The position numbers were made by a program, and so were the translations under genes. A stretch of 64,000 nucleotides of DNA from Rebecca billardiae RCC1528. Taxonomy: Eukaryota > Protista > Haptophyta. Below the pieces are notes generated by a model that made no database searches, had not been told where the DNA came from, and saw only the letters and a list, made by a program, of their open reading frames with translations. Below are positions 1 through 64,000 of this stretch, piece after piece; within the stretch, counting starts at the first letter, position 1, and each line of letters opens with the position of its first letter. The stretch covers positions 1,302,001-1,366,000 of the forward strand of contig OZ251244.1 in assembly GCA_965240325.2 (NCBI GenBank), read 5' to 3'.

Positions 1-1181
1 AAAGGTTGCGACCGGGTCGTAACTTAAGCCCCAACCCCCGCGCGAACCCCCTGCCGAAGTTGACGCGAACCGGAGCGAACCTATGTCCATGAGAAGCACC
101 CTCACGAGCCCACGAGCGCCGCTCATGCCGGCTCGCCGCCACCCTCCGGCGTCAAAGGAGCCATTCCTTCGCGAGACGTCGCCGTCGACGATCATCCTGA
201 TGATGGCCATGATACGCGCGCAGCGTGCCCGCCATGGAGCGCCGCTGGCGGACGACGCTCAGACCAGCGTGCTGACGAAGAGCCAAAGGCTCCGCGCGAA
301 CGCGCACACGCACACGGGCGACAGCAGCCCACCGCCATTAGCAGGCGCAGGACGAGACCCCACTTCGATCGATGACTCGGACACCAGCGAGGCGCACACG
401 ATCGGTGCCAAGCGCCCGCGCCCGTCGGAGGACGACACGTCGGCGCCGCTAGCCCACAGCCGACCTCGGACTTGCACGTTGCTTCCGCTCGTGTGCACTG
501 TCACCTCCAGCAGCGTCACGCCGCTCGGGCGTGATGACACCGCCGGCGCAACGCAACCATCCAACTGATGAGGCGGCGTGGTACCTCCGCCTCGGTTCCC
601 GAACGCATCGCCTGTCTGGGCGGCTGCCCGGCCCCCGGGGCGCGAGCCGGCGGCGGAGAACGGCTACGCTTAGTCGGATCGCGCGGCTCCAGGTCGTGAG
701 CACGGCTGCTCACTACCGTCGGGCGCCGTTCTGACAGTAGTTAGAACTGTCGGACCGTCTACGACTAAGTACGTCGTCAGCCCGAGAATAGACCGTCTGC
801 TAAGCTCATACGGTATTCCGAGACAGTGCCTTCGGTAGCGAGTACCACTACACACAACGACTGGCCGTCCCAATCTAAATCTGCACTCTACGAAGTCGCT
901 CCCCCGGGCCCGGGAATTAGTCTGGGACCGAAAATCTGCATGCAGTAGCGGGACGACTACATCACCGCCGGATCACCCGCCAGGGCCCAGCGGCTGAGAC
1001 GGCCGTCTGACATCCGGACCTGCACCCTCGCCCTCGCTCGGGGCACAGCAGGTCCATGCGAGCCGCGCAGCGCAGGTGGATCGCGCTCCAGCAGCTCAAG
1101 GCCGCGCTCAAGCCATTCGATCGCGGTTCAGGCTATGCTCTGCCACCAGCGCCGACTTCGTGTCGACGATCGGGCACTGCC

Positions 1182-1345
1182 GACGACGAATCAGGAGACC
1201 TGCGCCGTCCTACCTGTGTCGTTAAATCATAGAATGAGTCTGAGTGCACTCGAGCGAAAACGTGCCAGGCTAGGCATGCGCGGCCCAGACGACGAATCAG
1301 GAGACCTGCGCCGTCCTACCTGTGTCGTTAAATCATAGAATGAGT
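1182..1345 (+). repeat. 58-bp direct repeat (1182-1239 and 1288-1345)
   Basis: Identical GACGACGAATCAGGAGACC...CATAGAATGAGT copies, one outside and one inside element A. Confidence 0.9.
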
Positions 1346-2440
1346 GCGGGCTAGGCATCTGGGGGCGATGCCTAGCCCGGCAGGCTAGGCATTCGCCCAT
1401 ACCCTCGCGCCTTCAGAACTTTCGGAAACGAAAGTCGCGCAAAGGCGGCCCCGGTCTTCTTTCACGGCGGCGCAAGGGGCGCGGGGGCGCTGGCTCGCGA
1501 TCCGAAGGGCAGTCGCTCGCGACCTCGCTTGGGCGGCGGCAGCGGCGCTGCGGCATACTGTTTGCCACCCGCGCGGCTGTGTGCGATCGCGCGGTCCCGT
1601 TCGTCGCCACGCCGCGCGCGACCGTTCACGGCACAGTCTTTCCGCACTGTGAGCACCCCTTGCCAGCGCACGGCGGCGGAGAGCCCAGACAGCCCGTCAC
1701 GCGCGCGACGTCCTTGTGGGATGCGATGTACCCAGGTTCTTTGGGTTCCCGGAGGCATGCGCTTGCCCACGGGGTGGGCAAGAGGATCATGGACGACTGC
1801 TGCGCTGTCCATGCCTCGTTGACCGATTGGCAGACGATGACTCATCTTGCAGCAGTAGAGAGTGGTCTGGATGCTGAACAGGCTCACCAAAACGCAGGCG
1901 CATGCTAGCATTAGGGTGAGTACATCGCATCCCACAAGGACGTCGCGCGCGTGACGGGCTGTCTGGGCTCTCCGCCGCCGTGCGCTGGCAAGGGGTGCTC
2001 ACAGTGCGGAAAGACTGTGCCGTGAACGGTCGCGCGCGGCGTGGCGACGAACGGGACCGCGCGATCGCACACAGCCGCGCGGGTGGCAAACAGTATGCCG
2101 CAGCGCCGCTGCCGCCGCCCAAGCGAGGTCGCGAGCGACTGCCCTTCGGATCGCGAGCCAGCGCCCCCGCGCCCCTTGCGCCGCCGTGAAAGAAGACCGG
2201 GGCCGCCTTTGCGCGACTTTCGTTTCCGAAAGTTCTGACGACGCGAGGGTATGGGCGAATGCCTAGCCTGCCGGGCTAGGCATCGCCCCCAGATGCCTAC
2301 AGTTTACTAAGAATAAGAGACGCACACAGCTCAGGCAGGCGAGATTGACGCCCGCCAACTGTCACCGCCCATGAAGCCGTCGCCGAGCCCGCACTGGGCC
2401 GCGCATGCCTAGCCTGGCACGTTTTCGCTCGAGTGCACTC
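1242..2440. mobile_element. Non-autonomous foldback/TIR DNA element A (GAG...CTC termini, 5-bp TSD AGTCT)
   Basis: Outer 47-bp TIRs at 1242-1288 and 2394-2440. Inner 380-bp near-perfect inverted arms at 1352-1731 and 1920-2299 (2 mismatches seen) around a 188-bp spacer. AGTCT at 1237-1241 and 2441-2445. Subterminal GGCTAGGCAT motifs in both orientations. Confidence 0.85.
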
Positions 2441-2947
2441 AGTCTTCATCGTCACTCCGGTCACGGCGGACCGGCGCAAAGCGGACTGCATGGGACGACG
2501 GGCGCGAGCGCGAGGAAACGACGGAAGGTCAGACCCGGCCGTTTCCGACCTTCGCGGCAACGACCCGCCCCTCCATCCGCAAGCAATCGGCACCAACCAC
2601 TGGAGCGCACGTGGAACCTCTCAGTCTCACTCCCGCATTGATGGCCTGGACCGCACGCGTGCTGACGGCCAGTGCCGCAGTAGTCTGTAGTTGGCATCAA
2701 GCTCGCCGGTCCCGAGGCCGTTGCCGGGAAGAAGACGGGTGACAGCAGCGCGCTGCAGAAGCAGAAGGAGTTGCTCGCAAAGCGCGTTTGGCGAGCGAGG
2801 GCGAAACTTGGCACTTGCTCCGAAGGCGCGCGCGGCCTCCGCGCAGTCCCACTGCACTGTCACTCCTCCGAGGCCGCCGCCGTGATCAGTTTCAGCGGGC
2901 CATCTTGCGAGATCACTGCTCACCCACGGGCCGGGTGCAGATCCGTT

Positions 2948-3025
2948 GGAAGGGTGACGGGAGTCATGCTGGAGCGCAGAGTGCCCGGAAGGGTGACGGG
3001 AGTCGTGCTGCTGAAGCGCAGGGTA
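2948..3025 (+). repeat. Short tandem duplication (about 39-42 bp, 2 copies)
   Basis: GGAAGGGTGACGGGAGTC(A/G)TGCTG...AGCGCAG repeated twice. Confidence 0.7.
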
Positions 3026-3249
3026 CCTGCTCGGCTCAGTGTCGTGAACGCCGGCGGCGACTGAGGTCCGCGGACTTCCTAGACCTAGTTCCTGACGGTG
3101 ATGAGTCACTTCGGCCACTCGTCGGAGTGGCGGACGGTGCGGCGGTGCCCGGGGCGGCGGTCAGCCTCCGAGTTCCGGAGCTTGATGCTGCTGGCGGATC
3201 TGCTGATGTACTTGAAGCTGCTGTGCCTGTAACTGGCCTGTTGCAAATT

Positions 3250-4330
3250 GAATAAATACCAACAAATATGTGACGGCGACATCCCAGTGGGAATCCGCGT
3301 GACGCCCGGTTGGATGCAGAGTGTTCTCGACGAGGATGGCGTCTGGACCGCGGGGAACGCGATCGCTGCACCCCTGAGGTTGTCGTGAGTGCAGCAATCC
3401 ACTTGCGCCAGGCTGGGGCGTGACCTACGTCGAGAACACTCTGCATCCAAGTGGGCACCCCCTCATGTCCAAGCGGAAGCAGAAGCTCTCCGCGCGCGGT
3501 CGACGCGGCAAGAAAGCTCAGAAGGGCTGGAGCTCAAGATTCAGCGCATGCTGCAGCCCGCAAGACGCGTGAGGAGGCGGGCACGAGGCGCTACGCAAGT
3601 CCCGGTCGACCTCGATCTCATCGTCCGAGTCCTCAGCTCCAGCGCCGGCCTTCCGCTGGAGCTGCGCCGTCACGTCGTGCGACGTGCCAGTCGTTGAGCT
3701 CGCTGAAGATGGGGCGGAGCGCGCAGGGACCGGATGTCGGGCGCATGTTGCGCGGGAGCGCGGCACGGCACGGTGCGCACGAGCACGGCCAGCGACACAC
3801 CCACATGCGACCCGCCTGGTCGATGCGCAGGTTGTGGAAGCTCTTCCGGCTTGAGTGCGGGCGCGCTTCTCGTCGCGCGTCGCCGGGTCGATTGTGTCGT
3901 ACCCCGGAAAGTCGCGGTGATCTCGGCGTAGGTTACCACCACACGATCGCGCGTCCTCGCGAGCTGCGCGCGCGTGCGGTTCATAATCAGCTCCGAGCCG
4001 CCCAGCTCCGTGTTCATCTGCTTGGCCGTCCCCAGCCAGCGCGCGATCTCCTCGGTGAAGCTGATAATGCGGGGCGCCCTCCTCGAGCGCCACCGAGGCC
4101 CGAGCGCATCAGCTCCGGGTTGACACTGGCTCGCAGAGCGCTTCCTGGACGACTAGCAGCGACGCGTGGCACTCATTGAGCCCGGTCACAACGGGGCCAT
4201 CCCAGCCGTGGATGACGCCGGCGGCAACTAGTCTGATGACAGTGAATCCTACGAGTACTATCTCATTCTCTTGCAGTACTGTCCTGTTGAGCACCGTTCG
4301 GACACTGCGCCGTAAGCTTCTACTGATCCT
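3250..4330 (-). pseudogene. Decayed, frameshifted DDE/D transposase remnant, Sola(2)-like
   Basis: Minus-strand fragments in shifting frames, in the expected order: SERCSTGQY (resembles SDGCxxQY), HGWDGP/C-D/GLN (resembles HGKxxxDG), IISFTEEIARWLG, then KSFHNLRID...RWPCSCAPC...CALRPIFSELNDW. Recognised by eye only. Confidence 0.45.
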
Positions 4331-5034
4331 CGACGCTTACCTCTAGACCCCGACACTGCTTTGGGGGCGTCTGGGGACTGATCGTGGCTGGCACCGAGGT
4401 GGTCGACTTCATCTACTTGGCTGGCGCACCTTCGACTCCTCCAATACCCAGTAGAAGTACCGCGAGCTCTCGTGGTGGCACTCCGAGGAGCGCTGCACCG
4501 CAAGGCGAGCGCAGATTGCAGATGGTGATTGCGAGCGCGCCCGCGGGCGAGACTACGCACAACTCGAGCACGATGGGGAAGGCGTTGAGGAAGATCCCGG
4601 TCGTTCTCTCGGCCGCAGACCACAGCATGATTCTCGACCAGATGGCTGAGCGCGCCGACGCGCTCGATCACAACTCGTGTCGGCACTGCACGCGGACGGC
4701 GTCGACGAGTGTCGACCTGACTGCCGAGCGTGCCGTGACTGTATAGCATGCAGCGTGGCGCACACTCTGTCTAGAACCGTAGGCAAGCGTCGACGCGCGT
4801 CGTCTGGTGCGACGCGCGCCTCCTGAGCGCCTCCCGTGGCCGCCGCCGCAGCGCGGCAGCGGCCATCATGAAAAAAATTCGCTCGCCGAAATTCCCTCCG
4901 ATGTCGCGTTTGGTCTCACTTCAAAATGCAACAAGCCAACTCAGACTAAGTACTACCGTCTACCGGATTCAACCGACTTAGTTAGTCTTAGACCGCGTAC
5001 GATGTTCTGATATCGTCATTTAATCAGCAGCAGT

Positions 5035-5175
5035 ATATATTCGCTATATATATATTAGTTTAATATTAGTATTATTATATATATATATGTCGTATCATTC
5101 ATCGGACCGTATATATATATCTGAATTAAAATTATGCCACTCGTCGCCATTATTATTGCCATATATATATATATC
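5035..5175. repeat. AT-rich tract with several short (TA)n runs
   Basis: Several (TA)n runs within a very GC-rich background. Confidence 0.85.
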
Positions 5176-7096
5176 AGCGCAACTCCCGTGACGCAGATGG
5201 TGACGACCTCGTCCGTGCTGCAGGCGGTGCTGCTGCTGCCGGCGATCCCTCGTGTCCGTGTCCGTGATGACCTTGGGCCGCGGCTGGGCGCGTCGGAGCG
5301 TGCCGCGCCTCGACGCGGAAGCTTCGCGGTGCCGGCGCAGCCGTTGCGCTCGGAGCAGGCTGACGGCGCTGCCACGGCTCACTGGCAGCCCCCGCCGCGG
5401 CTGCAGCAGGAGCGGCCGCCGGCCGGGCCAAGCCTGCCGGTGCGCCCCGGCTGCTGGCAGTCCAGACGAGCCGGCGGGGCGTCCACCCGCCGACGAGCCA
5501 CTGCAGCAGCCCTCGCTCCACGTCCGGCGCAACGGCGCCGCCGACGCCCGTCGCGATCGGGGCGCGCTGCTCGCGACTGCGCGGTGGCTCGCGGAGCTCG
5601 CCGCTCGCGTGCGCGCCAGGCTGCGGCGCGCCAGGGCTCGCGCCGCTGCGCGGCGCCAGCGCTGCAGCCGGGAGTGGCGCGCGCGCCTTGCCCTGGGCAG
5701 CGCCGGCGCCTGCACTGCCCTCGCGCCCTCCGCGGCCGTGCTTCGCGCGGGCACGCCCGGCGTCGGCCGTCGCCGGCTGCTCGATGGCAGCGCGAGGTGC
5801 AGCGTCGTGGGCCTTGCCGGGCGCGGGCGGCTGCTTCGGCGGAGCCGCCGCCACGGGCGCGCCAGGGCGATCGTCGCCAGCCGCCTTTTTGGGGGGCGGC
5901 GGCGTTGTCGCGCCCGCGGCCGCGCGCGCCGAGCGCGCAGCGCGCTGCACCCTCTCGCGCATGTACTCTGGCGTGTCGAAGTGGATGGCGAGGGGCCTGA
6001 CGCCCTCGAGCACGTCCGGAGGGGGGGCGCTCGCCCCGTCGGCAGCACCGGCGTCAGGGGCGCCACCGCCGCCGCCTGCCGGCAGCTTGAGCGCCGCCGC
6101 CGCCTCCACACCGCCGGTGCCGGCGCCGCCCCCGCCGAGCGCCGCGCCGCCCGCGACGGCGCTTCCTCCAGCAGGGGGCTCGGAGGCCTCGCGCGCCATG
6201 CGCGCAGGACGAGGCGGCCTCGTGCCCCGCGCCACGTCCCCGCGCGGCCCGCCCCGGCCGAGCCGCCCGCCGCGCGCACCCATCGGCGGCACGATCGCCG
6301 CGCGCAGCCCGCCGCCCTCCGCCTCAAAAAACACGTAGCGCTCTCCCCGGCTCCCCTCGTTGGCCGCGTAGAAGCGATCTGTGCGCGCGGCGAGGGCGGC
6401 GTCGTACTCGTCGGACCAGCGCTGCAGCCGGGAGCCCTCGGGCTCGCACTCGCCGAGCGCACAGCACGGCCCGCACACGCGCGTCGGGTGGCACGACTCC
6501 TCCGGCCCCGAGAGCACGCACAGGAGCGAGCGCGCGGCGCGCAGCGTGAGCGACGCAAACTTCTCTGCGTCGCAGCAGCCGGCGCACTCGGCCGTGAGGC
6601 TCTCGCAGCAGCCGCGGGCGCACGGCTGGCAGCACTCGTCGCAGCACCGCCCGCCGCCGCGCTGCGGCGGCGGCACGGGCGGCGGCGGCCGCTCGAGCGC
6701 CACGTCCGCGGTGTACACGTACACGGGGTCGCACGGCTCGCACAGGTTAGATGCGAGGAATCGGGCAATCGAGGCGTAGACGTCGAGCGCGCGCGCGTGG
6801 TGCTCGAAGCAGGCGGCGGCGGCGTTGTCGGGCTCGCGCGTCACCACGCCGCACGCCGCCGCCGCCACGCAGCCGCAGCCCGCGCAGCAGCAGTGGGTGA
6901 GCAGCCGGAGCGGAACCTCTGCGGAAAGAGCGACGAGCTGCTGGCACCAGTAGGCGCAGAGGCCGCACGGGCCGGGCGCGCTGGCCCGGCGCGCGGCGGC
7001 CTCCTCGGCCTCCATCGCGGCGACGATCGCGCGGTACTCCAGCATCGCCGCGTCGTACTCGCCCTGCGTGCGGCATTGCCGCGTGTGCAGCACCAT
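5174..7096 (-). CDS. Hypothetical protein with Cys-rich N-terminal half and Ala/Pro/Gly-rich C-terminus
   Basis: Long ORF with likely ATG at 7096 (MVLHTRQCRTQGEYDAAMLEY). Contains CCCAGCGC and CCDECCQPC...GCC clusters. The 3' extent is uncertain. Confidence 0.5.
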   Translation of the reverse strand: MVLHTRQCRTQGEYDAAMLEYRAIVAAMEAEEAAARRASAPGPCGLCAYWCQQLVALSAEVPLRLLTHCCCAGCGCVAAAACGVVTREPDNAAAACFEHHARALDVYASIARFLASNLCEPCDPVYVYTADVALERPPPPVPPPQRGGGRCCDECCQPCARGCCESLTAECAGCCDAEKFASLTLRAARSLLCVLSGPEESCHPTRVCGPCCALGECEPEGSRLQRWSDEYDAALAARTDRFYAANEGSRGERYVFFEAEGGGLRAAIVPPMGARGGRLGRGGPRGDVARGTRPPRPARMAREASEPPAGGSAVAGGAALGGGGAGTGGVEAAAALKLPAGGGGGAPDAGAADGASAPPPDVLEGVRPLAIHFDTPEYMRERVQRAARSARAAAGATTPPPPKKAAGDDRPGAPVAAAPPKQPPAPGKAHDAAPRAAIEQPATADAGRARAKHGRGGREGSAGAGAAQGKARAPLPAAALAPRSGASPGAPQPGAHASGELREPPRSREQRAPIATGVGGAVAPDVERGLLQWLVGGWTPRRLVWTASSRGAPAGLARPAAAPAAAAAGAASEPWQRRQPAPSATAAPAPRSFRVEARHAPTRPAAAQGHHGHGHEGSPAAAAPPAARTRSSPSASRELR

Positions 7097-7330
7097 ACTG
7101 CCGTCAGCCGCCGCCACCTGCCGCCCGGGCCGGCCGTGGACTTGTCCCGCCAAACATTTTCCGCTGACGAAATCGACGCCGGTAGTCGCCGGAGTCCCGG
7201 ACGCACCGAACGGTCGGCTCGCTCAGCCCGGGCCGGGGCCCGGCCCCGCCGCCGGGCGGCCTACCGCCGCTACGATAACGATACGCCATACGGGCACGGG
7301 CGCCACTCATGGAGGTCGACTTTTGAACGC

Positions 7331-9073
7331 TCAGTACGCCGTGCAGTACGAGCCGGCGTCGACCGCGCAGCGCTTCACGAGCCACGGCTTGATGCGGTGT
7401 ATGATGAGGTAGTGGCCCCTGTGCGCGCCGCGCGCCGCAGCCGCCAAGCGCCGGCGCCACGCGCCCGCGGCGCGGGCGGCGCCGGCGCGCGCGCCATCCG
7501 CCGACGCCACCGCCTCCCACTGAGCCAGCTGGTCGAGTGGCGAGGCCGAGGCGGCAGGCATCGACCAGCCGGCGCGCACGGCCAGCGCGGCGCGCGGGCC
7601 CACGCGCTCCGCGCCGCGCACGGCCGCGCCCGCTTGCCGCGCCGCGCTGCCGCCGCCGTCGGAGCTGGCAGCCCCAGGCCGCGCTGTCGGCGCTCGCTCG
7701 CGCCGCACTGCCAGCGGCCCGCGCGCGCGCGGCTGCGGCGCGGGCCGCGCGAAGCGGTGGAAGCGCGGCGCGAGGCCGCTCGTGCGCACGCAGAGCGAGT
7801 CGAGCGCGAGCTTGCCCAGCCGGTTCTCCGCCGCCTTGAACGGGTTCCGGTCCTTGATGCGCGACGTGTTCACCAAGTGTACAATGGCGGGCGCATTTCC
7901 GTTCTGCCCATTTCCTTTTATTTTCTCGTCGTCGTCATTTGCGCTCGCCTCCAGCTGCTGCATCAGCAGCCGCGCGCCGCCGAGCGCCGAGCTCGCGTTC
8001 GCGCTCGGCGCCGCGCCGCCCATCCACGCCCCGCGCGGCGCCGCGCCGCCCCCGCCCGCCGGCCGCGCGGACGAGCCCGACGGAACCCGCCGCCAGCGCA
8101 CCGCGCGCACAGCCACGGGCGGCAGGCCGTCGTCGTCCCGACCGGCGCACGGCGTCGGGTCGCCATGCGGATTGGGTCCGGCGGCGGGCCGCGCGCCGGC
8201 GTCCGCGCGCGCGAGGACGGGGGCGCGCGTGCCGAGCAGCGCCGCGCCCACCAGCCCGTCCTCCACGCGGCACGCGCGCGAGATCGGCAGCATCGTCTCC
8301 GCCGCCCTCATCGCCAGATCGTGCGACAGAACATAGCCTGCACCAAACGCATACACGCCGTACGCGCGCGTGCCGAGGGTGGTGCCGAAGCCGTCGTCCT
8401 GCCACTTGCCCTCGGTCTGCACGGCGACGCCGCCCTTGCGCATCTTGCCCCAGTACAGCCCGGCGCGCGGCAGCGTCACCAGCGTCGCGAGCAGCCCGCC
8501 GACGCACGCGTACGCGTCGTCATCCGTCTTGAGTAAGTACTTATACCGCACGTGAGTAGCGATCCACTCGAACGCGCCGAGCACCTTGGTGGGCAGGTTG
8601 CCGTACACCTCGGGCGTGCGCAGGGTGAGGTCGAGCACGCTCGGCGCCGCCCACTCGTGCCGCGCCGGCGCGCCGATCGTCTCGTTCGCGTAGATGAGTA
8701 CGAAGAGGACCGAGCAGCGTTGCCCGGGGATAGCCCACGAGGTGAGCAGCGCCTGGCGCTGGCGCCAGTTGGCGCGCGCGGAGAGCATGCCCACGACGAG
8801 GTCGTAGGTCGGCGACGAACCCGCCGCCCTGCCCCTCGGCCACGTCGCGCGCGGCGCCTCGTGGCTGAAGCACTCGTGCGCGGGCGCGATCGGAGCGAGG
8901 CCTGGCTCAATGAAGCGCTCGCGCGGCGCGTCGCCCGCGCACAGGAGGCCCGCGCCGCCGAGGAGGAGGAGGGCGCGCGCGCGGGTGGGCGTGTGGCCGC
9001 AGAGGCCAGCCGGACGGCGGGGTGCCCTCGCCGGGCCCAGCGCCGCCGACGGGCCCGCGCTCGGGGCGGCCAT
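7331..9073 (-). CDS. Glycosyltransferase family 31 (beta-1,3-galactosyltransferase-like)
   Basis: Motifs LVVGMLS...RQALLTSW, EVYGNLPTKV, YLLKTDDDAY, LYWG, YAFGAGYVLSHD and EDGLVG, with an N-terminal hydrophobic anchor. Alternative upstream start at 9157. Confidence 0.9.
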   Translation of the reverse strand: MAAPSAGPSAALGPARAPRRPAGLCGHTPTRARALLLLGGAGLLCAGDAPRERFIEPGLAPIAPAHECFSHEAPRATWPRGRAAGSSPTYDLVVGMLSARANWRQRQALLTSWAIPGQRCSVLFVLIYANETIGAPARHEWAAPSVLDLTLRTPEVYGNLPTKVLGAFEWIATHVRYKYLLKTDDDAYACVGGLLATLVTLPRAGLYWGKMRKGGVAVQTEGKWQDDGFGTTLGTRAYGVYAFGAGYVLSHDLAMRAAETMLPISRACRVEDGLVGAALLGTRAPVLARADAGARPAAGPNPHGDPTPCAGRDDDGLPPVAVRAVRWRRVPSGSSARPAGGGGAAPRGAWMGGAAPSANASSALGGARLLMQQLEASANDDDEKIKGNGQNGNAPAIVHLVNTSRIKDRNPFKAAENRLGKLALDSLCVRTSGLAPRFHRFARPAPQPRARGPLAVRRERAPTARPGAASSDGGGSAARQAGAAVRGAERVGPRAALAVRAGWSMPAASASPLDQLAQWEAVASADGARAGAARAAGAWRRRLAAAARGAHRGHYLIIHRIKPWLVKRCAVDAGSYCTAY

Positions 9074-9705
9074 CGTCGTCTGGTCGGCAGGCCGGCCCGC
9101 CGTGCAGTTCGCGCAAGCCCGCAAGCCGTCGCGTTCGTCGTCGACCCGTTTTCTCATTCACCTTATTTTAGGTTCGTCATCGAGTCCCTCGCATAAAGTA
9201 GTTACTGACGATAGCTGCTAGTGTCGTTAAATCATAGAATGAGTGTACACGACGATGTCGATGTGATGCCGTCAGGGAGTAGTGTACACGCGATGAATCG
9301 ATGCTCGACAACGGCCGCGGCCACACAGAGGCGGCGCGCGGCGGCGGATGTCGCGCAGAGTGAAGAGCGGCACGGCATGCGGGGTCGGATCCGCTGCGTG
9401 CAGGGCGCCGGGGTGGGGCCGTCCGCGGCGGCCGGAGCGTTTCAGTTTGCCGGGACGGCCGGACCCCGGGGCGTGCACGGCTGTGCAATACCGGTGGGAT
9501 GGGAGGAGGTGCGCGCGCACGCGCGTCTGTCTGTGCCCGGAAGTCAGCGCCGAGGTGGTCGTACAGCGGGGGAGCGGTTGGAGTGGAGCGCACGGGAGCC
9601 CAGAGTCCGTGCAGGCGAGGAGCCCGCCAGCAGCTCGGGCGGCGGCGCGCCAGAGAGAGGCGGCGCGCGCCGTGCGTGCCGCGGAGCGCGGGCGCGGCGC
9701 CGCGC

Positions 9706-10880
9706 TCACATCACGCCGTCCCTCAGCTCGCCGCCCGAGGGGATGGGCAGGCTGGTGGGGAGCAGCGGCTGCGAGCTCTGCGTCGGCATCGACCCCTGCG
9801 AGCCGAGCTCGCCGCCGCCCGAGCCCAGCTTGGACGCGCGCCCCTCGCGCTCGCTGAACGCCTCCATCAGCATGTCGTCCAGGCTCCCCGACGCAAGCGA
9901 CGGCATGCGCCCGGCCATTGCGGCGGAGGTGGCGATGAGGGAGTCCTGCCGCGCGGGTCCGGCGGTGGCGCTGGGCTCGGCGTGGTCGAGCACCTCGAGG
10001 AACATGTTCGCCTCCGACTGCGTCATCGAGAGCGGCGGCACCGCGCCGCCCGCCATCGTCGCCGGCGGCGCCACCGTCGGCGCCATCTCCGCCGCCGTCG
10101 GCGCCGTCGCGACAGGCCTCGGCGGCGGCGGCAGCGCGTCCGGCGCGGCGGGCGCGAGCGAGACGGGGTCGGAGAAGCGGTCCTCGACGGAGGGCGGCTG
10201 CTCGATCGCGCCGCTGGACAGCGGCATCGACCTCGCGTTCGCCGACGCCGCGGCGTTCGCCACCGCCGCGTTCACTTGCATGTGCGCGTGCACGCCGACG
10301 GCACTCGCCATAGCGTCCGGCCGCGCCATGCCCGTCATCGCGCCCGCCATCGCGCCTGCGGTCGCGTCGGCAATCATGTCGCAGACGGGCCTGCCCTGCG
10401 CGGCGGCGAGCATGGCGGCGGGGATCTCCGACATCGACGCCGGCGACGCGCCGTGCAGCGCCGCCGTCGCCGCCGCGCCGGCGAGCGCGGCGACGGTGGG
10501 CGGCGCGCCGGCGGCCACGGCCGCCGCCGCCGCGCACGCCGCGCGGCTCGACACGGGCTGCGCGCGCGACGCGTTTCCGGGGTCATCGATGCGCTCCTGG
10601 AACTCGTCCTCGATGGCGTTGACGAGGCTCGGCGCGCGGTTGATCTGCGCAACCGCGCGCGCGTCTTTGAAGATCGCCGACGGCGCCGCCGACGTCGGCA
10701 TGCCGCCGTCTGCCTTGAGTGCTGCACGGACCGAGTTGGCCGCGCTCGCCGCCGCGTTGGCCGCCGCGGCCGCGGCCGCGGCGGCGGGCATGCTCATCGG
10801 GACGGGCATGCCGGAGGCGTGCATGAGCGTCGGGCCCATGGGCATGCAGCTCGGCGGCATCGGCATCGGCGGCTTCGCCC

Positions 10881-10916
<36 letters not shown>

Positions 10917-11727
10917 GCGGCGGCAAGCCGCCCGCACCCATCGGCGGCGGCATGCCGCCGCCGCTGTTGACCGCAGGAACTGGCGCGCCCGCGGCGAGGG
11001 CGGCTGCGAGCGCCGGATCGGGCTGCGTGGGCGTGCCGCGCGCGATGCCCCTCGTGAGGCGCGCGCCGACGGGCGGCGGCGCGCCGTTCTCGCCGAGCAG
11101 CCCGGCCGTCGCCGACGGCAGCGCCGCCGCGCTCCGCCCGCGCTTGTGCCCAGTCAGCGACGGCGCGCTCGGCGCGGGGCCGGCCGCGGCCGGCGCGACC
11201 GCCGCGGCGCTCGGCGCGCCCGAGCTGCCCGACGGCTCGGTGCCCGGCGACTCGTCGCCGGGCGGCGTCGTGTCGCTCACAGGTAGCCGGTTGGCGTCCA
11301 TTTGCTGCAGCCACTGCGCGTGGTACCGCTTCGCGTGCTTGCGCACGCCGTCGTTCGAGGCTGCGCGCGCGCAGGCGGAGAGGGCGCGCGGGCGGGCGGG
11401 CGGGCGCGCGCGCGGAGAGGGCGGCGAGCGCGCGGGGATGAGCGGAGGCGCGCCAAGGCTGCGTGTGGGGCATCCGCGCGCCACGGGTAACCCGCCGCGC
11501 GCCGCGCTCGGCACTGGCGGCGTGGTGCGCGGCGGCGCGGCGCGCGCGCGCCCGCCCGGCACCGCCGCACGCGCGCGCGCACCGTAGGACTTTCCACAGC
11601 CGGGGAACTTGCACCACACGCGCGTGGGCACCTCCTCGCCGATGTTGAGATCAGTCGGCTGTACGAGCGAGAGCGCATCGGACTCGCCGATGCCGATTGC
11701 ACTCACGCCACCCGCTGTGTCGAGCAT
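9706..11727 (-). CDS. C2H2 zinc-finger protein (YASNDGVRKH type), one intron at 11361-11582
   Basis: Splicing the 222-nt GT...AG intron restores CKFPGCGKSYASNDGVRKHAKRYH, followed by a long Ala/Pro/Met-rich tail. Confidence 0.85.
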
Positions 11728-12794
11728 GCTGCGCGGCGCGGCGCGGGCAATCGGGGTCCGCTCCGGACACGTCAGCCACGCGCGCCGGCGAGGCTCGACG
11801 GGGGGCGGGCGCGGCGGGCGAGGCTGCAGGCGATCTAGCTCGTGGGGACTGCGCACACCTGGGCGTATGCTTCGTGCCGTGGCTGCCGGGCGTGCGTGCG
11901 CGCGCCCTTGTGCGAGGATTGCGTGGGGCTCCAGACGGGCTACCCGCTGGCACCAGTTGTACCTGTGACGGCTCCAACCAAGGTGAGCGGCCCACAACTC
12001 TACCATAGCTAGTAGCCATCGGGCATCGCAACCACTCTGCATTTTTTGACGACGCTCAGCGCAACCCGTGATTGGGTGGACCGCTCCTGACCACCCGGTC
12101 GTAATCACCCCTCGTATCCTTCTCATCATCGGCTGCTTTGAAGATCCCTCGCATCTTGAACATCCGGCAGTCTGATATCTACGACACGACCAATAAGGGC
12201 AATACTCATCGGGGAGCACGTGGGCCAGTCAGAACTCAGAAGTCACCGAAGCAAATTGCGTTACCCGCGAATCCAACGACCCACATATGTGCTCGGGTGC
12301 AAAGCGAGCGGAAAAAGGTGCGAACTCGAAGATTTGCAGTTGTCGTGGTTCTCCACGGAGCGGGGCGGGTAAATGATATAGCAGTTCCTGTTAACTCGAT
12401 ACCGCTGCTGTTAGAGGTTTGATGAGATGGGGTTAGGGAGAAGGAGAAGGTCATTAGCAATGGTATCTTGCATCGTGCTCGCGCCTACCGCAGGGTAATT
12501 TTCGCCGTATGTGAAGCGCCATAAAACGCGCGTCCCCCAACCAACGGCTTATAAAAAGCAGTCATCGATGAGAAATCATGAATCATCCCCGGTGGGGTTC
12601 TCGGACTGTAGATTCCCGGACTCGAACCAAAGTTTGGACAGCCTTCCGGACTTCTCTCGAAGCTGCGCGGCGACTTCGGAGAAGGTTCGCAGCTCGCTCT
12701 TTCGGGCTCTGCCCGGCCTTCCTGGACATTTCCGAAGGGTGTGTTGTGTGGGCCCTGCTCCTCAACTGCTTGACAGGGCAAGCCCGCAGGAGAG

Positions 12795-14105
12795 ATGCCG
12801 ACGAACGCGACGAAGCGAGGGCGCAAGGGCGCCCACGGGGCGTCGGCGCGCGGCGAGGTGAACGACGCGCCCGTCCGCGACGGACCCATCGTGTACTGCC
12901 TGCGCTGCGGCAAGCCGTACGCGAGCAACGACGGCGTGCGCAAGCACAGCAAGCGGTACCACCCCAACTGGATGGCGGCGTGCGATGCTAACAACATCCC
13001 CGTGTCGGGCTCCGAGCCGCCCGAGCTGAGCGCGGAGCAGACTGCCACCGCCGACACGGCCAGCGCCGCGAAGCGGCCGCGCACCGACGACCCGGCCGGC
13101 GCGGCGGGCGAGAACGCACCGCCGGCGCAGCACGCGGCCGCGCGATCGGTCGTGCCGGAGGTGGTGCAGCTGCCGCGCCCCGAGCGGCCGGTCGCCGTGC
13201 CCAGCATGATCGACCCGAACGCCACCGTCTCCTCTGACTTCTGGATGCCCGCGAGCGCGCCGCTCCCGCCCATCAAGCGCGGCGCGAGCCTGCTGGATGA
13301 TGCGGCGCTCCACGCGCCTGCGGGCTCGGCGCCGCAGCCGGCGTACGACGACGCGGCGCGCGCGCTGAGCGGGCTGTTCCGAATCCCGTCGGTCGGCGGG
13401 TCGCGCGATGGCGAGGCCGCGCGCTCGCGCTCGCTCTCGCGCTCGCAGCTGCTCGGCGCGCTCGGCGGCGGCAGCAGCGCGCTGCCGCCGCCGCACCCGC
13501 CCGCGGCCGTGACGGGCGCGACGGCCGCGCCGCCGCTCCCACCGCAGCTGCCCCCGCACGCGCCGGCGCCGCCGACGGTGCCGCCGACGAGCGTGCTCAC
13601 GGCCGCGCGCGCGCAGCAGCACCAGCCGCAGCACCCACCGTCGCCAGCGCAGCCGCAGGCGCAGCAGCCCGTGCGCGCCCACCGACCGCCGCAGCCGCAG
13701 CCGCAGCCGCAGCCGCAGCCGCAGCCGCAGCCGCAGCCGCCGCAGCAGCCGCCGCAGCAGCAGCCGACCGTAAGCAGCACGTCCGTCCCAGGGATCGTGC
13801 CGACGGACTCGCTGATGAACTCGCTGTGGCTCACGCCGTCCGACGTGGCGATCTTCGACACCGTGCTGAGCAACGGCGTTAAGACGCCGGCGCCCGGCGC
13901 GGGCAAGCCCGCCGGAGCCGTCGGCGGGCACCGGCAGCCGAGCAGTGGGAGCGGCGGCGTGCTCTCCGACCAGCTCGTGCTCGACAACTCGGGCGCGGAC
14001 GCGGTGGCGGGCCGGCTGGCGGCGGCGGAGTCGCCGACGGCGGCGGCGGCAGCGGCGGCGGCGGCGAAGCGCTCGCTGTCCGGTTCGCTCCTCATCGCGC
14101 AGTGA
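12795..14105 (+). CDS. C2H2 zinc-finger protein (YASNDGVRKH type), intronless paralog
   Basis: CLRCGKPYASNDGVRKHSKRYH, a basic NLS-like KRGRK, and a (QP)n region. Confidence 0.85.
   Translation: MPTNATKRGRKGAHGASARGEVNDAPVRDGPIVYCLRCGKPYASNDGVRKHSKRYHPNWMAACDANNIPVSGSEPPELSAEQTATADTASAAKRPRTDDPAGAAGENAPPAQHAAARSVVPEVVQLPRPERPVAVPSMIDPNATVSSDFWMPASAPLPPIKRGASLLDDAALHAPAGSAPQPAYDDAARALSGLFRIPSVGGSRDGEAARSRSLSRSQLLGALGGGSSALPPPHPPAAVTGATAAPPLPPQLPPHAPAPPTVPPTSVLTAARAQQHQPQHPPSPAQPQAQQPVRAHRPPQPQPQPQPQPQPQPQPPQQPPQQQPTVSSTSVPGIVPTDSLMNSLWLTPSDVAIFDTVLSNGVKTPAPGAGKPAGAVGGHRQPSSGSGGVLSDQLVLDNSGADAVAGRLAAAESPTAAAAAAAAAKRSLSGSLLIAQ
13688..13765 (+). repeat. (CAGCCG)n coding microsatellite encoding poly-QP
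   Basis: Direct reading of the sequence. Confidence 0.9.
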
Positions 14106-14700
14106 CCGCACCACGCCGTGCGGCGGCCATGATGGCGTCTAAGTGACTGGCCGCACGGATCCCGCCGATTATCCCGCGGGCCGCGTCCGCGCCGCGCGAC
14201 GGGCGCCGCGCCAGCCGAGTCACCGCCTAATTACTACCGCAACACTTTAGTTTTCAGTCGCAGTCTGGCGCCCGCGGGCCGACTGCATAGTGACGACAGG
14301 CCGGTCGGTCTGCCACCCCGACCGTCAGGCGTCACACTCAGTCCGTAAGTCGCCGCTGCGTTCCGAGCCCGCCGCACAGACTTTACTGCCCGCCATCACC
14401 CGCGGTACCGTGTGACACTACCCGGAGTACTGCTCATGCTGCGCACCCATGTCTCATGACTCTCATGTTGAATGTCGTCGTCGTCATCAGCAGCTCATCA
14501 GTCATCACTCATCAACCACCCCCCCTTTCATTCCTTTGCATCAACCGTCCTTGATAGCAGATTTACCCGCAAGAAGGCGCCTGTTTTCTCCTCACGCGCT
14601 CGCTTTCTGCCTTTCTCCCGTTCCACAAGGCGAGGCGGCAAAGGCGACCGACTCCTCGCGGATAGAGCTCGCGTCCGCTTTTGGCGCCTGGTCAGGATCC

Positions 14701-15978
14701 ATGCCGACGGCCTCGGCCGCGCGCGCGCGGCGGCGCGGGGCGTGGGCCACGCGTGCCGCGCGGTGGCTCGCCCTCGTCAGCCTCGCGCGCCCCGCCCGCG
14801 CGCAAGAGTGCCACTTCCACTACTCCGCGCGCCTCGAGCAGTCGTTCACCTGCTTCACGAACGCGTGCTTCAACGGCACGGCCGCGCGCGCGCCGCGCGG
14901 GCGGAATCGGTGCGAGAACGGCGGCGCGTGCTGCCTCGAGCACGCTTTCGAGCAGTGCGCCAGCGACGGTGGCTGCTCCGGCTTCAGCATGCCCTTCTAC
15001 GGCACCACGCCCTTCATCCACGGCTCGATGAAGCGAGTGCAATTCATCTCGGGCTGCCCGAGGCTGCTCGGGCGCGAGGCGTGCGCGAAGGCGATGGGCG
15101 CGCCCACGCTGGCGGGGTTCGCCGCGTGCTACCTCAAGAGCCGCTGCGAGCCGCCCGCCGTGCCCAGCGGCACGGGCGACTTCCCCGCGTGCTTTGGCAA
15201 CGTGCCGGACAGCTGCGAGTACGATGACTGGCGGGCGGCCGGACTCGTGATGGGGCAGAGTCCGGAGGCGACGCGGCTGGGCTCGGAGCAGGCGATGACG
15301 GTGGCGCTGGGGAACGGCTCGAGCGCCGAGCTCTTCCTCGACGGCTGCTTCGAGGAGGCCCGCGACCACAGCATCACCAGCACGCTGCAGACGCACGTCG
15401 CAGGCCGACACACGGTTGGCTCGTGCGCGCGCGCGTGCCCGGAGCACCGGATCGTGGTGCTGGAGAACAACGGCGGGTGCCACTGCGGCGACTCGATGCT
15501 CACGCCCGTCGGCGCGCGCCGCGAGAACTCGCGCTGCGGGCCGGGCTGCCGCGGCGAGACGCTCCGCGCGCCAGACGGCTCGACGCTTCCGTGCGGCCGG
15601 CGCCAGTTCGCCGCCGTCTACTCGATGAACTTTCCGGAAGTTTCCTCGAAGCCGGAGGCTGGCGGCGCGGACGGCGGCGGCGGCGGCGGTAGGCCCGCGC
15701 CGCGGCGCTCGGCGCGCCGCGGCCGCGCGGCGCGGCGCCAGAGCAGCCTCCGCGCGGACGACCCGGCCGGCCCGGCGCGCGCACGCGCCCCACTCGCCGG
15801 CGAGGCGGCGGGACAGCTGCTGGCCGCGCGCGCGGCGGGCGTGCTCGGGCTGGCGCTGGTGCCGCTGGCGGCGCTGCTGCTCGGCGCGGCCGTGCGCGGG
15901 CGCGGCGCGGCGCGGGCGCGCTCGGCGGGGCCGCGCGAGCCCGGCGCGGCTGTGCGCGCCACTCCTGCCATGCTGTGA
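14701..15978 (+). CDS. Secreted/membrane Cys-rich protein with WSC domain
   Basis: Signal-like WLALVSLA, then GCFEE...TVGSCARAC...ENNGGCHCG...C...C...PCG...AAVY (WSC pattern), then a C-terminal hydrophobic helix. Confidence 0.75.
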   Translation: MPTASAARARRRGAWATRAARWLALVSLARPARAQECHFHYSARLEQSFTCFTNACFNGTAARAPRGRNRCENGGACCLEHAFEQCASDGGCSGFSMPFYGTTPFIHGSMKRVQFISGCPRLLGREACAKAMGAPTLAGFAACYLKSRCEPPAVPSGTGDFPACFGNVPDSCEYDDWRAAGLVMGQSPEATRLGSEQAMTVALGNGSSAELFLDGCFEEARDHSITSTLQTHVAGRHTVGSCARACPEHRIVVLENNGGCHCGDSMLTPVGARRENSRCGPGCRGETLRAPDGSTLPCGRRQFAAVYSMNFPEVSSKPEAGGADGGGGGGRPAPRRSARRGRAARRQSSLRADDPAGPARARAPLAGEAAGQLLAARAAGVLGLALVPLAALLLGAAVRGRGAARARSAGPREPGAAVRATPAML

Positions 15979-16536
15979 GCACGCGCACGCGCGCGGCGCG
16001 CGCGCCGGGCCCTTGGCAGCTGGCCGCTGCGCGCGACGCCAGCGGCTGCCGCCTGCCGCGGGCGGCCACGGCAGCCATGCTGCTTCCGGATGCCGCCGGC
16101 GTGAGCGTTGACGAGTCGCCGTCCGATCGCACTCCTGCTTCCGAGCGGAGGGTGCTCCTACGTGGCGTCGAGCCATCGGCATGCGCATGCTCACTGACAA
16201 CTTGACGCGGTTACGGCCGTTACGCGCTCGAGCGCGCGAGCCGCCGCGAGCTCGCGCAGCGCGGCCCGCCGAGCGCACACGGGCAGTCACCGAGTTCGCG
16301 ACTGCTCGGTGCTGACCGCGGTGCCGCGAGGCGACTAGCCTTGGACTATTGAGTAAGACTGATGATGACCACCCGTCGTACTGCCACCTCGGCCTTCCGG
16401 CCGGAGCCGCATGCAATCAATCAGTGCAGCGTTGTGCCGCGTTGCCGGTGGAGCTCGACGGCCAAGCCGGACAGCAAGGCGGCAGCGCGCCAGCGCCAGC
16501 CGCCACAGCGCCACTCGGTCGGCCTTCAGCACGAGG

Positions 16537-18039
16537 ATGACGACCACACGGCGCTCGACGGCGGCGGCGCTGATGACGGAGCTGCCTGCCGAGGTCATCG
16601 AGCGCATCATGCTCGCACTCGATCTGCCGCGTGACCTCGCCGCCGCGAACGCCGCCTCGCGCCTCTTCCGCGGCGCGCCCGGTGGCCGCTCGCCGATCGA
16701 GCACGCGCTGCGCGAGCGCGCTCGCGCGCGTGGGCACGAGCGCGCGCTGCCCAGCGCGCTGCCAGCGGGCGTGCGCACGTGGTCCGAGGAGCTGTTCGCG
16801 CGCGAGGACGTGCTCATGCTGGCGCAGGCGCACGCGCTGCCCGTGGCTGCTGGTGGGTTTGTCATCATGCGCTCGCTGCTGAGCGCGTTTGTGGACGCAG
16901 AGGGCGGGCTGCACACATGCGGCGAGGCGGAGGTGTGGGACGAGGACACCGGGCAGCCGACGGGCGAGTATCGAGCGCACGTGGCCATCGGCCACGCGGG
17001 CGTGCAGCCGGTACGCGTGCCGACGCATGTCGCCTCCCACAGCACCGTGCGCGTGGTCGCGGTCGCTGCCGGCCTTGGGCACGTGCTCGCGCTGAGCGAC
17101 GCCGGCGCCGTGTACAGCTGCGGCGGCAACACGTTCGGCCAGCTGGGGCTGGGGGACGCGGCGACGCGGAGCACATTCACGCAGATGGATGCGCTTGCGA
17201 GCGAACTCATCGTGGGGATCTCTGCATGGGCAGTGCACGGCCTCGCCATTACCGCTGCTGGGCGTGCGTACAGCTGGGGCGACAACTGCTTTGGCCAGCT
17301 CGGCCACGGCGACACGAAGAAGCGGCGGGAGCCGACGCGCATCGAGGCGCTGGACGGCGTGCGCGTGGGCGGCGTGGATGCAAGCAGAGCGCATACGCTG
17401 TTTCTATCTGCGCACGGCGCCGTCTACTCGTGCGGCAGCGGCGCTTTCGGTCAGCTCGGGCACGGCGACCAGCAGAACCAGCACACGCCGACGCGCATCG
17501 AGGCGCTCGCGGGCGTGCGCGCTGTGCACGTGAGCGCGGGCTACTCGCACAGCCTGGTGGTGGACGCAGCGGGCGGCGTGCACTCCTTCGGGGCCGCGTC
17601 CAAAGGCGCACTTGGCCATGAAGACAGCGGGCGCCTCTCGCTGCCCGCGCGCGTGGAGGCACTCGCGGGCGTGCGCGCCGTGCGTGCCTGCGCTGGCTGC
17701 GACAGCAGCGCGGTGCTGGGCGCGGACGGCAGCGTGCACACGTTCGGGAACAACCGCTACTGCCAGCTGGGGCACCAGGGCGATGGCCGCATCATGCTGC
17801 CGACGCGCGTGCACTCGCTTGCGAACGTGCGCGTGGTCAGCTGCTCGATTGGCGTCGGCCACGCGCTCTACGCCGCCGCTGATGGCAGCGTGCACTCGTG
17901 CGGCCAGCGCTCGGCCGCGCTCGGCCACGGTGTGAGCATGGCAGCAAATCACGACGGCGGCGAGGCTGACGCCTGGCGGACGCCCACGCGCGTCGCACAG
18001 CTCCCACGCGTCGCCGCACTGCGGGCGCCGTCGCAGTGA
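16537..18039 (+). CDS. F-box-like + RCC1-repeat protein, copy 1
   Basis: N-terminal LPAEVIERIMLALDLPRDLAAANAASRLF (F-box-like) and about 7 RCC1 repeats (VxAGxxH...G.VYSxGxNxxGQLGHG). Confidence 0.9.
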   Translation: MTTTRRSTAAALMTELPAEVIERIMLALDLPRDLAAANAASRLFRGAPGGRSPIEHALRERARARGHERALPSALPAGVRTWSEELFAREDVLMLAQAHALPVAAGGFVIMRSLLSAFVDAEGGLHTCGEAEVWDEDTGQPTGEYRAHVAIGHAGVQPVRVPTHVASHSTVRVVAVAAGLGHVLALSDAGAVYSCGGNTFGQLGLGDAATRSTFTQMDALASELIVGISAWAVHGLAITAAGRAYSWGDNCFGQLGHGDTKKRREPTRIEALDGVRVGGVDASRAHTLFLSAHGAVYSCGSGAFGQLGHGDQQNQHTPTRIEALAGVRAVHVSAGYSHSLVVDAAGGVHSFGAASKGALGHEDSGRLSLPARVEALAGVRAVRACAGCDSSAVLGADGSVHTFGNNRYCQLGHQGDGRIMLPTRVHSLANVRVVSCSIGVGHALYAAADGSVHSCGQRSAALGHGVSMAANHDGGEADAWRTPTRVAQLPRVAALRAPSQ

Positions 18040-18509
18040 GCTGCGCATCAGGGCGCACACGCCTCTGCGTTGCCGCAGTGGTGCGGCGCCAGGGCAGGCT
18101 GACGGCATGTCCCGGACTCCGTGCCACATGGTATTGGTCATGGACATGCGGCCAGCGCACCGTGTCAATGCGACCGAGACCGGAGACGCGGGCGGCCCTC
18201 GGCCTCACTCAGCCTCGGCAGCGGACGCCGCGCCGCCGGCGCAGAGCGGCGGCGGAGATGCGGGCTCTGGACGAACGGCGGCCCTGCGGCCGGCCTCCGT
18301 CGGCGCCCGACGGCCGATTACCCTGGATGGGCCTTGGCTGTGTACTTAGTTGTAGCTGACCTGCTGACTACAGACTAGCTTACTGTGACTGTGACTGTGA
18401 GTGTGAGCGTCAATCTCAGATCGTCAAAGGCAAACTGTCGCCGATCTCCGGCCAACCGCCATCCACTGCGCCTCACGGCGCCACTTGGCTCGGCTTGCTC
18501 AGCGCGAGG

Positions 18510-20009
18510 ATGACGACGACGCGGCGCTCGACGGCGGCGGCGCCGATTGCGGAGCTGCCTGCCGAGGTCATCGAGCGCATCATGCTCGCGCTCGATCTGA
18601 CGCGTGACCTCGCTGCCGCCAACGCTGCCTCGCGCCTCTTCCGCGGCGCGCCCGGGGGCCGCTCGCCGGTCGAGCACGCGCTGCGCGAGCGCGCTCGCGC
18701 GCGTGGGCACGCTCGCGCGCTGCCCAGCGCGCTGCCAGCGGGCGTGCGCACGTGGTCCGAGGAGCTGTTCGCGCGTGAGGGTGTGCTCAGGCTGGCGCAG
18801 GTGCACGCGCTGCCCGTGGCTGCCGGTGGACGGGCCTTCGGGAGCTCGTCACTGCTGAGCGCGTTTGTGGACGCAGAGGGCGGGCTGCACACATGCGGCG
18901 AGGATGCGGTGTTTGACGAGGACACCGGGCAGCCGACGGGCGAGTATCGAGCGCACGTGGCCATCGGCCACGCGGGCGTGCAGCCGGTAAGCGTGCCGAC
19001 GCACGTCGCCTCCCTCAGCGCCGTGCGCGTGGTCGCGGTCGCCGCCGGCTTTGGGCACGTGCTCGCGCTGAGCGACGCTGGCGCCGTGTACGGCTGCGGC
19101 GGCAACACGTTCGGCCAGCTGGGGCTGGGGGACGTGGCGACGCGGGGCACATTCACGCAGATGGATGCGCTTGCGAGCGAACTCATCGTGGGGATCTCTG
19201 CGCGGTCAGTGCACGGCCTCGCCATCACCGCTGCGGGGCGCGCGTACAGCTGGGGCGACAACTGCTTTGGCCAGCTCGGCCACGGCGACACGAAGACGCG
19301 GCTGGAGCCGACGCGCATCGAGGCGCTGGACGGCGTGCGCGTGGGTGGCGTGGGTGCAGGTGGTGATCACACACTGTTCCTATCTGCGCACGGTGCCGTC
19401 TACTCGTGCGGCAGGGGCTTGCATGGCCAGCTCGGCCACGGCGACCAGCAGGCTCAGCACACGCCAAGGCGCATCGAGGCGCTCGCGGGCGTGCGCGCTG
19501 TGCACGTGAGCGCGGGCGGCGCGCACAGCCTGGTTGTGGACGCTGCGGGCGGCGTGTACTCGTTCGGAGGCGGTCGCCTAGGTCATGGTGACGACGACCT
19601 TCTCTCGCTGCCCGCGCGGGTGGAGACCCTCGCGGGCGTGCGCATCGTGCGCGCCAGCGCTTGCCTCAGCAGCAGCGCGGTGCTGGGCGCGGACGGCAGC
19701 GTGCACACGTTTGGGGACAACAGCAACGGCCAGCTGGGGCACGAGGGCGATGGCCGCCGTATGCTGCCGACGCGAGTGCACTTCCTTGCGACGAACGTGC
19801 GCGTGCTCAGCTGCTCGATTGGCCACCGCCACGCGCTCTACGTCGCTGCTGATGGCAGTGTGCACTCGTGCGGCCAGCGCTCGGCCGCGCTCGGCCACGG
19901 TGTGAGCATGGCAGCAAATCACGACGGCGGCGAGGCTGACCTGCTGCGGACGCCCACGCGCATCGCACAGCTCCCACGCGTCGCCGCACTGCGGGCGCCA
20001 TCGCATTGA
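18510..20009 (+). CDS. F-box-like + RCC1-repeat protein, copy 2 (tandem paralog)
   Basis: Same architecture as copy 1 and highly similar to it in DNA sequence. Confidence 0.9.
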   Translation: MTTTRRSTAAAPIAELPAEVIERIMLALDLTRDLAAANAASRLFRGAPGGRSPVEHALRERARARGHARALPSALPAGVRTWSEELFAREGVLRLAQVHALPVAAGGRAFGSSSLLSAFVDAEGGLHTCGEDAVFDEDTGQPTGEYRAHVAIGHAGVQPVSVPTHVASLSAVRVVAVAAGFGHVLALSDAGAVYGCGGNTFGQLGLGDVATRGTFTQMDALASELIVGISARSVHGLAITAAGRAYSWGDNCFGQLGHGDTKTRLEPTRIEALDGVRVGGVGAGGDHTLFLSAHGAVYSCGRGLHGQLGHGDQQAQHTPRRIEALAGVRAVHVSAGGAHSLVVDAAGGVYSFGGGRLGHGDDDLLSLPARVETLAGVRIVRASACLSSSAVLGADGSVHTFGDNSNGQLGHEGDGRRMLPTRVHFLATNVRVLSCSIGHRHALYVAADGSVHSCGQRSAALGHGVSMAANHDGGEADLLRTPTRIAQLPRVAALRAPSH

Positions 20010-20298
20010 GCTGCCCCTCAGCTGTCACAACCGAATGCGATGCGCGGCGCGCAGCGGGGCATTGCACTTCAGCTCGCCTGCCCAACCTATCTCGCCGACT
20101 CTGCGCTCGCGGGATCGTCCACACGCACGGGAGCGCGGCGCCGTCGCCCGCTCGCCCGAGACGCGCGCGGCAGCCGCGACAGTGAAAGCGCGCGCGCTGG
20201 AACTAAATGCAAAGCGGAAATAATAAAAAGCGCGCCGATTTTCTCGATCCACCCCAGTGCGGCTGGGTGCCGTACGTGTCCCGCCTGGCGGCCTGGTG

Positions 20299-21185
20299 GC
20301 TTGTCCCCTACACCCCTGGCTCGGGGGACGGCTGCCGTGGCGGCGGTGGGTGCGTGCTCGCCGAGCGTCCTAGCGGTCGATTGCGGGGCGTTCCGTGGCG
20401 GCACGCTGGGCTGGGCGGGCCCCAAGACGTAGGGGAACGTCGACAAAGCAGCCCGCTGATGTCTCTCGTCGCTCGTCGCCCTTGCGGTTGGCGCGCGCAA
20501 CCACTTGCGGGCTTGACCTTGTCACTTGTGCGAGCGGTCCCTTCCTGCCAGCCGACTCGACATTTGGGGAGCCTGGGCGCGATGAGATGGCTCGGGGAGG
20601 TGGGGGTATGTATACGCAATGTATACGTACACGCGCGCTGGACGTCCGACCCCGCACGCCGCCTGAAAGAGGTCACGTTTGGCACGCGCCGCGCTCTCGC
20701 ATTTCAAACGTGTTGTGCCGCACGACATTTCCAGAGGCACAGATCACTGATTGAACTGCTTTTCTGGTCGCCGATAGCACAGAAAAGCCTACCCGACTAG
20801 CCCCATGCGTCACGGCCGGGTCTTGAGTGCTACGGCACCACTTGTAGGAGCTTCTTGCCCGCTAGGCACTGCCACAAGCGCCGCGAGCCAGCTTCGTGAG
20901 CATTTGAACGCAGACACAAGGTGCCGAGGCAGTCTTCCGGGCGAGGCAATGGCATGGGAGTCAGCGCCTGGTGTTGTACAAGCAAAGTGACGGCGCGCAC
21001 ACGCGCGACTACGTGCCACAAGGTCTGCGATACCCGCGGGCCGCCACGCTCGCGCGCCCGTCGCTCCTCCAGCCGCCGCTTGGCGACGCAGCCCGGACTC
21101 ACCGCGGCACTGGTCGTCGCCGCCCGGACAATGAGGGGGGGGGGGGGGACCTCGTTGACGAAACCCAGGGGTTTAGGAGACAAGC
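20299..21185. mobile_element. MITE-like TIR element B (887 bp)
   Basis: 21-bp TIRs GCTTGTC(C/T)CCTA(C/A)ACCCCTGG at 20299-20319 and 21165-21185 (2 mismatches). Flanked by TGGTG at 20294-20298 and 21186-21190; an alternative reading is a 7-bp CTGGTGG. Confidence 0.7.
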
Positions 21186-22084
21186 TGGTGGGCAGCCAGA
21201 GGGAGCACGGCCGAACTCGGACTCGTGTGAAGGTCCCTCCCACTGGGACCTTCACACGTCTCGAGGGACCTTCACACGTTCGACGAGTGAAGGTCCCTCC
21301 GCTGGCGCCGCCCGTTGGCGCTGGATGGGATGGCCGCGTGCGTGCGCGAGCGCCCGCCTCGCGTCGCGCGCCCCGCGCGCAGAGCGCGCGCTCGGCCGCG
21401 CGCGACGCGGCGGAGTCGAGGCTGACATGCCCCTGGCCCACTTCGCGCCGCGCAACGCCGCCCACGCCCATCGCCGCTCGCACGCGCAGGCCTGCCGCGC
21501 ACGGCTTGGGCTTTTCAGCACAGGGCTGGCGGCGGCGCGCCGGGCCGAGGGCTCGGCCGGTGTTGTGCCCCTCGGCCAGGCCGAGACTTGGCGGAGGCGC
21601 GGGTAGTGCCATCGCCTGCCCAGATCCCGGGCCTCGCCGTCAGAGTGTGCACGCGAGGCGCGCTGTCGTGGTCGACAGGTGAGGCGCCGCGTGCTCGCCC
21701 TCGAGCGGGCAGCGGACATACCGGCAGGCGCGCGCGCACACAGCGGGGCTGTCGAGCTGCTTCCGGCTGGGCAGCTCGACGGCGCGTGCCCTGGCCCTGG
21801 TCTGGGAGGCGTGCGCGGGTTCGGAGGCCGGTGAACGCTCGGCGCGGACCCACGTGTCTTGCCGGGCACGGTTGCGCGACAGCTCTGCAGCCAGTCTCGA
21901 GGCTGAGTGGCATCAGAGCGCTTGCCGGCGTGCTGGCGGGCTCAGCCGCCGGGCCGATGCCCACGCCTTGGCCGGGATGCGACCGGCATCCGCGTCCTCC
22001 GCAGCCGCCTGGAGCCGTCGACCCGCTGCCCACGGCCCGCGGCCGGCAGGCCGCTTGGCGGATGGCCAGAGGAGCAGGCGGCCG

Positions 22085-22760
22085 AGCCGGCTGGGCGGCA
22101 GCGAGGGTGGTGGGGATGGAGGCGGGCTCGGCGGCGGAGGCGGCGGAGGCGGGCTTGATAGCGGGCTCGGCGGCGGCGAGGATGGCAGGTTCAGTGCTGG
22201 CGATGACGGTTGGCTTGGCGGTGAGCTCGGCGGTGGCTGACGTGGCAGACTTGGCGGTGGGATCGGCTGCCGGCGGCTTGGTGGCAGCGGAGGCGGCGGC
22301 GACGGGATCGAGCTCGGCGGCGTGGTCGGAGGCGGTGCTGATGGCGGCGATGATGGTAGCGGGCTTGTTGGCAGCGATGTAGGCAGCGACGGCTGCGGGC
22401 TCAGCGGCGGGCTTTGTGGCGGCGATGTAGGTGGTGATGACGGTGGTGGGCTCAGCGGCGGGGTCGGTAGCGGCGACGGCAGCGGCAGGCTCGAGGTGGG
22501 CTTGGTGGCGGTGATGGCGGCCGGGCTCGGCTATGGACTTTGCGGCGGTGGGCTCGGGGGCGGAGTCGGTGGCGGCGAAGGTGGCGAACCCAGCGCTAGG
22601 CTTGGCGCTGGGGTGGAGGAGACGGGCTTGGTTGTCCGTGGTGGGCTTGGTGGCGGCGATTTGGCGATGATGGCTGTGAGCGGCGGAGTGGCCGTGAGCT
22701 CGGCAGAGGTGACGGTGGCTCGGGAACGGTGGCTGGCTCGGCGGCGGCTTCGGCGGCCGC
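22085..22760 (-). pseudogene. Decayed Ser/Pro-rich (SPPP/extensin-like) coding fragment inside element C
   Basis: The minus strand reads PPPPSPP-type repeats broken by frameshifts. Confidence 0.4.
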
Positions 22761-23861
22761 GACGGAGACGGGCTGTGAGGCGGCTAGGGCGGTGGTGTGG
22801 GATGGGATTACTGCGTCACTGTTGCCCTCGGTCAGAGCTTGGCGGGGACACAGCGCGGCCAAGCTCCGGGCGTTGGCGCTGCCGCCAGGTCGGCCGCAGG
22901 CCACCCACTCGTCGGCAAAGCTTGGGCGGCAGCGATGCCCAGACATGAAGGAGGGCACTGCGGGATCGCTGCGTCACCTCGGGAAGGCTGAGTCCATGAG
23001 AGAGATGATCGGCACTGCCCCGTCTGGTGGAGTTCGATGAGCTGACTTAGACTACTTTTGCGACCGTAGGCTGCTGCTCGGCCTTGTCAGAGTCGACATC
23101 CGACCTAGCGCCAGCGCGGCGCAGTACGTATCGATTGAGTCATTGCGCGGACCAGCAGCATGAGACGTCATCGCGACTCGGAGTTCGTCACGTGCCACTC
23201 AACCGCGTCCGACCCGCCCCACTGCCACCTTGGGCAAGCGCCTGCAGACGATACGGCGGGCCAGCATCATAAGCTGCGCTCCTGCTGAGTGCTGGCTGAT
23301 GATGACTGCGTCAGACGACTGCGCATTGCAGCCGCAGCCATACCGTACATACGCTCTCAGCGGGACTACGCGCGAGTTGTTCTGCCTTCTAGCGGTGCCG
23401 GCACGTGGCGCGACGATTCTGGCGTCATTATCACTTGACGACTCGACTGATCACGACGAGTGGCCCTTCTCAAGCAAGTGCAGCAGCATTAGAAGTATAG
23501 CCTACACTCGTCCGTCATCGTCTGGTTCCCCTGAGAAGTCTTCTGCTGGAATGCATCAGCGACATGCTCCCGCAGCCTGGTCAGTGGTCCAAGCCAGTCA
23601 CATCCGGCAGCCTGACATCATCCCACATGCCGCGTGGGCAGAGAGGCGCGCTATGCCCACGCGACTGGCTTCCTAGAAGCTGCCGTGACGGAACGAGTGT
23701 CAGCAGTGGACCGCCGGCCGGTGCCGCGCGCCGCACCGCCGGGCCCAATGGCAACGAACACCCAGGTGGCCTGCGGTGCGGCCCTAGGCTAGTGCGGCGG
23801 ATCTATCGCGTATAGAACGACCGGCCGTGACGCGCTCTGCACCACGTACATTCGGACGCGG

Positions 23862-25509
23862 CAATGAGCAGCATGCACCACCGTCCGGCCGTCTCAGGTC
23901 GCTGTCGTCGGCAGCCAGCCGGTGCCGGGCACGGTGGCGCCGGGCGCTCGTAGCTGAAGGACCGCGATCAAGGATTGATTGCCAAGTCGTCAGCCGACGA
24001 CTGGGAAGTTGAGCCTGATGCTGCCTGCTGCCGGTTCGCGGGACGAATGACGAGCAGCCTATGGCCCGTGAACCTGCGTCAGCTCCTAGAACTCTTCCAG
24101 ACGTGGTGAGGATATCCCTCACGAACTCAGCCCTCTCGCGCTGACGCAGCGCGTCTTGCGGCCTGCTGCGTGCCGCGAGCTATCGGACAGCGCGGCCCGC
24201 CGGCCGCGGGCCTTGGGCGGCGGGTCGACGGCTCCAGGCGGCTGCGGAGGACGCGGAGGCCGGTCGCATCCCGGCCAAGGCGTGGGCATCGGCCCGGCGG
24301 CTGGGCCCGTCAGCACGCCGGCAAGCGCTCTGATGCCACTCGAGACTGGCTGCCGAGCTGTCGCGCAACCGTGCCCGGCAAGACACGTGGGTCCGCGCCG
24401 AGCGTTCACCGGCCTCCGAACCCGCGCACGCCTCCCAGACCAGGGCCAGGGCACGCGCCGTCGAGCTGCCCAGCCGCAAGCAGCTCGACAGCCCCGCTGT
24501 GTGCGCGCGCGCCTGCCGGTCCGTCTGCTGCCCGCTCGAGGGCGAGCACGCGGCGCCTCACCTGTCGACCACGACAGCGCGCCTCGCGTGCACACTCTGA
24601 TGGCGAGGCCCGGGATCTGGGCAGGCGATGGCACTACCCGCGCCTCCGCCAAGTCTCGGCCTGGCCGAGCCTGCCACAACGAGCAGCATGCACCACAGTC
24701 CGGCCGTCTCAGGTCACTGTCGTCGGCAGCCAGCATTCGCCGGGCGCGATGGCGCCGGGCGCTCGCGCGCGATCAAGGATTGATTGCCATCATAATGATA
24801 AGTCGTCAGCCGTCGACTGGGAAGCTGAGCCTGATGCTGCCCGCTGCCGGGTCGCGGGACGAATAACGAGCAGCCTACGGTCCGTGAACCTGCGTTAGCT
24901 CCTAGAACGCTTTCAGACGTGGTGAGGATCTCCCTCACGACCTCAGCCCTCTCGCGCTGACGCAGCGCGTCCGCTGCCACTCTACGGCCCTGCTTCCTGC
25001 TGCGTGCCGCGAGCTCTCGGACAGCCCGGCCCGCCGGCCGCGGGCCGTGGGCAGCGGGTCGACGGCTCCAGGCGGCTGCGGAGGACGCGGATGCCGGTCG
25101 CATCCCGGCCAAGGCGTGGGCATCGGCCCGGCGGCTGAGCCCGCCAGCACGCCGGCAAGCGCTCTGATGCCACTCAGCCTCGAGACTGGCTGCAGAGCTG
25201 TCGCGCAACCGTGCCCGGCAAGACACGTGGGTCCGCGCCGAGCGTTCACCGGCCTCCGAACCCGCGCACGCCTCCCAGACCAGGGCCAGGGCACGCGCCG
25301 TCGAGCTGCCCAGCCGGAAGCAGCTCGACAGCCCCGCTGTGTGCGCGCGCGCCTGCCGGTATGTCCGCTGCCCGCTCGAGGGCGAGCACGCGGCGCCTCA
25401 CCTGTCGACCACGACAGCGCGCCTCGCGTGCACACTCTGACGGCGAGGCCCGGGATCTGGGCAGGCGATGGCACTACCCGCGCCTCCGCCAAGTCTCGGC
25501 CTGGCCGAG
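23862..25509 (+). repeat. Tandem duplication of an approximately 810-830-bp unit (23862-24669 and 24677-25509)
   Basis: Both units start CAA(T/C)GAGCAGCATGCACCAC and end AAGTCTCGGCCTGGCCGAG. Confidence 0.85.
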
Positions 25510-25912
25510 GGGCACAACACCGGCCGAGCCCTCGGCCCGGCGCGCCGCCGCCAGCCTGTGCTGAAAAGCCCAAGCCGTGCGCGGCAGGCCTGCGCGTGCG
25601 AGCGGCGATGGGCGTGGGCGGCGTTGCGCGGCGCGAAGTGGGCCAGGGGCATGTCAGCCTCGACTCCGCCGCGTCGCGCGCGGCCGAGCGCGCGCTCTGC
25701 GCGCGGGGCGCGCGACGCGAGGCGGGCGCTCGCGCACGCACGCGGCCATCCCATCCAGCGCCAACGGGCGGCGCCAGCGGAGGGACCTTCACTCGTCGAA
25801 CGTGTGAAGGTCCCTCGAGACGTGTGAAGGTCCCAGTGGGAGGGACCTTCACACGAGTCCGAGTTCGGCCGTGCTCCCTCAGCCAGTGGCCTTGCCAGTG
25901 CGGGACTGAACG

Positions 25913-26590
25913 ATGGCAGTGCCGGTGGCCGGCCGTTCCCCGGCGCCGCAATCTGTGGTCGCGGTGGTGCTGCTGGGGTTGCAGCTCGTCCGCTCCGCGT
26001 CGCCCGGCGTCCGCGTCGCCTTCTCGGCATGCTATGAGGAGCCCTCGGCCGACCGGCCGATCACCGCCTGGCTGCACGCGCGAGTCGGCCCCGGCTTCAC
26101 AGTCGGCTCGTGCGCTCGAGCGTGCGCGGCGTACCGGCTCATGGCGCTGCAGGGCGGCGAGTGCTTCTGCTCCGACGCGCTGCTCGCTCCTGGCGGCACG
26201 CGGCGTTCGCGCGACGCCTGCGGCGATGCCTGCCCGCGGGAGGAAGCCCAGCCGGGCGCGGACTCGCTCCCCTGGCCGTGCGGACTGGCAAGCCGCGCCG
26301 CCGTCTACCAGCTGACACGCGTCGCCGCGGACGACACGCACGCGGTTTCGTCAACGTCCCTGGGCGCGTCCGGCCCGACGCGGCAGCAGACGGCGGATGA
26401 CAGCGCGCTGAGCGTGGCGATGCACGTGGGCGCCCCGCTCGCGTGCTGGCTGCTCGCCGCCGCCTTTGCGCTTGTGGTGCGCCGCGTGTGGCGGCGGCGG
26501 CCGGTGTACCCGCTTGCGGATGCAGACGGCTCAGTGGCTGCGACGGCTGGTGATGGCGCATGGGGGCATGGCGCGAGTCCACGCGTATGA
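25913..26590 (+). CDS. Small WSC-domain type I membrane protein
   Basis: Signal peptide VVAVVLLGLQL, then ACYEE...TVGSCARAC...LQGGECFCS...C...C...PCG...AAVY, then a TM helix followed by RRVWRRR. Confidence 0.8.
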   Translation: MAVPVAGRSPAPQSVVAVVLLGLQLVRSASPGVRVAFSACYEEPSADRPITAWLHARVGPGFTVGSCARACAAYRLMALQGGECFCSDALLAPGGTRRSRDACGDACPREEAQPGADSLPWPCGLASRAAVYQLTRVAADDTHAVSSTSLGASGPTRQQTADDSALSVAMHVGAPLACWLLAAAFALVVRRVWRRRPVYPLADADGSVAATAGDGAWGHGASPRV

Positions 26591-26891
26591 TCACGATTTC
26601 GCGAACTGAGCAATGCAGTACGGGCCCGAGCCGAGGCGCCGAGAGTGCTGCGCGCCACGTCAGCCCGATCTGTGCCGCGCCGCGGCGTGCTGAGAGCCGC
26701 CTGCTGGCCGCTGTGGCGCGGCACTACCTACTGTGGCGCGGGCGGCCGTCAGCCCGTCGCGTACGGTCTACGGCGCGTGGATCAGACGACCTTCGTCGAC
26801 GATACCATATATGCTGCTGGCGGTGATGACCGCGGCCACGCGACTCGTCTCTGCGCTCTATCTCATCTCTCTCGTCGTCTCTCTCTAGCTC

Positions 26892-26892
<1 letters not shown>

Positions 26893-26928
<36 letters not shown>
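26893..26928 (+). repeat. (TC)n microsatellite
   Basis: Direct reading of the sequence. Confidence 0.95.
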
Positions 26929-26931
<3 letters not shown>

Positions 26932-27045
26932 ATAGATCGACGGCGCGCGGCGGTCGTATATATATATTATATGCAGCACGACAGTATAGCGCTGTGAACG
27001 TTAGCAGCAGTAAGTAACTCCGCAGCAGCGGCCTCCGCGCCGCCC

Positions 27046-28845
27046 TCAGCACGCGGCGGCCGTCGCGACGGCGCGGGACGACGCGTCGGCGCGCGCGCAC
27101 ACGTCGGCACGCAGCCGGGCGGGTGATGGCGCGTCGTCGCCGTCGCCGCCGTGCGCGCGTCCGCCCTCGAGCTGCTCGAGCTTGCGCTCCAGCGCCGCGT
27201 CGCACCGGCCGAGCACGAGCGCGCTCGCGCCGAGCAGCGCGAGCGCGCCCCCGAGCAGCACCCACAGTCCGGGCAGCGCGCGCGCGGAGACGGCGAAGCA
27301 TCGCGTGTCGCCGCCGAGGAGGTCGGCGGCGTGCGCGGCGAGCAGCGCGTCGAGCGCGTCGCAGCGGCCGCGGAGGACGTACGCGCCGAGCCGCTCGAGC
27401 TCGGACGCCGCCGCGAGCAGCGCGAGGCCCAGCACGTCCGCCGCCGCCAGCGCGTCCAGCAGCTGCGCCGCGTGCAAAGCAAACGCCTGCGCGCGCGCCG
27501 GCAGCGGCGCCAACCATAGAGCGAGCAGCGCGGGCGGCAGCAGCAGCGGCGCGAGAACATGCAGCCCAAAGTACGCGCCCGCGAGCGCGGCGCGCGCGCC
27601 GACGGGCGCGAGGCCCGCCGCGGCGGGCAGCGCGCGCCCGAGGCCCCACACCGAGAACTCGCGCCGCGCGCGGCCGCCTAGGTCGCCCATTGGGTTAGGG
27701 TTAGGGTTAGGGTTAGGGGGGGTAGGGTTAGGGTTGCGGCCTCCCAGCAGCAGCGCGGCCAGGCCGTGGAATTCGACGCGGAAGGAATCGAGCGCGAGGC
27801 CGGCGCAGAGCGCGCCGAGCGCGAGCGGGAGCGCGCAGAGCGCGCAGTGCAGCCGCGCCGCCGCGCGCCGCGGCCGCGCGTGCGCAGGCGCGCACGCGCG
27901 CAGCGACGCCCACCGCGCGCCGCCGCGCGCCGCCGAGGCCGGCGCGGCGGCCGCGGGGGCGGCCATGGCGCCGCCGGCGGCGGCGTCGGCGTCGGGGGCG
28001 GGCGCGTCGCCGTCGGCGGGTGCGGGCGCGGGCGGCTCCGCCGCGCCTGCGCGTGGCCGTGGCGAGACGGCGCCCTCCGCTGCTGCCGCCGGCGCCGCGC
28101 CGCCGCGCTCGCCCTCGCCCTCGCCCTCCTCCGCGGCCGCGACGGCCGGCGGCGCCGCGGCCGCCGCCGCGCGGCGCGCGCGCCGCTCGGCCGCGGCGGC
28201 CACCGCGACACAGCCGTGCGAGAGGGCGATGGAGGCGAGGGTGGTGCCGAGCAGGCCGTACAGCCCGCGCGCCGGGAGCACGTGCACGGAGAGCTCGCCG
28301 AGCGGCGCGCTGCCCTCCGGCAGCCACGCCGCCGGCAGCTCGATCCGAAGCCAGAACGCAACGGCCGCCACCTCGATGACGGTTACGTCGAGTAACGACA
28401 TTTTGCCCAGCGCGTGCAGCCAGCGCAGGATGGCTGCCGCGTGCGCGCGCGGCAGCGCGCTGCCGGGCGCGAGCCAGCACGCGAGCACGCACGCGAGCTT
28501 GAGCACGGGCCACACGCCCGAGAACGCCGCGAGCGCCACGCCCACCGGCGCCAGCCCGTCGCGCGCCATGTCCGCCATGAGGCCAGCCAGCGAGAATTCG
28601 TAAAGCGGCGGCGGTCTGTAGTCAACGCCGAGAGGCGCCGAGTGCAGCCGGAGGACGAGCGCCGCGGAGGTCTGCGTGTTCGACCAGCAGAAGGCGCAGA
28701 GCGCGCACAGCGCGCACGCCGTCACGCCGAAGCCCACCGCCGGGCTCACCTCCGCCGCGAGCGAGCCGCGCAGCGCGCGCGCGAGCGCGGCGCGCGCGCG
28801 CGCGCGGCGCGCGCGCGCTGCGCCGAGCCACGACTGCCGGGCAGG

Positions 28846-28886
<41 letters not shown>

Positions 28887-31800
28887 CGCCGTCGCCGCCG
28901 GCGGCTGGGCGGCACGCGCTGGCGCCGGCGTGCCGCGCGGCCTCCACGTCGGCGTGCGGCGTGCGCGCCGTCCCCAACGCCGCCGCCGCCGCCGCCGCTG
29001 CCACCGCGTCGGCGTCGATGTCGCGCCCTGCGCCGCCGCTGCCTAGGTTAGGGTTAGGGTTAGGGTTAGGGTTAGGGTCGAGCGGGCGCGCGCGGCGGCG
29101 CCAGCGCCGGAGCCAGAGAGCGTACCCGCCGCACGCGGCGCACGCCGCGGCGCCGAGCGCGGCGAGGAGCACGGCCGTCGCCGTCTGCACGCCGCCCGCC
29201 CCGCCCGCCGCCTCCGCCTCCGCGCCCGCCGCCTCCGGCGCCGCCTCGGGCCCGCCATCGCCGCACGCCGCGCGCGCGCGCTCGATCGCCGCGCGCAGCG
29301 CCGAGTTGATTGCGGGCGTTACCCATGTGGGTAGCGCGAGCGCCAGCGCGTCGCTGAGCGCCGCGCCGAGCAGGTCCTCGTCGGTCGCGGCGAGCCCGTC
29401 GCGCAGCGCCTCGAGCCGCACGCCGCGGCCGTCTCTGGCGGCGCCCGCCGTTTCCGCCGCGCGGCCGCCGCCGGCGGCGCCGTCGGCGGCGGCGGCGGCG
29501 CCGCCGCGCGGCGTCGGTGGCGGCACGCCGGTGCCGGCGGCGGCGGCGAGCGCCGTCCCGGACGATCGGGTTTCGTCAAGCGAGAGCCGGGCGGCGCCGA
29601 CGCTCGCGTCGAGCTGCGTGAGCGCGGCGGAGTGCACGCTCGCGAGCACGCACGCCCAGCCGCCACCGCCGCCCCCTGCCTCGCCGCCGCCGCCGCCCTC
29701 CGCGCCCGCCTCGCCGCCGCCGCCGAGCAGCGAGCTCAGTGGCACAGCGTGGAGCGCCGCGCGGCGCACGCGCGCGTCCAGCCCGAGCGCGAGGCGCAGC
29801 CGGCGCAGCTCGAGCGTGGCGCGCGCGCCCATGTCCAGCGCGAGCGAGCCGCCGCCGCCGCCGTCCGCGCGCGCACCCTGCAGCAGCACACGCACGGCGG
29901 CGGACGCGCTCAGCGGCCGCCGGGCGCGCGCGCGCGCCGCGTCGGCGGCGGCGTCGGCGGCGGCGGCTGCTACCGCGGAGTGCTGCCGGCCGTCCTCGGG
30001 CTCGTCGCCGAGCGTGAGCTCGGACGCGAGCACGCGCGGCCGCCCGCTCGGCCCCCCCTCCGGCCGGACCGGACTCGTCCGCACCGGACTCGTCCGCACC
30101 GGACTCGTCCGCACCGGACTGAGTAAGTCAAGGGTACCCACGGTATCTAGTCCGCGCACGCGGCCGTCGGCGACGCGCGCGGCCGCGCGGCCGACGCCGC
30201 CGCCGAGCGAGCCGCGCGCGCGGCCGAGCTCGCCAGGGAGGTCGAGGCCGCCGCTCGCGCCGTCCGCGGGCGCGCACGGCCGCGCGCGCTGCGCCGCGGA
30301 CGCCGCCTCCGCCGAGTCCTCCCACGGCGACGAGGCCGCGACCGCGCCCTCGCCCGGCCGCGCCTCACGCGGCGGCGGCGGCGGCGGCGGGCTTAGCATC
30401 TCTGGCAGTGCCGCGCGCAGCAGCGCGTTCAGCCGAGCCGGCCCGAGCAGCTGCTGGCTGAGCGTGCGCAGCGCGGCAAGCGGCGGGTAGGCGGGCCACT
30501 CGATCAGCTCGGTCTCGTCAGCGGCCGCCGCCGCCTCGCACGCGGCGGCGGGTGCCGCCGTCCGGTTGGCCGCCGCGCCGCCGCCGCCGCCGCCGCCACC
30601 GTCGGCGTCGGCGTCGGCGGACGTGGCCAGCATGGCCGCCGCCGCGCGCGCGGCGATGCCTCGCGCCTCGTCGGCCGCGAGCAGCCACTCGGCGAGGGCG
30701 GGCAGCGCGCGCTCGGGGTACGCCTCGCCCAGCGTGCGCGCCGCCTCGTCCAGCGCCTCCGCCAGCGCCGCCGCGCCGCCCTCGTCCGAGCCCGCCGCGG
30801 CGCTCAGCAGTCGAACGCGCGCGCCGCGCACCGCGCCGCTCGCGCTCAGCGCCCGCAGCTGAATCAGAGGCGTATCCGGGGCGGGAGGCCGGGCGCGGGC
30901 GCACGGGCGCGGCGTGGTAGGGCTGCCGTCGGTGTCCCCGCTGCGCCCGTCCCGAGGCGCCGCCGCCGCCTCCTCGCCGAAGAGCACGCGGGTCACGTCG
31001 CCCAGAGTCAGCCCTGCCTCAGGCTCGGCGCCGCCGCCGCCGCCGCCGCGCGCCGCCGCCTCCGCCTCCGCCTCCGCCTCCGCTGCGGCGGCGCGCGGCG
31101 CGGGCGCGGAGGTGTTGATGGCGACGAGGGCGGTGGCGCCGAGGGCGGGCTGGAGGAGGCGGAGCTCGAGGGCGAGGCGCGCACACAGCCACGCCGGTCC
31201 CGACCCCTCCGACCCCCGCCGGCGCAGCTCGAGCCGAACCGTCGCGCTCACGCCAAGCTCGGCCAACGCGGCGCGCGCCGACACGCTCTGCGCCTGCGCG
31301 GGCACGGGCAGCAGCGGCTGCAGCGCGCGCAGGCTGCCGAGGCCTCGGAGCTCGAGCGCCTCGAGGCCGAGGGAGGCGGTGCCCATGCCGAGCGGGAGCT
31401 CGGCTCGCTCGAGCACTGCCCATGCCGCCGCCGCCTCCGGCCCCGGCCGCTCCGCCGCGGCGGCGGCGGCGGCGGCTTCAGCCTCCGAGCCGGACGGTCC
31501 GGGAGCGGTCCGGGAGCGCTCCGGGACGGCGGCGGCTTCCGCAGCCGCAGCCATCCGAGACTCGGATGGCGGCGGCGCTGGCGCGAGGCGCAATGTGCCG
31601 CCGCGGCCGAGGGCGAGCTCGGCCGCGCTTGCGCCGAGCTCGGCGGCGACGTCGGCGCCGAGGCGGGCGACGACGCGCTCGGCGGCGGCGGCGAGGCCGG
31701 TGAGGTTGAGCGCGCCGCGGATGTGCCGCGGCGCCGGCGCGCGCACCGCGGGCACCGCCTCGTCGCAGCCGCGCGCGCCGGCGCGCGCCGCGTCGGCCGC

Positions 31801-33394
31801 GGCCTCGAGCCATCCGTCGGCGAGCGCCGCGGCCGGCGCCGCGACCGCCGCCTCGGCGAGGCCGGCGAGGAAGGGCGTGAGCTCGGCGGCGGCGGCGTGG
31901 AGCAGCGCGAGCACGGCGCCGCGCAGCGCTGACCACAGACCCGCCGCGCCCTCCGCCGCGCGCACGTCTGTTCCGAGCAGCTCCAGCCGCCGCACGCCGA
32001 TCGAGCCGACGCGCGCGCCGACGGCGCGCACGCGCGGCGGCCGCGCGGCCGCGCCGAGCGCGCCGCCGAGCGCGCACGCCGCGGCGCGCGCGGCGGTCGG
32101 GTGCGCGAGGAGCGCGGCGGGCGCGGTGCGCCGGCGCAGCTCGGCCGCGCACAGCGGCACCTCCGCGCGCGCGCCCAGCGCCACGTCGCGCAGCTCGACC
32201 TCAATCTGCATGCCGCTGAGCAGTGGCACCCAGGCAGAGTTGTCGGCGGCGGCGGCGGCGCCGTCGCCATCGCCGCCCGCCGCGCCGGGCGCGGGGCCGG
32301 TGCCGTTCTTGGCTGAAGTATCGTTCGCTGGCGGGTGTGGCGGCGGCGCCGCCGCGCCGGCCGCGCCGGCCGCGCGCTGCGATGGCGCGCCGTGCTCGTC
32401 GGCTGCGAGGAGCGCCCACCGCGCCGCGCCGACTGCGCCCCCCGCCCCTCCGTCGGCGGCGGCCGCGGCGGCCGCTGCAGACTCAGCAGAGCCCGCGGCT
32501 GCGGCCGTTCCGTTGAGAATCTCGAGAGAAAGAACGGCGCGCACGCTGAGCGCTCGAAGCGCGAGGCTTGCATCCAGCTCGGTTAAGCCCGGCGGCGGCG
32601 CGTGCCGGAGGAGGTCGCCGGCCCCGCCCGCGCCGCCGGGGCCGGGCTGGGCGGCGGCGGCGGTGCCGTTGGCGGCGCTGCGCCCGCCGCCGCCGCCCGC
32701 GCCCGCCGGCGGCGGCGCCGCGGCGTCCTCGGCTGCTCCGCCCTCATCGCCGCGCGGCGGGCTGGGCGGCAGTCTGCAGACCCGGACCTGCGCCCCGGAC
32801 TCCCCCCCCGACAAGCGGTGGAGTGGGGGTTGGTCCGGTGCGGTCCGGCTGCAGACTGGGATGGGCGGCTGACGGCACGAGCCTCGGGCTGTGCACCGTC
32901 TCGAGCCCGCCCAGCCGGAGCTCCCTCGCGACCAGCCGCAGCGCCCCAACCGCCGGGACGCCCCCGAGCGCGCCGAGCGCGCCGCCGAGCGCGCCGCGCG
33001 CCGCCTGCGGCGCGAGCGGCAGTAGTAGCGACGCGGAGGGCAGCGGCAGCTCGAGCGATGGCGGCGGCGATGGCGGCGGCTGCGCACCGGACTCGTCCGC
33101 ACCGGACTGTAGTGGCGACGGCGGCGGCTGCGCGTCCGACGAGTGGTTTGCAAGGCCGAGCGCGGTGCTGTTCTCGCCGCTCGCGCCGCGCGTCTCGTTG
33201 CCCCCGCCGCCGCCCTCGCCGCCGCCGGCGCCGCCGCCACCGTCGCCGCCGCTCAGCGCGCTTGCGAGCGCGCGCGCGGCGGTCGCGAGGTCGAGCGCGC
33301 CGCCCGCGCCGAGCAGCGCGCTCGCGGCGGCCGCGGCGGCCGTCGCGGCGGCCGAGTCGGCCCACGCGACGAGCGCCTCGTCCGGCGGCGCTGG

Positions 33395-33425
<31 letters not shown>

Positions 33426-33928
33426 GCCGAGGGCGGCAGCGCGCATTCGCTCTCTCGCGCGCGCGCCGCGTCGACCGCCGCGCGCAGCCGCGCTCGCACG
33501 AGCTCGCTGAGCGGGCCCGCCACCGCGCCCTCTGCGGCGGCGGCGAGCTGCGCCGCCCAGCGCGTCGTGACCACGTCGCCCACCGCGTTCGCCACGCCCA
33601 CCGCGTCCGCCCACAGCACCCCCGGCGCGTGCCCCTCGCCGCCACCCTCCGCGCCCGCGCCACCCTCCGCGCCCGCGCCACCCTCCGCGCCCGCGCCACC
33701 CTCCGCGCCCGCGCCCGCCGCCTCGGCGCCAGGCCCCGCGCCCAGCGCGCTCAGCCGCGCCCACAAGGAGCCCGGGCGCACGCTGGCGCGCGCGCGCACG
33801 AGCGTGAGGCGCTCCGTGTCCAGCGCGGCCAGGGCGCAGTCGAGCGCGAGGCGCGCGCCGCCGCCGGGGGTGCCGCCGCCCCCCTCGCCCGGCCCAGCGC
33901 CCTCCTCCGCCTCCGCCTCCGCCTCCGC

Positions 33929-33982
<54 letters not shown>

Positions 33983-35464
33983 GCGCCGCCGCTGTTGCCG
34001 AGGCGAGTGCGCGCCCTCGTGGCCTCCGGTAGCCTCACCGAGCAGGTGCCGCGGCTGCACCGCCGCCAGCCGCTCGGCGACCAGCGGCACGTTGAGCACG
34101 ACCGACAGCGACACGTCGGCCGCGCCCAGCTCGACGGTCGCGCGCTCGCACAGGCCGGCTAGGAGCGCGTAACCGCCACCGGCGTAACCGCCATCGACGT
34201 AACCGCCACCGGCGGAACCGCCACCGGCGGAACCGCCATCGGCGGAACCAGGCGCGATCGCGAGGCCCGCGCGCGCCGAGAGGCTGCGCAGCCGCAGCTC
34301 GAAGACAAGCCCCGACGCGTTGGCCGCGGCGAGCGCCGCGTCGGCGTCGAGAAAGAGGGAGGCGCCGTGACGCGAGGCGCCGCCGCCGTCCCCGCCGGTG
34401 GCGGCGGCGGCGGCGAGCGCGGCCGGCGTGGCGAGCCGCGCGGCGCTGAGCGTGCTGAGCCCGCCGACCCAGTCCGGCGCAACGCGCAGCGTGGAGTTGG
34501 GCAGCCCGGGCACCTCGCCCTCCGTGCGAAGCGCCCGCGCATCGAGCAAGAGCGAGCCCGGCGGCGCGCCCGCCGCCGCCGCCACCTCCGGCGGCTGCGC
34601 GAGGCTTAGCAGTGCGCCTGCCGCCGCCGGGAGGTCGACTTGGAGCGGGTCGGCGAGGGCGGCGTTGAGCGCGGCTGCAATGGGCGCCCACTCGAAGGGC
34701 GGCGCCGCGTCGGGCACGCCCGCGCCCCCGCCGCCGGCCGCCCAGTCGAACGCGCCGGCGGTGCGCGGGATGGCGGCCAGCGGCGGCGGCGCCGCCAGAA
34801 ACGGCGCGGCCGCAGCCGTCGCGTTCGCCAGGATGGCGGGGAGGTTGAGCCCGGCGAGCAGCGCGCGCGCCGCCTCGCACAGCTGCGGGCCGAGCTGCGC
34901 CTCGAGCCCCGGCCGGATCGCGCCGCTCAGCATGTCGAGCAGCGCGGCGCTCAGACCGCCGGAGAAGCTAAGAGCGCTCAGAGAAAGAGCGGCGGCGCAC
35001 TCGACGATGCGCACGTCTGTGAGGAGCCCGTGCGGCCCGCCGCCGTCGTCGGTGGCCTCGAGGGTGAGGAGCATGGACGAGCCCTCTGTCGCCGCGGCCA
35101 GCGCGCCCGAGCCGTACGGAAAGCCCAGCAGCGACTGCTCGAACGCGTAGGCTGCGGTGCACTCGAGGCCGAGGCCGGTGGCGGTGACGGTGACGGCGCC
35201 GCGCTCCGGGTGCGGCGTTGCGTGGACGCGGCCGACGCGAAGGCGCGCGCACGCGATGTCCGAGACCTCTCCCTCGAACGACGCGTACGCGAACCCCTGC
35301 GCAGCCTCCACCGCCACCGGCTGCGCCGCGAGGAACGCCTCGATCGAGCGCGTGCGCAGGCCGGAGCACTCTGGCGCGGCGCGCTCGGCCGCGGCGCGCG
35401 CGCCGGCCGGCGGGCGGAGGGCGAGGGCGAGGAGGGCCAGGGCGAGCACGCGCGCCGGCGGCAT
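27046..35464 (-). CDS. Giant secreted/membrane protein with BPI/LBP(TULIP)-like N-terminal modules and C-terminal PqiA-like membrane domains
   Basis: Signal peptide MPPARVLALALLALAL. BPI-like strand/helix segments (GLGLECTAAYAF...VECAAALSLSALSFSGG...QLC). C-terminal FSL...AAFSGVWPVLKL...LHALGKMSLLDV (PqiA-like). Two long ORFs are joined by a frame change near 32790-32870. Confidence 0.65.
27692..27735. repeat. Interstitial telomere-like (TTAGGG)n tract
   Basis: About 7 units with variants, inside the giant ORF (reads PNPN). Confidence 0.9.
29046..29078. repeat. Interstitial telomere-like (TTAGGG)5 tract
   Basis: In frame within the giant ORF (DPNPNPNPNPNL). Confidence 0.9.
30068..30120. repeat. 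15-bp tandem repeat ACCGGACTCGTCCGC (about 3.5 copies), encoding SPVRT
   Basis: Direct reading; a related copy lies at about 33086-33108. Confidence 0.85.
33640..33712. repeat. 18-bp coding minisatellite (4 copies), encoding AGAEGG
   Basis: GCCACCCTCCGCGCCCGC units. Confidence 0.85.
33942..33980. repeat. (GTC)n coding microsatellite (poly-Thr on the minus strand)
   Basis: Direct reading of the sequence. Confidence 0.9.
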
Positions 35465-36297
35465 CGTGACGCGCCGGCGCGTGCCCGGCGCTGCCGCGCG
35501 CATCCGCCGCGCTCGGGCCCGGCGTCAGACGCGCGCCCTGCGCCAGCCGGGCGGCGGAGGGATGGCGGCGCGTGAGCGGACGGGTCGCCTGCTGGCCGGG
35601 CGGCCAACTTCGGCGCGAAAGCGCGCGATTGCGCGGGGGGCGGCGGGGGCGCCCGGACCAAGCCCGGATGACCGCCATTACAATTACCACTGGCACTGAC
35701 CGCCACACTGACACAGCATCATTGACAGTTCCCCGACCCGGACGGTCCACTCCGCCGGGTGTGTTCATCACTCACTAGTGACACTGAGCGACGCGCACTA
35801 CGTGGCCAGGACAGCGGGCAGCACAGGCATCGGGCATGCGGGTCGTGGTGGGTAGGGTTCGGCCGCCGCCGCGCGCCGGCGCGGGCGGGCCCCGGCAGTC
35901 TCTCTCTCAGTGTACAGTCGCAGAGTCTTGACGGAGTCACTCTGCCTCTGGGGCGTTCCGTGCCCGGCTCAGAGTGTGCACTCACGTGGGGGGCGATGCG
36001 GAAGGCATGCCGGCCGCGAGCGGCGGCCGTGGTGTACACGCGCACGCGCGCGCCGCCTCGGACGGCGTGCGCGAGGAGCGCCGCGCCTCGCCAGCGCCAC
36101 TAGCCTGACATGGCTCGGCCGGCGCGCGGCGCGGCGCGCGCACGGCGCTGCCGGCCAAGCCGCTGCGCGCGCCGGCAGCGGCCGAGCGCAGCCTCGTCAG
36201 CCAGCTGCCGCGCAGCCACGGGCCGAGCTCGCGCCGTCCTCGGCCGCGGGCCGATCGCCGCACCCCGCCCCCGCGGCGGGCGGGCGGGAGATCGCGA

Positions 36298-37717
36298 TCA
36301 CAGCAGCCAGTCGATGTAGTTTCCAAGATCTTTCTCGATCCGCACGCGCGCGCCCAGCCACGCCTTCACGCGCGGCCGGCCCGCCACCGCGTCTCGGATG
36401 CCCTGCAGCCGCGGGAACGCGTCGAGCGCGGGCTCGTACCCGGCGACTAGTCTGCGCGCGCCGCCGACCGCGCGGGCGGAGGGCCGAGACCGCCGCGCGG
36501 GTGGCGATGCGGCGGGCGGGATGCGGGGAACGCGCACGGGCGGCGGCGCGAGGTGCCGCAGGCGTGGGGTTGGGGCGGGCGCACGTGCCGGGACGTGCGG
36601 GCGCGGAGGTGTCGCGGGTGAGCGCCACGCGTCGCGCCGCGCCGGTGCGGGCGCGCTCGGGCGGCCCCGCGCCCACAGCGCCGGCGGCGCAGCCGGCGGG
36701 TGCTGCCCGCGCGCGGCGGCGGCGCGCGCGCCGGCCGGCACACAGCAGTCGCTCTGCGGATCGGAAAGGGCTCGGGAATGATTCGCGGCGGCCTTTATTT
36801 GGCGGGGAAAAAAAGGGCCTGTTTTTTCGCGCGCACCTTTGGAACATGTGGAAGCCGTAGATGTCGACCCAGGTGAGCTTGGTGCCGACGAAGTGGCCGC
36901 CCTGCGGCGAGTACTGCTCGGCCATCTGCTCCAGCGTCGTGCCGACCTGCGCCGCAAGCGCGCGGCGCACGCGCGCGCGGCGAGCGCGGCAGCGCGTGAG
37001 CGCGCGCGCGCGCGCGCCGGCCTGCCGTGGCGCGCGCGCGCGCGAGGGAGTGCGTGAGAGCAGGGCGAGCGCAGGGCGCACCTTGGGCCACTGCTCCAGG
37101 TAGAAGTTGATGTCCACCTTCCGGTTCACCATGCTCTGCACCATGTAGATGTAGAGGTCGTCGAGCGTGGCGGCGACAATGTCAATGTATGCGCGCTCGA
37201 CGTCAGTGTGTCCGTTCATGCCAAACTTGGTGGCGAGATATCGGCAGATCGCGGAGGTCTGCACGAGCGAGATGCCGTCGATCTCCATCAGCGGCACCTG
37301 CCCGGTCAGCGACTTGCCCGACGCCTTGAACTCGACGAACTCGTCGTTGCCCGGCCCGTGTGTCTGGCACAGGCACTGGCGCACGGGCGCCGCCTCGCCG
37401 TTCAGCTTGCGGTGGTCCTCTGGCTTGCGGCACTCGTTCTCGACGTTGGGGCGGAAGCGGTAGTCCTCGAACTCGAAGGCGGCCTCGGCGCACATGATGC
37501 GCACCACCTCGGCGCGCCCGCGCGCGTTGAAGTACGTCAGGCGCGGCAGCCCGGCGTCGGCGGGCGCGCCAACCGTACCCGACGGCTGGCGCGCGACGTC
37601 GGGCGCGGCGGGCGGCGTCCTCGTGCCGGTCCACTCGGCGAGCTTGGTGGGCAGCGAGGGGACGCGGAGCACGGATGCGAGCCCGCCGGAGGAGGAGTTC
37701 CTATTCGCGGTCGCCAT
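36298..37717 (-). CDS. Glutathione S-transferase (Tyr-type, sigma/alpha-like), introns at 36947-37081 and 36452-36836
   Basis: LTYFNARGRAEVVR, GQVPLMEIDG...QTSAICRYLA, FVGTKLTWVDI and LDAFPRL. Both GT-AG introns restore the GST consensus. Confidence 0.92.
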
Positions 37718-38508
37718 CGCGAGCCGCCGCCGTCGCTCCGAGAGGCGTGTGGCCTGCGGGCCTTGGGTTGGGGTCGCTCGGTGGGGGACGCTGCTGAGGC
37801 CGCCGCCGCGGTTCGTCACGAAGCCAGAGCGAGCGAGGCAACGCGTACCCGGGCAGTTAGCACTTGCCTCGGATTGATATGGGGGTACACCCGGATACAT
37901 ACGGGGAAGCCCTTCATCTAGTCCTATGAGTATGACGCGAGTCATAATGACGTGAGTCATCAAGTGCGGGCCAGCCACGTCGCCGTGGCCCAGCGGTTCG
38001 CACTTCGCAGCGCTTGGGCGCAAGGGAGATTTTGACGAGGGGTGATCTCGTTCTCCTGCGCGCAATATCTGGCCGTTCGCGCGCCCTCGCCGGGTTCTCC
38101 TGGTTGGTCGAGCGCCGCCGCTGGCGAACCAAAGGCGCCTTCCGCCCAAACCGGGAGAGATCCCACCGGCCAAACCGGCGAAGAATGCGTCGCGACCCGC
38201 GAATCGTCAGCCTGAGATGCGCGGAGATCTGCGGAGAGAACTCCGCCGCTCGCGCCGGGCTGCTGGCATTTAATTCGGGCTGCAAAAAACGCGCGGCGGA
38301 AAATAAGAATGCGCATCACGTGGGCCGGACCGTTGGCCAGCTCCCGCCTCTGCCGCCAGACTGCCGCGCCGACGCGGCGGGCTCGGGGCCTGGCCTGCGG
38401 GGCGAGTGGCTCGCTGAGCGCATGGCGGCGCCGTGCCGTTCGGAGCAGATGTGTCGTCTGCCGAACCTCGCCGGCGCCGCGTCTCCGTCTCGCCATGCCG
38501 TACACGTC

Positions 38509-38563
38509 GTGTGTGTGTGTGGGTGTGTGTGTGTGTACTGTCACTGTCACTGTGTGTGTGTGT
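38509..38563. repeat. (GT)n / (CACTGT)n microsatellite
   Basis: Direct reading of the sequence. Confidence 0.85.
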
Positions 38564-38802
38564 GAGCTGCTCCCGGCGGGGCAGCGCGCGCGCGCCGGCT
38601 GTGCGGAGGGCTCTGCACCGACCGCGCCAGCGCGCGCGCTGCCCCGCCGCCCTCCCGCCGCCCTCCCCCATCGCCCCTTCGGTCGCCCGGCGGCGGCGCC
38701 GCCGCCGCCGCCGCCGCGGGCGGCGGCGACGACGGCGGCGCCCGCGCGCGCGCGCCGACGGGCCGCGCGCGTGCGCAGCCCGTTGGCGCGCGCGCCGCGC
38801 AC

Positions 38803-41800
38803 TCACGCGCGCCGGCGCGCGCCGCTGAGCGGAGGCTTGCGGACCGCGCGTGGCACGGCCGCCTCGGCCGCGCCGAGCGTGCCCGCGCCGGCGGCGGCGG
38901 CGGCCGCCGCGGCGGAAGCCGACGCCGCGGCGGCCTCTGGCGTGAAGAGCCGCTCGGCACTGGCGCCGCCGCCGCCGCGCGCGGCGGCGGCGGCGGCGGC
39001 GGCGGCGCCCTTGGCGGCGACGAGGGCGACGGTGGAGGCTGCCGCGGCGGCGTGCGCGTGCGCGGCGTGCGCGGCGGCGCCGGCTGCGCGCGGCGTGTGC
39101 GGCGCGCACGCCGCCGCCGCGGCGGCGGCGGCGGCGGCGGCGGCGGCGTCGCGCGCCGCCGCGTCGCGCGCCGCGCGCACCGCAAGCGCGCGTTGCAGGC
39201 TGCCATAGGCGTGCGCGTGCCGCAGCCGCGCCGGTCCGCACGGCGCGAGCTGCGGCGCGCCGCCGAGCGCGGGCGCCGCGGCGGCATCGGTTGCGGCCAG
39301 CGCTGCGTCTGTGTAGATCGACTGGCGGTCTGCGGCGGGCGCGTTGAGGATGCGCGCCTTCTTGGGGGGCGGGCCGGGCGCTGCGGCGGCGGCGGCGGCG
39401 GCGGCGGCGCTGCTGCTGCCCGCGCCGCGCTGCGCCGCGGACGCGTGTGGCGCCGTCGGCGGCGGCGGCAGACTGTACGGATGCAGCCAGCGCGCGCACG
39501 CGGTAACAGCGCCATCGTCCGCGCGCATGCGCGTCGCGGCCTCGAGCGCTCGCACGTCGAGCACGCCCTGCGCGGCGCGGCGGGGCGGGCGGGGCGCGGG
39601 CCGGCGGTGAGTCGTGCGAGCGCGCGCCGCCCACGCGCCCGCCCTTCCGCGCACGCGCTGGCCTTACCCTAACCCTAACCCTAATCCTTCCGCGCACGCG
39701 CCCGCCCTTCCCTCGTCCGCGCGGCCGCGCGCACGCACGCACCTCGGCGACGACGAAGACGGCCGCTGCGGCGAGCGTCGAAGCCGGCCACGCGCGCGCG
39801 CCCGTGTCGAGCAGCGCGCCGTCGACGAGGGTGAGCGAGGCGTCGAGCAGCCGCGCGCCGAGCGCGACGTCGGAGGCCGCCTCGGCCGCGCGGCATGCAA
39901 ATACGCACGCCCAGGACGCCGGGGTCACCGCGCCTGCCACCGCCCAGCCCAGCGCGCGCAGCACGTCGAGCTCGCACGCGACGATGGCAGCGGCCGTGCA
40001 CGCGCCGGCCGTCGCCTCGGCGAACTGCGACGCGCGCGGCACGCGCACCTCCTGCGCGCGGCGGGGGCGGGCGCGCGGGGCAGAGGGTCGGTGAGGCCCC
40101 GTAGGGAGAAGCGCAGGGCTGGGCGGCGCGGGGGAGTGCGCGCCACCGCCCTCCGCGCGGCACCCCCCAGCCCACCAGTGCGGCCGCCCGCCGCACACAC
40201 GGCACAGCCCACCCAGCTGTCTGTCGGGCCGAGCCCTAACCCTAAGCCTCCCTAACCCTACCCTAACCCAGCTGTCTGTCGGGCACCGCGCGGCGCGGCG
40301 CGGCGCGGCGCGGCAGCCCGGCGCGGCGCGGCCGCCCGCCGCGCGCGGCGGCACAGCCCACCCAGCAGAGGCCGCCGCCCACCCCCGGAGCCCCCGCCCA
40401 TCCTCCCACCGCAGCCCCGCAGTCCGGGCGGCCAGTCCGGCCGGCCAGTCCGGGCGCCGCACCTCGATCTTGGCGGCCATCAGCAGCGCGGTCGCGCCGA
40501 GCAGCTGCAGTCCCTCGCGCGCAAGCGCGGGGCGCGCGCGCAGCCGACGGTCAAGGATCTCGGCTGCGAGATGGTAGGTGACCTGCGGCGGTGGCGGCGC
40601 GGGGTGGGGGCGAGGGGAAGGGCCGGCGGTGGTTGGGGTCGGCGCGGTGCGCGGCGGCGGCGCGGGGTACGACCGCCGCGCGCGCGCGCGCAAGGACGGC
40701 GCTCGGACCGCGCGCGGCGCAGAGGTTGGCTCACGCGCCGCGGCGGGCGCGCGGCGCGCGGCGGGCGCGCGGCGCGCGGCGGGCGCGCTGCGCGCGGCGC
40801 GGGCCGCGCCGCGCCGCCGCGCACCCGCTGCAGCCGGTACTCGGCGCAGACCTCGCTCATCCAGTCGAGCAGCATCGCGCGCATTGGCGCGGACACGTGC
40901 GGCTGCGCGCCGTGGTCGCACAGGAAGCAGCGCGGCGGCGCGGGCGGCGCGGGCGGCGCGGGCGCCGAGCACAGCGCAGGCGGCTGCTGCGCCGGCGCCG
41001 GCGCCGGCTGCGGCGCGCCCGCCGCCGAGCTGCCTGGCTGCGACGCGTCGGACGCCCACGTAGCGTACGCGGAGCCGCCGCCGCCGCCGGGCGCGCGCGC
41101 GCCCGCCGGCACGGCCGACGAGGCGGGCGGCGACTCGAACGAATCCGCATGCGCGCAGCCGGCGCCGCCAGCCGGCACCGCGGGCGAGCTGGGCTCGGCG
41201 GGCTGCGCGGCGCGCGGCGCGGCGGCGGCGGCGGCAGCGCGGTGCGGCGCGCGCGCACCGCGCGCGGCGGCGCCGCGCGGCGGCACGGCGGCGCCACCCG
41301 CCGCGCCGTGCCCCGCGCCGACCGCCCGCCTCGCCGCCGCCGCGTCCGCGGCCGCGTGCGCCGCCTCCCGCTCGCGCATGCTAGCTTCGATCGCCTCGCG
41401 CAGCCGGCGCGCGCCGCGCGTCGGCCCGCCGAGGCCGATGCACACCGGCGCCTCCTCGTCGTCGGTCTCGTCCTCGGCCTCGTCGCGCGCCGACTCGTCG
41501 GCCCGATCCGCGCCGGCGGCGGCGTGGCCGGTGGCGGCGCGGTGGTGGGCGCGGCGCGTGGCGGCGGCGGCGCCGCGGGCGGCGGCGGCGCGCGTGCGCA
41601 CGCACGCCGCCGCCGCCGAGCCCGCCACGCCCGCCGCCGCGCCGCCGGCACCGCCCTCGCCCGCGCCCGCCCGCCCCTCCGCCGCGGCCTCGACGCACGA
41701 GCTGCAGTCGAAGTCGCAGTCGGCGTCGGCGGGTCCGGCGTGACCGGTTGCCGACGCGGCGGGCGGCGTGGGCGCGCGCGGCGCGGTTGCCGACGCGGCG

Positions 41801-42847
41801 GGCGGCACGGGCGCGCGCGGCGCGGCGCGGGGCCGGCCGCCGCGCGCGCGAGGCTCCTCGGCAGCGGTGGCGGCGGGCGGCGCCGAGCGCGCCGCCGGCA
41901 CGGGCGCACGCGCCACCGGCCGCGCCGCCGGCCGCGCGAGCTCGCGCTCGCGCTCGGCCGCGCCGGCGATGGCGATGGCAGCGGCTGCGGCGGCTGCGGC
42001 GGTCGGCTCCTCCGGCGCGTGCGGGCGCGCGGGCGCGTGGCATGCGGGCTCCTCGGCCCACGCCGACGCGTCGTCGTCCTCCTCGTACTCGTCCAGCTCC
42101 GTCGCCGCGTCCACGTCCCCCGCGTCCGCACCGCCCACCACGCGCGCGCCGTGCCCGCCCGCCGCGTCGGCGGCGGCACCGGCCGAGCCGCCAGAGATTG
42201 ACAGTGCGGTTGTGAGTGCGCGCGCGCCGAGCGGCGGCGGCGCGGCGGTGGGCGGCTTGCTGGGGCCGCAGCGGAGGGTCTGCGCGCCGTGCGAGGCGCG
42301 CGGCGGCCGCGCGAGCGCACCGGGCGCCGGGCCGAGCGCGCGTCAGTGCCGGGCGGCGCGCGCGCGCTCGAGCGCGCCGCCCATGCGCGCGGACACGCGC
42401 GCGCGCGCGCGCGCGCGCGCGCACCCGCGAGGTGCCGCCGACCGTGCGCGACTGGACGATCCACTCGTCCAAGCCCTGCACGCGGGCCCACGCGCGGCGC
42501 GACGCGTGCTCGCCTGAGCGCGAGTGTGTGCGCGCGCGCGCGCGCGCGCGCGGCGCGCCGAGCGCATGGTGCGTGTGTGCGCGCGAGCGCGCGCGCGCGC
42601 GCACGTGCGGCGCGTCGTCGGCGGCGTGGCACTCGCTCATGCTCTCGTCGCACACGAGCGCACGCGTCTCCGCGCACGCCGCGGCGCCCGGCTCCTCGCG
42701 CCGCCGCTTGCCCGCGGCCGCGCGCGTGCGCGGCGGCGAAGCGCGCGCGTCAGGCATGCGCCTCGCGCGCGCGGCCGGCGCGCCGCGCGGCGGCCGGTGG
42801 CCGGGCTCGTCCGCGCGGAGCGCCGCGCCGCCGTGTTCGCGCGCCAT
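38803..42847 (-). CDS. Cyclin, cyclin E-like cyclin box, multi-exon
   Basis: Spliced box MRAMLLDWMSEVCAEYRLQR|VTYHLA...DR...LQLLGATALLMAAKIE|EVRVP...FAEATAGAC...ELDVLRALGW, using introns 40583-40824, 40052-40462 and 39568-39742. The 5' exons are less certain. Confidence 0.85.
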
Positions 42848-43030
42848 GCTCACGCCTCGCCGCTCCCGCCGTGCGCGCTCGCGCCCCGCCCGCGGCCGTC
42901 CGCCGTCTCGTGTTCGCGCGCAGCCGTCTCGCTCGCCCGCGGCCCCCGCGTCCGCGCCCCGTGTGCGCCCAAGCGGCGGCGGCGACCAGTGGCCAAAGCG
43001 ACATCAAGTACGAGTACCCCTGCGGCCGCC

Positions 43031-43153
43031 GCGCCAAAAGCCCGGAAAGTGGAAATGGCGCCACAGCTTTGGTGGACCGCGTGCAGATGAGAATGGCGCG
43101 CGCGGCTTCGCGCTTTGGCGCTTTTCTCGCCGCGTCCGGGGCTTTTTTCCCGC
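43031..43153. promoter_or_regulatory. Cluster of three E2F-consensus sites (TTTSSCGC) in the cyclin/FAM221 divergent intergenic region
   Basis: GCGCCAAA at 43031-43038, TTTGGCGC at 43114-43121 and TTTCCCGC at 43146-43153. Confidence 0.6.
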
Positions 43154-43259
43154 GCATGTCCGGCGCGTTTCGTCGTAAGTACTAAGTACGCGGGAGTTCG
43201 CGCTTGTCGCGCGGCGCAGCGCCCGCACGGTGGCGAGCGGTCAGCACAACGGCCGCACG

Positions 43260-44495
43260 ATGGTCGCCGCTGCCAGCGCCGGCGGCAACGGCCGCACGAT
43301 CGTGCGCGTCTCGTGGGTGAATCGGGAGGGCCGGCCGTGCATCAACGCGACGCCCGAGGTGCGTTCACGCCCGCACGCGTGACCACCCAGGCGCGCGCGC
43401 CCGCCGCACGCACCGCGCGCGCGCCGCCCGTCGCCCCGCGCGCCGACCGCGCGCGAATGCTGTGCGCGCCGCCGCCGTCGCGCGCGGGCAGACGTGGTGC
43501 TTCTGCGGCCACCGCTTCAAGGTGCACGACGAGGCGGCGGGGTACCGCTGCCGCACCGCCGGGTGCCCGTGCGCGCAGTACAGCGTCCACGTCGCGCAGG
43601 GCGCATGGTGCGCGCGCGCGCGCGCGCGCGCGCACGCGCCCCTCCTTGACACAGACGGTCCTTGACAGGGGGTCAAACCCGACACTCACCGCCCGCCGCG
43701 CGCCCGGCACGGCCGCGGCACGCGTGCAGGCAGGTGCGCTGCCGGTGCAAGCACAAGCACACCGACCACGACCCCGCCGACCCGCGCCGCCGCTGCCGCA
43801 AGCTCGTCGGCGCCAAGCCGTGCCCGTGCTCAGGGTTCGACTCGCCCTATGTGTGCGTCTGCGATCGGCCGTGGGCCGAGCACGCGACCGTGGCGCGCGA
43901 GGTGGCGGCGGAGCTGCCGGCGCTGGACGGCGGCGCGGAGCCGAGCGCCGCGGACGCCCTCCCGCCCGCGCACACCGCCGCGCTCACGCTCGACGACGTG
44001 CAGCGCGGTGCGGGCGCGTGGGCGTCGCGCGAGCGGCAGGCGCTGACCCTAACCACCCTCAGCCCTAACCCTAACCTAGCGGCGGCCGCGGCGGCGCCCA
44101 GCGCGGACGGCGGCGGAGGAGGCGAGGGCGGCGCGCAGGCGACGGCGCGCCCGCCCGCCGGCGCGCTCGCCTCTCTCAAGCGCCGCGGCGGCGGTGGCGC
44201 GGGCGCGCAGCGCGGCGGCGCGCCCGCGCAGCCGCCAAACCGCGCGGCGCCGCCGCCGGCGGGCGGCCGACGCTCCTCCCGGCCGGAGTCGGCGGGTGAG
44301 GCGGGCGGTAGCGTGGCGCTGGTGGTGGGCGGTGGCGTCCTCGCGCAGTTCAGCGGCAACGGCGAGTGGTACGCCGCGCGCGTGCTGCGCGTCCTCGGCG
44401 GCTCGGGCGCGGAGGCGCGCGTGCGCGTGCGCTTCGAGGACGACGGCGTCGAGGAGACGGTGGGCGCGCACCAGCTCCGGACTCTCCACCGCTGA
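43260..44495 (+). CDS. FAM221-like Cys/His-rich protein with C-terminal Tudor-like domain, introns at 43359-43491 and 43608-43729
   Basis: WCFCGHRFKVH...C...CPC, then WQVRCRCKHKHTDH...CPCSGFDSPYVCVCDRPWAEH (FAM221 pattern), then VLAQFSGNGEWYAARV...VRFEDDGVEETV (Tudor). Start codon uncertain. Confidence 0.75.
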
Positions 44496-45302
44496 GTCCG
44501 GACGAGCTGGGATAGATCCGCTTCGGAGGTCGAGTCGGCCCGAGGCTGCCGCAGCGGGGTGTCCGGCGCGGCACCGCGCTCGGCGCTGGCCGTTGCGGCG
44601 CGCCACCCGGCTGTCTGGTTATATTCGAACACGTCATCGTCACGTGGGCGTGGTTACTACAGCTAGTCATCACTGGTCCGGGCCCCTGTAATATATCTGC
44701 ATCTGGAACCGATCAGGGCGGATGCTGCTTCCGATGATCGACGATGACGACAGTGACTGATGGCTCACGGGCGGACGATGACGACGACTCGGCGGCGTCG
44801 GGCGTGCCCGCGAGGCCTGGATGAGGGCTGCAGCCGCCTCGCGGGCTCGCGGCGCGGCCGGCGCGCGCCAGCGCCGGTCGTCGCCCTCGATCCACCGCCG
44901 CGTGACCGTCGTCCACAAAACGTCGTCGTCCGAACTCTCCGACTCTGGGCGCCCGCGAGTGTGAGACGATGGCGGCCTCAGCCGCGATGACGCGGATGAC
45001 GATAGACAGAAATTAGCGCGCCGAAAAATGATGTTATTAGTACTGGCGAATTGTGGAGCCCCACTGTCGGTTGGGGAAGCCGTGTGTCACTCGGCATGCC
45101 TGGGGTAGCATATCACACATAAGGGCTGGCAAGTGGCTGAGTCAGCGAACATCGCCGAGCGCACATGCATGGTTCCTCGCCGGATCATCCGGATTCCGGA
45201 TCGCGAACCGATCCGCCCCTTCTTCGATCGTAGATTCGTGATTGGCCTGATCATGCATGCGCGATCTGGCGATCGAGCGAGACGGCGGCGACGACGCTCA
45301 TC

Positions 45303-46979
45303 ATGCGCGTCGCGCTACTGCTGCTGGCAGCTCAGCTCGCTGCCGGCCAGCCCGCCGCTGGCATGCGCGGAGAGCTCGCCTGGGGCAGCCAGTCGAATGC
45401 GAGCGACGCGGTCGCGCCCCTGGCCGGCTCGCGTCCCGCGCGTACCGACTCGGCGAGCGCCAGGTGCCGCTCCGTCCGGAGCAGCGGCGCCTCGCGCGTG
45501 CTGTTCGTGTACGCCCTCGACATGCCGGGGATTCTGGCCACTCTGAGTAGCTTCGCCGAGAGTGGCTGGCAGATCGGCATCCTCACGCAGCACTGCGCGC
45601 CGCTCGTCCCCCGCTACTTGTGCCCGTTCGAGTCGATGCCCGCGCGCTCGCGAGCGGCGCTGCCCTTCTCGCGGCAGACGTTCGGCCCGCCGACCATGGC
45701 GGACGTCACGCAGGCGATCGCCGACTTTGGGCCGTCCCTCGTCATGCCGCACCTGGCGATGACGTCGCAGCTGCTCGTGCAGGCCTATCGGAGCGTCGAA
45801 GGCAGCGCGGACCCCAAATGGCAGCGCGTGGCGACGGTGCTCCGCTGCTCGCTGCCCCTCGCGCGCGCGCACTGGAGCTCCCTCGGCATCAAGTCGGCGA
45901 TGCTCGAGATCGCACGGCGCGCGGGGGTGCGAGTGCCGCGCACGGTGGCCGTGCCCGCGACGGGGGCGCGCGACGAGCTGCTGCAGCAGGCGCTCGCGCT
46001 CGCGCCGGCGCTGCTCAAGACGGACACCGACGGCTCCGGACACGGCGTCACGATCTGCGCGACGCGCGAGTGCGTCCGCTCGATGCTCGGCGTGTACGCC
46101 CTGCGCAGGGTGCCGTGCACCGTGCAGCAGTACGCCAACGGCACGAACATCGCCTTCAACGCCGTCTTCCTCGACGGCAAGATGGTCGCGGGCTTCGCGC
46201 AGGCGCCGCTCGCCACGTTTGGAGCCAAGGGCATGTCGGTCGTGAGCGTCACCATGAACGCGCCCGATGCGGCCGCCGGGCTCGCCGCGCTGGCCAAGGC
46301 GCTCGGCTACACCGGCGTCGCGGCGGCCGACTTCCGCATCGACGCGTCCGGCCGGGCGTTCATGACGGACCCCAACTTCCGCAACAACGCAAACGCGGCG
46401 CTCGACGGCGCGGCGCTCGGAGCCGGCATGAGCCTCCCGCTGCGGCTCCGGCTCGCCCTCGAGGACGAGGCGGGCCGAGCGAAGGATGGCGGCGGCGTGT
46501 GGGCAGGCGCGCTGCACCTCGGCCGCTCGCTCGCGTACGCGCGCTACCAGCCGAGCTTCGGCCTGCTCGACCTGATGCTGTGCGACGACGTGTACGTGCC
46601 TGTGCAGTGGCGGTTTCACAGCGCAGTGGCGAGCATGGCGCGCGCGCAGCCGCTCGCCGTCGATCGTGCCGCGTGCGAGATCCGGTCGGCGACGGCCAGA
46701 TCCGGCCGCGGCGGCGCGACGCTGCGCCAGATGTGCTCGGCTCCGAGCGGCTCGCATCCGCACTGCTCGGGCGTGTGCACGCCGCTCCGCGTGCGCACGC
46801 CCGCCTACACGCCAGCCGACCTGCCGATGCTGTGCAGCGCCGCGGCAGGCGGGTGGCGCGAGCGGCACACCAACTGCGCGCTCAGGGCAGGCCGCCCGAA
46901 GCTGAGCCTGAAGCAGCGCGAGGTGCGCTTCTGCAAGTACGACCGCGGGCCGGCGCACACGGCCGCTGACGCGAGCTGA
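45303..46979 (+). CDS. ATP-grasp fold protein with N-terminal signal peptide
   Basis: KSAMLEIARRAGVRVPRT, LLKTDTDGSGHGV, VQQYANG and LGYTGVAAADFRID...MTDPNFR. N-terminus MRVALLLLAAQLAAG. Confidence 0.75.
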   Translation: MRVALLLLAAQLAAGQPAAGMRGELAWGSQSNASDAVAPLAGSRPARTDSASARCRSVRSSGASRVLFVYALDMPGILATLSSFAESGWQIGILTQHCAPLVPRYLCPFESMPARSRAALPFSRQTFGPPTMADVTQAIADFGPSLVMPHLAMTSQLLVQAYRSVEGSADPKWQRVATVLRCSLPLARAHWSSLGIKSAMLEIARRAGVRVPRTVAVPATGARDELLQQALALAPALLKTDTDGSGHGVTICATRECVRSMLGVYALRRVPCTVQQYANGTNIAFNAVFLDGKMVAGFAQAPLATFGAKGMSVVSVTMNAPDAAAGLAALAKALGYTGVAAADFRIDASGRAFMTDPNFRNNANAALDGAALGAGMSLPLRLRLALEDEAGRAKDGGGVWAGALHLGRSLAYARYQPSFGLLDLMLCDDVYVPVQWRFHSAVASMARAQPLAVDRAACEIRSATARSGRGGATLRQMCSAPSGSHPHCSGVCTPLRVRTPAYTPADLPMLCSAAAGGWRERHTNCALRAGRPKLSLKQREVRFCKYDRGPAHTAADAS

Positions 46980-47234
46980 TTCGGTCAACACCCGTGGCAG
47001 CACTCACGCCGCTGGACGGAGCGACGACGGCGAGCGGCGGTATCAGCAGCAGCGCCACTGATGACGATGGTTGATGGCCTGGTGCGGCGGCGTGTGGCTC
47101 GCGAATGCTGCGATCGACCTCTGCTCGAACGACTGCGCGGCAGCCGACACCGGTTTCGACCGGGCCCGGCTGGCGACTAGCCGGAGCGGACCACCCGCTG
47201 CACCAGGCCGCCCAGCTTTCATCAATCGCCGAAG

Positions 47235-48815
47235 ATGCACCCGACGAGCGCTCCCGCCGGAGGGCAGCGGCGCGAGGCGGGTCAAGCGCCCGTGACGCGG
47301 CTGGCCGAGCTGTCGCCCGCGGCGATCACGCGCATCGTCGGCTTCCTCGACTCGGCGCGCGACCTCGCGGCGGCCAACGCCACCGCGCGCCTCTTCCGCG
47401 GCGCGCCGGTCGAGGCCGCGCTGCGCAAGCGCTCGCTGCTGCGCGGGCACGCGCGCGCGCTGCCGGCGGCGCTGCCCGCGGCCGCGCGCACGTGGACGGA
47501 GGAGCTCTTCGCGCGCGAGGCGGTCCACGCGCTCGCGTGCGCGCACTCGCAGGTCGCCGTCGCCGGCCGCAGCTACGGCAGCGCCGCGCGCTCGTCCGCG
47601 TTTGCCGACGCGGCCGGCGGCGTGTACACGTGTGGCGAGGAGTTCTACGTGGCGCGGATCGGCGTGGCGCCGCAGCTGCGCTGCCCGATCCCGCTGGGGC
47701 ACTCGGACCCGACCGACGCGCCGCCGGTCGCCGTGCCGCGCCGCGTGCCCTCCCTCGGCGCGGTGCGCGTGCGCGCGCTCGCCGCGGGCGACGGACACCT
47801 GCTCGCGCTGAGCGCCGCCGGCGCCGTGTACAGCTGCGGCATGGACGACTGCGGCCAGCTGGGCGTGGGCGACGTGGGCTGGGCGCGCGCGTTCACGCCG
47901 GTGGTCGCGCTCGCCGCCGTCGACTGCGCCGTCGGCATCGCCGCCGGCTACTTCCACTCGCTCGCGCTCGGCGCGGGCGGGTGCGCGTACAGCTGGGGCG
48001 ACAACCAACGGGGACAGCTCGGCCACGGCGACACGGAGCCTCGGTTCGCGCCCAAGCGCGTGGCGGCGGTGGAGGGCGTGCGGCTCGGCGGGCTCGCGGG
48101 CGGGCTGGCGCACACGCTGCTGCTCGGCGTGGCCGGCGAGGTCTACTCGTGCGGCGAGGGCCGCTCGGGCCAGCTCGGCCACGGCAGCCGCGCGGAGCGG
48201 CGCGCGCCGACGCGCGTCGCGGCGCTCGCGGGCGTGCGCGCCGTGCACGTGAGCGCGGGCGAGGAGCACAGCCTGGTGGTGGACGCGGAGGGGCGCGTGC
48301 ACGGCTTCGGCGACAGCGGGGGCAGCGGGCGGCTCGGCGGGGTCCACGCCGAGCACGCCGACCGGCTCACGCCCAAGCCCATCCAGGCGCTCGCGTCCGT
48401 GCGCGCGGTGTGCGCGAGCGCGGGCAACATGGCATCGGCCGTCGTCGGCGCGGACGGGCGCGCGCACACGCTCGGCGACAGCCTGCGCTCCCAGCTCGGC
48501 GCGGTGCCGGTGGCCACGGGGCCGGAGCAGAGCCGCGCGACGGTGCCGCCGATCGGGCACGTGGTCGGCGTCTCGCTCGGCGAGAACCACGCGCTCTTCG
48601 TTACCGCCGACGGGGGCGCGTACTCCCTCGGCGGCTGCTCGGCCGCGCTCGGCCACGGGCTCGAGCTCAGCATGGCGCACGGACTGAGCGGGGTGCTGGG
48701 CGAGCCGAGGCGCGTCGCGGAGCTGCCGCCGCTGCGCCGCGTGCGGGTGGCGGCGGCGGCGGCGGCGGCGCCGGCCGAGCGAGCCGAGGGCGCGCCGGAG
48801 GGCGTGGCGCAGTGA
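47235..48815 (+). CDS. F-box-like + RCC1-repeat protein, copy 3 (divergent)
   Basis: LAELSPAAITRIVGFLDSARDLAAANATARLF followed by RCC1 repeats colinear with the other copies. Confidence 0.88.
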   Translation: MHPTSAPAGGQRREAGQAPVTRLAELSPAAITRIVGFLDSARDLAAANATARLFRGAPVEAALRKRSLLRGHARALPAALPAAARTWTEELFAREAVHALACAHSQVAVAGRSYGSAARSSAFADAAGGVYTCGEEFYVARIGVAPQLRCPIPLGHSDPTDAPPVAVPRRVPSLGAVRVRALAAGDGHLLALSAAGAVYSCGMDDCGQLGVGDVGWARAFTPVVALAAVDCAVGIAAGYFHSLALGAGGCAYSWGDNQRGQLGHGDTEPRFAPKRVAAVEGVRLGGLAGGLAHTLLLGVAGEVYSCGEGRSGQLGHGSRAERRAPTRVAALAGVRAVHVSAGEEHSLVVDAEGRVHGFGDSGGSGRLGGVHAEHADRLTPKPIQALASVRAVCASAGNMASAVVGADGRAHTLGDSLRSQLGAVPVATGPEQSRATVPPIGHVVGVSLGENHALFVTADGGAYSLGGCSAALGHGLELSMAHGLSGVLGEPRRVAELPPLRRVRVAAAAAAAPAERAEGAPEGVAQ

Positions 48816-49300
48816 CCGCCATCACAGACACAGGCGGCTGACGCAGACGACAGCCGTGACGGGCGTCGCTCGGAGCCGCCGCCGCGCCGCGGCTGAGGCC
48901 TCAGCCCGGAGGCATCTGACGATGGCGCAGGCGGAATGCGGTGACGACGGCAGCAGCGCCTCGCAGGGCCATGCTCGGCCCGGCGTCTGACGTTGCGCTC
49001 GAAGCGTCACGAGTACCAGTCTTACTCATTGTAGTGGCCCGCCAGAACTTCCGCCGATCAAACTAGCGCTGCTACTCCGAGCAGCGCCGACGTTACGCGC
49101 GGGCTCCGCAGAAATCCGGTATCATAGCTACCAGCGCTCCCGACCGGACGCGCGGACCGCGCGCAAGGCGCTCGTTCGTGGCCACTTCCCTATGGATTTC
49201 CTAGTCGCCGCGCAGTCTGAATACGGGATTTGGAACGGCCGCCACACAGCACACAGTGGTGAGCACCACCGAGCATCCGCCGACGACCCAACGCGCGGGA

Positions 49301-50025
49301 ATGGCGATCCTCAAAGAGTGCGCGCGCGGGTGCGGCGCGCGCGCGGCGTGGCGCTGCGCGCTGACGCTGGTCCCCTCCCACCCTCGCTCGCCCGCGCGCG
49401 GCGCAGCTACGCTGAGCACGAGGGCGCGGACGAGGGCGCGCGCGCCGCGGTCGACGGCGTCCCAATCGACGGGCTGCCCACGGCCATCGCGGTGCCCGTG
49501 GGCGCGGCCGGCGAGGCCGCGGCGTCCGACGCCGCCGGCGCGGAGCCCGCGGCGGAGGAGGACGCGCGCGCCCTCGTCGAGCGGCGCAAGCTCGCCGCCG
49601 GCGTCGTGGGCGCCGCGGGCGGGCTGCTGCTGACGGGCAACATGCTGTGCTCCGCGCTCGCGGGCGGCGCGGCTGCGTACGCGACGACGATGGAGGGCGA
49701 CGTGGGCGCGGCCGCGCGGCGCGTGGCGGACGGCGCGGCGGAGACGTACGACAAGGCGCGCGCCGCGATGCGCGAGCGCGGCGTCGGCGGCGCCGCCCGC
49801 GTCGCCGCCGGCGCGGCGCGCTCGGCCGCTGTGGACGTGGACGACCGACTTGGGCTGAGCGCGCGCGCGGACGTGATCAAGCGCGACGTGGCGCGGAAGG
49901 TGGACGGGCTGCGCGGCGCGCGCGACGCGTCGCTCGTGGCCGCGGACGCCGCCGAGTCCGGGGCGGCGCAGCCCGCTGCGAGCGGCGCCGAGACGGCCGC
50001 TGGCAAGATGGCCGCCGCCGTATGA
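49301..50025 (+). CDS. Hypothetical protein with glycine-zipper-like hydrophobic segment, intron at 49318-49406
   Basis: The splice gives MAILKD|YAEHE..., followed by AAGVVGAAGGLLLTG...AGGAAAYAT and an amphipathic helix. Confidence 0.6.
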
Positions 50026-50872
50026 GCCGCGGACTGGCTGGGGCAGCCACCAAGGGCAGTGGACCCGGCGCGGTCCTCGGACTGGCAGTCCGGTGCTGCC
50101 GCCACGGGGCGAGTCACAGCGCCCCGGGGGCAGCCGGCACCGTGTCCGCCGTCGGCCGCCTGCGGGCGAGCGCCGGTCCGCGGCCGCGCCGCAGTCAGTG
50201 CCACTATGAGACTCACCGAGGCCGCACTGCCCGGGCCCGGCGCCGGCGTGCCGCCGACCCTGCTGGCTGCTGCTCGACACGGTCGTGGCCGTTACTGTCA
50301 CACTGTGACTGGCCGTGGGTCCTGGACCTGAGGTCGCGGCATATCAGTCGTATACATGATGACGACGATATGATTAACATTATACGCCGCCGCCATATGC
50401 GGCCACCCGCGCCACTTAATTCGTCCTATCGCGCCGATCGCCTCATCAGCATCATATATATATATACTACATCTATCAGCACTGTCAGCAGACGCGCGCG
50501 GTAATAACGTAAACGGTTACGCCTACAGGCTACACGCCCACGGCTACACTCTACGACTACAGTCTGAGTGAGTACGACAAACTGTAGCGCGCGCAGCAGC
50601 GCGGAATGGCAGTAGAGTCGACGGTACCGAGCTCAGTTCACTCTGCTATCTGCATGCATGACGGCCACGGACAAGCGTCATCATCGTCAGGCTCAGAGTG
50701 CAGCGCGCCAGTCTTGCAGACATCATATACGCATCACATAGAATGCGTCCGCGTCTTCCGTCTCCGACCAGGTCTAAGGCAGTGCGCCACCCGCAGCCCT
50801 GCCCCCCTACGGGAGCCGGGCCGGGATGGAGCACCGCCTCGGCCTGGGGCGTATAGCAGCACATGCGCCCCC

Positions 50873-52348
50873 TCACTGCGAGGGCGGCCGCAGTGCGGCG
50901 ACGCGCGGGAGCCGCTCGATGCGCGTGGGCGTCCGCCAGGCGTCAGCCTCGCCGCCGTCGTGATTTGCTGCCATGCTCACACCGTGGCCGAGCGCGGCTG
51001 AGCGCTGGCCGCACGAGTGCACGCTGCCATCAGCGGCGACGTAGAGCGCATGCCAGTCGCCGATTGAGCAGCTGACCACGCGCACGTTCGCAAGGGAGTG
51101 CACGCGCGTCGGCAGCGTGATGCGGCCCTCGCCCTGGTGCCCCAGCTGGCAGTAGCGGTTGTCCCCGAACGTGTGCACGCTGCCGTCCGCGCCCAGCACC
51201 GCGCTGATGTCGCAGCCAGCGCCCGCGCGCACGGCGCGCACGCCCGCAAGGGCCTCCACGCGCGCGGGCAGCGAGAGGCGCTCGTGGTCACCATGGCCAA
51301 GCTGACCTGCATACGCGGCCCCGAACGAGTGCACGCCGCCCGCTACGTCCACCACCAGGCTGTGGTTAGAGCCCGCGCTCACGTGCACGGTGCGCACGCC
51401 CGCGAGTGCCTCGATGCGCGTCGGCGTGCGCTGATCACGCTGGTCGCCGTGGCCGAGCTGGCCATACGCGCCCGAGCCGCACGAGTAGACGGCGCCATCC
51501 GCCGATAGGAACAGCGTGTGCTCACCGCCTGCACCCACGCCGCCCACGCGCACGCCGTCCAGCGCCTCGATGCGCGTCGGCTCCCGCCGCTTCTTCGTGT
51601 CGCCGTGGCCGAGCTGGCCAAATTCGTTGAAACCCCAGCTGTACGCGCGCCCCGTAGCGGTAATGGCGAGGCTGTGCGCTGACCACGCAGAGATCCCCAC
51701 GATGAGTTCGCTCGCAAGCGCATCCACCTGCGTGAACGTGCCCCGCGCCGCCGCGTCCCCCAGCCCAAGCTGGCCGTCCCAGTTGTGGCCGCAGCTGTAC
51801 ACGGCGCCGGCGTCGCTCAGCGCGAGCACGTGCCCAAAGCCGGCCGCGACCGCGACCACGCGCACGCCGTTGAGGGAGGCCACGCGCGTCGGCACGCTTA
51901 CGGGCTGCCAGCCCGCGTGGCCAATAGCCACGTGCGTACGGAACTCGCCTGTCGGCTGCCAGTTGACATCGTCGCACACCGCCTCCTCGCCGCACGTGTG
52001 CAGCCCGCCCTCTGCGTGCACAAACGCGCTCAGGCGCGAGCGTATGAGGCCCATCCCACCAGCAGCCACGGGCAGCGCGTGTGCCTGCGCCAGCTTGAGC
52101 ACGCCCTCAAGCGCGAACAGCTCCTCGGACCACGTGCGCACGCCCGCTGGCAGCGCGCTGGGCAGCGCGCGCTCGTGCCCACGCGCGCGAGCGCGCTCGC
52201 GCAGCGCGTGCTCGACCGGCGAGCGGCCACCGGGCGCGCCGCGGAAGAGGCGCGAGGCGGCGTTGGCGGCAGCGAGGTCTTGCGGACGATCGAGCGCGAG
52301 CAGGATGCGCTCGACGACCTCGGCAGGGAGCTCCGCAATCGTCGTCAT
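50873..52348 (-). CDS. F-box-like + RCC1-repeat protein, copy 4
   Basis: Highly similar to copies 1 and 2, inverted and about 31 kb away. Confidence 0.9.
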   Translation of the reverse strand: MTTIAELPAEVVERILLALDRPQDLAAANAASRLFRGAPGGRSPVEHALRERARARGHERALPSALPAGVRTWSEELFALEGVLKLAQAHALPVAAGGMGLIRSRLSAFVHAEGGLHTCGEEAVCDDVNWQPTGEFRTHVAIGHAGWQPVSVPTRVASLNGVRVVAVAAGFGHVLALSDAGAVYSCGHNWDGQLGLGDAAARGTFTQVDALASELIVGISAWSAHSLAITATGRAYSWGFNEFGQLGHGDTKKRREPTRIEALDGVRVGGVGAGGEHTLFLSADGAVYSCGSGAYGQLGHGDQRDQRTPTRIEALAGVRTVHVSAGSNHSLVVDVAGGVHSFGAAYAGQLGHGDHERLSLPARVEALAGVRAVRAGAGCDISAVLGADGSVHTFGDNRYCQLGHQGEGRITLPTRVHSLANVRVVSCSIGDWHALYVAADGSVHSCGQRSAALGHGVSMAANHDGGEADAWRTPTRIERLPRVAALRPPSQ

Positions 52349-52704
52349 CCTCGACGCGCAGGCGCACACGGGGGAAGAGGACGACGGTTTGCCGGTCCTG
52401 AAGATCTTCCGACTTGTCACTTGCCGCCCTTGCATCGAGCTAGTCGTCGACTACCCGGACATTCCGATCGACATAAGTCCACGGGCGGCTTCGTAATGAC
52501 GACGCTCGTCGACACGCATGGTCACGTGCGCAGCCACAAGCCAGTCATGAGACTACAGTCAGTCACCGTCGAGTAGGCCGCCAGTAACATCGTCACTCAT
52601 CAGTATAGTGTCAGTTACGATATAAGGCGGATTCGTTCGCGGCGGGAACGACGTATGAGCATACACAGCACCGTCTGAGCAGACGACCGGCGCGCCCGTT
52701 ACCG

Positions 52705-53406
52705 TCAGTGCGCCTTGGCCTTGCCGGGCTGCCAGGCCGCATGCTGCTGGGGCCACTGAGACGGCGTCGTCTGCGCATACGACCCGCTGCCGCCGCCTGC
52801 CGCCGTGCCGCCTGCTGCCGCAGGCGCCGAGCCGTCGGATCCGTCGGCGGCCGGCGCGCGCTCGAGCCAAATGGCGAGCGCGCCCGCGCCCGCGAGCGCG
52901 CCCCCCAGCGCCAGCCCGGCGCGCAGCCCCGCGCCGTCGAGGGCGAGGCCGGCGGCGAGCGGCGCGCACACGCGGCACAGCGCGTGCGCCGAGTCGAGCG
53001 CGCCCAGCGCCTCCCCCTGCGCGCGCGCGGGCGCAGCGAGCGAGAGCCGCGCCGCCGGCGCGGAGCGGAGGACGGCGACGGCGACGGAGAGTGGCGCGAG
53101 GCACGCCCACGCGACGGCCTCGGCGCGCGGCCACGCGCACAGCGCCAAGTGCGCCGCCGCGAGCGCGGCGTACCCCGCCAGCAGCTGCGCGCGCACGCTC
53201 AGCCGAGCCCACGGCAGCCCAACCGCCGCCGTGCCGAGCGCGGCCGCCCCCCACGCGGAGTTGTAAAGCCCCAGCCGCGAGCGGCTCCAGCCGTGCGCGC
53301 CGCCGAGAGCGGGGAGGACGGTCGAGGTGAAGGCGACGAAGGCGCACTCGGGGCCGCACGTCGCGAGGATCAGCGCACGCAGCCGCGGGTGCGCGCGCAG
53401 CACGCT

Positions 53407-53445
<39 letters not shown>

Positions 53446-54225
53446 CTCGTCGCCGCCGCCGCCGCCGCCAGCTCCGCCGTCGGCGCCAGCGGGCGCGGGG
53501 GCGCCGGCGTGTCGCGCGGCCCTCGAGCCCGGCGGGCGCGTCTCGGGCAGTCCGAGCCACACCGTCGGCCCGAGCACCAGCGCGAACACGCCCGCTGCCA
53601 GCAGCGCGGGCAGCGCCGGCCAGCCCGCCGCCCAGCGCGAGTCTGCGAGCGCGCCGCCCAGCCCTGGCCCGACAATGTAACCGACAGCCATGGCGGCATA
53701 GAGGCGCAGCATGGCCGCCGCGCGCTCGGAGGCGGCGGCGTCGAGGCCCGCGGGGCGCGACCGCCCGTCCCGCCCCGCTCGGCCCGCCGCCCCGCCCGCG
53801 CCGCCGGCCGCCGCCGCCGCCGCCGGCGTCGTGTCGGCGAGCACGGCGCGACCGATGGTCGTCGTCTGCTTGGCGAGGCCGACGGGCAGGCGCGAGAGGA
53901 GGAGGAGGAGGAGCGAGCCGCCGCCGAGGGTGGAGAGTCCCGCGCACGCGTACCCCACCGCCGAGCCCGCGCACGACGCGAGCAGCGCGCCGCGCCGCCC
54001 GTGCTCGTCGCTCCAGCGGCCGAGCACCCAGCCGCCGCCGATCTGCCCCGCGCCGTACAGCGCCTCGAGGGCGCCAACGGTCGTGCCGCTGCCGCCGAGG
54101 GCGCGCGCGTAGGACGGGAGGAGCGTGCGCATCATGCCCACCGCGAGGTAGTCCAGCGCCGTCGTCGCGTACACCACGCGCTGCGCGCGCGCCGCCTCCG
54201 CGCCGCGCGCGTGCGGAGACGCCAT
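52705..54225 (-). CDS. MFS transporter (DHA1/TetA-like, resembling MFSD9/SLC22A18)
   Basis: Motif A GRWSDEHGRR, SRLPVGLAKQT, GYIVGPGLGG, and about 12 hydrophobic helices. Confidence 0.88.
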
Positions 54226-54581
54226 GCTGGTGACAACCTGCGTACAATCACTCAATCAGTTTAGTACGACTCCGGACTCCTCGGCTGGAACCGGACCGAT
54301 CCGGCCGGGTGCATGCACGTGGAGCCACTCTCAACTCTGACTAGTCCCCGCTGAAGATGAGCAGCCGCAGCGCGGCGCTGTGAAGGGGCTGGGGTCGGTT
54401 TGAGCTCAGGCGTGGCGGGCGCCAGTGCTGGTCAGCACCTGTGAGCGCCATCGCGAGCAGCAGAAGGCGAAGCTGGCTGGCCAATTGTTACGTTACTGAC
54501 TGAATCACTGATTTAACAGTACGACTTACACGCCTGCGGCCCACTTCCCTGTTCCTGAGTGACCCCGCGCGCCGCCCGCCA

Positions 54582-56078
54582 TCAGGCAGGCCTGCCCTGC
54601 CTCTGCGGCCCGGGCTCGGCGTCGGGCGGGCAGAAGTCGAACTCCTCCACCACGCCGCCCTCGTACCCGGCGCGCCACATGCGCGCGCCGTGGTCGAAGT
54701 CGAGCATGGACGTGGGCAGCCCCTGAGGCGCGCGGCGGGCGCACGGCGCGGCCGCGAGCATTATATTGCAATCATTCGCGTCGATCACAAATAAATATTG
54801 GCACACGCATCCTCAGGCGCAGACGGGCGAAGGGGGCGCGCACGCGGAGTGGCCGCCGTGGCGGCGGCAGCCTGCCCCGCGCCCTGCGCGCGCGCGCGCG
54901 CGCACCAGCGCCGCCGACGGCGAGTGCACGCGCGCTCGGACGGCGGAGGCGACGCCGGGCGCGCAGCGCGCGCTCAGCTGGTGGTCTGCGGCCGTGGCCA
55001 GCAGGAGCTGCGCGGTGCGCACAGCGATCTCGAGCACGCCGAGGCGCTGCGACTGCTCCGGCGTGAGCGCGCGCGCGCGCGGCATCGCGTCGATGATCTC
55101 CAGCTCGACCGGCGCCAAGCGGTCCGGGCAGTAGCTGCGCAGCGCGCGCCGCGGTCAGCGCTCTTATTGATTGCATGCGCATACAGTAGTCTGACGGGGG
55201 CGTGCGCGCGCGCGCGCCGCGGCGCGGCGGCGCGCCCCGGGGCACGGGCGGGTGCGTGGCGTCGGCGCGCACGCCCCGCACCGCTGCAGCCCGTGGTAGG
55301 TGAGCACGTTGTGCGAGACGCCGCCGTCGATGTGTAACGACTTATTGACGGTTACGGGCGGGAATAGGAACGGGATGGCGCACGAGGCCATCAGGTGCGT
55401 GTGCAGCGCGGCGGCGCGTGAGGCGGCGGCGTCGGCGGCGGCGTGGTGCGCGCCGGCCGCGCCGCCGAGCACGCGCTCGTCCGCCACCACCGGCTGCCCC
55501 GACGCCAGGTTCGTCAGCCCGATCGAAAGGTTCCGCGAAAGCTCTCGGCCGGCCAGCGCTCGGCTGAGCAGCTCGCCCAGGGGGCGCGTGGAGAGGAGGG
55601 CGCGGGGGAGGGCGACGGGCTGGGAGGCGGGGCGGGGCTCGGCCGCGTCGATCGGCCCGCCGAGCGTCCACACGTCGCGCGTCCGCGTCTCGGACCACAG
55701 CGCCTTCAGCCGGTCCGCACCCGCGCGCAGCCCGGCCGCGCCGCGCGCGTGCGTCGCGAGCAGCCCGGCGTTGAGCGCGCCGGCGGAGACGCCGAGGAGG
55801 CCGTCGACGTCCCAGCCTGGCGTGTGCGCTGTGCGCTCCTCGACCAGCCGCGAGAGCACGCCCGCCTCGAACGCGCCCCAGCTCCCGCCGCCGGAGAAGG
55901 AGAGGAGGCGGCACGGCCGCTGCGGCACCACCGGAGCGGCGGCGGCGCCGCCGGCTGCGGCGGCGGCGGAGGCGATCGCGGGGCTGGCGGCGTGGCGAGG
56001 AGTCTGGGCGAGGGGTGCAATCGGCGTGGGTGGGCCGAGTGGCGCGAGGGTCGCGACGAGTGCGAGCAGCGGAGCCAT
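54582..56078 (-). CDS. Patatin-like phospholipase, introns at 55135-55281 and 54723-54905
   Basis: SGGGSWGAF, GVSAG, ASCAIPFLFPPV and DGG motifs, with a signal-like N-terminus. Confidence 0.9.
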
Positions 56079-56875
56079 TTGCGCCGCCACGCCGGGCCGG
56101 GCGGGGTCGCTTCGGCCGGCCGTGAGGCGCGACGGCTGCTGCCGGTTCCGTTGGTCGCAGCCAGACGAAGCAGTTCTCAACGCGCAGCCGTCCGCATGTG
56201 TGTGTCGTCGTCACCGGCGGTCACTGATCGTCACTGCTGATCCCTCGTCGGTGCTGCAAATAGGGTAGAGGAGTCGGGGGGGGAGCATCAGGTAAAATTG
56301 TGTTGTGCGTCAGCTTTATTCAGGCCGACAGCCGCAGGCACTCGTCGGCGAGTACGCGCGACTGGCCCTCTCTGACGACGGAGCACCCGTCCGGTCTGCG
56401 ATGCTGCTTCACATAACCATGCGCCTAACTCCATCTGTCGCCAGGCGGCGGGGCGGTGCTCACGACTGCGCGTTGGTGTCGGTTGGCGAATGGCGGAGCG
56501 CAGGGCAGTAGTATATATAGAATTAGATAGCTATAATAGATACGTACGGCGAGTGCACCCCATACTGACGATACACTATACAGCGCGTACGTGCGGCGTC
56601 CTGCAGTGCAGTCGTCCGCCTGGATCGACCCCGCGCCGACAGCGAGATCGGACGCGGCGACGCAGCACTCCGCACAGTTCCTTGGCCCCGTTCTGCAGCG
56701 CCCGACCGGTCAGATATGGCTGCCGTCGAAACTTGTTACTGACCGTGCGCGGGTAGATGAGCGTGCAGCAGTAGCTACAATCAGCTCGTAGTAGTAGTGA
56801 CGATGATGATGCACGCATCAGTGCCGCCAGCGCATACGCTGACACGCACCACCACGCGCCGCGCGCCCGCGCGCG

Positions 56876-58429
56876 TCACTCCCGCCGGCGCGAACGCCGT
56901 CGCCGCGACCGGTGGTGCCGCGGCTCGCGCCGGGCCAAGATCGCCGCGACGGCCGCGAGCGCGTGGCCGCGGAGCGGCTCGCACGTGCGCGGCGGCCAGG
57001 AGACGTGCGCCTTGGCGCGCGCGCTCGCGCCGCCAAAGCACGTGTCCGCGAGCGCGCGTTCGCGCGCGCGCGCGCGATGCGCGCCCGGGTCGGGCATGGC
57101 GGCCAGGAGCATCGCGCGCACGGCGGGCACCAGCATCGACAGCACCGTCGCCAGGGCGATGGTGGCGGCGTGCGCCGCGCGGCCCGCGGCGCTCCGCGGC
57201 CGCGTCGCGCCGCGGCCCGTCGCCGTCCCGTTCGCGTCGCCGTCGGCGTCGTACTCGTCGAAGAGCACGAGCGGCGAGACGCGCGTCGCGTGCGGCGGCG
57301 CGACAGTCACCACGCGATGCGCCCCGCCCGCGCCGACCACGCCGACGCGCTCCGGCGGGCGGTGGCGCAGCCGCGCGAGCGCGCGCGCGTTGTCGTCGGC
57401 GAGCGCGGCGAGGCGCGCGCGGTCGCGCGCCGCGCGCTTTGCGTGCTGCGTGACGGTGGAGAAGGCGACGCGCGCGGAGGGGGCGACCTGCACGTACTGC
57501 GGCCAGACGACGTACGCGTCGTGGCCGGCCATCTGGTACAGCAGGTGGTCCGACCCCGTCTTGTTCGTCTCGAGCGGGATGGCGTCGCGCCGCAGCGCGG
57601 TGCAGCCGTCCGTCGCCGCGCACAGCGCGCGCGCCCAGCGGCGCGAGATGATGTACGCGGTCGTGCCCCAGAGCTCCTGCTTCGTGTGCGATGTGGAGAG
57701 CACGAAGACGGAGGTGTTGGCCACGCGCTCGCCCCAGTGCGTCAGCGGCCCGCCGCCCTCGCCCTCGCGCTCGATGGCGCCCACCGACGCCTCGTCGAAG
57801 TCGCGCTTCAGGATGCGCTTCACCGAGCACCGGCCGGAGAGCGTCTGCGCCGCGTGCTTGAGCTGGCCGGACCGGTCCCAGTGGTGCAGCGAGAGGGTGG
57901 TCCAGCGCGGCGGGAGCGCGGCGACGAGCTCGGCGAGGGAGTGGGGCCAGAGCGGCCAGAACGACAGGTCCGCGTCGTCCTCCAGCACCAGCGCCGCCTC
58001 GTGCCCGTCCTCGAGCAGCGCGCGCGCGGCGCGCATGTGCGAGAGCGCGCAGCCGAGCTCGCCCTTCGAGCGCCACGCAAAGCCCGAGTGCACGGCGGCG
58101 TCGTGCCAGAAGTCGTCGCCGCGCGCGGCGGGGACGCGCGTCATGGCGGCCGGATCGAGCCCCGCCCGCCGCGCGCCCTTGACGAAGCGCGCGCGCCGCG
58201 CCGTCGACTCGTCGAGGTTGATCCAGTACGCGGGCAGGTCGATGCCCGCCGAGCATGCGGGCGTGTGCGCGAGCGCGTGCGCGAGGTCGCGCGTGGCGGC
58301 GAAGGCCTCGTCGGCGTAGGCGTGCTGCCGCTCCATCTTCGCATGCATCGCCTCGCGCAGCAGCGCGGCGCGCCGCTCGCTGACGGCCGCCGCCGCGAGC
58401 ACCGCCGCCATCATCGCGCCGCACGCCAT
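56876..58429 (-). CDS. Glycosyltransferase family 25
   Basis: YWINLDESTARR, GELGCALSH, LVLEDDA and GTTAYIIS. The ORF is open upstream to 58543. Confidence 0.88.
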   Translation of the reverse strand: MACGAMMAAVLAAAAVSERRAALLREAMHAKMERQHAYADEAFAATRDLAHALAHTPACSAGIDLPAYWINLDESTARRARFVKGARRAGLDPAAMTRVPAARGDDFWHDAAVHSGFAWRSKGELGCALSHMRAARALLEDGHEAALVLEDDADLSFWPLWPHSLAELVAALPPRWTTLSLHHWDRSGQLKHAAQTLSGRCSVKRILKRDFDEASVGAIEREGEGGGPLTHWGERVANTSVFVLSTSHTKQELWGTTAYIISRRWARALCAATDGCTALRRDAIPLETNKTGSDHLLYQMAGHDAYVVWPQYVQVAPSARVAFSTVTQHAKRAARDRARLAALADDNARALARLRHRPPERVGVVGAGGAHRVVTVAPPHATRVSPLVLFDEYDADGDANGTATGRGATRPRSAAGRAAHAATIALATVLSMLVPAVRAMLLAAMPDPGAHRARARERALADTCFGGASARAKAHVSWPPRTCEPLRGHALAAVAAILARREPRHHRSRRRRSRRRE

Positions 58430-58647
58430 CGTGCCGTGCCCTTGCTGAGGAGTCCCGCGCCCAAACACCGGCGGCGCGAGCCCGCCCGCAGACTCGTCGC
58501 GGCCGGCCCTACAATATACAAAACCGGTACCCCCGCCCATCATAATAAGCGCTAGTTATTGGCCACGCCGAAGATTCCGCGCGCGAGTCCAGGCTGGACG
58601 AGCGTATGGTCCCCGAGCGCAGCCATCGTCACTGCTGACGATAGATC

Positions 58648-59567
58648 GGCCTGTTTTATTTCTACCAGATTCCATTTACTATGTCACGGCGACAAACCCG
58701 TGCCCGCCAGTGGGAATCGGTGTCACGCCCCGTTCAGTGTACCTCTCACGGCCGATGGCGGCCCCGGCGTGCGCGAGGAATGCGATTCCTGCACTCCTCG
58801 GTGACCGGTGAGTGCAGGAATCCAGTTGCGGCGCTCGTCCGCCTCGTCGTCGTCGCACACGAGGTACACTGAAGAGCACGGGTCAGAAGCCAGATCTCTC
58901 TGCGCGCTCGCGCCCGCGCGGCGAGGCACTGGCAGGCTTGTTCTGGCATCATCTTGGCCAAGACTGCAGCCTGCCAGATGCGCGAGGACGCGTGTGCACG
59001 CCTTTCCCGCGTCATGGGTGCGCGTGGCACGCACCCTGTCGTCATCTACGCCGAGGAGGCCTGAGCAACCAGCCCACCAACCTGCCGTGACCACGTTCAA
59101 ATGCAGGCGGCAAGCTGCATGCGAGCGCACGCAACGGAAGCATCTCACGCTCGACAAGGAAGTGGCGGCGGAGCGAGTGTAGCTGGTATCGTTTGCAGCC
59201 CATCGGTTGTTCAACAATCCTGGTTCAACAACTGACACGGGCGCGACGCAGCCAAGGCAGAGTGCTTGCAGCTCGCAGCGCGCCCGCAACTGCGGTTTGC
59301 CGCCGCGGCGCGGCGATCGTCACACCGCCGTGCGCTGCGAGTGACCTCTGTGTCATGGCGAAGCACCATGGCAAGGCTAAGCAGCATGCCTTGGCAACAC
59401 CTTTCGCTACAGCTCAGCGCCCTAGAATACGAACATGCGCCAACGACGTGCCATCCCTACTCCGCAATCGCGCCGGCACCCACCACCAGCGGGCAAGCCG
59501 CGCCGCCATTTTACCCGGTTTTGGCGACGAATGTCGCCGTTGGGCTCTCGTAGAAATAAAACAGGCC
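58648..59567. mobile_element. PIF/Harbinger(Tourist)-like element D with decayed transposase fragment
   Basis: 27-bp TIRs starting GGCCTGTTTTATTTCTAC (58648-58674 and 59541-59567, 3 mismatches). Inside, on the + strand, VIYAEEA* / VTTFK / DKEVAAERV resemble the DDE_Tnp_4 C-terminal pattern. No clean TSD. Confidence 0.65.
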
Positions 59568-59624
59568 TATCATATCGGACGACGACCGGACGAATCGACG
59601 ATGCGTCGGCCGCGGACAAAGTTA

Positions 59625-59628
<4 letters not shown>

Positions 59629-59709
<81 letters not shown>
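59629..59709. repeat. (TA)n microsatellite, about 40 units
   Basis: Direct reading of the sequence. Confidence 0.95.
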
Positions 59710-59712
<3 letters not shown>

Positions 59713-59805
59713 GCCGGCCGTAGTCCGCCTGCATTATACGGACGATGACGTGTACGTCGTACTACAGTAGCTAGTCGTGACTGACGCGCCGCGGCTCCGG
59801 CCACG

Positions 59806-64000
<4,195 letters not shown>

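Follow-up and report, generated by a model that had tools for sequence, protein, structure and literature searches.

Why do closely related genes of one cluster differ from each other at the same few places in a repeated fold? This question is raised by four paralogs with an F-box-like N-terminus and an RCC1-like propeller in the haptophyte Rebecca billardiae. All four are intact open reading frames and lie inside 36 kb of the window, by which we mean the whole 64,000-nucleotide stretch of DNA that was analysed. The genome is very rich in GC. Coordinates below are positions in the window.

16534..18039, + strand: copy 1, an F-box-like/RCC1 gene of 501 amino acids from the conserved ATG (open reading frame and translation)
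16567..16836, + strand: F-box-like motif (LPAEVIERIMLALD..RDLAAANAASRLFRG) and helical linker of copy 1 (alignment A3, helices, profile and structural matches)
16837..18036, + strand: seven-bladed RCC1-like propeller of copy 1, the bearer of the hypervariable positions (Foldseek, phmmer)
17542..17547, + strand: example of a hot codon pair in copy 1, before the His of blade 5, TAC TCG (YS), aligning with UVR8 W233/R234
18507..20009, + strand (open reading frame from 18495): copy 2, 500 amino acids, a tandem paralog 0.5 kb 3' of copy 1
18540-18809, + strand: region of copy 2 equivalent to the F-box-like motif and linker
19518-19523, + strand: matching hot pair of copy 2, GGC GCG (GA)
47235..48815, + strand: copy 3, a divergent paralog with the same layout (translation, tblastn, alignment)
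47295-47549, + strand: region of copy 3 equivalent to the F-box-like motif and linker
50873..52351, - strand (open reading frame reaches 52435): copy 4, an inverted paralog of 492 amino acids from the conserved ATG
52076-52339, - strand: region of copy 4 equivalent to the F-box-like motif and linker
51365-51370, - strand: matching hot pair of copy 4, TCT AAC (SN)

Copies 1, 2, and 4 share the start context GAGGATGACGA and are 78-85% identical in protein sequence, with copies 1 and 2 at 84-85%. A further in-frame ATG at 16411, which is not conserved, would extend the open reading frame of copy 1 to 542 amino acids. Copy 3 is about 49% identical to the other three (tblastn E 1e-111 to 1e-115) and has a GC3 of 0.97. 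DNA homology between copies 1 and 2 runs from about 30 nt 5' of the ATG to 12 nt beyond the stop, and it ends within about 10-40 nt of the ends of the open reading frames. Retroposition was rejected as the cause of these boundaries, since a poly(A) tract is lacking and the copies share untranslated sequence only to about 30 nt. Which of copies 1, 2, and 4 is the odd one out switches along the genes, which makes them a mosaic (runs test p 0.004).

Where copies 1, 2, and 4 differ, they mostly do so in two spots of each successive blade, namely, the pair of residues ahead of the conserved His and the GxNxxG loop. In the propeller, 40 of 49 loop columns are variable compared with 55 of 384 other columns (Fisher p 1e-21), and all three copies differ from each other at 15 of the 49 loop columns but at only 5 of the 384 others (p 8e-12). 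An initial annotation of this locus had proposed that differences pile up at two places per blade, and this held far beyond chance. Every residue string that it quoted was present (for instance, GYSH/GGAH/GSNH before the His and GDNCF/GDNCF/GFNEF in the loop), and the three codon pairs TACTCG (17542-17547), GGCGCG (19518-19523), and TCTAAC (51370-51365) were confirmed exactly, with identical flanks of GCGGGC ... CACAGCCTG. Its statement that the copies are nearly identical even at synonymous sites held only roughly, since silent divergence is 0.15-0.18. A third variable cluster, absent from its list, occurs in the GD-x-x-x-x loop after GQLGHGD (QQNQH / QQAQH / QRDQR).

We also looked at the DNA around these hot codons. 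Between 15 and 18 of 44 hot codons differ at 2 or 3 bases, and their GC3 is lower than elsewhere (0.80 vs 0.86). Silent divergence is elevated in the 1-2 codons beside hot codons (pS 0.24 vs 0.13). From 3 codons outward the silent rate is back to baseline and pN is only 0.02, which limits the excess to a handful of codons whose structural positions repeat. Two explanations of the hot sites were set aside. A diversity-generating retroelement was rejected, given that the changes involve all four bases and not adenines only; the template repeat was not part of this evidence. The idea that hot sites are old divergence spared by gene conversion was rejected, as the rise in silent divergence does not reach past the 1-2 codons next to them. 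That idea would need selection against homogenising just those codons, which makes it a variant of the explanation that we prefer and not a rival to it.

A related family allowed the pattern to be viewed outside the window. This family, sampled as 50 full-length genes from two metagenomes, is of Emiliania huxleyi type in that, of named proteins, one from E. huxleyi is closest to it. About 30 of its columns have an entropy of at least 3 bits and almost all of these fall at the hot motif positions of copies 1, 2, and 4. At these hypervariable columns pN is 0.64, as compared with a gene-wide pS of 0.26 and a pN of 0.07 at conserved columns, and GC3 is again lower at the hot codons (0.68 vs 0.855). 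The family is only 38% identical and each hypervariable column holds 11-18 different residues. The pattern seen in the window thus recurs, and is stronger, in these relatives. In one of them (L004) the blades are a DNA-level tandem repeat with a period of 156 bp, 5.8 copies, and 83% matches; TRF found no tandem repeat in copies 1 and 2, and their blades are not DNA-level repeats. Other searches yielded little. Nothing above 52% identity to the window copies was found in the protein database search and the window protein itself is not on record. A metagenome scan with the window subfamily gave no match, and a first search of sequencing runs gave no further copies. A second such search gave one run, with only short contig pieces 80-95% alike over the coding sequence. 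The viral collection held no close relatives, only a single RCC1 gene at 33% identity.

To compare rates of change we used maximum-likelihood MG94/GY94 fits with F3x4 frequencies on a three-taxon star tree of copies 1, 2, and 4. These superseded Nei-Gojobori counts, which alone were judged insufficient because a GC3 of about 0.86 could distort the silent-site count. Hot codons were taken as a broad set of 49 columns or as a strict set of 30, the latter fixed by the repeat register. With a shared silent rate, omega was 3.3-4.7 at hot codons and 0.21-0.33 at cold codons, and likelihood ratio tests against an omega of 1 at hot codons gave p values from 2e-8 to 2e-11 with the broad and strict sets alike. 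When the hot codons and their ±2 flanking codons were given their own branch lengths, omega was 2.0 at hot codons compared with 0.10 in the flanks (p 0.007). With the hot codons alone as the local baseline, omega was 2.3 and the test was borderline (p 0.05). Taking hot columns only from the independent E. huxleyi-type family (29 columns with entropy of at least 3 bits) gave an omega of 2.5 compared with 0.35 (p 3e-5).

These results show that omega exceeds 1 at hot loop positions under every baseline tried. A limitation is that the sample consists of only three close paralogs that exchange segments, so that a single star tree with a single silent rate is approximate and the p values are rough. 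In addition, standard codon models are known to overestimate omega where a change affects several nucleotides at once. Because silent divergence is raised beside hot codons, the local non-synonymous excess is better taken as about 2-fold and not 4-fold.

A neutral explanation has to be considered here. The loops may simply be unconstrained, or they may be locally hypermutable through replacement of several nucleotides or a short tract at once. The rest of the gene would be kept alike by gene conversion and purifying selection, with no selection for diversity. Surface loops are the least constrained part of the RCC1 propeller fold, and the neutral reading also has in its favour the elevated silent divergence right beside hot codons, the many hot codons with 2-3 base differences, the borderline result of the hot-only test, and the lower GC3 at hot codons, which fits recent mutational turnover. 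However, unconstrained sites in a homogenised gene should match neighbouring silent sites, and the hot sites change 2-4 times faster. The excess is also restricted to a few codons, which recur at set places in the structure, and a family that is only 38% identical is hypervariable at the equivalent positions. We therefore regard the neutral explanation as unlikely.

What structure carries these positions? Copies 1, 2, and 4 carry a seven-bladed RCC1-like (RLD) propeller, the fold itself being predicted by a model. Copy 1 matches the Pfam families WD40_RLD (9.8e-64) and RCC1 (4.9e-62), and all three copies are above both cut-offs (WD40_RLD, 216-236 bits with a cut-off of 150; RCC1, 203-228 bits with a cut-off of 21.7). 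Copy 3 was assigned to this group by tblastn and alignment, not by Pfam scores. The AF2 model of copy 1 has seven four-stranded blades, with a pLDDT of 90.5 and a pTM of 0.91. The best Foldseek match of its propeller is UVR8 from Arabidopsis (E 9e-37, TM by target 0.92, 27% identity), followed by HERC2 RLD2/3 and HERC1 RLD3, with an rmsd of 1.8 for HERC2 RLD3. UVR8 was also matched by phmmer against the PDB at 1e-66.

Hot positions align with W233/R234, W285/R286, W337/R338, D96, and D107 of UVR8, residues located at the inter-monomer salt bridges and the chromophore face (PMC5091643). This alignment shows that the hot positions are equivalent to the dimer or interaction face of UVR8; the face is assigned through that equivalence. 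The positions of the UVR8 tryptophan triad (GWRHT, blades 5-7) read YS/GA/SN, AV/SV/SA, and RA/GD/GE in copies 1, 2, and 4. The triad is absent and its positions are the variable ones, which excludes a role as a UVR8-like photoreceptor.

The evidence for the N-terminus is less direct. Among copies 1, 2, and 4, only copy 4 has a Pfam F-box-like match (residues 33-65, E 0.016), and its 15.4 bits are below the cut-off of 24.3. In 48 aligned relatives, PF12937 was found in 30 and PF00646 in 18 at E of 0.01 or less (best PF12937, 3.7e-7). The N-terminal AF2 model (pLDDT 84) has helices at residues 19-28, 32-41, 54-65, and 83-100. A profile of the N-terminus of the window subfamily alone (A3) had no F-box match in the PDB. 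A profile that also included the wider relatives (A4) had FBXO31, cyclin F, and FBXW7 as its top matches and also matched MAX2. VIA-align gave only F-box proteins among its ten best matches, and these aligned over the F-box and linker (Z 3.6-6.9). They include FBXO31, Cdc4, Fbs2, FBXO42, FBXW8, Fbw7, MAX2, and Skp2, several of which were solved bound to Skp1, among them the propeller-bearing Cdc4, Fbw7, and FBXW8. These Z values are in a range common for small helical domains, and the tool does not consider values below 8 decisive; Foldseek E-values for the N-terminal model were above 1. A feature-based Atlas search led to haptophyte clusters named "F-box domain-containing" and to a vertebrate FBXO24 cluster. 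The RCC1 propeller comes after a helical linker, as does the WD40 propeller in Cdc4 and Fbw7. We take these data as indirect support for an F-box-like N-terminus at the level of the family, with Skp1 binding only inferred.

It could be argued from this that these are not SCF adaptors at all. According to this explanation, the N-terminal helices merely resemble an F-box and the propellers have a usual RCC1-like role in regulation or scaffolding, with small GTPases as one example, and the paralogs have subfunctionalised toward different cellular partners. The sub-threshold Pfam scores of the window copies, the A3 profile, and the Foldseek E-values are consistent with this, and RCC1-like domains serve many non-ligase roles. 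Against it are the Pfam matches in the relatives, the A4 ranking, the exclusively F-box VIA-align matches, several of them Skp1-bound, and the Atlas clusters, and we consider this explanation improbable too. The claims of the initial annotation fared as follows. Diversifying selection held, as dN/dS at or below 1, which would have refuted it, was not found under any baseline. The placement of variable residues on one face instead of scattered held through the UVR8 alignment. The F-box claim is supported, indirectly, by the look of an F-box with a helical linker.

The reading we favour, with moderate confidence, is that copies 1-4 are SCF-type substrate receptors that form a diversifying recognition repertoire. 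What the data show is a set of paralogs with position-specific variability, an omega above 1 at the hot positions, an RCC1 fold, and hot positions equivalent to the UVR8 face. That the products bind Skp1 and act in ubiquitination, and what their targets are, is inference, with no expression, population, Skp1, or target data. In this model the products would be substrate receptors of an SCF (Skp1-cullin-F-box) ubiquitin ligase. The N-terminal F-box and helical linker, under purifying selection (omega 0.3-0.55 in copies 1, 2, and 4), would dock on Skp1, and the propeller would show one face to the target protein. The pre-His pair, the GxNxxG loop, and the loop after GQLGHGD, three short loops in each blade, would build this face. 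Freedom to change would be restricted to these residues, with change outpacing silent sites, while purifying selection and segment exchange (gene conversion) limited to the coding sequence would keep the remaining gene alike. Variable loops on a common scaffold would give each paralog its own binding specificity, and hence a diversifying repertoire. The targets might be foreign or selfish proteins that evolve fast, those of giant viruses among them, or they might be non-self proteins from within the species.

A less likely alternative that remains possible is that the family serves within-species conflict and not defence. This could be self/non-self recognition or mating, as with plant S-locus F-box genes. 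It could also involve hybrid incompatibility and selfish elements, for which certain F-box genes of Caenorhabditis are a precedent. Expanded, fast-evolving F-box families of nematodes are linked to such conflicts (PMC11573670, PMC12951971, PMC12680543), and copies 1-4 are clustered. However, no evidence separates this from an anti-pathogen role; the mechanism would be that of the receptor repertoire we favour and only the targets would differ. The viral or parasite targets suggested by the initial annotation have evidence neither for nor against them. A bolder reading, which we offer only as a possibility, is that haptophytes, the bloom-forming E. huxleyi lineage among them, encode in the germline a large set of SCF F-box/RCC1 receptors that send giant-virus or parasite proteins to the proteasome. 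Their propeller face would be diversified one position at a time, with hypervariable residues rich in Gly, Asp, Ser, and Tyr, and the blades in E. huxleyi would be cassette-like tandem repeats.

Haptophyte blooms are ended by giant viruses, and this type of family would be a concrete candidate for an immune repertoire. If the bolder reading is correct, a major phytoplankton group would have innate immune receptors that act inside the cell and have a new architecture. A family of this kind would also make recognition in haptophytes, whether host-virus or self/non-self, directly testable, and the RCC1 propeller would join a short list of scaffolds for diversified recognition (LRR, WD40, ankyrin, TPR, and immunoglobulin). 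In the literature searched we found no description of a hypervariable F-box/RCC1 family and no immune-receptor-like repertoire for haptophytes; many of the "RCC1" matches were Roscoff culture strain numbers.

As a comparison with known systems, the F-box plus RCC1 proteins FBXO24 of vertebrates and Saf1 of yeast have the same two-domain layout, with no orthology implied. Unlike copies 1-4, they are single-copy genes with no reported hypervariability. UVR8 is the closest solved fold and its dimer-face residues correspond to the hot positions, but it has the conserved GWRHT triad and no F-box. HERC6 of mammals evolves rapidly and HERCs have been suggested to have an overlooked immune role (HERC5/HERC6; PMC7775381). 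They too combine an RCC1-like domain and ubiquitin-type ligase function with fast evolution, and their RLDs rank high among the structural matches. However, HERCs are single HECT ligases in one or a few copies and not an F-box repertoire. The fungal HET-E/HET-D/NWD NLRs have WD40 repeats that are highly conserved internally and hypervariable at certain positions (PMC4986451, PMC12222747). The likeness lies in a few hypervariable positions at fixed places per blade on one propeller face (via UVR8). In the E. huxleyi-type relatives alone it extends to tandem-repeat blades at the DNA level, which the window copies lack, so that the resemblance to HET WD40 proteins drawn by the initial annotation fits those relatives better than the window copies. 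The repeat here is RCC1 and its partner is a probable F-box instead of NACHT with a death effector. Finally, in the expanded F-box adaptor families of nematodes and plants the domain that binds the substrate is under positive selection (Thomas 2006, cited in PMC8120010). Like them, copies 1-4 belong to a clustered multi-gene family. Judged from the three close copies, which recombine, the F-box-like N-terminus is under purifying selection (omega 0.3-0.55) and the recognition domain is under positive selection between paralogs (omega 2.0-4.7 at the hot positions). They differ in that the recognition domain is an RCC1-like propeller and not FTH, FBA, Kelch, or LRR, and in that variation touches only a few loop positions of each blade, fixed by the repeat register, in an algal lineage.

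The window spans 64 kb, has a GC content of 65–84% and carries eukaryote-type genes for a galactosyltransferase, a WSC protein, an MFS protein and a FAM221/Tudor protein. It contains four F-box-like/RCC1 paralogs (c1–c4), all intact and without introns.

F-box-like/RCC1 paralogs in the window
16411–18039, + strand: c1, intact intron-less ORF; common start ATG at 16534
18495–20009, + strand: c2, intact intron-less ORF; common start ATG at 18507
47235–48815, + strand: c3, intact intron-less ORF
50873–52435, – strand: c4, intact intron-less ORF; common start ATG at 52351

The start ATG shared by c1, c2 and c4 sits in GAGGATGACGA. These three proteins are 78–85% identical to each other and give strong Pfam matches to RCC1 or RCC1-like domains; c3 shares about 49% identity with them. 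Directly after the initial MTT, c1 (16546–16572) and c2 (18519–18545) have nine additional codons (TRRSTAAAL/P) that c4 lacks; in-frame ATGs further upstream (16411 and 52435) are not conserved between copies. Elsewhere in the window, a stretch of 82% GC (27046–33240 on the – strand, and 28000–34000) carries a 2,063-aa ORF with a weak PqiA match as its only match, and long ORFs in several frames; all of these are only potential genes.

The initial annotation had noted that differences among c1, c2 and c4 concentrate at two places in successive blades, before the conserved His and in the GxNxxG loop. All of the residue strings it quoted were found in our alignment, and its three replaced codon pairs (17542–17547, 19518–19523 and 51370–51365) held exactly, with identical flanks. 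With all seven blades aligned in register, these two places comprised 49 loop columns; blade 2, which hardly varies, and blade 7, which does not vary, were counted too. Among the three copies, 40 of the 49 loop columns were variable, against 55 of the 384 columns elsewhere in the propeller (Fisher p 1e-21), and 15 compared with 5 differed in all three. A third variable cluster, absent from the earlier list, occurs in the loop after GQLGHGD. The hypervariable loops are a real feature of these copies, and the initial observation is confirmed.

No protein in a collection of 5.8 billion was more than 52% identical to a window protein; the source genome appears to be absent from this collection. 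The same layout, LLDLPxELLxRV...DIARVAAVSLLFH followed by RCC1, recurs in a large set of metagenome proteins roughly 470 aa long. Among named proteins, the closest comes from Emiliania huxleyi CCMP1516 and is annotated as 'E3 ubiquitin ligase'. A scan of JGI metagenomes gave 165 coding stretches of this E. huxleyi-type family, from which 80 loci (L003–L082) were taken, nearly all from two marine samples. The 50 full-length genes, with a median protein identity of 74%, had about 30 columns with an entropy of at least 3 bits, nearly all located at AG-xx-HS, WG-x-G-xx-G-x-LG and D-x-Q-x-Q of each blade. Each such column held 11–18 kinds of residue, rich in G, D, S, Y, A and F. At these columns pN was 0.64 compared with a gene-wide pS of 0.26, pN at conserved columns was 0.07, and GC3 was lower (0.68 versus 0.855). 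The blades of this family also form a tandem repeat at the DNA level (for example, at 669–1582 of locus L004, period 156 bp, 5.8 copies, 83% matches); no such repeat was found in the window copies.

A feature-based Atlas search returned haptophyte RCC1 and F-box clusters, plant 'UVR8-like' clusters and vertebrate FBXO24. From these hits it is inferred that the window probably belongs to a haptophyte. Some land-plant 'UVR8-like' proteins of about 490–525 aa (Asparagus P0108 and Atlas clusters) have a similar N-terminal LPxxL...DL...CRLFRG before the RCC1 propeller, so it is conceivable that the F-box/RCC1 layout is old and has been mis-annotated in plants. A 110-kb IMG/VR viral contig (L083) carries, at 3001–5073, a gene for an RCC1-repeat protein that shares 33% identity with the window family across residues 85–479.

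Nei–Gojobori counts for c1, c2 and c4 gave a whole-gene ω of about 0.57 (dS 0.15–0.18), with 1.4–2.4 at the hypervariable columns (dN 0.53–0.67), about 0.34 in the rest of the propeller and 0.3–0.55 in the N-terminus. Because GC3 in the copies is about 0.86, we also fitted codon models by maximum likelihood with self-written code (MG94 and GY94, F3x4, three-taxon star tree, partition-specific ω). With a shared silent scale, ω was 3.3–4.7 for hypervariable codons and 0.21–0.33 for the remainder, and ω = 1 at hypervariable codons was rejected (p 2e-8 to 2e-11), alike for the broad set of 49 columns and a strict set of 30 fixed by repeat register. Silent divergence (pS) was 0.24 in the one or two codons adjoining hypervariable codons, compared with a baseline of 0.13 from three codons out. 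We therefore refitted the models with separate local branch lengths. When hypervariable codons and the two codons on either side had their own branch lengths, ω was 2.0 compared with 0.10 in the flanks (p 0.007); hypervariable codons alone gave 2.3 (p 0.05). Post-hoc choice of columns was avoided by taking the set solely from the independent E. huxleyi-type family (29 columns of at least 3 bits), and in the window copies these gave an ω of 2.5 versus 0.35 (p 3e-5). A limitation of these models is that they rest on just three sequences, related to one another in a mosaic manner (runs test p 0.004), and 15–18 of 44 hypervariable codons differ by two or three bases, which inflates ω in standard models.

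Comparison of the upstream flanks (16384–16543, 18357–18516 and 52342–52501 on the – strand) and the 3′ flanks showed that DNA homology among c1, c2 and c4 reaches at most about 30 nt upstream of the ATG and 12 nt beyond the stop; overall it is lost some 10–40 nt from the ORF ends. Silent divergence is nevertheless only about 0.15, and no poly(A) tract was found after the three copies. The restriction of homology to the ORFs, the low silent divergence and the mosaic pattern together point to gene conversion confined to coding sequence, an inference from sequence alone. Only the hypervariable codons and their immediate neighbours would then escape homogenisation, as selection for diversity predicts. 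In one public sequencing run, 69 short contig pieces with 80–95% likeness fell on the coding sequence of c4 (window region compared, 50700–52600) and none on its 5′ flank. This fits the presence of numerous diverged copies in a different data set, but the evidence is weak.

AlphaFold2 gives a confident seven-bladed model of c1 (pLDDT 90.5, pTM 0.91), and its best solved structural relatives are UVR8 (TM by target 0.92) and then the HERC2 and HERC1 RLDs. In phmmer alignments, the pair before the His corresponds to UVR8 W233/R234, W285/R286 and W337/R338, the third variable slot of GxNxxG to D96, and the variable residue following GHGD to D107. In UVR8, D96 and D107 form salt bridges across the monomers to R286, the neighbour of W285, and the remaining chromophore tryptophans are flanked by R234 and R338 (PMC5091643). 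All three variable clusters therefore match one face, the UVR8 dimer face. This placement on a single face is by homology with UVR8 and not from model coordinates.

Pfam F-box-like matched 30 of 48 aligned relatives at E ≤0.01 (best 3.7e-7) and Pfam F-box matched 18; among c1, c2 and c4 there was only a below-threshold F-box-like match in c4 (E 0.016). A profile of 25 N-terminal sequences searched against PDB placed FBXO31 (E 0.019), cyclin F and FBXW7 on top and MAX2 chains lower, each match located at the target's F-box. A seven-sequence profile from the window subfamily only gave no PDB match. The N-terminal AF2 model (pLDDT 84) gave non-significant Foldseek E-values with Fbw7 ranked first. 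With VIA-align, its ten best matches were all F-box proteins (Z 3.6–6.9), covering the F-box and linker, and several of these targets were solved with Skp1. The N-terminus is thus probably an F-box joined to the propeller by a helical linker, the arrangement seen in Cdc4 and Fbw7; Skp1 binding is inferred without binding data. Together, these data support, to the limits of sequence analysis, the earlier proposal that these genes form a family of F-box/RCC1 adaptors whose diversification is concentrated on one face of the propeller. Whether its targets are viral or other is neither supported nor excluded.

No description of this F-box/RCC1 family was found in the literature searched. In nematode and plant F-box adaptor families, the F-box is under purifying selection and the substrate-binding domain under positive selection (Thomas 2006, in PMC8120010); the system proposed for the window family is of this known kind. 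Hypervariable positions fixed in repeat register are found in the WD40 propellers of fungal NLRs (PMC4986451, PMC12222747), and mammalian HERC6 evolves rapidly (PMC7775381). What is new here is that the diversified module is an RCC1 propeller, that F-box and RCC1 are paired in a repertoire, and that the lineage is a different one.
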